This document shows positions 1 through 64,000 of a stretch of 64,000 nucleotides of DNA, in pieces. Position numbers and translations under genes: made by a program. Below the pieces are notes generated by a model. It searched no databases. It was not told the DNA's origin and worked only from the letters and a program-made list of their open reading frames with translations. Origin of the DNA: Chiloscyllium plagiosum (Eukaryota); the NCBI RefSeq assembly GCF_004010195.1, contig NC_057756.1, positions 2,342,007 to 2,406,006 of the forward strand, in the 5' to 3' direction. Every line of letters starts with the position of its first letter. Within the stretch, counting starts at the first letter, position 1.

Positions 1-184
1 CTGTTTGAATGAGCCGTTAAATTGTCTAACCTGCAGAAAAGAATTAAGAGGAATTGTAGAAGCCACATTTAATGGTTGTTATTGATAGTTGCCTGAACCA
101 GGACCATTCACTTTTGTTGGATACATGATAGTTTGCTGTCTCATTCCATCCACATCACTGTCATTATAACTTAGAATTTGGAAT

Positions 185-1575
185 CGAAATGTGTTGCATG
201 GAAAAGCACAGTAGACCAGGCAATATCAGAGGAGCAGGAGAGTGAACACATCGGGCACAAGCTCCTCAATTGGAATGTGGGTGGGCAGGAAGGGGTCTGA
301 GAGATTAATAGGAAGGTATGGGTTGTGTTGACCAGAAGGTGGCTGGGAGTGTTAGTTAGACTCAGTTCAGGGGCTGTTTGTGATCAGTTGGTAGTGAGGC
401 TGATGCAGATTCGAAGGGAAGCAAGATCAGCAGTTGGGATAGATGAAGTGGATACTAAAGAGTTTGAAAGCTGAATCTGGGATGATCTTCTGGGAGGGCA
501 GTATTGTAATCTCGTGAAAGGGGTTAATGCTGTGTGGTTGAAGAGTCCCAACAGAGAACCTGAGATATTCTTCCTCTAAATAGTGGGGGGCTTGGATTTG
601 GCAGTGGAGGAGGTCCAAACAGCAGACACAAAAGGACATTTGGGGCCTTGCTTGGGTGTGGCGGGGAGGAATGGGCGCAGGTTTTACACCTGTTATGACA
701 GCAGCAGAAGGTGTTGGGTGTGGATAATAGGTTGTTGTGGTCTTTGACCTAACCAATGTAGTGAATGGTCTCCCTGGAATGCATATAGCGGTGGGAGGGA
801 AATATGTCTCTAGTGGTGGAATCTGATTGTAGGTGATGGAAATGGTGGAGGATAATGTGTTTAAACTTCATACTACTGGGGTGGTAATTGAAGACCGTGA
901 GGTTCTATCCTTGTTGCGGTTGGAAAGACGACGTTCACATGCATGGGGGCAGAAAGCCGAGGAGATGCGCTGGAGGGCATTGTTGATCCAGATGAATGGG
1001 GTATTGCTGTCCTGGAAATAGGAGGCCATCTGCGATGTCCCAGAGTGGCACTATTCCTCCAGTGACGAGTTACTACGTAGGCAGAGGAATTGGGAGTAAG
1101 CTTTTGTGTTTTTAATGGCGGGGATCGGAGGAGGTATAGTTTGGATCCAAGGCCTCCCCATTTTAACTCCTCTACCCTGAAGTCCCCTGGCTGATCCAGT
1201 CTGTCCTAATCACCACGGCAACAAAGTCTACTTCTCTAGTTTCTAAATCACCCCATCCTCACCTGATCCCAAAGCCAACCTTCCAACTTAGCAAGCATCT
1301 CTTGAACTGTCTCAACTCTCCAATGTTCTTTGTACCTCTCCACTCTACTCTTCCCACCGACCTATCATAATCAGTCCCACATCATGCAAGTATGACTTTC
1401 CCAGCAGCGTTTCCAAAGCCTCACCCTCCTATTAATCTCTCATCCCCTTCCCCACAACGCCCTATACTCCACATGAAGAGTTTATACATCTCGAAACATC
1501 GACTTGTTGTGCCTTCCCAGTGACAGACTTTTCAACTCTGACTCAACAGCATCTACAGTCTGCACGTTCTCTCAG
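185..1575. mobile_element. Degenerate Penelope-like element (Neptune-type) in inverted arrangement
   Basis: Minus ORF 427-756 contains a GIY-YIG C-terminus-like LLHCQ...LEEEYLRFSVGTLQPHSIN. Terminal pLTR-like sequence occurs at both ends in opposite orientation. Confidence 0.7.
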
Positions 1576-1607
1576 TCGATTTAGAATTCGATTTTCGTTT
1601 AATTTAG

Positions 1608-2000
1608 CCAACATCATCGCTGCTCATTTTATAATCCAGTAATTGATCCTATTTCTTCATTCCAGCATCTGCCATGCATTCGTGAATGAATACTTCCTTA
1701 TCCTCTATCAAGTGCATGTAAGAGATCAGGCTTGATGATTTCCGTTATTTTCACTCATAAAATGGTTCCAGCAAGATTGCAAGCATAGCCCACAATTATT
1801 ATTTACTTGTAACTCAGTTATTCCTGATGGTCAGAATTCTTTGGTCAGAAAGAAAAGGACTGCTAGCAAGTCTCAGAATATGCCTTCTGGAGTTTCATGT
1901 TCAGGTTTGAGAAAGGTCACTGGACCTTTATTTACAATTGCTGGATTTTTTTACCAATCCTGCAATTTCTATTTATTGAAACAAAACCTAATCAAAATAG
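1608..2000 (+). pseudogene. Possible decayed IgV-like exon
   Basis: The phase-1 frame after aatttag reads ...HAFVNEYFLILYQ...LIKWFQQDCKHSPQLLFTC with 3 stops; after a frameshift it reads ...SLDLIYNCWIFLP. W and YxC spacing and the length are V-like. Confidence 0.25.
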
Positions 2001-2625
2001 TTAATTAACTTTATTTTTGGTTTAATATCCGTACATACTGCCCAGTTGCACACCAATTGCATTTAATGCAAAACTGCATGGACTTTCTCTGATAAATGGC
2101 AGTCAATAGATTGCAGAGAGTCTATTGAATTCTTATGTTCATTCTTGTGTTGAAGACACTGCTAAATTAACACTTGATTTCCATCCTTTGTTGCCCGTAA
2201 GTTGTACACAATTGATACGGCATCGTTAATTTTCCTGAAGAATCCGATGGATAAACGTGGACTGGTGTGTAGTATAGATTTGCCTACACAAAAGTAACAG
2301 GTAATGATGTCAAGGTACAACAGTTTAAAAAAAAACATTCAATGCATTTTGAATGGTTTGTGTCAGTGGCTTTGTCTTTTTTTGTTTATTCTTAACAGGA
2401 ATGTCTTAAGCTATCACAAGTGGAATTGCACCCGTGTATTTGTGACAGGAGTCGTTGCCAGTAGATTACTTATATATTAAGATTATGGCACCAAAATTGT
2501 GACAATTAAAAGATGAATTCATTTTATGTTTTAAATAGAAATATCCTGTTCCTTATTAACTATACGACACAGTATAAACATGATAACACTCAAATATTTG
2601 TACTTTTGGATTCATTATTTCAAAG

Positions 2626-2772
2626 CACGTGAGAATAACCATGAAATAGCATCGCAGTCACGGATTTTGGCGTTATCGTTTTCTCATGAAGACTGTCGTT
2701 GGTTTTATCTAGAATGTATCGTGCATTGTGCAATCCTCTTATTTTGTGTCAGTTGTAGTATTACTACAGAAG
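2626..2772 (+). CDS. Candidate symmetric phase-1 exon with a hydrophobic C-terminal half
   Basis: ttcattatttcaaag|CACGT...ACAGAAG|gtaaca: 147 nt, no stop (ARENNHEIA...WFYLECIVHCAILLFCVSCSITTE). Could be chance in AT-rich DNA. Confidence 0.22.
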
Positions 2773-4254
2773 GTAACATCAACAACAAAAACGCCTGATC
2801 ATAGTATTGGAAAAAATACCGATTTGGAATTATTGCAGAACAAATAGAAGGCTGAAAGCAGTTTACAGTGAACTATATAAATAAAGTTTCGGGATAAGCT
2901 TTGCTGCAAGTGACATATATCATCTTAAAGTGCTAATTGCTGCTCATTGTTTCTGCAGTCTTTGAGTTACAGATAATAGAAAACAAAAGGGTATCGCTCA
3001 TGTAATGAGATAAGCATAACATATTGAGCATGTGTCCAGTTTATAAGATGATTCTGTACTGCACCAAAAACATAAAGATGCACTATTTCGAGAGTGGAAC
3101 GAAATAGTTGCATTAGAATGTTAACAGTTCAGGTAACTTCTCCACAGACCACAACAAAAGGAACTTAAGCCAGAGACATGTTCTTTAAAACATCATGTTG
3201 TTCAAGAAACGTATTTGGCTTTTAAAGTAAGGTGTCATCCACAAAATGTGTATCATCTGAATTCATTATTTTTATTTGCTATGAACAAACACTAAATAAG
3301 TTGGAGGAGATGTCAAGTTAGGAAACGTGGTCATCTTTTAGTGCCTTAAATGAAGGAATAATTTAATTAGAATCATTTCAGGAAGATAAGAGGAAGGGCA
3401 GTATTTTCAGACGAAATCAAATTGTGTGCTGCATTTGTTCCTTTTTCTAATCTAAGTTTTTAGCAGATAAAATGCATACCATGCAATGACTCCAGCAGTA
3501 ACTAAATTGTCTACTTAAACTTCTGACTTGCACATGTTCAACAAAGATATGTGGCCATGAGATCAATAACTGGAACTCACTGATTTCCGGTTGTGCCCCA
3601 GAGATCATATTAAATTAATTGAATATGGGGAATTTCACGCAACAAACTGTGACGATATGAAATTAAATTAAGCTATTCTCAACTTCAACGAAATAAATCT
3701 AATCATAAAAATCCATTCATTGTGATTTATTAATAGAAAACATTTTATTGCACAAACTCACACGTGGGTAACAGCATGTCAGTAGGAATTAGAAATATAA
3801 TTTCCTGGAATGAAAGACATGAATATGTGTATTTTGATTTTAAAAAGGCATAAGTATGGTGATGTTTTGTCATAAACTGTCTGCAAACAATACAGAATAA
3901 TGGATAAAGGGAGATATATTGGTTAAGCAAAATGACTTTTGCCCACAAACAGTTTTTTTTTATGTTAAACGTCAGAATTGAATGTAAATTTGTTTAATTA
4001 TGTTTTGGATTTTTTCGTCCTCCTGGTCTTACTTTGAACATCTTACAAAGAAAAAACAAGATAGATGGGCAGAGTTAGTACGTGTTCTTATGTAAACCTC
4101 GCAAAAAATGTGCGTAACTGATTGCTGGTAAAAACTCAAAATGTTGCAGGGAAAGTATTGTCGCCAAATATTCGCCTTTTAATCATCAATGTGCCACATT
4201 ACTTTCCCCTTTAATGCAATATCATGATGTATGCGATCTCTATTTTACTGCAGG

Positions 4255-5826
4255 GATAGAACCGTGACTTTTGAGACTGACACAGATGTGCACACTGATA
4301 AGAGGTGAAGGGAACATGAATAACACTTAGATCTACTAAAGAAGATCACTTTGTTGTGAGCGATGATGAAACTTTTGTACATCCCCGCATCAGAAGCATA
4401 TATAAATCCCAGAAAGAGAAATATACAGTCGGTGTTTCCCAAAAAAAAAACAAAGGAGTTTAATAAATGTCAAACGGTACAACAGTTTTCTTGATCAGTT
4501 GCGGGGTGCGAGTGACTTAGAAATAATAAAACTCAGCGTAAAATCATATAGGTGAGCTCGGAAGGAAGAATATCAAATTGAACATGTGATTGAGTCCAAC
4601 AATGATGGACAGCACAGAAATGCTGAAGAGCAAATTATTTCTAAACGTAGATAGAATGGAACTAATGGAAACCAAAAGATACAAATTGTTGGATGAGGCA
4701 TTCACACGGACTCAAAAACCGCGTCATAGATAATCTTGAAGCAGTGTCACATGTATACTAATATGAAGATAATTACAGGTGTATGTGCTGAATACAAGTG
4801 CGCTATTGGGAGATCCAAATTAATCCCTGAACTGTGAAAAATATGAATGATAAGCATATTCGAAGAGATAAGTTTGTGAACGTTGATATCAAGATAGAAC
4901 ATTGAACACAGAAAAGTACAGCACAGAACAGCCCTTTTGCCCACGATGTTGTGCCGTGGTTTAATACAATGTCAAATATTATAACGTAACCTACACACCA
5001 CTCAACTCACTGCTTTCTATGTATATGTCCAACAGTTGCTTCAATATGCCTAATGACCCTGCTTTCACCATCTCCGCTGGCAATGCATTCACAGCTATCT
5101 GTGTAAAGAACCTACCTCTGACTTCTCCTCTATATCTTTCCCCGAATATCTTAAAAATATGACTCCTCGTACCCGCCAATACTACCCTGGGGAAAAGTCT
5201 CTGGGTATTGAATTTATCTATTCCTCTCATTATCTTTTATATCTCGATCAGGTCTCGTCTCTTCCTCTTTCTCACGAGAGAGAAAAGTCCGAGCTTTATT
5301 AACGATTCTTCATCAGGCAAGAATTTCAGTCCAGGCAGCATTCTGGTAGACATTACTTGCACCCCACCCCCCACGGAGTCCATGTGAACGCCTCATCCAA
5401 CCATTTGTATCTTTTGATTTAAATTAGTTCCATTCTATCTTCGTTTAGAAACAATTTGCTCTTCAGCATTTCTGTGCCGTCCACCATTGTTGGACTAAAT
5501 CACATGTTCAATTTGATATTCTTCCTTCCGAGCTCACCTGTATGCTTTTATGCTGAGTTTTATTATTTCTAAGTGACTCGCACCCTGCAACTGATCAAGA
5601 AAATTATTGTACCGTTTGACATTTATTAAACTCGTTTGTTTTTTTGGAAAACAACGACACTATATTTCTCTTTCTGGGATTAATATGTGATTCTGATTCG
5701 GGATGTACAAAAGTTTCATCATCACTCACAACAAAATGATCCTCTTTAGTAGTTCTGTTATTCATGCTCCTTTTGCCCCTTATCAGTGTGCACATCTGTG
5801 TCAGTCTCAAAAGTCACAGTTCTATC
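4255..5826. repeat. Long inverted repeat: 4255-4713 versus 5376-5826
   Basis: The reverse complement of 5376-5826 matches 4255-4713 end to end with scattered substitutions. Confidence 0.95.
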
Positions 5827-6870
5827 GCTAAAGCCTCTGTATCAGTCCTATAGTAGGTCGACCAGAACCAGACACAATCTTCCAAATGTGGTCTCACCAG
5901 GGACTTGCAGAACTGTGGCAAAACTTCACAGCTCTTAAACGCGATCACCCTGTTAATGAAAGCTTTCTTAATAACCCTATCCACCTGTGTGGCAACATTG
6001 ATCTATGTACTTGCACAACCAGATCCCTCTGTTCCTTCACAGTATCAAAAAATCTGTCTTCAATCCTATATTCAGCATTCGAGTTCGACCTTCCAAAATG
6101 CATCACTTGGCATTTATCCAGTTTGAACTCCATCCGTCAATTCTCAGCCCAGCTCTGCCTCCTGTCTATGTCACGCTGCAGGCTGCAATATACCTCGACA
6201 CATGCAATCTCTGTGTCATCTGCAAATTTACTATCCCACCGCTCAACCTTCTCGTTCATGTCATTTGTAAAAACTGTAAAGAGCAGAGGCCCAAGAACAG
6301 AGCCATGTGGGACCCTACTCAATACTGACCTCGAGGCAGCGTATTTTCTATCTACAACAACTCTCTGCCTTCTGTCAGCTCACGAAGTCTGAATCCAGAT
6401 AGACAAGTACCGCTGTATTGCATACTTCCAGATTTTATGAATGATCCTACCATGGGGAACCTTATCAAATGCCTTCGTGAAGTCCATATACACCATATCC
6501 ACTGCTCGACCTTCGTCGACCTGCCTTGTTACCTCCTCGAAGAACACAATAAGATTTGTAAGGCATGACCTGTCACTCACAAAGCCATGCCGACTGCCTT
6601 TAATCACATTCTGCTTTGCCAAAGTCATAGATCCTGGCCCTCATACTTTTTTCCAAAATTTTGCTGACTATAGACATCAGACTGACTGGTCTGCAATTGC
6701 CAGAGATTTCCTTATTACCTTTCTTGAAAAGTGAAATGACATTCGGCTCCTTCCAATCTCCTGTGGATAGTGAGGAGCCAAAGATCTTTGCCAGTGGCTT
6801 AGCAATCTCTTTTATCACTTTCCGGAGAAGACTAGGATAAATCTGCCCTGGGGACTTATCAATCTTAGGA
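4894..6870 (-). mobile_element. CR1/HER1-type LINE (5'-truncated RT and 3' end), interrupted by an inverted duplication
   Basis: RT fragments SCLTNLIVFFEEVT..VYMDFTKAFDKVPH and VPHGSVLGPLLF..KFADDT; (TTCTATG)-like 3' tail at ~4894. Confidence 0.9.
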
Positions 6871-7302
6871 AAGTAGGAAAAAACGTGCAATAAATCAAAC
6901 TTTTGAGTAAAATCGGAGTTTCACAAAGTTTTATAAATGTGGAAATCTGATGAAACACTAATAAAAAGGAATGCGTAAAATAAAACATATTAAATAGGAT
7001 GTAACAGAAAATCAAAACAGTATTAGTTTATTTAAGTACTGAAAATAAAGAGACCGCCAAACTGAGAATAATTGAGAAATAACAGAAATGACAAAAATGC
7101 TACAGAAATAATGTAAAAGAATCACGACATCACTCAGAAGTTGAACAAATGATTTGCATCAAACGTTTTCAGACTGCCCTGTGTTGTCTATTTGCATTCA
7201 GCACCAAAAGTGCAAAGAGTGTCCAGAAAATATATTGAATACCATAATTGTTGATCCAAGAAGAGACATAGGGTCTCCCATCCCTAATGGACTTCATTCT
7301 TT

Positions 7303-8127
7303 CGGGTGTAGGTTTGCTTGCTGAGCTGTAGGTTCGATATCCAGACGTTTTATTACCTGGCTAAGTAACAGCAGCAGTGGCGACCTCCAAGTGAAGCGAA
7401 GCTGTTGTTTCCTGCTTTCTATTGATATGTTTGTCCAGGATGGGGTTCCTGGGGTTTGTGGTGATGCCATTTCCTGTTCGTTTTCTGAGGGGTTGATAGA
7501 TGGTATCTAGATCTATGTGTTTGTTAATGGCGTTGTGGTTTGAGTGCCAGGCCTCTAGGAATTCTCTGGCATGTCTTTGCTTAGCCTGTCCCAGTAGCTC
7601 CGATGGACAAAGCCAACGTCATCTACAAAGATCCACGTAAGAACTGCTACAAACACTACGTAGCACAAACAGGAAGAAAGCTCGCCACCAGGATACACGA
7701 ACACCAGCTAACCACAAAAAGATACGACCCTCTCTCCCTAGTAACCCTACACACGGATGAAAAAAAACACCATTTCGACTGGGACAAAACATCTATCCTG
7801 GGACAGGCTCAGCAAAGACATGCCAAGAGAATTCTTAGAGGCCTGGCACTCCAACCACAACGCCATAAACCAACACATAGATCGAGTCACCATCTATCAA
7901 CACCTCAGAAAACGAGCAGGAAATGACATCACTACAAACCCCAGGAACCCCATCCAGGACAAACAAAGAAATAGAAAGCAGAAGACAACAGCTTCGCTTC
8001 ACTTGGAGGTCGCCACTGATGATGTTACCGAGCCAGGTAATGAAACGTCTGGATATGAAACCTACAGCTCAGCGAGCAAACCTACACCCGAAATCTATAC
8101 CTGAGCTCAAACCTTCACAAACCTTTC
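7303..8127. mobile_element. Penelope-like 3' fragment (GIY-YIG end plus pLTR) with an inverted 5' copy
   Basis: YVAQTGRKLATRIHEHQL..HHFDWD and REFLEAWHS. 7303-7594 is an inverted copy of the 3' part. 12-bp TSD acttcattcttt at 7291-7302 and 8128-8139. Confidence 0.9.
8013..8052 (+). ncRNA. Minimal hammerhead ribozyme motif in a Penelope pLTR
   Basis: CCA-CTGATGA-TGTTACC(gagcca)GGTAAT-GAAAC-GTC-TGG: intact core, stem II, GUC triplet and CCA/TGG stem I. Confidence 0.75.
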
Positions 8128-8699
8128 ACTTCATTCTTTGTTAGTGATCGAATTGTAACCAAATGTCCAGAAGACACTATGAGTAATCTTAGACGATTTA
8201 ATTTCTAGAAATGATTTAATGTCCGAAAAAATGTTAGTCCCTTAATTCAAAACAAAGAGGAGAGCGAAAGCTAACCAGGAATTGTCGACCATTAACGGCT
8301 ACAGTTGAAAAAATAGTAACCATTTTAAAAAATATAAAGTGCAGAATACTTAGAAATCCCAACTGAATGAAACAGAGCCAGCCTGATTTTATGTTGTGTG
8401 AATCTTTGTTTGCGAGGTTTCTGGATTTTGTTTTCAGGAGACCACAAAGTGCATTGAATGAAAAGGCATGAAAATGATATGTTTGGATCACAAAGGAAAG
8501 CAAACGCCCAATTGATTGTTCCAGCATTTTCCGACACATGATAGGTAACAAACACTCAGTTTTAAGCATGGTAGAAACAAGATAAAGAATATTGTTTGTC
8601 CTCCTGTACCCCAGATTTGTAATACATTTGGCTTTTCGTTTTACAAATATCAACTTTACGTCTTTCATTGCTGCAGGGATATATCTCTTGTTATTCATG

Positions 8700-9510
8700 C
8701 AATGTTCCTGTGTGTGATTTGATTTCTTAGGGAAATATTGGCAAAGGAAAACGATGGGAGGAAATGTCAGGTCTTGCACTTTGACCGAAATACTAGAGGC
8801 ATTTAACAATGTATGTATTGGGAGACAAAGCTTGCAAAAAACTCAAAGAGAGATTTAGAGGTTGTCATGTAAGAAACGCAAACATCAGATATGCAGTTCA
8901 TTATGCGATGGAATATCGAAATTGATCTCAAAGTAAAAGGTATCAAAGGGATAATAGTAGAAAAAGCTATGGAAAGTTTCATTCAGGCTGCACGTAGAAT
9001 GCTGTGGCAGGTTTTGATCCCGTTATCTAAGGAAGGAAATCTTGATATTAGCTGTAATCTATGGAACTTTCAACGAATAATATTTGGATTGTGAAATTTA
9101 ACAGCAGTTTGAGTATGTTGTGCGTGCGCCCAATGGAGTCCATAAAAACATGTGCCATCCTTATTCGGACATAGACGATTTCTGGGATGCTTCATCAGGA
9201 CTATGCAAATGGATTTTTGCCCAGGTGAGGGATTTTTGTCTTAACTGAAATAATCTGACATTCGGACGACGTCAGTGGGTTATATATACATTCTTACTTT
9301 CAGGATAGTGAGTCTACAGAATTCACAACTATGGAATGTAGTTGAAGTATGGTTGAAACGGATATTTAATGGTTTCGCACATCTTCAACTCATTAAGATT
9401 TCAAAATATGAGAGGAGAAGATTGGAGGATTGATAGATCAATAGTGTTTTCATTGAATGTCAGATGCTCAATCAAATGACTACATTTTCCTGTTCTGTTT
9501 CTACTTGTTA
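8700..9510 (+). mobile_element. Old, highly decayed CR1 3' portion
   Basis: Recognisable CR1 ORF2 C-terminal and 3'UTR motifs; many stops; boundaries approximate. Confidence 0.55.
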
Positions 9511-9814
9511 TCGTCTTAATGTGTCGTTAATGTTACATAATGTAAAAACGCAAGATCACTGGTTGAAAAAAAAAATCATTGAAGGCAAAAATAGACGCGA
9601 ACCACTGACGTTAGTTCTTTATTCCCAGCCGTAGACAATCTGATTTATAAACCTTGTCTATTTATTTTTAGGTAAACATGTTCACAAATGTCATGAAATA
9701 GCTCTGGAGCAGATGAGGCATTAATTTGGGCAAAATGGTCCAAAAGTAGGAAAATAACCACTTATCATTTTGTTGTTGTTCTTTTTAAATTTTAATCTAC
9801 TTTTCTAATCACCC

Positions 9815-10480
9815 TGTTCATAGTACCATAGTAATAGTAGAAGGAGTAAGCCATTTGGCCCCTCGATCAGACTCTTCCATTTATTAATATCACGGCTGAA
9901 TTATCCAACATCTTAGCTCCTCCCACGTGCCTTATCACCATAATCCTTAATTCCCCTGCCATTCAAGACCCATCAAACGGTGTATTGTACATATGTAATG
10001 AAGCTGCTTCTATTACCTTCTTGGATAGTGGATTCCAGAGCTTCATTACTTCTTAGGGAAAATAGTTCCTCCGCATCACTGACCTACATTTATGCCCCAT
10101 AATCTTCAGGCTATTACGCTACTACTGATCACATCAACCAGTGGAAAAATAAACACTTGCCCGCCTCTATCGTATTTATCCTTTTCATAATTTTGTTGGT
10201 TTCTACAAGATCCCCTTCCATTCTTCTAAATTCTAGCAAGCTCAGTATCTCACTGTCATCCAGCTCCTTTCCTACTCTAACCTAAGTGCTACTATCTTCC
10301 TGTAACTCCTCTCTATCACGCTCCAACTCCCAAATGATCCTAAGTCACCCTGCTCTAATTCCGCAATGCAGTTTGTATGGAGCTGCATCTATGCGCTCTT
10401 GTCGCAGGAAAAGTCAGTCGGGACACTAGTAGCGACTTTGACCTCCAACATTCGGCAAAGGAACATGAAACAGCTCTATC
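9815..10480 (-). mobile_element. Decayed CR1 fragments (3' end, plus an ORF1 zinc-finger-like piece)
   Basis: 3'UTR motif (catag..aggagtaagccatttggcccctcga) and ORF1-like sequence near 10380-10470; boundaries approximate. Confidence 0.5.
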
Positions 10481-13400
10481 CTTCATTGTGACTACTCAAA
10501 AAAAGAGAAAATAAAAACCTGAATGAGCCTTGCTGCAGCTCCTTCTCACACAAGTCTCTCAACTCAATGCCTCATCAATTCTCCTGACATGGCACAATCG
10601 ATTTGCCCGGTTGCACGGAGAAGAAAATTCTTTCCTAGCCAACCCGAAATGTCCTTTTTTTGGTTCGAGGCGGAGTGGGGGAGGAAGTCTTTACCACCAC
10701 CTGACAGTAGCCCCTTTGCGATGCTCAGACCAGTCGTGGTGACTACAGTGCTGTCTGCCATAATGCCGTTCAGCAACATCTTTGCAATGCTCTTATTCGA
10801 TTCGATGAGGCAGGGGATCCTGCAGAGTTTCCATGTCGAGTGATTATGACTCTGTTCCTCTCACCCAGAGCTCTACTGTGATGGATCTCATCCGCTATCT
10901 GATTCGAACCAGAGATAGATCTGAAATGTAATTACACAGTCTGGAGCAATTGGACGGTGTCTGGGCCTCCATATCCTGGGATCGAGTCACTGGCACTGTC
11001 CCATAATTGGGAACTTTTGATCTGTTTTATTTGTTTCTCAATTTAAAATCTTTTTACAATCAACTGTGTGAGAATGTAAGGACGTATTACTAAAAATAGT
11101 TGAATAACAGCCATTACATGAAGATTTGCCAAATCATGTATAAGAAAATTGAATTTGTATATGGAGGGAAAATAGACATCAAATTCTTCCAGAATGTCAA
11201 GCTATGTAAAATGTTGTAAAACAGAAATAAAAATGGTCTCACTTAAAAGGAAATTACGTTATTGACAACCCAGAAAATATATAATGGATTGCAAGATAAT
11301 AATAACATGTAGACGATCACGAAATGTACTTTGTGCTGAGGAAGTGGAACTATTTATCTGAACAAACCCATTCCGCTTCTGCTGTATACAAGATAATTAG
11401 ACCAAAAATAGCGTGTCTTTAAGATCGCTTCAAACAATTATCGTTGATTTTTTTTGTGATTGTAGAAACAGAATAGTAAAAAAGTGAAAAAACTGAATTA
11501 ATTATCAAAGAAGTAACACGTGAAAAGAAAACGAATGAGTGAATGAGCATAGAATTTCCATTTATATGTGTTAACTCCAGTGACAATGATCTGAAAATAT
11601 TTAGATGGTGTCTATTGAAAAATTAGAGCATTGGCTGTCATCCTATGTAATCCTACGTATGTCCTATCCAAAGCAGTACTAACTGCAAACATGCTTTTTT
11701 AAATAGGTTGTTGACAGAAAACAGAAAATGAGCATCTTCTTATTTTGAAATCAATGCTTTGCAAAAGTTTTATTATTAGAATGCCAGATAACTAAAATAA
11801 TGCTTTAGATGGAAGTCAATATAGAAGGCATTCTAGTCCAAAGGAATAAAAGCAGTGTTGAAGATGGTTAATGCTACGTTGCATATTTATAAATGAGTGA
11901 AAAATCTACAAATAAATAAATTACATTTTCAGAATGCATTCGTTGATATGCGAATCAGAAGGTCAATAAACAATAAGCCCCTACAACCAATTACATAAAA
12001 TGTACTACACAGATTGTTAGTTTGCAAGCAGAAAGCATAAATAAACGTGTCATTGTAAAATGGAACATCATTTGTATTCGAAAACAAAAATAAACCATTA
12101 TCAGAGGGCATCTGTTCACAATGAAAGTACATTCTTTGCGAGTGAGAAACATACGTTGTAATGGCAAATTTGCTGGATGATTCTTTTTAAAAAAACATAT
12201 CATGGTTTGAAATGTGCGTTGATAGGATGCAAGGAAGGCTGCTGCATTCACCAAATAGGTGCGCCATTTTAAACTTGATTTAATAATCCATAAATTTCGA
12301 ACTTCTGAACAGTTGACTAAAAATGTTGTTATCGAAAACCAAATGCATTTCCATGATTATGTCTGACTCAAATATAATTGAAACAATGGAAAATATGATT
12401 CGGCATCACACGTTTAGTTTCTATAAAAATGGAAATACCTCATCCCAATTTTGCATGGCTTTTGTCACATTCTCACGTGAATTATTTTGCAAAACCTATT
12501 ATTTTTTTGTGAAAGAAGGTTTACTTAGGAATATTTAAATAATGTTGATGAAGGGAATGCTTGTTCAGAAGTTGTTGATTCAAAAGTCGACATCATTGTG
12601 TTGGACTCCACTTACTGAAGTTGTGAAAAACGAATGTTGATCTCCCATAAACGTGCATGGTTGATACAAATCTGATAAGTATGCGTGCATCGACAAGTGC
12701 TGCAATGTTTGATTGAAGGTCCAGTGGATTGCCTTGGAATGAAAGGGACATAGGATTTCATGGTAATGTCTTACCACGTTGCACACGAGTTAAAAAAAAA
12801 CGAATGTTTTGTTTTTCAATCAGAATTTGAATAATCTATTTATTCTTTTTTTCCTAGAGCTGAACTTGTGGATTTTATTTCGTTAGCATGCTTAATAGAT
12901 AAATTATCATATGAATTAATATGAAAAACAAAAGTAAAAATATGGGAATGACGACGAATGCTGCAGAGGCACATAGTTAATCTTGTACAGTTTCAATGGT
13001 GGAGGGAAAAAGTAGAATTCTGAAGTTATATAAATATTTCTAATTTTCTGCATTTAATATCACCGAACCATGAACACGCAGTCGACTTCCCTTTCAACAT
13101 TGTGCATATGAAAGTTAGTTCAGAGTCTAATGATACTATTTGAAGGTTTCAGGATAATTCTTAGACTCATAAATTTAACATATTGCAATCGTACCGCGTT
13201 TCATCTTGGTTTAGTGCTGATCCGCTGTGTCAATAAACTAATCTTGTTGAGCCTGAAGTGAGGAAATACACAGTTTACAAAGGATTTTTTTTTATACATT
13301 CACTGCTGTGTCAGGATTTAAACCAGTCACAAAAACTCACAATGTTGTGCAAAAAAAAAACAGAGGAAAATGTCTCATTAACAACTGCATTTTTCTTAGG

Positions 13401-14739
13401 AAGCTAATATTAAAATTTTAACCGAAAATCTAATCTCCCCACGTGGGAAAAAAAATGAGAACAAAAAATAAAGTTTTTGTAAGTCTGGAAGCTAGCAGCT
13501 CTACAACATGAAAATTCCAATCATTACAAATACACCCTGCGTAATATTCTCAAAAATGAATGTCCCCATCATATACAACCATCGCCGCTGAGAGGCGTGG
13601 GGGTGGGGGGAAGCTATTGTCTGTGTCTACAATAATATTACTAAATAATCTCATCATATTCAACATATCTCAGACACATCATCACAGGTGCCATTTAAAG
13701 ATTTCAAGTATATTCTGATTCAAATGACCCATACAGTATATGATTACGTCAGCATAGCTTTGATGAAGATACAAACTGCAGATATTAGGATCGGTTCAAT
13801 TGATTGAATGGTGTGAAAAGCACAAGTCATTGGTAATATTTTATCGCCGAATTGGAAGGCCAATGATTCGTGCAGTCTAAAAAGTTAATCGTGTGCTCAA
13901 ATAATGGAAAATACTGTGAATAGAAGAGCACGTAGCAGAATTCAAACACACGTAATTTGCAGACTGAAGAGTATGGTTACAATATATTTTTTAAAATACT
14001 TTACCACAACTGGAAAATCTCACTAATTTGAAAAGAATGGTGTGTGTGTGTGTGTGTCTGTCTGTCTCTCTGTGCTCGTATTTTTTTTTTGTTCATGTGT
14101 GTGCATACGTGCGTGTCTTTTATTTGCAACACATTCATTCAAAACTATTTGCAAAAGAGTATTTGAGTTTAAAGGATCATATTGGAGTCACAGTTACATA
14201 TAAGTTTGGATATGTTCAGACTAACAACATAACTGCAGAAAGCAGAAGTGGAATAATTAAAAATTGATTTTCGTCAGTGATGTTCAAAGTAATAGTCTTT
14301 CGTATTTTGATTGAAAAACACAATGTATTTAAATATAATTAAAGTTGAAGACGGGCTGTCAGCATCACAAAGACGGGCCAACTCTTGAACTTTGCATTTG
14401 GCTGTGTGCTACATACTGGAGAAGACATGAAGACAGTAGGAACATTGTTCGTTTACGTTGTGGTAAACTGGACTTCACATTCAATACGTTTGAAATAGCT
14501 GAAGAAATGTTGTGTGCATGAACTTGAGAAGAAAACAAAGATTATACTGTTTATAAATTGTGCTCGAGGAGAACCAGAATTAAGTAAGAGTTTCAATAGG
14601 TTAAAAGTGGACATTCTTGATTCAACTATTTGAATATTAGAGAACTATAAATGAATAATTTTAAACGTAGAGCAGACAGTTTACTTTGATTGTCATGTGG
14701 AAGTGGCATTTAACTTTTCTCCTTTTGAAAATTATTACA

Positions 14740-15830
14740 CTGCAAAACCAGACTAAGGACTTTTGACAAGGTTACACATGGTAAACTGCTCTGGAATTTC
14801 AAAACCCATGAAATTCCAGGTTAATTAGCTGAAAAATTGGAGAAGACGTTTCATGGTGATCGTTTCCTTCTGCAGTTGAAATTTGTGACCAGGTCTCCAT
14901 CAGGGCTGTTGCTCTAATTACTTAGATTAATGTTTGATGTCGATGATGAAAGTATATTGAGTAAGATCGTATGTGACATAAAATAAGTGGTTTTGCATGT
15001 ATGGAAAATGTCCGAGCACATTCTGATTTCTGTCCACTGGCAAACTGGGCAATGGCAGACGAGGGTTAATTCCAATAACTGTAATGTGATGCATCATGCG
15101 AGATCTTGATGAGGGAATGACGTACTCAATGAATGCCAGTTTTATTTGGAAGACTGAGAAATAAAATGGATATGGTGTGTAAGTGCATATACCACAGAAG
15201 CTGTGAGAACAGGTATGCAGGTAACAAAGAAGTCACGCAGGATGCTTGCACTTGTGAAGTTGGGTGCATAATATTGAAGCTCGGAAGATTTGTTGCAATT
15301 TTATAAATAACGCGGCAGGACTCAGTCGGAATTAAGTGTGCTATTCAATTGTCATTGTATGTGAATGATTGCACTGGAGAGGGCGAAAAGGAAAGGTAAC
15401 TGGTGTTCCTTGCGGGGAAATGCCTACGTTTTGAGAAGAGATTGCATTGGGCTGTGTTTCTCCCTTTTTCCTTGGCAAAAGACGAGGGTGAACTGGGGAT
15501 TAGAATGTGGCATTCGAAATTATGAGATGCATAGAGAGAGGAGGTACTGCGAATTTATTTCTCACAGCAGAGAGGCCCAACACCATACAGCATCAATTTT
15601 GTGTAAGGAGAAATTAAGGAGATATTAGAAGAGAATTTTCACCTGATCGTGGTAGCTATGAAGATAGTGCCGACTGAATGTGTAGTGTAGAATCGCTTGT
15701 AACACGAAAGAAAATAGTTTAGATTTATCCTGAAAAAGTCAAGACATTGCATCTTGCTCCAAGGGCATGTAACTGGGATTATTGTACTTTGCGATCGTTG
15801 TTTGGCATATACATGGCAAGCAAAAGTGCA
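14740..15830 (+). mobile_element. Old decayed CR1 (RT to 3' end)
   Basis: ttttgacaaggttacacatgg (FDKV.HG) and downstream CR1-like motifs. Confidence 0.6.
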
Positions 15831-16203
15831 TGTTTCTACTCTTTAGGACTCTGTGACTGTTGATGATTCTGCACATTATGCCGGAATGGCATGATGTATG
15901 TCATTACTAGACATTTTTGGCAATCAAGTTCTGAAGGCTTCGAAGTGACGATTATTCTTAAAGAGATCATTTTTATTGTTGAAAAGAAATAGTGGTAGCC
16001 AAACCATTGAACTAAAGGGAGTGCTCCAGTGAAGCACCACAAACTAAACCTGCATCATCCTCTTTATGGTTTTATTTGAGGTATAATGCAATATAACATG
16101 CATTCAAATTTAGTGAAATTTCCAACATATCGTCACTGATTGGCTTAATAATATTATCAAAAATGAATATACTCTGACGGTTAATTTGGTTTGTGTCCTT
16201 CAG

Positions 16204-16224
16204 TTCTCAAGAACTGCAAGCAAT
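16204..16224 (+). pseudogene. 21-nt type A micro-exon (VLKNCKQ), probably decayed or stop-generating
   Basis: ggtttgtgtccttcag|TTCTCAAGAACTGCAAGCAAT|gtagga. It ends in T instead of G, so splicing to the 16648 exon gives T+AA = TAA. It lies 423 nt upstream of its B partner, like the other pairs. Confidence 0.5.
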
Positions 16225-16647
16225 GTAGGAGTTGTGAAAAAAAAGACGAACGTATGATCTCGTGGAAGATTATTCGGTGTGGTCTAACATTTCATCACTG
16301 TTCCCCTTTGGTATGATGCTGTTTAATGCATTTGATGTGGTCAATATTGTTTCTCAAATAAAAGAAACATCACTGATAACGGCAAAACGGCGCCTAATTC
16401 GAGGGATTATTAATTTGGGAAGAGTTGCTCAGTATTGGATAGTATCGTTAAGAAGCAGTGTGTTAGTGCATGCGACTTTCTAATCGGATAAGAAGTAAAA
16501 GAGGGAAAAAACACAAATGAGGTATAGGTAGAGCGACGTTTGTTTTTTGAAAACTGTCATTTTCAAATAAAGTCCTGTCCTTTAATTGATTTTAATATCA
16601 TTTTTACCTAGGAGATGAATTTCATAATGCTTTGCGTTTTCCTGCAG

Positions 16648-16668
16648 AATTGGCAAAAGAACAAGCTG
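16648..16668 (+). CDS. 21-nt heptad micro-exon, type B (ELAKEQA), with a GC donor
   Basis: tttgcgttttcctgcag|AATTGGCAAAAGAACAAGCTG|gcaagt: 21 nt, GC-AG type donor, peptide close to DLAKHQA and VLAKEQS. Confidence 0.65.
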
Positions 16669-17564
16669 GCAAGTACATATACGATATCATATTTCAGATA
16701 TTTACGTGCATGTTTGTGAAATTGTTACAGTTAGTGTGCAGCTTTATAACGTTGCCGTTGAGATGTTCACAGGACTTTCATTAATTTCTAATCAAAGTTA
16801 TGGAAGACAACATTGCCTTCAAATTCAAAATATGCAAATTCAGATAGTTACTCCCATATTAGTGAGACGTAAAATTTCATTATCATTCAGAATTTGACAT
16901 GATGGTATGTCAAAAAGGAAGGGAAGTGATAGTGAACATGATACAGCAAATACAAAGAAAAAGAGTAGTTATCTATAACAAATGCGAGTCCAGCGGGAGG
17001 AGAAAGTAAAGATAACTAATATATCAATAGAGGGATGTGCGAGCAGAATGCAAAGCTATTGCACCAGTCATGTTGTCTATCAGGCAAATACACGAAATTA
17101 TCACATCCACATTGACATACCAGATCATATGGTCAGAGTAGAACAACAACGCCTCATGGAAATACCAATGATTATATCACAAAGCACAGTCTCGAAACAT
17201 ATATGACAAGCCAACAGCTCGGGCTGCAAAGCAACAACCAAAATATTAGTCTCTGTAAATAATCTTTCGATCAGAAGTGACACTTGTGCCCTCTGTAGCT
17301 GAATGACGAACCTGGTGCACTTAGTATTAATCTGATCCGTGCTTAAGAACGCAAAAGCCAGAATTCAGTAATTAGGAATGCTGGCAGTATACACTTTAAT
17401 GTTTAAAGTCTCGCTGAATCAAATTGTGGATGACCCAAAGAAATCGTTCTGAGCGGTCAACCGGCAAAGGATGGTGAACAGATTAGATGTTGATAGAGAG
17501 CAGGAGTGAACTATAATGTGTCTATACTCATATAGCCTTCTGCACTGCAAAGTCATGGCGAATG

Positions 17565-18189
17565 GTATTGACCAGACCGACACATCAAAACACTTTTAAA
17601 AAGGCAGTCTTGAGCGTAACTTTGCTGTTTGTTTCAAGTAATTGTGTTGTGAATATTCCTGCAGTGAATCGGCTTGTGAGACTGCAGAGACTTAAACAAA
17701 CTGACCTTATGTACATAATTATAGATTGAAGTGCAACGAAACAAAAATACATCACCCGAAAAATATATCCTATCAAAACCCAACTGGCCATTCCGACTTA
17801 ATGATGCTTGTTTAAAATACTTCCAACAATCCTAATAAACAAACCACTTAGCACAACGAGTAAAGATGACACAAAAAGGTTACGGGTGACGAAGTCAGAA
17901 GTGCAGAACGAGGGAGACAGCGTTCAATTTTAATCAGATCCTTGATTCAACTCACAACCGAACTGAACTGACCTGACCAGTGGCAGAGCTAGCCACATGC
18001 CTTTTATTGTACCAATATCTGTTTTAAACACTTGACAGCTTTCTGCCTGAAGCATTATCTGTCAGGTATAAACCAAAGAGCCCCAATGAACCATTGGAAC
18101 TTCAGACATGATGAAACGCTGGGTCGTTTTTACCCAGCTAAAGTGAAACAAATGCAATACAATCTTGCAAAAGGACCCGATTTATAACA
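17565..18189. mobile_element. Solo LTR-like element
   Basis: Ends ...atttataaca. Shares motifs with 63287-64000 (same orientation) and 26640-27172 (opposite orientation). Left boundary approximate. Confidence 0.55.
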
Positions 18190-18739
18190 TGTTGAATATA
18201 TGGGCACTTTTTTCTAAGGTCACTATGAAATTGCATTAGATCATGCGAATTTGAATGAAGAAATCACCAATAGAGGTGAGAAATCGAGCAACCCGTGATT
18301 CTGGTAGGGCAATAACGGTGCCAGACCAGTTTGAAATTGGTAGTAACACACATGGAGACATGGCTGCATAGGAGAATGAATAGGGCATGAGATAATTTTG
18401 TGAGTAAGCAGAAGTAGGGTGTCCTTCCCATTAAAAGGAAAGGCAACATGTAGAGAAATAAAGGGCTTGCCCTAAGGAACTGCAAGACAGTGCAGGTCGG
18501 GAATGGTAGAGAAGGTGACAACACGTGACAGGCAGAGGACAAGATTCCGTATTTCAATGTAAAAATTGCAGTGAAGAGACATTGTGCACGAAACTGTCCC
18601 CACCCGGAGGGAAACTCTGAGGAAATGGGAAAACCGATCCTTAGAAGTCATGTAGGACGTATCACCCAACAACCACACGGGACGAATAGTCACCAATGAA
18701 AGTATATCCCCAGTTCCAGTGACGATCTTATGTATCCTT

Positions 18740-20335
18740 CGGAGAAAGTGCTAGAAAAGGCTAAAAGGTCTTAAAATTGATAAATCTCCTGGCCCCGATG
18801 GGCTACATACTAGAGTTCTGAAAGAGGTGGCTGAGGAAATAGCGGAGGCGTTGGTTGAGATCTTTCAAAAGTCATTGGAGTCAGGGAAATTCAGGGATGA
18901 TTGGAAGATCGCTGTTGTAACCCCCTTGTTCAAGAAAGGATCAAGACAATAGATGGAAAATTATAGGCCAATTAGCCTAACCTCAGCTGTTGGTAAAATT
19001 CAAGAATCCATCGTTCAGGATGAGGTTTCTAAATTCTTGGAAGAGCATGGTCGGATTAGAACAAGTCAACATGGATTTAGTAAGGGGAGGTCGTGCCTGA
19101 AAAACCTGTTAGAATTCTTTGAAGAGGTGACAGGGAAACCCAGTGAATGTGGTATATCTAGACTTCCAAAAGTCCTTTGATAAGGAGTCACACGGGAGGC
19201 TGCTGAGTAAAGTGAGTGCCCATGGTGTTCGAGGTGAGTTATTGGCATGGATTGAGGATTGGCTGTCTGACAGAAGGCAGAGAGTTGGGATAAAAGGTTC
19301 TTTTTCAGAATGGCAGCCAGTGACAAGCGGTGTCCCGCAGCGTTCAGTGTTGGGGCCGCAGCTTTAACGTTATATATTAATGATCTGGATGAAGTGACTG
19401 GGGACATTCGAGCGAAGTTTGCCGATGAGACGAAGTTAGGTCGACAGGCAGGTAGTACTGAGGAAGTGGGAAGGCTGCAGAAGGATCTAGGTAGTTTCAG
19501 AGAGTGATCCAGGAAATGGCTGATGAAATTCAATGTGAGAAAATGCGAGATCTTGCACTTTGGAAAAAAGAATAAAAGCATGGACTACTTTCTAAACGGT
19601 GAGAAAATTCATAAAGCCAAAGTACAAAAGGATCTGGGAGTGCTAGTCGAGGATTCTCTAAACGTAAACATGCAGGTTGAGTCCGTGATTAAGAAAGCGA
19701 ATGCAATGTTGTCATTTATCTCAAGAGGGTTGGAAAATAAAAGCAACAATGTGCGATTGAGACTTTATACAGCTCTGGTTAGGCACCATTTGGAGTACTG
19801 TGTCCATTTTTGTGCCCCACATCTCAGGAAGGACAAACTGGCACTGGAGCATGTCCAGCGGAGATTCATATGGATAATCCCTGGAATGTTAGATCTAACA
19901 TACGAGGAATGGCTGAGGATCCTCGGATTGCATTCATTGGAATTTAGAAGGTTAAGGGGTGATCTAATAGAAACTTACAAGATAATACTTGGCTTGGAAA
20001 GATTAGACGCTAGGAAGTTGTTTCCATTAGGCGAGGAGACTAGGACCCGTGGGCACAGCCTTAGAATTAGAGGGGGTCAATTCGGAGACATTTCTTCAGC
20101 TAGAGAGTGGTGGGCCTGTGGAATTCATTGCCGTGGAGTGCAATGGAGGTCGGGACGCTAAATGTCTTCAAGGTAGAGATTGATAAATTCTTGATGTCAC
20201 AAGGAATTAAGGGCTATAGGGAGAATGCGGGTAAGTGGAGTTGAAATGCCCATCAGCCATGATTAAAAGGCGCAGTGGATTCGCTGGGCCGAATGGCCTT
20301 ACTTCCACTCCTATGTCTTATGGTCTTATGGTCTT
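18740..20335 (+). mobile_element. CR1 LINE, 5'-truncated and relatively young
   Basis: ENYRPISLTS, QHGFSKGRSCL, KFADETKL, LRGDLIETYK; tail tcttatggtcttatggtcttat. Confidence 0.92.
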
Positions 20336-20439
20336 ATCCAGGAAATGCATGTGGGACATTTCAAATGAGGTAGGCAGACCTTTTGTGTTCAGTGGCCTCC
20401 CTAAAATGTTTTCCTCTGACACGTGAAGATCCCAAATAA

Positions 20440-21730
20440 CGTAAGGGATACTAAGCAAAAGAATCTATTCCCATTTGGAACAAAATGGTCTTATTAGTGA
20501 GAGGCGACACTGTTTTCTGCAGGGAAGGTCGTGCATAACCAACGTAATAGAATTATTGGAGGAAGTGACAAAGTTGTTTGATGAGGGTAGGGCTGTATAC
20601 GTGGACTTCAATACGGCATTTGTTAAGTTTCCCCATGGAAGGCTAATACAGAAAACAAAGTCGCATGGGGTCCATGGTGTATTGGCTATATGGATAAAGC
20701 TCTGGCTAAGTAAAAGGAGACAGAAAGTAGTATTGCAAGCGAAAATCTCAAAGTGTTCTTCTTCAATGTTCTTCTTCAATGACCAATGTTCTTCTTCAGG
20801 AATCCGTGCTGGGACCACTGTTGTTTGTGATATACATGAATGGTTTGGTGAAAAGTGCAGGTGGCCCGATTAATAAGTTTGCAGTTGATTTAACATTGGT
20901 GAAGTATCAGGTAGTGAAGATGAATGTCAGAGAATAGAGCAGTATGTAGATCGATTTGAGAATTGGGCAGAGAACTGGCAGTTTGACCAATCCATGAAAA
21001 TGCGAGTAGATGCCTTTTGGAAGATCCAATTCAACAACGTACCGTACAGTAAATTGAACGTCCTGGGGAAGATTGACATACAAAGAGATCTGGGTGTTCA
21101 GTTCCATTGTTCCCTGAAGTTGTCAACGCAATCAATAGAGTGGTCAAGAAGGCATGTGGCATGGTTTTGTTTCGTTGGACGTGGCATTGAGTGTAAGACT
21201 TGGCAGGCCGCACAACTGTCGTACAAGTAATTGATTAGGTCACGTTTGGAATATTGTGTACAGTTCTGGTCGCCACAATACCCAAACAATGTGGATGCTT
21301 TGCAGAGGTTGCAAAGAATGTTCACCAGGATGTTGCTGAGCATTGAGGGTGCTAGCTATGAAGAGAGGTTTAACAGATTAGGATTACTTTCAAGAAAAAT
21401 GATGAAAGTTGAGTGGGGACGTGATTCATGTCTACAAAATGCTGAGAGGTAGAGACAAAGTGGAAAGTAAGAATCTTTTCCCTTCCAGAGTAGGAGACTC
21501 AGTTATTGGGGTAACGAGATCAAAATTGGAGCAGAAGTGCTTAAGGGTGTCTGGAGGTGTTAGAGGCGGGCACAATAGCGTCTCTTAAGATGTATCCAGA
21601 CAGAAACATAAACAAACAGTAAAGAGAGGGAGACAGACCCTTAGAAAATAAACGACAGGTATGGATAGACGATCTGGAATGGTGCAGGATCGGACGGCCA
21701 AACAGCCTAATCCTGTGCTGTCGTTTTATT
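20440..21730 (+). mobile_element. CR1 LINE, 5'-truncated and decayed
   Basis: QGRSCITNVIELLEEVTK..VYVDFNTAF and LEYCVQFWSP. Confidence 0.88.
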
Positions 21731-22329
21731 TTTCATCTGAAAAAGCTACGTCAGATGGACAATGCTTTGCTGGGAGCTAGTCTGGCGATGGCATTTGGCG
21801 CTCTATCTTCCTGACTTTGAAAATGTATTCTTCTTCATACCTCTAAAATTGATTGTCTCAATGGTTTGTTGTTGTCTAAACATTAAATTTGATATCCTGG
21901 CACATAATTTATAACCCGATTGGTAGAAGTCGACGAGTTGTGAAGACGTTCCAAACAGAATTCAGGTATTTGTTTAACAACCAAATGTTATGCATTTTCA
22001 ATTTTCTGGTATAATTTTCTGTTTCTAGTCAGTCAGCTATAACTTCCAGATATTTTGGATGTGTTTATTATTGCCGCTATTCAATGTGTACACGTGGCAG
22101 CAAGAGAACATGTAATTGCCAACCGTGTTGAGTCTTTGTCAAACACGAAGGTGGCAAGAGTAAATAGACAGAAATAGCATGTAACATTGCAGGCTTTCAT
22201 TGGTATAGGAATTGTCAAGAATCTGTGTTGTAATGTACTAGCAAAGTAGGCCTACACAGTTTAAAATGAAGCCATATTGATATACTAATAATTAATAATG
22301 ATACTAGAGGTGGAGGGGTGATGATGATT

Positions 22330-25300
22330 GAACCAGCGGCCTGTCACGGAAGATGAATCACTAAGTTAGATCTTCTAAAGCTTACCTCGAGGATCAGGGC
22401 CATCCATTTCTGTTTCAGCAGCAGGATGAGCGGGAACTTCGACCAGTCGCTGGTCAGGAAAGGTGAGTCTTTACGTTAAATTATTAAAAGCTTACCTCGA
22501 GCATCAGAGACCTCCATTTCTGTTTTCAGCAGTAGGAAGAGCAGAAGCATGAACCAGGTGTATGCCTGGAAAGGTGAGTGAATAATTTAAATTTCCAAAA
22601 AATTGCCTCGAGCGTTGGAACCCTTCATTAATGCTTTCAGAAACAGGAAGACCGGGAGCTTGGACCAGGCGCATTTCGGGAAAGATGAGCCACTAACTTA
22701 AATATTTAAAAGCTTACTTCGAGCATCAGAGCCTTCCATTTATGTTTTCAGTAGCAAGAAGAGTGGGAGCTTGGACGAGGGGCCTGTCGGGAAAGATGAG
22801 TCATCAACTTAAATAATTAAAATCTACCTCATAGTGTAGAAGTGTCTGGGAAAAGAGGGACGATTTTCGCCCTCAGCCATGTAAGTGTGCATTTCTAGTG
22901 GAAGAAGGGAAAGGAGGAGAGTGTGAGTCATTAGCGACTCAATAGTTAGAGGGTCAGATAGAAAGAATATTGGGAACAAAAAAAACTCACTGCTGGTGTG
23001 TTGCCTAACAAGTGCCAGGGTCCGTGATATTTCATATTGCGTCTTTGCGAACCTGAATGGAAAGGATGACCAGCCCAAAGTCGTGGTCCACATGGGTACC
23101 AACTACATAGGTAGAAAGAGGGGTAGGGGTATAAGGCAGGCTTTCAGAGAGCTAGAGTGGAAGTTAATAGCTGGAACAAGCAAAGTTTCAATCTCTGGTT
23201 GCTTACCCCTGCCACGTGTCTGCAAATCAAAGAGCAGGGTGATATATCAGCTGAACACGTAGCTGCACACATGGCGCAAGAGAAAGGGTTTCAGACATGT
23301 GGAAAATTGGGGCTTATTCTGGAGAAGGTGGGACGTCTACAAACAGGATGGCCTTCACTTGAAACAAAGGGGTAAAAATATCATGCATGGGAAATTTGCT
23401 CGTGCCATTCGGGTCGGTATCGACTAGATCAAAAGGGGGATGGGAACCTGTGGAGTCCTTCCAGTACATAGTAGAATGTGAGTAGGCAGGACACGAACAG
23501 GATTTCATGGTCACATGAGAGTGCTGGCAGATAGCAAGCTGGTTTGTAGTGTGTCTACTTCAACGGCAGTAGTATCCAGAATAAGTTTCGATGTTGTGGC
23601 CATTTCTGGAGACATGGATAGAACAGGGTCAGGAATGGATCTTTTCCAGGGTTTAGGTGTGTCATTAAGATGAGGAAAGGCGGTAAAGGAGAAGGAGGTG
23701 TGGCTTTGTTTGACAAGGATAGTATAACGGAACCAGAAACAACTTCTGACCAGGATTAGTTTTTGACGTGGTATGGGGCGAAATGGAAACAGGAGAGCAG
23801 AGATTAAACTGCTGGGGGCTTTTTATAGGCCTCTGCAAGTTCCAGGGATATGGAGGAGACCATTGTCAAAACGATTGTGGGCAGGAATGAAAGGAGCAGG
23901 CTGGTTATTGTGAGCGACTTTAATTTTCCCAACATTGGCTCGAAATGCAGTAAATCTCATACGTCAGGTGTATGGGCTTCTGTCCAACGTGTGCAGGAGG
24001 GTTCCTGACACAACATGTAGAAGTGCCAACATCAGGAGACGCCATGCTGGATCTGATACTTTGTAATAATCAGGCCAGATGATTGATTTTGAGGTCGGTA
24101 ACCATAATTCTGTTACATTTACTTTAGCGATGGAAAGGGATAGGTACATCCCACATGGCAAGAGTTATATTGGGAAAGAGCGATTATAATGCGATTAGAT
24201 ACGACGTAGGTGACACAGATTGGTGTAGCAAAACGTAGGGGATGGGACAATCGAAATGTGGAGCTGGTTTAAGGAAGAGATATTGCGTGTCCTTGATAGG
24301 TATGCCCTTGTCAGGCAGGAAGAAAGTGATAAGGTAAGGGTACTGTGGTTTACTAAATAAATTGTGTCTGTTCTAAAGTAGAAGAGGGAGGTTCATTTGA
24401 TGTTAAGGTAGGATGGTTCAGATGAGGTGACGAACAGTTACAGATTAACTAGGAAGGATTTAAAGAGAGCGATAAGAGGAGCCAGGCGACACGATAGCTC
24501 AGTGGTCAGCGCTTCTGCCTCACAGGGAGCCCAGTTCAATTCAGTCTCGCTCGACTGTCGGTGTGAAGTTTCTGCATTCTCCCCGTGTCTGCGTGGGTTT
24601 CCGCTGGGTTGCCTTGTTTCACCCCAAAATCCAAATATATGGACGTTATGTAAATTGTAGATTTGGTGCATTAGTCAGAAGCAAATATCGGATTGGAGAA
24701 TGGGTCTAGTTGGTTTACTCTTCGGAGGATCCGTGTGGACTTGTTGAGGTGAAGGGCCTGTTTCCATGCTGTAGGGATTCTAATGTTAATTCTAAAGAGA
24801 AGTGTGAATGAATTTTCTTGAGCCGATAGAATACAGGAGAGCCCTCAAGCTTTCTATAAGTATGTTAGGAATAAAAGGATGACGGAGGTAGAAATAGGGT
24901 CAGTCAAAGACAGAAATGGGAAGTTGTCTGCGGACCCTGTAGATATCGGAGAGGTAGTCAACGAATATTTCTCATCTGTTTTAACTCAAGGAACGGAGAA
25001 TATTTCAGAGGAGAAGACTAAGATACTGGCTATTAGGCTATAAATGATTGAGGTTAGTAAGGAGGAGATGTTATCAATTCTAGAAGGTGTGAAAATCGAT
25101 ATGTCCCCTGGGCCGGATAGGAGGTATCCAAGGATTCTCTGGAACTTAGGGAAGCGATGTGGAGCCTTTGGTCTTTGCGTCATCACTTTCTTCAGGGCTA
25201 GTACCACAGGACTGGAGAATTGCAAATGTTGTGCCCTTGTTCAAGAAGGGCAGCAGAGATGACCTAGATAATTATAGATCAGTAAACCTTCCATCTGTTG

Positions 25301-26605
25301 GAGGAATAGTTTTGGAAATGATTCTACGAAAAAGGTTTTATAAGCATGTAACAAAGAACAATTTGATTGAAGATAGTCAGCATGGTTTCTTGAGAAAGTG
25401 ACCAAGCATGTGGATGAGGTAAAGACAGTTGACGTCGTGTACATGGACTTCAGAAATGCCTTTGATACGTTTCCACATGGGAGGCTACTGGAGAAAATGC
25501 AGAGGCATGGGATTGATGATGATTTAGCAGTTTGGATTAAAAACATTCGGCAAGAAGTCAAGGAGTGTTGGCTAATGGAAAATATTCAGCCTGAAGTCCG
25601 GTTATTCGTGGTGTGCCACAGGACCTGCTTTGGGACCACTGTTGTTTGTCATTTTTATAAATAACTAGCATTCAGGCAAAGATGGAAGGATTAGAAATAT
25701 TGTAGATGACACTAAATTCATGGGAGTGGTGTACAGTGTTGAAGAATGTTGGAGGTTGCAGGGGGGCGTGGATACGCAGTAAAATTGGGTCTCAGAGGTT
25801 TAAAATGGAATTCAGTGCAGATAAACGTGAGGTGATTCGCTTTAGGAAGACTAACAGGAAGGCAGAATACTGGTGTTATAGAAAAGTCTTGGAATAGTAG
25901 TGTGGATGTGCAGAGGGATCTTGGTATCCATGTACATAGACTCCTGAAAGATGCTACCCAGGTTGATAGTGCTGTTAAGATTGCATACGATGTGTTAGGT
26001 TTCATTGGGAGAAAGATTGCGTTTCGGAGACGTGATATCATGCTGCAACTGTATAAAACACAAGTGCAGCCTCACTTCGAATTTTATGTACAGTTCTGGT
26101 CGTTCATTACAGGAAGGATGTGGAAGCATTGGAAAATGTGCAGAGGAGATTTTCCAGGATGGTGCCTGGTCTGGAGTGAAAGCTTAATGAGTAAAGGCTG
26201 AGGTACTTTGGTCTGTTCCCATTGGAGAGAAGAAGGCTACGACGGGATTTAATATGGATATGCAAGATGATCAGAGGATTAGATATGATGGACAGTGAGA
26301 CTTTTCCTAGGATGATTATTCTGGCTTTTAGGAGGGGGCATACCGGTAAACTGAGGGACGATAAATTTAAGATAAATGTCAGAGGCAGGCATTTTACTCA
26401 GACAGTGGTAAGGGCATGGAATGGCCTGTCTGCCACTTTAGTTAATTCAACCACATTACGTACATTTAAAAAGTAATTGGATAAGCATATGGATGATAAT
26501 GGAATAGTGCCGGGGAATGGGCTTAGATTGGTTCACAAGTCGGTGGAGCATAAGTGGTTCAATTGCGGGTTATGCGCTGTATTTTTCGATTTTCTATGTT
26601 CTATT
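22330..26605 (+). mobile_element. Near full-length CR1 LINE (5'UTR tandem repeats, ORF1 esterase, APE, RT), decayed
   Basis: About 4 copies of a ~120-bp unit at 22370-22830; SGNH-esterase motifs (VCCL..ARVRD, VVVHMGTN); RT motifs; ttctatgttcta tail. Confidence 0.9.
24482..24790 (+). mobile_element. tRNA-derived SINE (HE1-like) nested in CR1
   Basis: tRNA-like head ggcgacacgatagctcagtggtcagc..gcctcacag, central gtgtgaagtttctgcattctccccgtgtctgcgtgggtttcc, CR1-like tail gaagggcctgtttccatgctgtagggattct. Confidence 0.8.
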
Positions 26606-26639
26606 AACATGGTTAATTAGCCGTTGTTCTTTTAAGAGT

Positions 26640-27172
26640 TCTTAATGGCAGAATTGCTCCAATTCCTTGGAGAACACTGGTTTTACAATGGCATGGGAGT
26701 GGTCAGTCCTCCCAGTTCAGGCATTTCTTTTTTCTTTTCGTTTTAGCAGAGAATGTCCTAGTAACGAACAACGAGAAGCAGCTGTATTCCAGAGAAAGCT
26801 TGCAAGTTTCTACTTGACTGACCTCTGTCTGTGTAATGGCCCCTGCCTCAAAGGAACTGTATTCGAATTTACCCTTTGCCAAGGGGCGTTTTTAGGACTG
26901 TTACGTGAATTGAAAAACTCCGCAGTTAAATTGTTATATCAAATAGGTTGGGTTATCAAATTCTTAATTTGTTTTTTTTTCCTCTTTTTTTGGTGTTTCA
27001 ACTGTGGTATTGAAATAAATGCTGCTTTGTTCAAAGCCGAGACGTTTGAACAGCTGTATCATTCCTGGACTATCCACTGTACATCTTTATTTAAAATAAA
27101 ATAAAATAAACTTCGGGTCTCAGTTGACTTCTTAGAATGTTTTGAGGGGGTCTGGTGTGATGCATAAAAACA
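26640..27172. mobile_element. Solo LTR-like element
   Basis: Ends ttttgagggggtctggtg...aaca; reverse-orientation relative of the elements at 17565 and 63287. Confidence 0.55.
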
Positions 27173-27384
27173 GAATGCAAAAAGCCGAATACAAACTTAT
27201 TTGTCTGCACAAATGATACCAAAGAGAAATTAAGGTTAACACAGTCACAGAAAAAGCCTCATTCTGCATTTACCGCAGACTGGGAAGAGGTAATTACACA
27301 TTCAAGGTAACCATTCATAAATGGACGAAGGAAAATTAAAATAAATGCAATAGATTGAGACTATTGGCACTTGGAGACTTACAG

Positions 27385-27548
27385 GGTCTGGAGTTTCGAG
27401 GGAAAATATGTCATTTCGAAACTGTGTACTGCAATCCACCCATGGATCAGATTTATGCCTCAATTGGTTGTTGTACTGAAATTTGTTGTAGCTATTGTGG
27501 GCATGAGCTTATTCGGTTTATACACAAAATATGGCAAAATGATAAGAG
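27385..27548 (+). CDS. Candidate transmembrane exon (...TAIHPWIRFMPQLVVVLKFVVAIVGMSLFGLYTKYGKMIR-G)
   Basis: Hydrophobic run followed by basic residues, ending in a phase-1 donor (AGAG|gtaact) that joins the 42700 exon in frame. The 5' acceptor (ttacag, phase 2) is weak, so the start is uncertain. Confidence 0.4.
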
Positions 27549-27765
27549 GTAACTGCTGGTCTTGAATACTAATCGGTATCAAAGCGATAGATTGTGTGAT
27601 GTTTTACTCAGTGCAATAATGATGAATGCACAACTTACTGCTCGCAATGCAACATTGCCTGTTCTGATCCTTGTCATCTGATGACTTATAAATTTTAAAC
27701 TGATGTTATTTTACTTATTGAAATGAGGAGAATAATTACAAATGTAGGTTTCCTCCATAGAATTG

Positions 27766-28106
27766 GAAATATGTTGCTGGAGCAGGAGAATCGACGTTTC
27801 GGGCAGGAGCCCTTCTTCAGGAATCAGGAGAGTGTGCCAAGCAGGCTAAGATAAAGGGTAGGGAGGAGAGACTTGGGGGAGTGGCGTTGTAAATGTGATA
27901 GGTGGAAGGAAGTTGCCCCTCCCCCAGGTCCCTCCTCCCTACCGTTTATCTTCGCCTGCTTTGCTCACTCTCTTCATTCATGACGAAGGGCTCATGCCCG
28001 AAACGTCGATTCTCCTGCTCCTTGGATGCTGCCTGACCTGCTGCGCTTTTCCAGCAACACATTTTCAGCTCTGATCCCCAGCATCTGCAGTCCTCACTTT
28101 CTCCTA
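27766..28106. mobile_element. Non-autonomous Penelope pLTR insertion with inverted halves
   Basis: 10-bp TSD catagaattg (27756-27765, 28107-28116). Matches the 3' end of the Penelope at 45972. Hammerhead-like motifs on both strands. Confidence 0.85.
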
Positions 28107-29159
28107 CATAGAATTGTCATATAGGACGTATGATGTTTGATATATGTGTGTGTATGTGTGTACATCTTCACTTTTGCGGTATAAATTTATATTAATCGAA
28201 CATTGACAGATTTGCTTTAGTATCATGGGGTAGGGGGCAATGGACGAGTCACGTAGTCTAACAATGAGCTTTTTGGATCGGAGAACAGAAGTGCTGACAT
28301 GAGGTGAGGCAAAAACAGCACAAAGCCTGCCGACACAGCACTGTTGGTGCAGACAGAAGAGAAAGATTGAAACACGTGACTTTGATCATACATGCATAAT
28401 AAAAATACGTAACGAATTGGAGTAAGTTCAACAGGTTAACGCCAGGTCACTATGGTAAAGTCCAGACAGTTGCAAACAGAGAATATTGCATGACATAGCC
28501 GGACATGCCAAAGGTCAGAAAGATATCAACGAAGATTTGAACTTTGCCCCTGCAATCTTTAGAAAACAGCCTATGTGACAAGAGGCATTCGCTTTAGCAG
28601 AGACGAAGTAATGGAAATAAGCAAGACACATCAATAAATCTGGCCAGCACAGTCCCTTCTCTGTAGTGGATTGCATATCAGTATGGAACACATGAGCAGT
28701 TTTGGGAAATGTTAAACGTAGGTCTAAACTCAAAGTCGAGGAGTGTTTCTGTTATTATCGATATGCACATGCCGCTGCAGGATGGGTCCATGGCACAGGC
28801 ATGCAAATACAGGAGAAGCGTGATGTGCTGAAACATCAGCTGTGTTATTAAAAAAGCAATAATACAGGACTTTGGATGATACAGGTGGAGTCGAGATTAA
28901 TAACCAATGAAATTATCTGACAGTTCGTGAAGAGAGAAAAAATATGTCATCTACATAACTTTTTTGGCATTGAGAGACAGCACAAAATTGAGAGGCGCTG
29001 ACAACATTTCCAAAATTATCGGCATTTATCCACCGTCAAAGCATAGGAAAATCCAAGTTCTCATTCCACATACTGTTAATGTTGTTCCAAAGTATGGATA
29101 TACTTACATATATTGCTTATTTACAGAATTGCCGATAATGCCTCGAGAAGTGCAGGCGG

Positions 29160-29748
29160 TGATGTGAGCCTCTGGGAGGAAGGACAAAATGGTTGATGGA
29201 GCTGCACAGAATGACTTCTGCATTGCTAAATAAGATTAGACAAAATGGCTCATTGTGTCGTCTCTAAAGCTATATGAATAACTAACCACCAGAACTACTA
29301 GCCTGCCGAAGTAGATCAATAAGACGAGGAAATACTACCCATACTCTGCAATCGGCGAATCTTTGTCAAGGGAAATACTAACCACAATGCGAGCTGCGAG
29401 TCTTTGTGGAGATGATTCAACCGTTATGACTTACTTTGTTACCAATCAAAATCATTAGTTCAAGTAAGGGTCAATGAAGTGATATCATGTATTGACTGGT
29501 TGTTACGATATGATCATGCTCCATGACGATCTACAATGCATATAAATGCTTTGCAAACTCTGTGATGTTGTTGGAAACCTTTGATTGCCGGGGCGTGTTC
29601 ATACTTCTGGATGAATCAGAATTTACCAAACCAATACAGTATCATAGAATAAACGATTACCTGTGTGATTGACAAAGACTCATTTACAGGTGTGTGTATT
29701 GACCAATCGTGGAACCACCAGACATTTCCCCGGGGTTTCAGATCTGCC
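29160..29748 (+). repeat. ERV 5' LTR
   Basis: Starts TGATGTGAG, aligns along its length with 40627-41165, contains AATAAA, and is followed by the PBS. Confidence 0.88.
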
Positions 29749-29750
29749 TT

Positions 29751-29768
29751 TGGTGCCGTAACTGGACT
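29751..29768 (+). promoter_or_regulatory. Primer-binding site, tRNA-His-like (degenerate)
   Basis: TGGTGCCGTAACTGGACT versus the tRNA-His complement TGGTGCCGTGACTCGGAT, 2 nt after the LTR. Confidence 0.65.
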
Positions 29769-30049
29769 CGGTATGGATAGGCCATCAACAGCGGCGAAAA
29801 TGCTTTGATTATGCGTTGAGAAATTGGCCACCCAGACGTGAGTATTTCCACCTCTGTTCGGTTTCCGTCTCACTTGTTTCCGGGCAGGGTCGACCATTTG
29901 CAGACTTTGATTTTGATCCAACCTGACAAATACTCTTTCACAGAAATCTACGTGTATAAGCGTTTTGACACAGAATATCGGTTAACAGTTCAAAAGAAAA
30001 GGAAAATCTTAAATATTATAAGTTTGGACTTATGCACGTTGTCTAAATT

Positions 30050-30620
30050 CAGACTCGAAAAGGTGTTTCGGGTTCAGAATCGGAATTCCGATGGAACAGC
30101 AGTCGGTGGTTTAGTTTCCGAAATGGAATGCTGACGGGACAATGACTCCATGATAAATTCAGACAATAAAAAGGGTAGTTCTGGTTCCAAGACGGAAGTC
30201 CGATGGGATACTGGTCAGTGATTCAGATTCAGAAATGGAATCAGACGGGACACTGATTTTGTGATAAATTGATTTTATATTATTGTGTGAGAGGAGAGAC
30301 GTTAATAAATATTGCGAAAAATTGTATCTATACGACAAACCGACAGATTTTAAAAAGGAAGTTTCGTTCTGAGATGGAAGTCCAACGGTACACCGGTTGT
30401 AGTTTAGCTTCTGCAATGGAATGCTGACGCGACCCTGACTAGTTTAGCTTCTGCAATGGAATGCTGACGCGACCCTGACTCGATGATAAACTGAGAGATG
30501 ATGCGAAAAGGTATTATACAAAAGGTGTTTCTGATTCCGAAATGGAAGTCTGACAGGACACTGGTCAGTGGTTTAGGTTCCGAAATGGAATAATGACGGC
30601 ACACTGACTCTGTGATTAAT
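30050..30620 (+). repeat. Degenerate tandem repeats in the ERV leader
   Basis: Recurrent ggttccgaaatggaa..ctgacgggacactg units; perfect 40-bp tandem duplication at 30401-30440 and 30441-30480. Confidence 0.85.
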
Positions 30621-32185
30621 TGATCAAATTGACTGAGAATTTTGAATTTTTTTCACTAAAGGCTGATTGCCGTAAGAAAATTTTATAGTGACTGAGTTAG
30701 TTGGGCTAATAGGAATATAATGTAAAATTTGTACGTCCCAAAGATATACATACATAATTGAATAAAAATGTAAATTAATAAAATAAATTGGGAAGAAAAT
30801 CTTGTGATGGGGATAGAGTTAAAACAAATTCCACTTGTATATTTTCCTGTGTCACAGACGATTGAAACGGCATTAAAAACTTTTCTTGAATTCTATTGTA
30901 AACGAAGAAAAAGTTAGAGAGCGTGTGCACGTCTGTTTATGTAAGAGAAAGCGAGAGAGAAAGCAATTTGTTTCCTTTCAGCCTGCAGAAATTTAACTCA
31001 TTGTTGTCTGGTTTTTATGCACATTTGTTTATTAGTGTCTGAATGTCTTGTTCTCTGGAACTCCAAACGTAAAATAACTGTCTTGATTAAATAAATCGCA
31101 ATTTAGGCATTTAAATTGTATTTGAAAATTGTACTTTAAAGATTTAAATTCTCTTTAAAGTGTCTTTTAATATTGTGTTGGCTGATATGTTAAAATATTC
31201 ATCTGTTTTAAAATGTTTTGAAAAGAAGAAATTATAGGAAATTCTAACACTGGGCTTATGTGACAAATATCCGGAAAAAGCCGAAAGCTTTAGGCAATGT
31301 TCTGGCGACCCAAAAAAACAATTGGGTCATGAACAATGGCCATTAGGAGGTCTGATGAATTCAGACACGGTAAATTCAGCCCAAGAGCAAAGCTGGCGAA
31401 AAATAATGGGCTCAAAACAACTAAAGAATTAATTGGAGTTTGATGTCAATATTGTCAGGTATTGAAACATAATTCTTTACTACCTTCTTGGGATGAAAAT
31501 GCTCGAAATTGGTCATCAAAATTATCTAAGTGGGTATTCTTAAATCGGTTGTAGTTCTCAAAAAGAAATGTGCACATGAGAAAAGATTACAATCTGAGAG
31601 ATCTCTATGTTAATGTAATGACAATATGAAAGAACTGCGCAGTTCAATTGTTCGCCATAAATTATCGTGGGAGACCTTCTTAATTATTCATTTCCCCCTT
31701 TCTTAATTCATAAAGGGGGTAATGAATCTGCGGGGAAAGTCCCGTCAAATTCAATTAAGTCAAAAGAAAATGTAGCTCAGTGGGATTATTGTTGGTAGTC
31801 AACTAGGACACACTGCTGAAGTGAGATTCTATCCGGAAAGCATCAAAACAGTCAAGTCTGCAAGTGACAGCGATATAATGTCCTGCAGCTTCAGTGACAA
31901 ATTGCGGAGAAAGATGTAGATTTGCAAGTAAAAAATAAACTCTGATAGGAAGGGTATGAATCTGGGACGTCAGTTCAAAATACAACCAGTACCAAGATAA
32001 GAATTACAGCCTGACAGTGGATGATAGCTTAAAATTTCCAAAGTTTGAATTGAAGAAATTCTGGGGCACTCAACAATNNNNNNNNNNNNNNNNNNNNNNN
32101 NNNNNNNNNNNNNNNNNNNNNNNNNNNNNNNNNNNNNNNNNNNNNNNNNNNNNNNNNNNNNNNNNNNNNNNNNNNNNNNNNNNNN

Positions 32186-35100
32186 GGCGGAAGTGACGCG
32201 GACCAGAGGGGCTGCCGGGAAGGAAAGGAGTGAGTTTCAGTACTTACCCTTCGATGCCAGCGACCTTTTTGAATGGGAGCAGCAGCGGCGGTATGGCGAA
32301 CCAGGAAGGCTACAGCTAAAGTAAGGGACATTTTTTAAAAAAATTACTTGCCGGAAGTGTGCAGCGGTGTTTTTCCTCCACAGAAGGAGCGGGAGCAGTG
32401 GCGGAAGTGACGCGGACCAGAGGGGATGCCGGGAAGGAAAGTAAGTGACCGTATATATTAGCAAGGCGGCTAAACCCGAGGCACTACAACTGTAATGACA
32501 CCCACCGCCCTGCTCCTCCAGTCAAGTTAATAAGGTAAGGTTCATTTCTAAACTTCCTTTATTGAATATAAGTTTATTGCTTGACTTTATAGCAATTGAA
32601 TTAAGCTTTCTTGCTTAGTATTGTGTGGGCGTTTAGATAAGTAGGGTTTCGATGCTAGGGCAGTTGCTTTCTCCTCCTGCAGAATGTGGCAGGTGAGAGA
32701 CATGACATATGTCTCTGCTGGCTACATCTGCGGGAAGTGCACTCAAATCCAGATCCTTGAAAACCATTTTAGGGAATTGGAGCTGGAGCTGAATGAACTG
32801 AAGATCATTCGGGAGCCTTAGGGGGTAATTGATAGGAGTTACCGGCAGCTGGTCACTCCTGAGCATCAGGATAATGATAGATGGGTTACAGTCAGAGGGA
32901 GGAAAGGGGACACTCAGTGATGACCTGTGTACATTCCACTCAGCAAGAAGAATATCGTTTTGGATATTGCTGGGGGGAATGACCTACCAGAGGAATGCCA
33001 TAGTTGTCAGTTCCATAGCACTGAGCCTGACACACTGTGGCCCAGAATGGAAGGGGGTAGAATAGAAAAGCGCTAGTGGTAGGAAACTCGATTGTTAGCA
33101 GAATTAACAGGAGATTTTGTGGTCAGGATCGAGATTGCTGCAAGGTATGTTGCCTCCCTTGTGCCAGGGTCCAGGACGTCTCTGATCAGTTTTATAAGAT
33201 TCTGAAAGGGGAGGGCTAACAGCCAGAAATCGTGTTACGTATTGGCACCAATTATATAGCCAGGAAAAGGAACGAGGATATAAAAAGTGATTTCAAAGAG
33301 TTAGGGTGGAAGCTGCAGAGCAGGACGAACAGAGTAGTGTTCTCCGGTTTACTACTGGTGCCACGAGATAGCGTGGCGAGGAACAGGGAGCGGGTGCAGC
33401 TTAACACGTGGCTGCGCAGCTGGTGTAGGGGGGAGGGCTTCAGATATGTAGATAATTAAGATGCCTTCTGGGGAAGGTGGGACCTGTACATGAAGGACGG
33501 GTTGCTCCTGAACTGGAAGGTGACAAATGCCCTGGGTGGAAGGTTTGGCCGAGTGGTTCAGGAGTGTGAAACTGGTCTGGCAGGGGGTAGGCAACCTGAT
33601 CTATATACCGGTGATGAGAGTTGATGGAGATGAGGCAATAGCGAAAGGTAACGCAGCCAGTGGGAACGAATTTCCTGGGAAACAATCAAGGGATCGGCTA
33701 AAGTGTGTTTGCTTTCATGCAAGGAATATCAGGAATTAAAGTGATGAGCTTAGAGCATGGATACCTGGTGCTATGCTGTTGTGGCCATATCAGAGTGGTG
33801 GGTTTCTCAGGAGCAGGAATGGTAGCTGGATGTTCCAGGGTTTAGAACATTTAAAAAGGATAGGGAGGGTGAAAGAGGAGGCTGTGTAGCACTGCTAACC
33901 AGAGAGGATTTTACAGCTACAGAAGTTACTATTGTCGAGGAGGGTCTGCCTACTGAGTCAGTATAGGTGGAAATTAGGAACAATAAGGGAGCAGTCATCT
34001 CATTAGGGGTTCACTATAGGCTGCCAATAGCAGCAGGAATATTGAACAAAGCATATGTCGGCAGATTTTGAGAAAGTGTGAATGTAGTATGGTTGTTGCA
34101 ATGAGTGACTTTAACTTTCCCAATATTGATTGGAACCTCCTTCGAGCAGATGTTTTGGAAGGAGCTCTTTTTGTAAGGTGTGTTCAGGGGGGTTTCCTAA
34201 CTCAGTACGTTGACAGGCCATCGAGGGAGAGGCCATTTTGGATTTGGTGCTCGGCAATGAGCCGGGTCAGGTGTCAGATCTTGCGAAGGAAGAGCATTTT
34301 GGTGATAGTGACCACAATTACCTCACATTCTAAATAGCCATGCAGAAGGAGAGAAGCAGGCACAATCGGAGGTTATTTAATTGGGGAAAAGGAAACTATG
34401 ATGCTATCAGACATGAGATGGGTAGCATGGACTGGGAGCTATTGTTCCATGGAACAGGCACTATAGACATGTGGAGACTGTTAAAGGAACAGTTGTTGCG
34501 AGTGATGCATAAATGTGTTCCTCTGAGACAGGCAAGAAGGGGTAAGATAAAGGAACCTCGAATGATGAGAGCAGAGGAGCTTCTCGTCAAAAGAACGAAG
34601 GCAGATTACGTAAGGTGGAGGAAGCAAGGGTCTTGCTCAGCTCTAGAGGATTACAGGCAGGCGAGGAAGGAGCTCAAAAATGGTCTCAGGAGAGCCAGGA
34701 GGGGACACAAAAAATGCTTGGCAGGAAGGATTATGGAGAATCCAAAAGCATTTTACATGTATGAGAGGAATAAGAGAACGATCAAAGAAAGAGTAGGGCC
34801 GATAAGGGATAGCATGGGGAAATTGTATATAGAGTCTGAGGAGGTAGGGGGCGCAATAAGTGAAGTTTTTGCATCTGTCTTTACTAAAGAAAAGTACCTT
34901 GTCGTGAATGAAACCTTTGAAGAGCAGGTACGCATGCTGGAACAGATAGAGATTGAGGAAGCTGATGTGCTGAAAAGTTTGACAAACATTAAGATAGAGA
35001 AGTCGCCAGGGCCAGACCAGATTTGTCCTCGGCTGCTTTGGAAGCGAGAAGTGTGATTGCTTCGCCGCTTGCGAACATCTTTGCATTCTCGCTCTCCACC

Positions 35101-36758
35101 GGAGTCTTACCTGAGGACTGGAGGGAAGCAAGTGTAATTCCTCTCTTCAAGAAAGGAAATAGGGAAATTGCTGGCAATTACAGACCAGTCAGTCTCACGT
35201 CCATTGTCTGCAAAGTGTTAAAAGGTATTCTTGGGAATAGGATTTATGACCATCTGGAAGAGCATGGCTTGATTAAATGCAGTCAGCGTGGCTTTGTGAG
35301 GGGCAGGACATGCCTCACAAATCTTATTGAGTTCTTTGAGGATGTTACTAGACAAGTTCATGAGGGTTGAGCGGTGGATGAAGTGTATATGGTATTCAGC
35401 AAGGCATTTGATAAGGTTCCCANNNNNNNNNNNNNNNNNNNNNNNNNNNNNAAGAGCATGGCTTGATTAAATGCAGTCAGCGTGGCTTTGTGAGGGGCAG
35501 GACATGCCTCACAAATCTTATTGAATTCTTTGAGGATGTTACTAGACAAGTTGATGAGGGTTGAGCGGTGGATGAAGTGTATATGGTATTCAGCAAGGCA
35601 TTTGATAAGGTTCCCTGGTTGGCTCGTTCAGAAGGTCAGGAGGAATGGGATACAGGGAAATTTAGCTGTCTGGATACAGAATTCTCTGGTCGACAGAAGA
35701 CAGCGAATGGTAGTGGAAGAAAAGTATTCTGCCTGGAAGTCAGTGGTGAGTGGTGTTCCACAGGGCTCTGTTCATGGGCCTCTACTCTTTGTAATTTTTA
35801 TTAATGACTTGGATGAGGAGATTGAAGGATGGGTTAGCAAGTTTGCAGACGATACAAAGGTTGGACGTGTCTTTGACATTATAGTGGACTGTTGTAGGCT
35901 GAAGCGTGACATTGACAGGATACAGAGATGGGCTGAGAGGTGGCAGATGGATTTCAACCTGGATAAATGCGAAGTGATGCATTTTGGAAGGTAGAACTTG
36001 AAATTTGAGTACAGGATTAAAAACAGGATCCTTGGCAGTGTGGAGGAACAGCTGGATCTTGGTGTGCAGGTACATAGATCCCTTAGAATTACCACAAAGT
36101 GGACAGAGTTGTTAAGAAAGCATGTGGTGTTTTGGCTTTCACTAACAGGCGGATTGAGTTTAAGAGTTGTGCGATCTTGTTGCAGCACGATAAACTTTGG
36201 TTAGACCGCACTTGGAATACTGTGTCCAGTTCGGGTCGCCCTATTATGGGAAAGATGTGGATGCTTTGGAGAGGGTACAGAGGAGGTTTACCAGGATGCT
36301 GCCTGGAATGGAGGGCTTATCATACGAAGACAGGTTGACTGAGCTCGGAATGTTTTAATTGGAAAAAAGAAGGAACAGAGGGGAACCAGCTGAGGTGTAC
36401 AAGCTAATGAGAGGCATAGATAGAGTTGATAGCCAGACACTTTTTTTTTTTCCCGAGGGCAGAAATTGTTTAATCGAGGTGTCATAGTTTTAAGCTGTTT
36501 GGTGGAAAGTATAGAGGGGATGTCAGAGGTCGGTTCTTTATGCAGGGAGTTGTGAGAGCATGGAATGCGTTGCCAGCAGCAGTTGTGGAAGCGAGGTAAT
36601 TGGGGATATTTAAGAGACTGCTGGGCATGCATATGGACACAATAAATTTGCGGGTTCGTACATTAGGTTTACCTTACTTGAGGATCAATGGTCGGCACAA
36701 CATCATGGGCTGAAGGGGTGTTCTGTGTTGTACTGTTCTATTTTCTATGTTCTATATA
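32186..36758 (+). mobile_element. Full-length-like CR1 LINE nested in the ERV
   Basis: Repeated 5'UTR unit (ggcggaagtgacgcggaccagaggg x2), ORF1 zinc finger and esterase (IGTNYIARK..VVFSGLL), APE (SDFNFPNIDW), RT (KFADDTKV), ttctatgttcta tail. Confidence 0.93.
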
Positions 36759-36769
36759 TATTTTTTAAT

Positions 36770-38030
36770 GTACTTCCCATAGTAATAGCAAAGGTTTAGT
36801 TGATATTGGCAACCATTTGGCAATTGCGGCAGCAAAAGCAGCTCCTGAAGTGGATCTTATGGTTGTGACCAGAATGATGAGATAACCTACAAATTCCAAC
36901 AAAAAACAGTCTACTTCGGGTGAATTAGTGCCAACCATCCACTATATTGTTAAACTTCAGGGGGATGCCACTGATAATGATAAGCTGTTAAGGTCCGAGT
37001 TGTGCTTTTAGTATGACCCTGACGCTCAACTTTGGGCTTCTCCTCCAGGTCAAACTTGTATGTCTGATGATCTTGCTCTCTGAGTTATTGAATGAGCTCA
37101 TTACGCAGCTCATTCTCATGCCAGAGCAGTCAGTGTCTTACTTTTGAACACCATTTATTGGCTCAGAATTTCAGTGACCATTGCTTGATCTGCAAGGAGC
37201 ATAATCCTGGGAAGGGCGTTCCTGGGTCCAGGGGAATATAACTGGACGATTGCCTGGCAGGACTTTTAACATACTCCAACTGGACAACATTGAATTGAGT
37301 AAATGCCTATGTGTTAAATATGTTTTGGTTATTGTTAATATATTTTCCTAGTGGATTGAAGCCTACCCTGGCATTAATGCTACTGCTGAGATTGTAGTGA
37401 AGATTTTGCTGAAGGAAATTGTTTCCTGGCTTGGTATGCCTGTGTGCATTAGCTGACACAATGGGTTGCACTTTTTGCGTAATATTAAAGATGAGCTCAG
37501 TTCCCAGCTTTTTATTCATCATAAGCATTGTGTTTGTCGTCCTCAGGCTGTCGGACTTGTTGAAGCTTTAACCAGACTCTTAAACCTAAACTTGCAAAAA
37601 TGATAGCAAATACTGTCCTCTCCTGGGTTATGCTGCTCCTTTGGTCTTATTCCAATACGATCAACGCCTGCGGAGAGGACGCGACCCTCCCCAGCTGAGA
37701 TTCTCCACTGTCGCCCGTTCTGTACTCCTTGGGACGATTCGACTCCCTCTTCAGTCCACTACAACTACAAGATCGAAGAAATGGTTCGTTATGTTCTTGA
37801 TCTATCTAACTATGTGCGTGCCTTTCACTCTCAGGTGCGTGCAACCTACAGTGGTGTTCCCTTTTCAGTCTCGTCACGGGTGGAGCCTGGTTCGTTTGTG
37901 TTGCCAAGATCTGAACTCACAAGGGTCTCCAACCACATTGGGAAGACTCTTTTCCAGGTCTTACTTAAAATTCCTCCGGCAGTCAATGTCGCTAGTCACT
38001 TGGCTTGTGTCCACTGCATTATTTTAAATT
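36770..38030 (+). pseudogene. pol: ERV pol remnant (RNase H C-terminus and integrase)
   Basis: Across frameshifts: HYAAHSH, CLICKEHNPGK, LQLD, YVLVIV..WIEAYP, VKILLKEIV, PQAVGLVE..NQTLK.KLAK. Confidence 0.8.
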
Positions 38031-38099
38031 GATTGGACGCATCAAACATAAAGCGGGAGAGGAGGGCACAATACTGGAATCGGAGGAAACTGAAATCCT

Positions 38100-40460
38100 G
38101 TCCATTTATGTTTCTAATTTTTGCTGTTTTAATGCTATTCTTCTTAGAGATACTTGAACCAAGAGGACAAACAGTTGGGGTATCACGTACTTACTGACCT
38201 GTTTGATTACTTACGACACCCTGAAAGGAAAGCCACTAAACATTGACGTGAGCTTGAACAATCCGAGATTATCTACCACCTATGCCGGTGTGATGATGTC
38301 CCACACAACAAACCGAGGCTTTTAACGTGTGGAGCGTGAAAAATATTGATTATTGCAATGGACTTTTACATCAGAAAGACTGTATGGTTCATCTGAACAG
38401 TAGAAATCAGTGGAAATTACGATATCAGAGCCAAACCTGTATTTTTGATTTTGCCTGCAGACGTCAGCCAAGTGAAAATAGAAATTGTCAACTCGTCAAT
38501 ATTGTAAATGTTTTAACGAGACTCTTGACCCTTTTTGCACGACTGGCCTACTGGAGAAAATAGAAGCCTGAGAGGAAAACTCCTCAATCCGCATACAACT
38601 TTTTTTATACAGGCCCACAGGACATTCTTCACCCTCGAGGCAGTAGTATGTTACTCCTTTCTATTAGTAGATGACTTACTTTACTGTCCCCCTTCCCCGA
38701 TCCCAATTTTTTTATCAGGATGCTCACTGCCTACGCTTCGAAGAGAAATATCACTTTCCCATACAGTCTTTACCCTCCTCCGCCCGACTGCTGACATTTT
38801 TTAACTCCATTGAAGTGTTGTTTGAGAATTAGTTTAATGGAACTGACTATACAGGCGCAATTTTTCACGTTCTACATAACATCTCCTGCCTATTTGAGAC
38901 TTATCTCGGCTCACTCTTGTAAGACATCGAGTCCTTAAACCTCCTGCACATGTATACAAACAGCTTGCGTTCTTCTGGCTAGGGGACAACAGGCCTTATG
39001 CGGCATAAGTAATTGTCCCCATCTCCATGTTCGGTCTCAGAATGGAACTTTTCCTTTGCACATTTATAGGTCTGTTGTGGTTCTGTTCGCCGAGCTGAAG
39101 TTTTTGTTGCAAACGTTTCGTCCCCTGGCTAGGCGACATCATCAGTGCTTGGTAGCCTCCTGCGAAGCGCTTCTTTGATGTTTCCTCCGGTGTTTATAGT
39201 GGTCTGCCCCTGCCACTATATACCATGCACCCAATATACCAACCACTACAGCGGACAGCTGAAACTGACAACCGGAAGCGGCAGGGACAGACCACTATAA
39301 ACACCGGAGGAAACATCAAAGAAGCGCTTCGCAGGAGGCTCCCAAGCACTGATGATGTCGCCTAGCCAGGGGACGAAACATTTGCAACAAAAACTTCCAG
39401 CTCGGCGAACAGAACCACAACAACGAGCACCCGAGCTACAAATCTTCGCACAAACTTTGAACATTTATAGGTCTTTTCTCTGTTCAGAATCTGATATCAT
39501 TGCCAAGACCATGAGCAATAGAGCTAAGGGCGAGCCCGATGGGAACAAAATTCTGAGGACCATTGTCCATCATACAGAGGAAACGGTCAACAGCATTTTG
39601 ACAACTTCTTTCGTGCTCACGATGCCTCTTGCAAAATGTCGGCCCTTTACTCCTGTAGACCTGACCAGAAACCCTGCTGTAACATTTCAACAACATATTT
39701 TAACAAACTCTCTCTCATAAAGACCAAACCAGGCTATAATTTCTTCAGCCAAGGTAAAGCTACCAATTCCCTTCTCCTTGAAGGCAAATATATTTCCCAT
39801 AAGATTGCTATAAGAACTCTTTTACCCACAACACTACCTTATCCTATCCAGTAGACAACTTAATGGAACCATCACCTGAAGAGAACGCAGTGGTCAGTCT
39901 CAGCTGAATTTTGCTCCAAGTCGAAGGTTTCTAAGGGACAATTTAGGATATTCGGTTCGTTGGAGAATACTGAGTTCCATGAGTTTGGTAGTCTCAGCAG
40001 AGGTAATAAGTCAAAAGAACCGCAATTACCACATCTGCGGTCTGATCATTCGAGGAAATAAGACAAAGACGCCCTGGAACAGATTAAGCTGGGACTATCA
40101 AATCTGCAACTTAACTCTGTGCAGAATCGATACACATTAGACTGTATCCTAACCCAAGAAGATGGAACCTGTAAAATTGTCCAAGGTTAATACATAATGG
40201 GCATTCCCAAGCACATTGGCAATGTCACTAAAATGCAAGCTGAGGTCCAGGTGTTTCCTGACGGAATGACTGAAGGAACCAGTTGGGGAAATCTGGCATT
40301 GGGCTACTGACACAATTGGCTTATCAATTTAGCTATCTGTATCGGAATCGTGCTCTTCTGTCTGTTCGACGGTGTTAGCATTGTTAAGTGTCTAATTACT
40401 AAGCTTGTAAGTTCCTTCAGTGATATAGAATCGCACCAGAAGATGCTCCTTTTGTGATCC
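38100..40460 (+). pseudogene. env: ERV env remnant (gamma-type TM)
   Basis: VQNRYTLDCILTQEDGTCKIV (immunosuppressive-domain-like) at ~40120-40180, and hydrophobic anchor WLINLAICIGIVLFCLF at ~40317. Start approximate. Confidence 0.75.
39074..39460. mobile_element. Penelope pLTR insertion with inverted halves, inside env
   Basis: 14-bp TSD acatttataggtct (39060-39073, 39461-39474). Same family as the 3' end of the 53603-54891 element. Hammerhead cores at 39109-39148 (-) and 39346-39385 (+). Confidence 0.9.
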
Positions 40461-40626
40461 GATGGCTCACTCACATGGGTTAATGGTGATGATAAATGTG
40501 ACCAGGTGAGAGGTGAAGATTGTTACGCCACTCTGGATGATGTTGATGACTGGAACAGCTTGAACGGCATTCGAATGAATTAACCTTCCTTGTTAGTGAT
40601 CGCAGAGCAGTCAGTTGGGGCAAGGA

Positions 40627-41165
40627 AGATGTGGGTCTCTGGGAGGAAGAACATAATGTCTGAAGGAGCTGCACAAAATGGCTTCTGCATTGCTAAATGA
40701 GATTATACAAAATAGTTCACTTTGTCATCTCTAAAGCTATATAAGTAACTAACCACTAGAACCACTCGCATGCAGACATAGACCAATAAGATGAGGAAAT
40801 GCTAGCCACACTCAGCAAGGTGCGAATCTTTGCAGAGATGACACAACCGTTATGACTTAACATGTTATAAATCAAAATCATTCGTTTAAGCAATGATCAA
40901 TGAAGTGATATCATGTATTAGTTGGCGATCGTCTTCATGTCTGACTATGAACAATGTATATACATCTTATTCAACTCTATTTAGATGATGGATTCCTTTG
41001 ATTTCCAAGGAGTGTTCATACTTCTGGGCGAATCACCTTCTACCAATCCAGCGCTATATCATCGAATAAATGATTACTTTTGTGATTGACAAAGAATCGT
41101 TTACAGGTGTCTTCACTAACCAATCACGGAACCAATAGATGCTTCCCCGAGGGCTCAGATCTTCA
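40627..41165 (+). repeat. ERV 3' LTR
   Basis: Follows ggggcaagga, homologous to the 5' LTR, ends cagatcttCA. Confidence 0.88.
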
Positions 41166-41599
41166 ACGGTTCATTTTCATTTTAAATACTGCTTTCGTAG
41201 CTTGACCTCTCAGATTTGCAGCCAATTAACTGCAGATCACAAACAAATATTTCACACATTCTATTTTAAATGGCCACAAATATAAGCCAGGAAGAATCGA
41301 ATCTCACAAGCAATGGAGAAAAGCATATTCTGATACCTATATTGGTGCCTGAAGTCTTTAATAATAAGCAGTCCAAATTAATGACGATACGTTGGCAGGT
41401 AATTTGAAATAGGCAGAAATGGAAATGCATTGGAACTGCCCTGGATGCTGCAGCAGATCATGTCTCCAACAAATGATGGAAAAATGTTGGGAAGTTGACT
41501 ACATTAGTAAATCTTTTGAAATTGCAGAAAAAATGTAAATCGATTACGAGAAAAAAATGGCATATTTTATCACGTTTTCATCGTATTGATCCGACCTTT

Positions 41600-42340
41600 C
41601 TTAGTGTTGAAAAGTGTGCCACTGGCAAAGCACAATAGGTCAGGTTGCATCCGAGGAGAAGGAGAGTCGAAATTATTTGCAAAACCCCTTAACCAGGAAT
41701 GTGGAGTGGGAAGAGGGCTGAGCGAGTCAGAGGAGATAGTCTTGGGACTGGGAGGAAAATGGCTGTGAAGACGATCGTTGAATGCAATTTGAGGGGTAAT
41801 TGTGATAGGTCATTGAGGAGGGTGAAGCATATAGTTGCTAAGGAATATGGACAGGTATGACGGGTCAAATGGACGGTGTCAAGTTGGAGGGTTGGATGTG
41901 AGATGAGTTGGGGAGGAGATACTACGAATCTAGTGATGTCGATGGTGATGCTCTGTGATCGAACGGTCCCAATGCGTTAGATAAAGTGTTGTTCCTCCAG
42001 TTTGCAGATGGATTTGATGTGGCTTTGGAGAATGCCCAGGACTTGCATGTCCTTGATGGAGTTAGAGGGGGAGTTGAAGTGCTCGGCTCCACATTGGTGG
42101 GGTTGTTATTGCATATGTCTGCATCCACCTGTTTCCTTCAAAGCCAACTTTCCCTAAGCCACTCCTCCATCCCCCAGCTTAATTCTGATCCCCTTGCACC
42201 GTCCACATTCCTGATGAAGGGTTATGATCTAATATTCGACTGTTCTGCTGCTCAGATGCTGACTGATCTGCTGTGCTTTTCCAGTGCCACACAACTTTTC
42301 TCTGACTTTCCAGCATCTGAAGTCATGACTTTCTCTGAGA
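41600..42340. mobile_element. Degenerate Penelope-like fragment, inverted
   Basis: pLTR-like sequence at both ends in opposite orientation; GIY-YIG tail-like sequence on the minus strand. Confidence 0.7.
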
Positions 42341-42699
42341 AGCTCCTTAGTGAATGGCTGTTCATATTTGAAGTGGGTAAATTATCTCTTTCCAGAATTC
42401 TTTTTATTAGATGTTATGAACAATGACCATGATTTGAAATTGGCAACTCCACATGCTCAGCCAGAACAGTTCCATTGCCTGAAATTAAGTGGATTGAACT
42501 ATTCCAGTATACTTTTCCAGGGTGCTGTTTCTGATGATGAGATGGTTTTACCATGTTTTTCTGAGAAAAAAAAATGTTGAATTGAATCAAATCATTCTCC
42601 TTTATTTTCCAAATGGTTTCAATGCTAATGATTCAAGGACAGATATATATCAGGCAAATGTGTTAAAATGATTTCCGAAATATTTGTTGTACCCTGCAG

Positions 42700-42720
42700 G
42701 TATGAAGAAATATAAGGAAG
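42700..42720 (+). CDS. 21-nt heptad micro-exon, type A ((G)MKKYKE), of a putative BG/butyrophilin-like gene
   Basis: tttgttgtaccctgcag|GTATGAAGAAATATAAGGAAG|gtgagg: canonical acceptor and donor, exactly 21 nt, open in phase 1. Confidence 0.8.
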
Positions 42721-42821
42721 GTGAGGGCTGGAATACAATCCAGCTGCTGTTATGTGGAAGTAAAATACATGGCGATCGAATGTCGTGATAATTTTCAATT
42801 ATGTTTTATTTCATGTTTCAG

Positions 42822-42842
42822 TTCATGCGAAAGAACAAGCAG
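42822..42842 (+). CDS. 21-nt heptad micro-exon, type B (VHAKEQA)
   Basis: ttttatttcatgtttcag|TTCATGCGAAAGAACAAGCAG|gtcagg: 21 nt, phase 1-1, similar to the other AK(E/H)QA exons. Confidence 0.78.
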
Positions 42843-42919
42843 GTCAGGAAAATTACATCTTCAACATTTTTCTGTGTGGACCAGACTCACAAAGAAGCAA
42901 TGTGGCTTCTGTATCAACG

Positions 42920-43620
42920 AACAGAGGGAAGGAGAGAGAGAGAGAGAAATGAGATCAAGAGACAGACAAAAACAAAGTAAACAGTAGTAACTGAGAAAGA
43001 CACAATGGGATACTGCCAGACACAGACAGACAGGAAGGCTACAAACAGACAGCGGGATACAGAAAACCAAGGAGAAACAGGGAAAGGTAAAAGGATGGAA
43101 AAAAAGTGAGAATCAGACGTCAGTCAGATAAAGACACAAAAAGAAAGAGATAGAGAGAAATGAAAGAGGGAAAGAGAGAGAGAGTATGCGAGTGCATGTG
43201 CGTGAGTGTGTACAAGTGAGACAGTGTGTGTTTGCGCATGTGCAAGCATGGCAAAGTGCATGTGTGATGGCGTATAAGCCTGTGAGATCCAGTAAGATAG
43301 CCAGACAGATACAGAGAGACAGGCAGAGTTTGAGACAGAGAGAGAGTAAGCCATTGAGACAGAGAGATAAGACTTTGGCAAGGTGAGTTCAAGACAGAGA
43401 TACAGACCGAAGACAGAGGCAAGGACTTTGTACGTGTGTGAGTGAGACAGAAACAGACAGCCAAATAAGCAGGCAAATATAGAAAAAAGGGAGAAGTCGA
43501 ATGAAGTGAGATTGAAAAGAAAAGATGAGACAGAAAGAGATGAACAACCAGAAGAGCAACAGATGAAGTCAGAGTTGGAGACAGAAACTGAAAGAAATGA
43601 AGAAGTTCTGAGATGATGAA
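42920..43620. repeat. GA/GACA-rich low-complexity tract
   Basis: Runs of gagaga, gacaga and gtgtg. Confidence 0.8.
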
Positions 43621-43899
43621 AGAATGTGGGATGTTTCTGTTGTTGTTCAGTCATTCTCGTTTATATCAATTCATAAGGAATGAATTCTGTTTTTAGGGAA
43701 TGGCCTTCTGCAATCCAAGCGAATTGAAAACATAGCTTCAGAGCTTCTAGGATTTGATTCCCGATTTATATCCTACTTTTTGGCTGATGAAGTCGTTATT
43801 AACTTGTGATCTGTCAGAAGTATCAGGTCGAAGTCTCTACTATTGTCCACTGGCAAAATGTTTCTCTGCACGTGTTTCAAAAGGATTGGTGGTGGGGAA

Positions 43900-46800
43900 T
43901 GGGGGGAGGTAAAGGAAGTGTGGGAATGACGATACGAATCAGATATGGCATCACAGCTGCAGAAAGGGATGTCGTCGACTAGAGTTTTTTTCTAATGGGT
44001 GGAAGTCAAAAACAGGAAAATAGCAGCCACATTATTAGGGGTTATGGGAGACATGGGGGAGTAGATTGGATGGCAGATTGCGTGGCAGACCTTAGAAAGG
44101 TGCAGGCGGAACTGCTATTGTCATAGATGATTCCGATTTCCCAATATAGATTGGAACCTCCTTTCTGCAAAAGGTTTAGATGATCCAGATTTTGTCAGGC
44201 TTGTCCAGTTAGGATTCCTGACTCTATATGTAGATAGGACAACTGTTTGCGAGGTCATACTTGACTCGGTGCCTTGCAAAGAAGTAGGTCAGGTGTGGAA
44301 TCTCTCAATGGGAGAACATTTCGTTGGTGGTGATCACAACTCCCTGACCTTTAGTGTTTTCATGGAGCAGAATACGAACATATTTTAGGGGAAAGCATTT
44401 AGTTGGGACAACTGACATTACACTGCAATTAGGCAGGAACTGAGGAGCATGAAATGGGAACAGACATTCTGAGCAAAATGCACACGACAGCAGTGCTGAG
44501 GTTTTTGGAGTGCAGTTGCTGCGAGCGCTGGGTACGTTTGTCCAAGGCAGGGAACAGACGGTAGGTTGAAGAAACGTTGGCTGAGTAGAGATGAGCAATA
44601 TCTAGTCAAGAGGGAGACACAAGTTTGCTAAACAAAATGACAACACGAGGATCATACAGGTCTCTGGTGGGTTCCAATGCAGCCAGGAAGAAACGAAAGA
44701 ATGAAAATAGTAGAGCGAGAATGGGGCATTAAAAGTCTTGGCGTGTAGGATTAAGCAAAACAGTAAGGTGTTCTACAGTTGTGTGAGGAGCACAAGGATG
44801 GCCAGAGTGAAGATAAGCCTGATGAGGAATAGTGGAGGGAGCCTGCGCTTGGAATCACTGGAAGTAGGAAAATTCTTTTATGTATATTTTGCTTCAGTAT
44901 TCATCCTTAAGTGTGTTTTTTGGTCTTTGTGAGGCCAGCATGGAACAGGCTTACATGCTCGTACATTTGAAGTTAAGTAGGAGGAGGTGCTGGAAATTTG
45001 AAAAACACGAGGATACGGAAGTCCCCTGCTAAGGCAGTATATATCCAAGATTATTACTACTAGAGAGAGAAGGGATTGCTGCGCCTTTGCTGAAGAGCGT
45101 TGCGTCTTCACAGGCCATTGGAGTAACATCAGAGGTTTGGGTTTTGGAACTGTTATTCCGTTGTTCAAGAAAGGAAATGGGGATAATCTTGGGAATTACA
45201 GAAAAGTCAGTCTTATGTCTGTAGTCAGGAAATTAGCGGAGATAAATCTGAGAAACAGCATTGATTATTACTTGGAAAATATTATTTGATTAGAGATGGT
45301 CAGCAGGTCATGCCTCTCAAGCCTTATCGAATTTTTGAAGATGTGACAAAAGACATTACTAAAGATGGAGCAGTGGGTGTGGAGTACATAGCATTTTCTC
45401 CTTATGACAATAATGATTAACTTGCATGAAGAAGTGGAAGAGTGGGTGAGTAAGTGTGCCGATGAAACGTAGCTTGCTGCAGTTGTGGGTAGGGAGGAGA
45501 ACTGTTGTAGTTTACAACAGAACATTGACAGGATGCAAAGCTCGGCTGACAAGGGGCAAATGAATTTTAGCCAGGAAAAGTGTGAAGTGATTCATTTAGT
45601 AAGGTTGAATTTGAATGCACATTACAGGGTTGAAGGCATGAATCTTGGTAGTGTAGAGGAACAGAAAGAGCCTTTGCTCCTTAGATCCTTCAAGTTGCCA
45701 CCCAATTTGATAGGTTTGTGAAGAAGGTAAATAGTTTCTTGACTTTCATTTACAGTGGATAGCGCTTTAAAGCCCTGGTTACACTATTCTTGGCATATTC
45801 TGTTCAGTTCTGATCACCTCATTATAAAAAGGATGTGGAAGCTTTCGATAAGATGCAGTGTAATGTTTCCAGTGTGCTGCCTGGTCTGGAGGGCTTGTCT
45901 TATGAAGAAACGTTGGGGGCCCTAGGCGCTTTCTCAATGAAGCGACTAAGGAGTTCATGTAATGTGATAGGAGAAATTGAGGTCTGCAGATGCTGGAGAT
46001 CAGAGCTGAGAATGTGTTGCTGAAAAAGCGCAGCAGGTCAGGCAGCATCCAGGGAACAGGAGAATCGACGTTTCGGGCATAAGCCCTTCTTCAGGAATGA
46101 GGAAAGTTTGTCCAGCAGGCTAAGATAAAAGGTAGGGAGGAGGGACTTGGGCAAGGGGCGTCGGAAATGTGATAGGTGGAAAGAGGTCAGGTGAGGGTGA
46201 TAGGTCAGACGGGTGGTGGCGGCGAGGTCTGTAAGAAGGTTGCAGGTTAGGAAGGCGGTGCTGAGTTCAATGGATTTGACTGAGACAAGGTGGGGGAGGG
46301 GAAATGAGGAAACTGGTGAAATGCGAGTTCATCCCTTGTGGTTGGAGGGTTCNNNNNNNNNNNNNNNNNNNNNNNNNNNNNNNNNNNNNNNNNNNNNNNN
46401 NNNNNNNNNNNNNNNNNNNNNNNNNNNNNNNNNNNNNNNNNNNNNNNNNNNNNNNNNNNNNNNNNNNNNNNNNNNNNNNNNNNNNNNNNNNNNNNNNNNN
46501 NNNNNNNNNNNNNNNNNNNNNNNNNNNNNNNNNNNNNNNNNNNNNNNNNNNNNNNNNNNNNNNNNNNNNNNNNNNNNNNNNNNNNNNNNNNNNNNNNNNN
46601 NNNNNNNNNNNNNNNNNNNNNNNNNNNNNNNNNNNNNNNNNNNNNNNNNNNNNNNNNNNNNNNNNNNNNNNNNNNNNNNNNNNNNNNNNNNNNNNNNNNN
46701 NNNNNNNNNNNNNNNNNNNNNNNNNNNNNNNNNNNNNNNNNNNNNNNNNNNNNNNNNNNNNNNNNNNNNNNNNNNNNNNNNNNNNNNNNNNNNNNNNNNN

Positions 46801-48310
46801 NNNNNNNNNNNNNNNNNNNNNNNNNNNNNNNNNNNNNNNNNNNNNNNNNNNNNNNNNNNNNNNNNNNNNNNNNNNNNNNNNNNNNNNNNNNNNNNNNNNN
46901 NNNNNNNNNNNNNNNNNNNNNNNNNNNNNNNNNNNNNNNNNNNNNNNNNNNNNNNNNNNNNNNNNNNNNNNNNNNNNNNNNNNNNNNNNNNNNNNNNNNN
47001 NNNNNNNNNNNNNNNNNNNNNNNNNNNNNNNNNNNNNNNNNNNNNNNNNNNNNNNNNNNNNNNNNNNNNNNNNNNNNNNNNNNNNNNNNNATGGACTGTT
47101 CCACTTATCCTACGAAGAGGCAGGCATAGCTGGAGCCCATGCGGGTGCCTAAGGCTTCTCCTTTGGTTTGGAGGAAGTGGGAGGATTGGAAAGAGAAGTT
47201 GTTCAGGGTGAGGGCCAGTTCAGTCAGTCGAAGGAGGGTGTCAGTGGAAGGGTACTGGTTGGTACGGCGGGAAAGGAAGAAGCGGAGGGCTTTGAGTCCT
47301 TCGTGATGGGGGATGGAGGTGTACAGGGACTGGATGTCCATGGTGAAGATAAGGCGTTGGGGACCGGGGAAGCGAAAATCATGGCGCAGGTGGAGGGCAT
47401 GGGTGGTGTCCCGAACGTAGGTGGGGAGTTCTTGGACTAAGGGGGACAGGACGGTGTCAAGGTATGCGGAGATGAGTTCGGTGGGGCAGGAGCAGGCGGA
47501 GACAATGGGTCGGCCGGGGCAGTCAGGTTTGTGGATTTTGGGCAGGAGGTAGAAGCAGGTGGTGCGGGGTAATGGGACTATGAGGTTGGAGGCGGTGGAT
47601 GGGAGATCCCCCGAGGTGATGAGGTTATGGATGGTCTGGGAGATAATGGTTTGGTGGTGGGGGGTGGGGTCATGGTCAAGGGGGCAGTAGGAGGAGGTAT
47701 CTGCGAGCTGGCGTTTGGCCTCAGCGGTGTAAAGGTCGGTGCGCCAAATTACTTCCGCGCCTCCCTTGTCTGCTGGTTTGATAGTGAGGTTGGGGTTGCA
47801 ACGGAGGGAGTGGAGGGCTGCGCGTTCCACGGGTGAGAGGTTGGAGTGGGTGAGAGGGGTGGGGGAGTTCAGGTGGCGGTTCATATCGCGGCGGCAGTTG
47901 GCTATGAAGAGGTCGAGGGCAGGTAGGAGGCCAGCACGGGGTGTGTAATGTGATAGGTGTGCACAAGACAATGAAAGACATAAACAGGGTGGATGGACAG
48001 AGATTTTTGTTTAACTGCAGATTGGAATACCTATCAGTCTGAGGCAAACTTTCAAGGTAATTCGAGGCATGTTTAGGGGAGATGTTAGAGCTAGGATTTT
48101 TACACAGTGAGTGATGGGTGCTTGGCATGCATTATTAACAGTGATAGTAGTGTCGTATAGATTAGGAACCTCTAAGTCACTCTTGGATAGGGAAGTGAAT
48201 TAAAGTGAAGTGAACGGATCGTCGGTTAGTTCTATCTTGAAACAGGATGGAAGATTGACACAACATCAACGGCTGAAGATCTGGTCTATGTTTTACTATT
48301 CTATGTTCTG
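43900..48310 (+). mobile_element. Decayed CR1 ORF2, interrupted by a Penelope insertion
   Basis: APE and RT motifs at 44000-45950, continuing at 47958-48310 with a ttctatgttct tail. Confidence 0.8.
45972..47943 (-). mobile_element. Penelope-like (Neptune-type) element with an RT fragment; spans a gap
   Basis: Minus ORF 47105-47971 (IKPADKGG, FYLLPKIHK..PGRPIVS, FTMDIQSLYTSIPH, FLQTKG..GT). 14-bp TSD tgtaatgtgatagg (45958-45971, 47944-47957). Confidence 0.93.
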
Positions 48311-48959
48311 TGATTTCCCCATGTTCCTTTGCAATTGTTCGCACTATACAAAGCTCGTGAGTTTGCAGAACACTCCCTTAACTGTGATTATTTAATTATT
48401 TTTCGATAAAACCGTCATTCAAATTTCTGGACCTAATTGTATTATGATTATGTAGCTTGCAAATCTTCACCTTGTAATCTGAGGTTTAATCCTATTGTTG
48501 CCTTTATGCGATACAATGCCAGAAATTAGCTCACGCTACGCCTTTCACTCATCTGTTCTTTGCCACATGGTTTGACCTCTTTTAGAAAAAAATCACACAC
48601 AATTGTCGTCAGAATCATTCAATTGATCGGATGCTGCACAAGGTCAATTTCTTTGTCATACTTTCACCAGTAATAGACATATCGTGGAATTTCAATTCAA
48701 AGCTTCTGCTTAGTTTCGAGCTCTAAAAGCCCATATTTTATAAGTCTTCTTGTGTTATTCATCTCATACGTTTTATCACTCTGTGCACTTCCTTTGAACT
48801 CTCTCATAATTCCTGAAATAAAAATGTCCACAAATCAACGTTGTCTGATAAATTATTTTGGACATATGCACCACTTACTTGCTTGATGTTCCACGCCTCT
48901 ATTTACAAATTCGATTATTCAAAACGCTTTCTTACCAAAGGTTTCAACATACCTGGCCA

Positions 48960-50320
48960 CCAGTAGAGAATCATGTAAGTGACTGAACTCCTGGAATCGG
49001 GAAAATGCTGGAGGCGATCATTTAAAACCAAATTGAGCCATCTGGACGTGAATAGATTCAGGAAGAGAAGGTCGTGTTTGACAAACTTTCTGGAACTCTT
49101 TGAGCATTTGAAGCGCGGCGATGGCGTGGAACAGGTGTATGTTTTATATCTGGATTTGCAGAACGAATTCGATAAGGTGCCACGTAAAAAAGAATCATCC
49201 GTAAAAATGAACACATGAAGTTGCAGGGAATGTATTAACATGGTTAGAAGACTGGTGAACCAATAGAAATCAGAAAGAATGATTAAAAGGGTATTTTTTG
49301 CCTGTTTGGAGATCAGTGGTGAGGGGATGCTGCATGGTTTGGTCCCGCTGGACATGATATACATAAATCGTTTGGAAGAGGAGACGGAGTATAACGTCTA
49401 CAAGTTTGCTGATGACACTGAATTAAGTGCAAAGATAAACTGTGAAGCGCATGCCGACTGTCTGCAAAGATAATCTAATAGGTTAAGTGATTAGTTATGA
49501 AGATGAAGTACAACGTTGGTAATTGCGAGGTGATCTACTTTCGAAATAAAAGTTGTAGATCAGAGAATTATATAAATGCTGAAAGACTGCAGCATGTTTT
49601 TCTGAGGAGGGACTTACGAATGCATTTACATGAATCACTAAAAGTTGATTTGCAGGAGCAACAGGTAAACAGGAACACAACCGGATTATTGGCCTTCATT
49701 CTAAGGGGATTGAATTTATGGCAGGATGGTTCTGCTGAAATTGTACAAGGTGTTGTTTAGGCTTTTCAGTATGGTGAAAAGTTCTGGTCTCCGGACTGGA
49801 GGAAGTATATACTGGCTTTGGAAGTGGTGCAGAGGAGGTTCACCAGTCTGATTCCGAGATGAGGGGTTTATCCTATGAGGAGAATTTGAGCTGCCTGCGA
49901 GTTCCATTCAAGAATGAATGGAGATCTTTTCAAGTATAAAACCTTATGAAAAGGATATGTAAGAAAAAGGCAGACACGTTTTATTACTCCTGCTGGATTG
50001 TATAACTAGGAGAGGAGATATGGCCTTAAGGTTAGATGAAATACGTTGAGGACAGATATGAGGAAAAAAAAAACTTTTTTTCCCAGAAGGGAGTGAATGC
50101 ATAGAATTCGCTGCCCAAGGAGGCAGTAGAGACAGCTCCATTAAACATATTCACGACACCGTAGAATGGGTTTTTGCATGTCAGAGGATTTAAGAGTTAG
50201 AGGATAAGCCACGTGTTGGGAAATTAGAAGTTGTATAGATCAGCCATGACCTTAATGAATAGCGGAGAAGGCTTGAAGAGCTAAAAGTTCTAGTCCTGCT
50301 TCAACTGCGATGTAACTATG
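48960..50320 (+). mobile_element. Decayed CR1 (RT to 3' end)
   Basis: RSCLTNFLELFE..LYLDLQNEFDKVP and YKFADDTEL. Confidence 0.85.
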
Positions 50321-50855
50321 ATTCTTCCAAGGGCTTTCTGCCCATTTACTCCAGTAAACATTGCATTGTCTTACCATGCATTTTTTTCTAACAAATTTCG
50401 CTGAATTAAAGTTCATCTGCCAGGTTCGTTCCCATTTAGCCAAATTATCAATGCTCATCTTACAGATCGTACTTTCTTTCTGCAATAAGTGTCTCTCTAA
50501 TGTATTACAACATCAGTTGTGCCATAATTAAGGACCACTTTTCCATGTTAACACTTCATAAGGGTAATAATGCACTGCAAATTATGTGGACTAATTTCCA
50601 TTACTCACATGTTGAGTACTAATCTTATTCTCTGTCAACAATACCGTTTCAGGTTCTTCGAATATATGATCAATTTCGCTCAAAGTCATTGATCTATTTC
50701 GTTCCTTCTTCCTCTTCTGTCTAAAATTATGTTCTCTGTTCTTGTTGTTTTGCTTTTTATTACACGGATTATAGTGCACACGTGTTTAGGTGTCTCATGT
50801 ATCTTAAATTAGTTGGTTGCAATTTTCCGAAAGCTAATCCTAATTTTGCTTCAAG

Positions 50856-50876
50856 CAAATCGTAAATTAATTGCAG
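50856..50876 (+). CDS. Candidate 21-nt type A micro-exon (ANRKLIA)
   Basis: taattttgcttcaag|CAAATCGTAAATTAATTGCAG|gtgcag: weaker splice sites. A decayed B-like copy lies 430 nt downstream. Confidence 0.4.
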
Positions 50877-51306
50877 GTGCAGGTTTGAGGTTACTCCCTT
50901 CTTCAAAAAAAAAACAATTAGCTGCTTGTGTTTTATCTTTTCTGTCAATCATGGTATGTCAACAACATTTACAGTCGACATTTGGCTCTGAAGCTGATGA
51001 TTGGAACCACCGTTGAAACGTGTTAAACACTCTACATTGTTCACCCAACAGAGTCTTGTTGATCTCTCAGCATCCGAGTTCCTTCAATGACTCCCTCGCT
51101 AAACGTACATTCCAAAATAGTTGTTTTATTAAAAGTATTCCTAAAGATTACAAGGTAGCTCTTACACTTCAAAAGAATAGTGTTTTAATTATATTTTGTT
51201 TTGGATTTTTTGTCTCAAATATGTAAGCCAATCTACGTTTTGGCTTTAGTCCTTTCTTCCCCTAAAGGGTGCACTTCCTCTGCCATACATAAAATGATTA
51301 TATTTG

Positions 51307-51327
51307 AATTGACAAAGCATAAGCCTA
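51307..51327 (+). pseudogene. Decayed type B micro-exon (ELTKHKP) with splice sites lost
   Basis: aattgacaaagcataagcctaagtacat aligns with the 16648 exon plus its intron start (aattggcaaaagaacaagctggcaagtacat). No AG acceptor and no donor at position 22. Confidence 0.4.
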
Positions 51328-51769
51328 AGTACATCATTCTGATATTAGTAAACTATGTACTCAATTTTTATTTCAATTGATTGAATCCAATCCATACATT
51401 TAATGACTTGCAAGTTAATATTTAATTACCTTTGTGAAATTTAATTTGTTTAAAAATAATGTGCAATATTGAATTGTTTCCAGTTCTGGTTTCATAATTC
51501 TTTGTAGTTCTGGATGAATTTAACTTTGTTTTTAATGAGAATATCAGATGTTGCGATTGCATGCTTTTCATAAAAGTTCATTGTCAAAAAAAAGAGAACG
51601 CCTTAACGTCAGTAACTACAGTTACTTCAGAAAATAGTGCGAAGTAGAGATTATATGTCGATTTATTTTCGTTGTGTTTTTCCTGTTGTGAAACGGTTTT
51701 GAACTATGATTCTGTGTTCCTTTCTGAGAAAACAAACAAAGAGATGGCCTTGTCACTTGTCAACGATAT

Positions 51770-51950
51770 GCAGCTGACTCACCAATGTCCTTGATGGACG
51801 GAAATTGCTGTCATTATCAAACCTGGCCTACATGCGACTCCAGTTAGACAGCAATATTATTGGCTCTTCACTCACCTCCAGGCAGGTAGGGATAATCAAT
51901 AAATGCTGGCAAGTCAGTGACGCCCTCATCCCGTGATTGAATACAAAAAA
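51770..51950 (+). mobile_element. DeuSINE (SacSINE/AmnSINE-like) fragment
   Basis: Deu-domain-like ctcaccaatgtcctt..ggaaattgctgtc..tggcctacatgcgactccag and tail aataaatgctggc..gacgccctcatccc..aaaaaa. Confidence 0.6.
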
Positions 51951-51989
51951 TAGAAAAAAGGGATTCTATTTTTCTATGATTACACATAG

Positions 51990-52013
51990 AATTCCGAAAA
52001 CAAACTTCAAAAG
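51990..52013 (+). CDS. Candidate 24-nt phase-1 micro-exon (EFRKQTSK)
   Basis: tttttctatgattacacatag|AATTCCGAAAACAAACTTCAAAAG|gtaacg: in frame, but not 21 nt. Confidence 0.3.
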
Positions 52014-52344
52014 GTAACGTCTTTAAACATTTTTTTTGTTTCCAGGAAGTCGATCTTTTTTGTTGTGATACTGCATATTGCTAACATTAACCCGCAATTT
52101 CATGAGATCATTTCTTTCTATCTCGCTCTTCTGATACTCCACTGCCAATGTGGGTCGTCCCAAATAAGAATAGCCGATTCACTGTTTAAATGGCAAATTT
52201 ATAATCTTAATTTTAATTCCCTATGTCATTTTAATTCTAACCTTTATGATTCTTTATCCATTTTAGAGCTATGACAAAAGACAGTTTTTTCTGAATTTGA
52301 CTCGCTTTAGTTCAAGAACAGTTGGCTTTCATATCATGGAGGGC

Positions 52345-53430
52345 GGAACTGAGGAGTGCAGACGTTGGCCATCGTAGTCAAACAAATGTGGTGCTTTTAA
52401 AGCACAACACGTCAGGCAGCATTCAAGAACCACGAGAATCGAAGTTTCAGGTGTAAGCTCTTCTTCAAGAATGTGAGTAATTAATGTGGCTGAGAGAAAA
52501 AGGATGCTGAACGTGGAGCTGGGGAAGAGGCACCTGGAAAGGCGTTAGAATGATTCGGATGGTGGGGGCGGGGGATGGCAATAGATCAGAGTAGACAATG
52601 GAGCGAATATGTGGGAAGGAAGATGAGGAGTGAGGACATTTAAAGATGGCAGTTCTACATTGGATGGTCGGATCTGCATGAGATGGTAGAGGGGAGAAGC
52701 AAAATTGTGAAATCGACAGTGATATCGAGTGGTTTGAGAGTCACAAGATAGAAGATGAGGCCTTCTTCCCCCAAATGATTCGTGACTTAAAGTTGGCGTG
52801 AAGGAAGCCCAGGACATGCATTTCTTGGCGGATTGGTCGGAGCTGTTGATGTAATCAGTCACAGTGTGTTGAAGTTGTTTCGTGCATGTGTCCCAGAGAT
52901 ATTCCCTGAAATGGTCGGTCAGTTGGCGGCCTGTCTCGCCAGTGGAGTGGAGACCAAATCTAGAGCAACTGACACAGTAGATGGCGTCTCTGCATGTGCG
53001 GCAAAACCTCTTATGGATGTGAAAGCATCCTTTGTTGCTTGGATGGAGCTGAGGCGGGAGGTATGTGTGCAGGTTTTACACCTCGTGTTTTATCAAGGCA
53101 GAAGTTGAAGCATTGTTTCTCCTGGCATCCGGTGGCTTGGATTTGGCAGTGGACAAGGCCTTGTCCTACATTCCCCCTTCCTTCAAAACTATCCACTCTA
53201 CATTCTCCTCTGAACTATCACCATCATGGCCCACCTGCATCTATTTAACTTTTTTTCCCAGCTACTTTCCAGCAAATCCCACATTCCCCGTCCTATTTAA
53301 TTTCAGTCTCCTTTCCTCCCCTAAATTTCCAGTGAAGTGCTTCTGCCAAAAAAGTCAATTCTCCTGCTGCACCGATGCTGCCTGAACAGTTTTGATTTCA
53401 TATCGCCACATTTTTCGACTCTTTCATAGC
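52345..53430. mobile_element. Degenerate Penelope-like fragment, inverted
   Basis: pLTR-like ends in opposite orientation; GIY-YIG-like sequence on the minus strand. Confidence 0.65.
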
Positions 53431-53602
53431 ATGGTACCAAATCCAAATTATCCAGACTTCCTGGCTAGCTACAACAAGTCATGGGTTAATTTGCAAATCT
53501 GCTAATTTAAAATCTCCTTTTCAGAGATCTAATTTTGAACTTAATTAACACAATCTTCAATTAGGAATAAGTTCTCTTTCTAACAGGGTGAAGAAACTAC
53601 CA

Positions 53603-54891
53603 GAAACTGAAACAACTGATCAGCGGATCCAGATAATCTATACAATCAACACAGGAATTCTTGGACATCATCAGAAATATACACATAGACAAGGAAGAAA
53701 CGATGGTTTCATTCGACGTAACAGCACTGTTCACCTCTATTGACAAAACCCTAGCCAGAGAAACAATAGCCAACCTGCTGGACATACAGAACAGACAACA
53801 GGACGTGGAACCTATCAACAAAGACGGCATACTTAAACTACTGGACTTGTGCCTCACAACACACTTCACATTCAACAACCAGATATACGAACAAATCAAC
53901 GGAACACCCATGGGCTCACCGATCTCTGGACTCATAGCAGAAGCAGTAATGCAAAGGTTAGAACAAACAGTCTTACCACAAATTCAACCCAAACTCTGGG
54001 CCAGATATGTGGATGACACCTTTGTAATCATTAAATACACAGAAATAGAGAAAACACACCGGACCATCAACGCCACACTAACAGGAATCCGATTCACGAT
54101 AGAAGAAGAAAAGGGTAACCAACTCCGATTCCTAGACAGATGGTACAGAGAACACCGAACGGAGAATTCACCACAAAGGTATACAGGAAAGCCACACACA
54201 CAGACCAAGTCCTGAACTATGAAAGCAACCACCCCAACACACACAAACGACGTTGCATCAAGACACTATTCAAAAGGGCCACAACACACTGCAGCACACT
54301 AGAACTGCAAAAAGAGGAAGAGGAACACCTGTACAAGGTATTTGCCAAAAACGGATACCCGCGCAATTTCATCAACAGATGCCTAAGAGAAAGACAACGG
54401 AACAAGGACACGCTGTAGTGGACTTTATATTGGGTCCAGGTCGATGTGTTTGTTGGTGGTGTTTGTGGATGAGTGCCATGCTTCTAGGAATTCTCTGGCT
54501 GTTCTTTGTTTGGCTTGCCCTATAATGGTAGTGTTGTCCCAGTCAAATTCATGTTGCTTGTCGTTGCTTGCATTATAGGGCAAGCCAAACAAAGAACAGC
54601 CAGGGAATTCCTAGAAGCATGGCACTCATCCACAAACTCCATCAACAAACACATCGACCTGGACCCAATATACCGGCCACTGCAGCGGACAGCTGAAACT
54701 GACAACCGGAAGCGGCAGGGACAGGCCACTATAAATGCCGGAGGAAACACCATAGAAGCGCTTCACAGGAGGCTTCCAAGCACTGAGGATGTCACCTCGA
54801 CAGGGGACGAAACGATTGCAACAAAAACTTCCAGCTCGGCGAACAGAACCACAGCAACGAGCACCCGAGCTACAAATCTTCACCCAAACTT
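53603..54891 (+). mobile_element. Penelope-like (Poseidon-type) element: RT plus 3' end, with an internal inversion/deletion
   Basis: VSFDVTALFTSI, YEQINGTPMGSPISG, RYVDDTF, VYRKATHT. 14-bp TSD tgaagaaactacca (53589-53602, 54892-54905). Inverted segment at ~54415-54570. Confidence 0.93.
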
Positions 54892-55377
54892 TGAAGAAAC
54901 TACCATTCAATGTCGCCAATAGTTTGGCGAACTAAAGTTTAAGCAGTTCTTCTAATGCTGCTTTTTCCAGGCAGTTCAAATATCAGGTTAGTTCACATAG
55001 TTTGAGAAGATTTTATATACTTTGTTTTACGTTTCTCACTTTGAAAACGATTGTTACCTCACAAACGGAATTTTCAGTTGCTTTGACCTCTTGAGGTGCA
55101 CAGAATGACAGAGATTAAATAGTACATTTAAGCATTATGTGCATTCTACTTTACTTTACCTTTTTCCGAGAAAGTGAACGAATTTTCATAATTGATTTAC
55201 TTTTCATGACTCTCAGCTGATGTTATTGGATGTCTTTATTGTTATACTTGTATTGTGTAGTTTAAACTATTTGTTCATGTTTCCGACGTTGTTGCAACTC
55301 ATCATGATTACGTTGTCATTTGGAAAATGATGTTCAAATAACGTTAAATGTTTACTTTTTCCATTCGGGCCTTTCAG

Positions 55378-55398
55378 AACTTACGAAATGCAAAGAAG
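55378..55398 (+). CDS. 21-nt heptad micro-exon, type A (ELTKCKE)
   Basis: ttccattcgggcctttcag|AACTTACGAAATGCAAAGAAG|gtgagc: 21 nt, phase 1-1. Confidence 0.82.
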
Positions 55399-55804
55399 GT
55401 GAGCTTTTAAAAATAAAAGCTCAATGTTGACGAGGAGTTAGCATACTTCAAATGTTAGAAGAAACATATGCCAATTGCAATGATTAATAGAGTCAGTGCT
55501 GCATTATATCTTCAAGGAAAATTCAGCTTCAATCAAAGGAAGTACGTGGGGAATAACAAACGACTATAAAACGTCAAATATCAAAGATGCTGCAAAATTG
55601 AAGTAAATAGACAGTACGACGAATATCCCTGATAACGATATGCTTGGCAAGGGGAAAAATGTAAAATTTGTCGATTAATATAGTTAAAATTTCAGCCACG
55701 AATGTAGTGTTTCATTGCTCAATTTTTGAGTGCTTAGCGTTGCCTTATTTCGTTTGTGATTTTTAGAAATAGACTTTTTCATCAAGGTCTACTTTGTCCT
55801 GCAG

Positions 55805-55825
55805 ATCTAGCGAAGCACCAAGCAG
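55805..55825 (+). CDS. 21-nt heptad micro-exon, type B (DLAKHQA)
   Basis: ctactttgtcctgcag|ATCTAGCGAAGCACCAAGCAG|gtaaag: 21 nt, phase 1-1. Confidence 0.82.
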
Positions 55826-57021
55826 GTAAAGAGAAAATGATGATCAAGGTGTTAGTAGACGTGTCCAAAACAGGAATTCCCACATTTTTTTCTTATTCAG
55901 TGCTTGCATTTCAATTGACAGGACGAAATATTATTTCTTCATCATGACAATTTATCGATGAAGTTTGAAAGAAGTTTGTATTTGTTCATTTAGCCAATGT
56001 ATCTTTCTGTAAACGTTTCGTTTTCTCGCTAGGTGACATCATTATTGTCATCTCTGATAAGGTGTTGAGTATCTGCTAAATAACTTATTTTAAAGCAAAC
56101 CATTCTAGGGCAACGAGGGTTGGACATTATGAGTTTCAAAGACACGATAATGAATAAACCATGCAGAAAAATATATAAACACACCCCAGATAAAAATTGA
56201 AAGAGAAGCAATATTTAACCAATTGCAATACTGCAGCTGAATGATCTTAGTGACATGTCGGAGCAACCATCAGAAAAAGGAACGTATGTTACTGAATGAT
56301 TAATCAAAATATTTAGTGCCATCAGTAGACTTTGTTCTTGGTAAAAAATGTAAATGCTGCAAGGAATGTCTCTGCCTATTTACATAATGCTGCGTGTGAA
56401 GTACCGAGAAATGCTTCACATAGCCATAGTTTTCTCCTGCTGTCGGACACTTTTTTGGAAATATGGCAATAAGAAATAATAACGGGTCGATATTGCTATA
56501 AGGTCTTTTATTAAAAATGTTAAGAAATTGAAACATTCTGACAACAGCAAGATCTTACCTAATACAGGCTGATGAACAAGGATAATAGTGAAGAGACTAA
56601 CAGCATCAGAAATGCGTTACACGTAAAATGTAGACCGTCCCTCAAACATAATTATGTTAATGACGATGTTGAATTAAAGTTTTCTCCTCCAATGAATTGC
56701 GATGGTCATGAACAGATGATTTACTAATCAACTTAGAGGGAGTCCACAACTCTGAAATGGATGTGAGCTTTACAGTTGTGGCAAATACACTCGAGGCAAA
56801 TTTAATAAGAATTGTTGTAATTGTTTGGAACTCACAGTCCAGAACAAGCGCGAGTCTACAATTAAACGTTTTTTTGCTTCTGGAAATTCCTTTCAGAACA
56901 GGATGTTTATGAAGATTTCACAATTCCAAACTCCAAAACCTCATGCCCCACCAACTCCTCTTGATTACAGAAATGTGTGCTACAATTCACAGTTCAATGA
57001 TTTTCCCTTTTCGTTCTTTAG

Positions 57022-57042
57022 ATCTCAGAAAATATAAAGGAG
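57022..57042 (+). CDS. 21-nt heptad micro-exon, type A (DLRKYKG)
   Basis: ttttcccttttcgttctttag|ATCTCAGAAAATATAAAGGAG|gtgaga: 21 nt, phase 1-1. Confidence 0.82.
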
Positions 57043-57421
57043 GTGAGACCTCTAAAAAATGCGTCTAATAGATGTACAAATTTACAATTTGAAATGTTTA
57101 CTCAATTTCTGGCTAATTATTGCATTGGGACCGCAATGAAGAATGAATGTGCCAGCATTTTGACAAACAATTACTTTCCCCAGTGATATTGATGAATGCA
57201 CAAATGCGTAGAGGGATTGACTTTATGATAAAGACAGAAGATAATGCATGATCATAAATTTCATGCATTATTTAGTTGAAGTGTCAGAAAAAAATGGAAA
57301 CGAGACATCAGATATGCATTGGTTGATTAACATATATCCCCTGTTGACTCAATACGGATGAGCACTGCTATTTCTACAAATGCAGGACAGGACAATTGAC
57401 CAGTACTTGTTCCCAAACCAG

Positions 57422-57442
57422 ATCTTTCCAAGTACCAAGAAG
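57422..57442 (+). CDS. 21-nt heptad micro-exon, type B (DLSKYQE)
   Basis: cttgttcccaaaccag|ATCTTTCCAAGTACCAAGAAG|gtaaga: 21 nt, phase 1-1. Confidence 0.8.
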
Positions 57443-57959
57443 GTAAGAACACTTTAAAAAAATGTGCGATGTCAAAGAGTATCTTTCTAACATTACGAGG
57501 AATAGAAGTTTTCACAAACATCCTCCAGATTTGTGTTGTTACTGAATGCTTCCAAATTCGTTTGCCAAATGCATTATTTCTTTGATAAGCTGGACAATTC
57601 AGCCTGCATGATATTTGCGTTTTCTTGCTGAAAAAAAATAATTCTTCTATTATCGAGACAGGTAGTGTTCCTCACCCTAAACGCAAAGTTAAAAAAAAGG
57701 TTATGGTTCTGAATTCATACATAAAACTATCTGTAACAGCCAGTGTTCTCATTCCTCAATTAGTGTTTTCTTTACAAATGGACATGTCTGAATTATATTC
57801 TACGAACTTTGAATGAAACTTTTGACTGGACATCATCGGAGTGGGTATCCAGGTAAAGATGCCACCACGATAGAACAATGCACATAGCTAGAAACGATAA
57901 ACTGCTTAAAGTATCGTTGGAAAGATAAATACTTAGCTAGTTAGGTAGACTCACATACA

Positions 57960-57961
57960 TA

Positions 57962-58013
<52 letters not shown>

Positions 58014-58030
58014 TACATACATATGCATGC
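57960..58030. repeat. (TG)n(TA)n microsatellite
   Basis: Direct reading. Confidence 0.9.
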
Positions 58031-58129
58031 AATCAATGCAGAGAGAGAGGTAAATTATAGGTATAAACAAATAATGCCATTTTACATGACGAGCCAATGT
58101 TAATGATGCAACACATGGGAAATCATGAG

Positions 58130-58935
58130 TTTTGAAAAGATTTGTAGTTCAGGTTGAGGTTCTGGTTTATGTTTGCTCACTGTGCTGGAAGGTTAATTGT
58201 CAGGCGTTTCGTCACCATGCTAGGTAACATCTTCAGTGAGCCACTGGATGAAGCACTCGTGGTGCAGCTCTTCTTTTCTATTCATATGTTTGGTTTTACT
58301 TGCTATGGGCATGTCACGTCCTGTAATGGCGTCGTCTCCTATGGTGATCTAACTTATTGTTCTTTTTCTCAGGGGAAGGTAAATGGGATCAAAGTCAATG
58401 TGTTTGTTCCAAGAATTCCAGTTGAAATTCTTGTGTGTGTCTCTGTATGGCTTGTCCTGGGATGGATGTGCTGTCCCAGTCGAAGTGGTGTTCTTCTTCA
58501 TCCGTATGGATGTACACTAGCGAGAGTGGATCATGTCTTTTCTTTGTGGCTGGATGATGTTCATGCATCCCTGTGGCTATTTTTCGGCCTGTTTGTCCGA
58601 TGTCGTGTTTGTTACGGCTCTTGCAAGGTACTTAGTAAATAACATAATGAGATGAATTTGGAAGAGCCGATATTGACAACAAGCAAAACTAAAGTTATTT
58701 GCAAACTACATTGCAACAACTGTAGAAAACACAACAATGAACAAACAGGCTAAAAACTAGCCACCAAGATACATGAACATCAACTAGCCACAACTAGATA
58801 TGACTCAGTCCCACTAGTATCCTTACAAATGGATGACAAAGGATACCACTTGGACTGGGACAACACCTCCATCCTAGGACAAGCCAAAAAGAGACATGCC
58901 CGAGAATTCCCAGAAGCATGGAATTCCAGCCAGAA
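58130..58935. mobile_element. Older Penelope 3' fragment with an inverted copy
   Basis: Minus-strand pLTR/GIY-YIG at 58130-58640, followed by a plus-strand copy of the same region at 58660-58935. Confidence 0.8.
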
Positions 58936-59659
58936 ACCGTGTAATCTTGTAATTACTCCGCAGAATTAAAAAGCAGAACTGAGCTTGTCACATTTGTTTA
59001 TGACTTGATTATCGAGATATATTTCAATTCATTGAAATGGCATGGAAATAAGAATATTCCTATTGTATCATACACTTATAGTCTGCAAAGATATGGGGGA
59101 ATGAAGTTGCATTTGCAGAGAGTGATTGTGAGTGCACTAACCACGGTTAATCACCTTCTGAGTCAAAATACAAATGAAAATAAAATGTGTATCATGAATA
59201 TTTTCTTACGTTCGTGAAACTGATACTCTTCATTATTTCTCTTAATGAGTGCGGGGTAATCGACTATTGTATTGCGTTTAAAACACATTTCTCTCTTGGT
59301 CCTTCGAAACAAAGTAAGCAACAAGAAAATAAGCGTTGGAGAAACTGTGTTGGTGGAGTTCAAAAATACGGTGCGATGATGTTTACATTCCTTAATCTAC
59401 TAAATTACAATTGAGGGCAATTATTCACTATTGGGTGATGAAATATTGTATTTTAATTTGGGACTCTAAAAATGAAGATATGTTTGTAAGGTGTTTTGAA
59501 AAAGTGCTGTACTGCTGCAATGGCACAGCGTTATTACAGACAAAGTGCATTTTTCAGGCAGGAGAGACAAAGGGAGAGATTGCAGTTTTTACAAAGGTAA
59601 CCAATGAAGTAATCACAGTAAAAGGGAAAGTGAGAAAGATAACGTAGGGAAGTGATTGA

Positions 59660-60520
59660 GCCATACAGTCAGATTGCTGCAGCACGGAGACAGGCCTTTC
59701 AAATCAAATCGTTCCATACTAGCCAAAATGTCCATCCACAGTAACAACATTTCACTGGATTGGTCCAAATCATTCGAATAATTCCTATTCATGTGTTTTT
59801 CCAAATGCATTTTAAATGTTGTTAATGCACCCCCCACCTCACCACGTCTGCTGTCATCTAATTACACCTGCGCACCACCCTCTGTTAAAAAAAAGTCTCT
59901 GAGTTTCCCATTTATTCTTTTCCCACTAACCTTAAACTGATGTCCTCATGTCTTCGATTCCACAATGCTTGAAAAACCACTAAGTGCATTCACCCTATCC
60001 ATGCCTCTCATCATCTTATAACCCTCTGTAAGATCCCTCCTCAATCTCAAAACGTCTAACTTGTCCAAAATGTCCCTAAATCTCAGATAATTGAGTCCAG
60101 GCAACATTTGAGTAAAATTTTTCTACCATGTTTCTGTAGCATCCCTCATATGGCAAGATGACCTAAAGTGAACACAACCCTCCAAATTCAGCCTCAAAAC
60201 GTCCTGATAAACAACAGTATAAATTCCCTACGTCTATATTCACTGCCCTGACTGATGAAGGCCAGTGTGCCAAAAACCTTTTTTCACTACTCTCTCGACT
60301 ATTGACTCCACTTTCACAGAAGTGTGAACGTTTACCCCGATTCCTTCTTCTCTACTGCACTCCTGAAGTCCTGATTTTAAGGTTATTATCAAACTTATTA
60401 ATCATGCCTTGTACATTCTTATCCAAATTTATGTTTGTAGATAACAAACAGAAGTGGGCTCAGCCTCGATCCCTGAAACACTCCATTAGTCAGGGGCCTG
60501 CAGTGCAACAAGCATGATTC
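59660..60520 (-). mobile_element. Decayed CR1 3' portion
   Basis: 3'UTR motif (cagcacggagacaggccttt) and the ORF2 C-terminus on the minus strand. Confidence 0.75.
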
Positions 60521-60756
60521 CACTTGAGGAAATTTTGGCATCATCCGAAATGAAGTAGTTCCTTTGGAAACTGACATAACTGTATGATATTCTAATGATT
60601 TATACCAATTTTATAGTCAATGATATGCGAATTATGAGGCATTTCATTCCAATTTCTATGTAAAACACGAGATGATTGAAACAAAATGCCAAATCAATTA
60701 GTCTTTGAAGTAATAACTTATGCTAAATTTTAAACTTTACCCAATATTCACCACAG

Positions 60757-60777
60757 ATGTAAAGAATTTAAAAGCAG
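60757..60777 (+). CDS. 21-nt heptad micro-exon, type A (DVKNLKA)
   Basis: ctttacccaatattcaccacag|ATGTAAAGAATTTAAAAGCAG|gtgtgg: 21 nt, phase 1-1. Confidence 0.75.
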
Positions 60778-60968
60778 GTGTGGGATTCAATGAAATAATT
60801 GTAAACATCTGCAAATCAAACGAACCGTGTTTAAATTATTTCCAACAGGACTCATGATGAATTGGATAGTAATAACTTGTGATCATATGAACAGGAGTCC
60901 TGAGTATGTTTATTTACTTCAACATCACACACACATAAACATATATGTGTGTATGCACATATAGAAAT

Positions 60969-61052
<84 letters not shown>

Positions 61053-61082
61053 CAGACAGACATACAGACAGACATACAGACA
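60969..61082. repeat. (GATA)n/(GACA)n microsatellite inside the intron of the last exon pair
   Basis: Direct reading. Confidence 0.95.
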
Positions 61083-61308
61083 TGATTGCAAGTTCCATAC
61101 ATTGTTAAGATAATGTAGGAAACTGATTTCATTAATGTTCTACTTTGTTCAAAGTGTTTGGAAATAAATCAATCGCTCTAATGTGACAGTCAATCTACCC
61201 ACGATCTACCCATCTGTGATTGCTTCCTTTGCATTTTTTTAAAAATTGGAATTGCTTTAATAAGAAGTTGCTTACAAAAGAAGAATGACAATTGCTTTTA
61301 CCACGCAG

Positions 61309-61329
61309 TTCTTGCAAAGGAACAATCTG
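61309..61329 (+). CDS. 21-nt heptad micro-exon, type B (VLAKEQS)
   Basis: ttgcttttaccacgcag|TTCTTGCAAAGGAACAATCTG|gtaagg: 21 nt, phase 1-1. Confidence 0.8.
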
Positions 61330-61403
61330 GTAAGGATAATTGCAATATTGTAATCTGTCTACATGTTCTTTCCTGACTATGTGTTTTCCGGTTTTCTGTT
61401 TAG

Positions 61404-61423
61404 AAACATTGGTTGACAAGGAG
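61404..61423 (+). CDS. Candidate penultimate micro-exon (ETLVDKE, 20 nt)
   Basis: ttccggttttctgtttag|AAACATTGGTTGACAAGGAG|gttagg, after a 74-nt intron from 61329. An alternative donor at 61434 would give 30 nt. Confidence 0.4.
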
Positions 61424-61520
61424 GTTAGGATATGTAAGACATTTGTAATAATTTGTCATTTAAAAAGTTCTCATATGTCCACAAGTCTTTAATGTACAAG
61501 GAATCCTTTTTATGTCGCAG

Positions 61521-61550
61521 AACAATCAATATTATCACCTTTCAAAGTAA
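61521..61550 (+). CDS. Candidate terminal coding exon (NNQYYHLSK*)
   Basis: cctttttatgtcgcag|AACAATCAATATTATCACCTTTCAAAGTAA, in phase 0 after the 20-nt exon. AATAAA motifs occur downstream (~61938, ~62201, ~62276). Confidence 0.3.
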   Translation, partial: NNQYYHLSK

Positions 61551-62296
61551 GGCTCGAGAAAAATGCTTTGAAAAACGCAAAGTCAAGATAATTGGAAAAA
61601 TCTATCAGGAAGAAAAGCAAGGCATCCAAATTAGTTAATTTGAAATATGAGGAGAAGTATATGAAGACCGTGTCATGTAAGTCGACTAAGAAATGTTGTG
61701 TGTGTAAAGAAGGAAACTTGTGTGAATGTCATGATTTGACAGTGTGTCACCTGACCGATCATCGGAAGATATGTACCGAGAAAAGTAAAAGAAATGCCAG
61801 TCACGACAGAAATCGTGTAACCTTTGGGACAGAAGAGTGCTGCTGAAATGTTTATGGAAAGAAATGGCACGGCAGCAATTTCGCAAACGATTAGGGAACA
61901 TTTATGCTGCACTGTCAAATCATGCATTAGGCAAGGGAATAAATTGGCTGAAGAGATAGGAAGAGAAATCAGCACCAGGATTGGAGTTAATTCGCATCTT
62001 TACCTGCATTACCGAAAGGATTCACACCTTAGTTAAACATGATACATATACTAGCTCAGGGAATCATAATTTAAATGGAAATGAAATTAGAATCATATTA
62101 ACGATCAACAGAAAATGCACAATGCTACGACACGGGTGTGAATGCCTTTGTTAATTAAATTAAACGTCCAGAAAAGTTCTCTTCACCTCGTAATCTGATA
62201 AAATAAATGAGTCGCAGGGAACTCTAAAATTTCTTAACTTAACGAAAAAAGATCAATTCATTCTTTAGCTCTAGAAATAAACAACAAACAACTATT

Positions 62297-62455
62297 GAGA
62301 AAAGGTGAGCACTGCATATGCTGGAGATCAGAGTCAAAGAGTGCGTGCTAGAAAAGCAGAGCCGGTCAGGCGGCATCTGAGAAGCATGAGTTTCGACGTT
62401 TCGAGCATAACCTCTTCATCAGAAAGAGCTCATTCCACATGAAGAACTTATTAAA
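62297..62455 (-). mobile_element. Short Penelope pLTR fragment
   Basis: Matches gagaaagtgagg.ctgcagatgctggagatcagag, the terminus seen at 45972 and 63420. Confidence 0.7.
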
Positions 62456-63286
62456 ATCGCATCAAATTAATTTCAAAAGCATAGAGCGGCATTCGACGTC
62501 AGTATCTGTCTTATTGCCGCTGAATATCTCCCTGGATGGTCTTCTTTCTTTTAACTCATATTTATTACATGAAAAGCTAGGTTTGAGAGACAATCTTTGG
62601 ATATGACTCGATGACAGCTACTTTCCATGTCAGTTACGCTTTGATTGCATTTACTCTTGCCGCGGCTGTTACTTTGTCTGATTTCAAAATGATTGCCCTT
62701 TTTTAATCCCCCAACATTGGATTGTCTCATTGGTTACTGTTGGCAAATCACGAAATTCAAACTCGATTGGGTTTTAATACCCTGGGCATAATTTAAATTG
62801 ACTTATTGTATTCGAATTGTTGTCAAACCAGCAACAATCTCAGGGACCTATTTCACAACTAAACGATACATATTTTCAATTTTTCAGTACATCTGAGACT
62901 GCACGTTAGGCATTTGACAAGTACTTGCAAGTTCTCAGAGCATTCTCTATTAAAAGTATAATACAGACCTTCAAATTCATATCACCTCCCACTTAAGAGA
63001 AGCATATAGCATTAAATTCAAAAGAAAGGTTCATTTCTATTCTGATTCTTACTCCCATTACAATGAGATATATATTTAATTAGTCTATGCTCATCTTAAC
63101 TTCTGCACATACATATGTAACATCGGTATGTGTTCAATTGTACCTACACTTTAATGTTCAAATCTGCAATATCACATTTGCTATCACATGTTTTCAAATC
63201 GTAAAATGTACTGTTTCGAAAGTAAGTATCCTTGCCATATGATGGCAACGAGATCATATTATATTTTGTCTTTAAATCATTCCAAG

Positions 63287-64000
63287 TGTTTGGACATAGC
63301 CAACCATTCAAAACATTCTTAAGCAGGCAGCCCCAGACAACAACTTTGCAATTTGTTTCAGTAAGTGTGCAGTGAACATTACCCGGAGTAAGTTAATTGG
63401 GTTGACTCTTAGATTTTAAGGAGAAAGTGAGGTCTGCAGATGCTGGAGATCAGAGCTGGAAATGTGTTGCTGGAAAAGCGCAGCAGGTCAGGCAGCATCC
63501 AGGGAACAGGCGATTTCCTGAAGAAGGGCTTATGCCCGAAACGTCGGTGCTCCTGTTCCCTGGATGCTGCCTGACCTGCTCCGCTTTTCCAGCAACACAT
63601 TTCCAGCTCTTAGATTTTAAAACAGACAAAACATTATTCACAAAATTACACAACCAAACATAGGGAACAGAATAAAGAAACGCTACAGATCGCAATCTAT
63701 GCAAACGTGACAAAATTATGCTGTTCCGAATTCACACAACAGTCCCAAAAGCAAACTCCATCTAAATCCTGTGTAAATTGAACACATGCTTGCAAGTTGA
63801 AGTTGAAGGGCGGAAAGAGAGAGAGTTTCCACACAGCTCACTGTTGAACTTCTGACTAGCTCAAGATTATACTAAGTTGCTTATCTCAGCAAGAGAGGTG
63901 GCCACATTCCTTTTTTATAAATAATTTGTAAAATATGACCAGTTTGGCCTGGAGTCTCACCAGTTTACGTATAAACAAAAGGTCTCTCAAAACTCATTTG
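63287..64000. mobile_element. Solo LTR-like element running off the window end
   Basis: Similar to 17565-18189; interrupted by a pLTR hairpin. Confidence 0.55.
63420..63606. mobile_element. Young palindromic Penelope pLTR mini-element with a hammerhead core in the loop
   Basis: ~55-bp near-perfect inverted arms around CTGAAGA-AGGGCttatGCCC-GAAAC-GTC. 14-bp TSD ctcttagattttaa (63406-63419, 63607-63620). Confidence 0.9.

Follow-up and report, generated by a model that had tools for sequence, protein, structure and literature searches.

Organization of the heptad exons

The window analysed here is a 64,000-nt stretch of contig NC_057756.1 of Chiloscyllium plagiosum (positions 2,342,007 to 2,406,006, assembly GCF_004010195.1). 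It lies wholly within the body of a plus-strand array of 21-nt exons, being intronic or exonic throughout (1..64000), and the array begins before the window and ends beyond it. The first-pass annotation had recognised ten 21-nt exons on the plus strand, and all ten were present, each preceded by a pyrimidine-rich tract and AG and followed by GT in nine cases and by GC, as described, at 16648. Two exon types alternate, encoding the heptads xLKKCKE (type A) and xLAKEQA (type B), which gives a super-repeat of 14 residues.

The most upstream pair consists of a weak type A copy that ends in T (16204..16224), with the lowest exon-content score of the ten (9.6 bits), and the type B exon with the GC donor (16648..16668, 18.3 bits), separated by an intron of 423 nt. 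A type A exon that exactly matches the genome-wide patterns described below (42700..42720) has its type B partner 101 nt downstream (42822..42842), and a type A exon with Cys at codon 5 (55378..55398) is followed after 406 nt by another type B exon (55805..55825). The remaining pairs are a 21-nt type A exon with Tyr at codon 5 (57022..57042) followed after 379 nt by a KYQ variant in the B position (57422..57442), and a 21-nt variant of type A (60757..60777) followed by a type B exon (61309..61329) across a 531-nt intron containing a simple repeat at 60959-61088. No additional heptad exons were found within the 64-kb window, where an N run of 738 nt (46353-47090) could conceal one. The exons lie outside repeats, as first proposed: reverse-transcriptase ORFs overlap none of them, and contigs assembled from a DNA run at the single-copy depth of ~13 span 54869-55900, 56031-57012 and 57074-57852, covering the exons at 55378 and 57422 among others.

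Each exon opens with the last two bases of a split codon, continues with six complete codons and closes with the first base of another, and all are open solely in the frame beginning at base 3. The exons are thus in phase 1 on both sides, and therefore any subset of them joins in frame with one heptad added per exon. The eight exons from 42700 onward spliced without a stop in the frame given by the first-pass annotation. Direct joining of 16204 to 16648 created an in-frame stop (T joined to AA), so this pair cannot be consecutive coding exons and exon 16204 is probably a decayed or skipped copy.

The bounds originally assigned to the feature, 16204..61550, underestimate its true size about tenfold, as the array extends in both directions. 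A total of 43 heptad exons was read in ~359 kb of sequence, each exactly 21 nt and all on the plus strand of one contig, and nine further exons were placed by pattern matches on the plus strand of the same contig (C47). The main array covers 432 kb, from window position -40752 (C47:2301254) to at least +391487 (C47:2733493), with introns of up to 37.6 kb, and smaller exon groups are located 0.7 and 1.05 Mb farther along the contig. Within a contiguous 314 kb, which includes 11,018 N, an exon-content matrix identified 33 AG-21nt-GY sites of at least 6 bits on the plus strand compared to one on the minus strand, and raising the threshold to 10 bits left 32 and none, respectively. Sampled pieces past this region added a further ten exons. 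The matrix was trained on the same exons, and the splice, selection, chain, uniqueness and unit tests are independent of it. There were no heptad-like exons of lengths other than 21 nt, with one candidate on the plus strand compared to two on the minus strand.

Introns leading from type A to type B exons had a median of 445 nt (n = 13, of which 8 were at most 531 nt), compared to 5434 nt for the remaining introns (n = 19; Mann-Whitney p 2.7e-4). The array probably grew by tandem duplication of a unit comprising a type A exon, an intron of ~400 nt and a type B exon, with copies being born and lost since duplication. No start codon, stop codon, first exon or last exon was identified in the sequence examined, and the existence of a single gene is therefore something that we infer.

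Splice signals and genome-wide occurrence

The splice signals of the array exons were strong, and signals other than AG and GY had played no part in the exon-content score. The donor motif GTRWG was found in 28 of 41 array exons compared to 128 of 3389 other AG-N21-GY sites (Fisher p 2e-29), the mean upstream pyrimidine fraction was 0.71 compared to 0.47 at other sites, and the acceptor was CAG in 37 of 41 exons. When the splice requirement was removed, AG and GY were carried by 31 of 57 matrix matches on the plus strand and by none of 16 on the minus strand. The acceptors were also enriched in UGC, with UGCAG in 13 of the 37 CAG-type array exons compared to 92 of 971 background CAG sites, and TGC within 18 nt of the acceptor in 20 of 41 exons compared to 30% of the background. 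A UGC between the branch point and AG is described as typical of SRRM3/4 targets in the accessible part of a recent study (bioRxiv 10.1101/2024.09.17.613571). The array exons resemble these SRRM3/4-dependent micro-exons of neurons and endocrine cells in being far below the usual exon-definition size, in having strong core splice sites and in the UGC just before the acceptor AG, although this enrichment is modest and the array copies share ancestry. The difference is that SRRM3/4 targets are single alternative micro-exons in ordinary genes, while the array would represent an entire coding body of micro-exons.

The minus-strand comparison proposed in the first-pass annotation was carried out on AG-N21-G[TC] sites whose upstream sequence was 60% pyrimidine or more (75 on the plus strand and 92 on the minus strand of the window). 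Sites that were stop-free, hydrophobic-first and K-third numbered eight on the plus strand and none on the minus strand, while the number in 200 Markov sequences averaged 0.87 and reached at most five. The eight sites are seven of the ten annotated exons together with 22209.

Five patterns were searched across the 3.56 Gb genome and their excess was confined to the plus strand of C47, which held 7 of 75, 9 of 14, 21 of 67, 10 of 53 and 11 of 22 matches for patterns 1 to 5 (controls 30, 13, 26, 42 and 11, respectively). A sixth pattern allowing up to one mismatch gave 509 matches (control 171), of which 100 were listed; 14 of the 19 exact matches were on this strand, and none of those listed was on the minus strand of C47. 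A pattern that was wrong by one base gave 66 matches (control 38), none of them on C47. The heptad-exon motif is essentially unique to one locus of the genome.

The RNA runs were solely 3'-biased single-cell poly(A) libraries, whose reads fell only on dispersed repeats or were absent, and these libraries do not constitute a test of expression.

Selection and decay

The heptad exons are under codon-level constraint. In the proposed frame pN/pS was 0.40 for type A and 0.53 for type B (21 exons each) compared to 0.95-1.81 in the two alternative frames, with the pairs being non-independent and divergence near saturation. Entropy was lowest at the second codon position (0.81), followed by the first (1.13) and third (1.26). 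Exons of the same type shared 65% identity over 256 pairs, while their 147-nt flanks were unalignable, with local scores of 13.1 and 11.4 compared to 10.6 for random DNA. The AG, GY, open frame and stop-free junctions were retained in 42 of the 43 sequenced exons. At least five copies have lost AG or GT (window positions 176246, 184311, 185594, 186385 and 187495), and together with the stop at the junction of 16204 and 16648 these losses indicate that part of the array is decaying.

Predicted product

A chain of 32 exons omitting 16204 remained open for 224 residues, with no Pro and two Gly, and was composed of 24% K, 14% E, 12.5% A and 10% L with a hydrophobicity period of 7.0. Codon 2 was hydrophobic (L, F, M, V or I) in 29 of the 32 heptads and codon 4 was K in 26. 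Codon 5 was C or Y in 12 heptads and E in 11, Cys recurred at the same core position approximately every 14 residues, and 42 i/i+4 pairs of opposite charge were counted in the 224 residues.

The product would be a rod that lacks proline and is rich in Lys, Glu, Gln, Ala and Leu, the contiguous part alone supplying 224 residues or more, and is most likely a coiled coil of alpha-helical type resembling a leucine zipper. Of the two core positions, one would be Leu in all heptads and the other would be Cys or Tyr in alternate heptads. The predicted rod resembles coiled coils of the leucine-zipper and tropomyosin type in having Leu at each seventh residue, no proline and many opposite charges at i/i+4, but differs in that roughly half of its heptads lack a hydrophobic residue at the second core position. 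Hydrophobicity is consistent at one heptad position only, the second core position of type B usually being Glu; this makes a poor case for a classical coiled coil, and a single charged helix fits as well.

Search for immunoglobulin, transmembrane and B30.2 exons

Pfam scans of the 136 window ORFs of at least 80 amino acids on both strands, and of 150 and 107 plus-strand ORFs from the flanks (window -100000 to +214000), identified reverse-transcriptase fragments only, with no match to V-set, C2-set, PRY or SPRY. The IgV hallmark pattern did not occur in the 314 kb. A strict scan for a transmembrane exon gave no candidates, and a loose scan gave 81 on the plus strand compared to 111 on the minus strand, which is noise, and none was convincing. 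The scanned sequence upstream of the first heptad exon is interrupted by two N runs, one of 3.1 kb and one of 3.8 kb.

The SPRY match nearest to the array was at C47:4577660, the sole one on the contig among the best 150 of 293 candidates scored. For B7-type IgC (PF08205) the nearest match was at C47:5694633, ~1.9 Mb beyond the final heptad exon known, and 12 of 145 PF08205 matches were at C47:5694633-10208040 (best 150 candidates scored). A single V-set match fell on C47 among the best 150 of 1319 candidates scored genome-wide. Distances from the last known heptad exon to the Ig and SPRY matches on this contig range from 0.8 to 6 Mb. Among the matches listed, no heptad pattern fell in the stretches containing the SPRY and B7-type Ig matches on contig C37 (~9-34 Mb) or C47 (5.7-10.2 Mb), the only C37 match being at 2.2 Mb.

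Comparison with chicken BG genes and butyrophilins

In the accessible portions of the chicken BG literature (PMC5938342, PMC4046983), BG tails are described as containing 27-38 exons of 21 nt that each encode one heptad with the codon split 1+2, varying in number by duplication and loss, and as predicted dimeric alpha-helical coiled coils with hydrophobic a and d positions at exon codons 4 and 7 (the register from PMC5938342). The array shares with BG1, BG8 and BG13 the long run of 21-nt exons, the single heptad per exon and the phase-1 split, and the 33 exons of its contiguous part fall within the number reported for BG. In BG genes the signal, IgV and transmembrane exons are directly upstream, whereas the array showed none between -100 and +214 kb. 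The register also differs, as the array is hydrophobic at codon 2 and additionally at codon 5 in alternate exons, and it has a strict two-exon super-repeat of 14 residues. Chicken BG genes extend over just a few kb, and the main array covers 432 kb with introns to 37.6 kb, the likeness being one of exon architecture.

The heptads of mammalian butyrophilins are encoded by 21-nt exons. Butyrophilins such as BTN1A1, BTN3A1 and relatives, MOG and ERMAP resemble the array in carrying heptad repeats, which in butyrophilins are cytoplasmic and variable in number, but they have an IgV and IgC ectodomain and usually B30.2 after a few heptads, compared to 43 or more heptad exons in the array and neither Ig nor B30.2 exons across the range scanned (-100 to +214 kb). 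To our knowledge no other vertebrate family has runs of phase-1 21-nt heptad exons. According to the accessible sections of two studies (PMC4046983, PMC12841164), butyrophilins have a few cytoplasmic heptads after the transmembrane segment, in numbers that vary across jawed vertebrates and, in one of these studies, also in cartilaginous fishes (PMC12841164). The literature found on one-heptad-per-exon tails concerned, in the parts available, the BG/butyrophilin group alone.

Discussion

The window probably lies inside a very large plus-strand protein-coding locus, the coding body of which consists of 21-nt heptad exons. These would be spliced into one mRNA and the product would be helical and pairing, and the rod could take the role of a BG-type tail as a length-variable dimerising stalk. 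Successive 21-nt exons with introns of 1-38 kb between them are hard to splice, which counts against this explanation, and no vertebrate gene is known to us with a comparable run of such exons. An origin by chance, or from a dispersed family of repeats carrying AG-21-GT, was also considered, since A- and G-rich sequence makes lysine- and glutamate-like codons common and purine-rich chance matches do occur on the minus strand. This origin was rejected and is next to negligible in probability given the strand asymmetry of 33 to 1, the splice-signal enrichment, the genome-wide confinement of the patterns to one strand of one contig and the single-copy depth in the DNA run. It is also improbable that the array is dead or dying, a once compact heptad tail that was inflated by transposons and is no longer spliced into functional mRNA. 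Such decay would account for the in-frame stop after 16204, for the five copies missing AG or GT between 176246 and 187495 and for introns full of reverse-transcriptase fragments, but splice sites and frame should then have been lost at the rate of the introns, and they are intact in all but one of the sequenced exons despite flanks that have diverged beyond alignment, with pN/pS below 1 in one frame only.

The first-pass annotation had proposed a B7/butyrophilin-family receptor with a BG-like tail. The heptad-per-exon, phase-1 architecture of that proposal was borne out, while the receptor identity was not, the Ig, transmembrane and B30.2 scans from -100 to +214 kb being empty and the register different. 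The array as the cytoplasmic tail of a BG-type receptor of the B7/butyrophilin superfamily, preceded by exons for a signal peptide, IgV and a transmembrane segment and optionally followed by B30.2, is a more specific version of the explanation given above, and we regard it as possible but doubtful. The match to chicken BG in exon size, split codon, heptad coding and exon number argues for such a receptor, as do the variable-heptad butyrophilins of cartilaginous fishes in the part of that report available (PMC12841164) and the presence on C47 of many B7-type Ig exons with one V-set and one SPRY match. These matches are, however, 0.8 to 6 Mb away, the hydrophobic register is unlike BG, neither a V-set, C2-set, PRY or SPRY in the ORFs from -100000 to +214000 or on the minus strand of the window, nor an IgV hallmark in the 314 kb, nor a credible transmembrane exon, was found, and the listed heptad patterns are absent from the SPRY and B7-type Ig stretches of C37 and C47. 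Somewhat less likely still is a giant modular coiled-coil or single-helix protein outside the Ig superfamily, cytoskeletal, secreted or a stalk, with a heptad design independent of BG and butyrophilins. The failure to find Ig, transmembrane or B30.2 exons in any sequence examined and the restriction of the exon consensus to this locus are consistent with such a protein, and a Cys approximately every 14 residues may be more in keeping with interchain disulfides formed in an oxidising compartment than with a tail in the cytoplasm. Against it, the literature found on exons of this kind is on BG only, and neither end of the gene was identified in the sequence examined.

With close to an even chance of being correct, we propose that this shark has a gene or small tandem family extending over 1.5 Mb that contains the longest known vertebrate run of consecutive micro-exons, at least 50 of 21 nt with kilobase-scale introns between them, encoding a Cys-punctuated helical rod that is either a remote forerunner of the BG tail of birds or an independent invention on a non-Ig protein. 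Long tails of the BG type are treated as a bird peculiarity of unknown origin in the papers found. If the array is ancestral to them, the origin of the BG type would move back to the base of the jawed vertebrates. A shark locus with BG exon grammar on a vastly larger scale gives a handle on the origin of the design. With either origin, dedicated recognition of 21-nt exons across long introns would be needed, and the array lends itself to studying how dozens of 21-nt exons in a row, with introns reaching 38 kb between them, are defined by the spliceosome. It is also a warning that heptad micro-exon genes are invisible to ORF-based and many alignment-based annotators, and it illustrates how the length of a coiled coil can evolve through the gain and loss of phase-compatible exons.

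Heptad exons in the window

The first-pass annotation had described ten exons of 21 nt on the + strand, with starts from 16204 to 61309, and all ten were recovered at these positions with this length. The window (G000:C47:2342007-2406006, within an assembly of 3.56 Gb in 101,977 contigs) measures 64 kb, has a G+C content of 40% and contains three N runs. Each exon was preceded by a pyrimidine-rich tract and AG and followed by a GT donor, replaced by GC at 16648 alone. From 42700 onwards the eight exons could be joined without a stop, reading from the third base, as had been proposed. Joining 16204 to 16648 created a stop across the junction (T/AA), and 16204 was also the weakest copy by the exon matrix, a content score in bits assigned to each AG-N21-GY site; because of this it was regarded as a decayed or skipped exon.

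The number of such exons was compared with chance using a crude criterion, namely an AG-N21-GY site with a pyrimidine tract, no stop, a hydrophobic first residue and a lysine third. This was passed by 8 of 75 sites on the + strand of the window and 0 of 92 on the − strand, and in 200 first-order Markov sequences the number of passing sites averaged 0.87 and never exceeded 5. One of the eight, 22209 (IVKNLC), did not satisfy the exon matrix and was discarded. In a DNA run (X1), those parts of the window that bear the exons had single-copy depth. The ten-exon observation is real and robust, and its extent is roughly tenfold what the first-pass annotation described.

Extent of the array and uniqueness in the genome

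Flanks of 100 kb upstream and 150 kb downstream were read, giving 314 kb of contiguous sequence together with the window. Within this the exon matrix identified 33 AG-N21-GY sites on the + strand and 1 on the − strand at a threshold of at least 6 bits, and 32 and 0 respectively at 10 bits or more. The matrix was trained on the same exons that it scores, and the independent evidence therefore lies in the features that it left unused. The 33 exons in the contiguous sequence ran from −40752 to +195515 (signed positions are counted from the window). Further exons, all on the + strand, were read in sampled 10-kb pieces at +225616, +228806, +300710, +373438, +383784, +388588, +391027 and +391487. 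The array thus starts at −40752 and continues at least as far as +391487, and since exons were confirmed in the sampled pieces out to that point the main array spans at least 432,260 nt (C47:2301254-2733513). Genome-wide patterns alone placed five more + strand exons, at C47:2586356, 2603719, 2630678, 2678813 and 2690709.

Two smaller groups of variant exons carrying the motif KCQ were located by pattern on the + strand of the same contig, one with exons at C47:3401130, 3410541, 3454636 and 3457107 (3401130-3457127) and the other with exons at 3777777 and 3798334 (3777777-3798358), 0.7 and 1.05 Mb past the main array. Two of these six exons were also read in sequence, at 2503 and 4974 of a further piece of the contig (L031). 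The genome-wide pattern searches gave no match between 2.73 and 3.40 Mb of the contig, and because of this gap the two groups are probably distinct from the main array, as smaller arrays or genes of their own. Altogether 43 exons were read in sequence and 9 were placed by pattern, all on the + strand of C47.

Five heptad patterns were searched across the whole genome, and the + strand of C47 held 7 of 75 matches to the first (control 30), 9 of 14 to the second (control 13), 21 of 67 to the third (control 26), 10 of 53 to the fourth (control 42) and 11 of 22 to the fifth (control 11). A pattern allowing up to one mismatch gave 509 matches (control 171), and of the 19 exact ones 14 fell on the + strand of C47, placement being judged among the 100 of 509 matches listed. 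None of the matches listed for the genome-wide heptad patterns was on the − strand of C47, and a pattern altered by one base, which served as an incidental control, had no match on this contig. A small unplaced contig (C62610:507-958) carried the exon pair +70840/+71267 inverted, its 427-nt spacing unchanged, and is probably a haplotig, that is an uncollapsed haplotype.

Exon anatomy, splice signals and turnover

The exons are of two alternating types, type A (xLKKCKE), in which codon 5 is often Cys or Tyr, and type B (xLAKEQA). Introns leading from an A to a B exon were short (n = 13, median 445 nt, eight of them 101-531 nt), while the others were long (n = 19, median 5434 nt, up to 37,630 nt; Mann-Whitney p 2.7e-4), and the growth unit is therefore an A exon, an intron of about 400 nt and a B exon. 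Exons 60757 and 61309 are separated by an intron of 531 nt, and a simple repeat at 60959-61088 within this intron makes it longer than the other short A-to-B introns. Heptad-like exons of any length other than 21 nt were absent from the 314 kb.

The splice signals set the array exons apart from other AG-N21-GY sites. The donor sequence GTRWG was present in 28 of 41 array exons compared with 128 of 3389 other sites (p 2e-29), and the 20 nt upstream were 71% pyrimidine compared with 47%. A matrix scan with no splice requirement found both AG and GY at 31 of 57 matches on the + strand and at 0 of 16 on the − strand. Five look-alikes on the + strand, at +176246, +184311, +185594, +186385 and +187495 (flanking pieces L023-L024), lie inside the array and keep the correct frame but lack the AG or the GT. 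They are decayed copies, and the array therefore undergoes birth-and-death turnover.

At 21 nt an exon falls below the size that ordinary exon definition requires. Most introns of the array are kilobases long and the splice sites are strong. The acceptor is CAG in 37 of the 41 exons, and 13 of these 37 have UGCAG, compared with 92 of 971 background CAG sites; TGC occurred within 18 nt in 20 of the 41 exons, compared with 30% of pyrimidine-rich CAG sites (p 0.016). A UGC between the branch point and the AG is characteristic of SRRM3/4-dependent micro-exons, according to a preprint (bioRxiv 10.1101/2024.09.17.613571). The array shares a UGC near the acceptor with these micro-exons, an enrichment that is modest and found among copies of common ancestry, and SRRM3/4-type recognition of the array exons would be a lead, no more.

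The introns of the array contain many reverse-transcriptase fragments, and reverse-transcriptase open reading frames were seen in the window at 53637-54212 and 35494-35991. Dispersed repeats of very high copy number occupy 45755-48358, 53567-55519 and 58124-60727, where word depth in the DNA run reached about 1.2 million. In a contig built from this run, 46098 and 47324 were separated by 8 other letters and the N run at 46353-47090 was bypassed; this assembly gap within repeats may be shorter or different in the individual that was sequenced.

Evidence of selection on coding sense

Exons of the same type had a mean identity of 65% over 256 pairs, while the 147-nt flanks on each side gave local alignment scores of 13.1 and 11.4 against 10.6 for random segments, no better than chance. 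Because the exons remain this similar and the flanks cannot be aligned, the duplications must be old, with the exons and their splice signals alone having been kept. Positional entropy was lowest at second codon positions (0.81, compared with 1.13 and 1.26). In the proposed frame the pooled Nei-Gojobori pN/pS was 0.40 for type A and 0.53 for type B, compared with 0.95-1.81 in the other two frames, values that give the direction of selection and not its rate because the pairs are non-independent and the divergence is high.

RNA reads

Two single-cell poly(A) RNA runs (X5 and X6) were aligned to positions 42500-62000 of the window, with about 2% and 6% of their reads covered; no RNA run was listed as containing 54500-62000. 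Reads from X5 fell on dispersed repeats only, 626 of 675 being just 95-99% alike, and X6 gave no reads. The repeats at 45755-48358, 53567-55519 and 58124-60727 drew single-cell RNA reads at 95-99% identity. No RNA joints were obtained in this interval from X5, X6 or a small third run (X7). The two single-cell runs are no test of expression, since they are biased towards the 3′ end, from which the exons of the window would be hundreds of bases away, and reads composed of 21-nt segments are difficult to align.

Relation to BG, butyrophilin and B7-type genes

Two papers (PMC5938342, PMC4046983) describe chicken BG genes with 27-38 exons of 21 nt, one heptad each, with codons split one base plus two, placed after signal, IgV and transmembrane exons. 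The array shares the 21-nt heptad exons and the one-plus-two codon split, and its exon grammar is BG-like for this reason. Butyrophilins have a few heptads followed by B30.2 and are present in cartilaginous fishes (PMC4046983, PMC12841164). The literature search for runs of 21-nt heptad exons found BG papers only, and nothing was found tying butyrophilin heptads to sharks.

The array differs from chicken BG in its hydrophobic register, which in BG lies at codons 4 and 7. The Ig and transmembrane exons that define BG were not found around the array in the sequence scanned. A Pfam search of 393 open reading frames returned reverse-transcriptase fragments only; it covered 136 from the window (both strands, at least 80 aa), 150 from the plus strand of the flanks and a further 107 from the plus strand (at least 60 aa in the last 30 kb). 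It left out 164 minus-strand frames of the −100 to 0 and +64 to +164 kb flanks, 10 plus-strand and 1 minus-strand frames at locus borders and 27 of those of 60-79 aa in the flanking pieces L022-L023, and from +164 to +214 kb only plus-strand frames were extracted. The IgV hallmark pattern had no match on either strand of the 314 kb, scans for transmembrane exons gave noise from which no exon could be picked out, and neither candidate terminal exons after +195515 nor a CpG-island scan gave an informative signal for the gene ends. These negatives for Ig and transmembrane exons apply to the stretch from −100 to +214 kb, in which the sequence before the first exon is interrupted by N runs of 3.1 and 3.8 kb.

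When the best 150 genome-wide candidates for each domain were scored, C47 had a single SPRY match (4577660) and a single V-set match (10206275), the latter adjoining a C2-set match at 10208040, while 12 of 145 matches to the CD80-like C2-set (C2-set_2) were at C47:5694633-10208040. The interval C47:5694633-10208261 looks like a B7-family-rich region, megabases from the heptad array. Another contig, C37, held most of the best 150 scored SPRY matches at about 9-34 Mb, interspersed with about ten C2-set_2 matches, and this stretch probably represents the large B30.2 cluster of TRIM and butyrophilin genes in C. plagiosum.

The structural reading of the first-pass annotation, a hidden gene made of heptad micro-exons on the BG plan, is upheld, and its assignment to a B7/butyrophilin-family receptor is plausible but unproven. 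The locus was filed as one that would work like a BG tail, by working likeness only, because its register differs, Ig and transmembrane exons were not found and these negatives are limited in scope. That the array is a true member of a BG-type family is possible but rather doubtful.

Predicted product

The chain of 32 exons, with 16204 left out, is open over 224 residues and contains no Pro and two Gly. It is composed of 24% Lys, 14% Glu, 12.5% Ala, 10% Leu and 9% Gln, and its hydrophobicity peaks at a period of 7.0. Of the 32 heptads, 29 carry Leu, Phe, Met, Val or Ile at codon 2 and 26 carry Lys at codon 4; at codon 5 there is Cys or Tyr in 12 heptads and Glu in 11. Each heptad therefore has one firm core position, with a hydrophobic partner three residues on in every second heptad only. 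This pattern is compatible with a dimer of leucine-zipper type whose core is weak, or with a single charged helix that carries a stripe of leucines. The Cys that recurs at one of the core positions is notable, and could form a disulfide ladder in a parallel dimer, in an oxidising compartment only.
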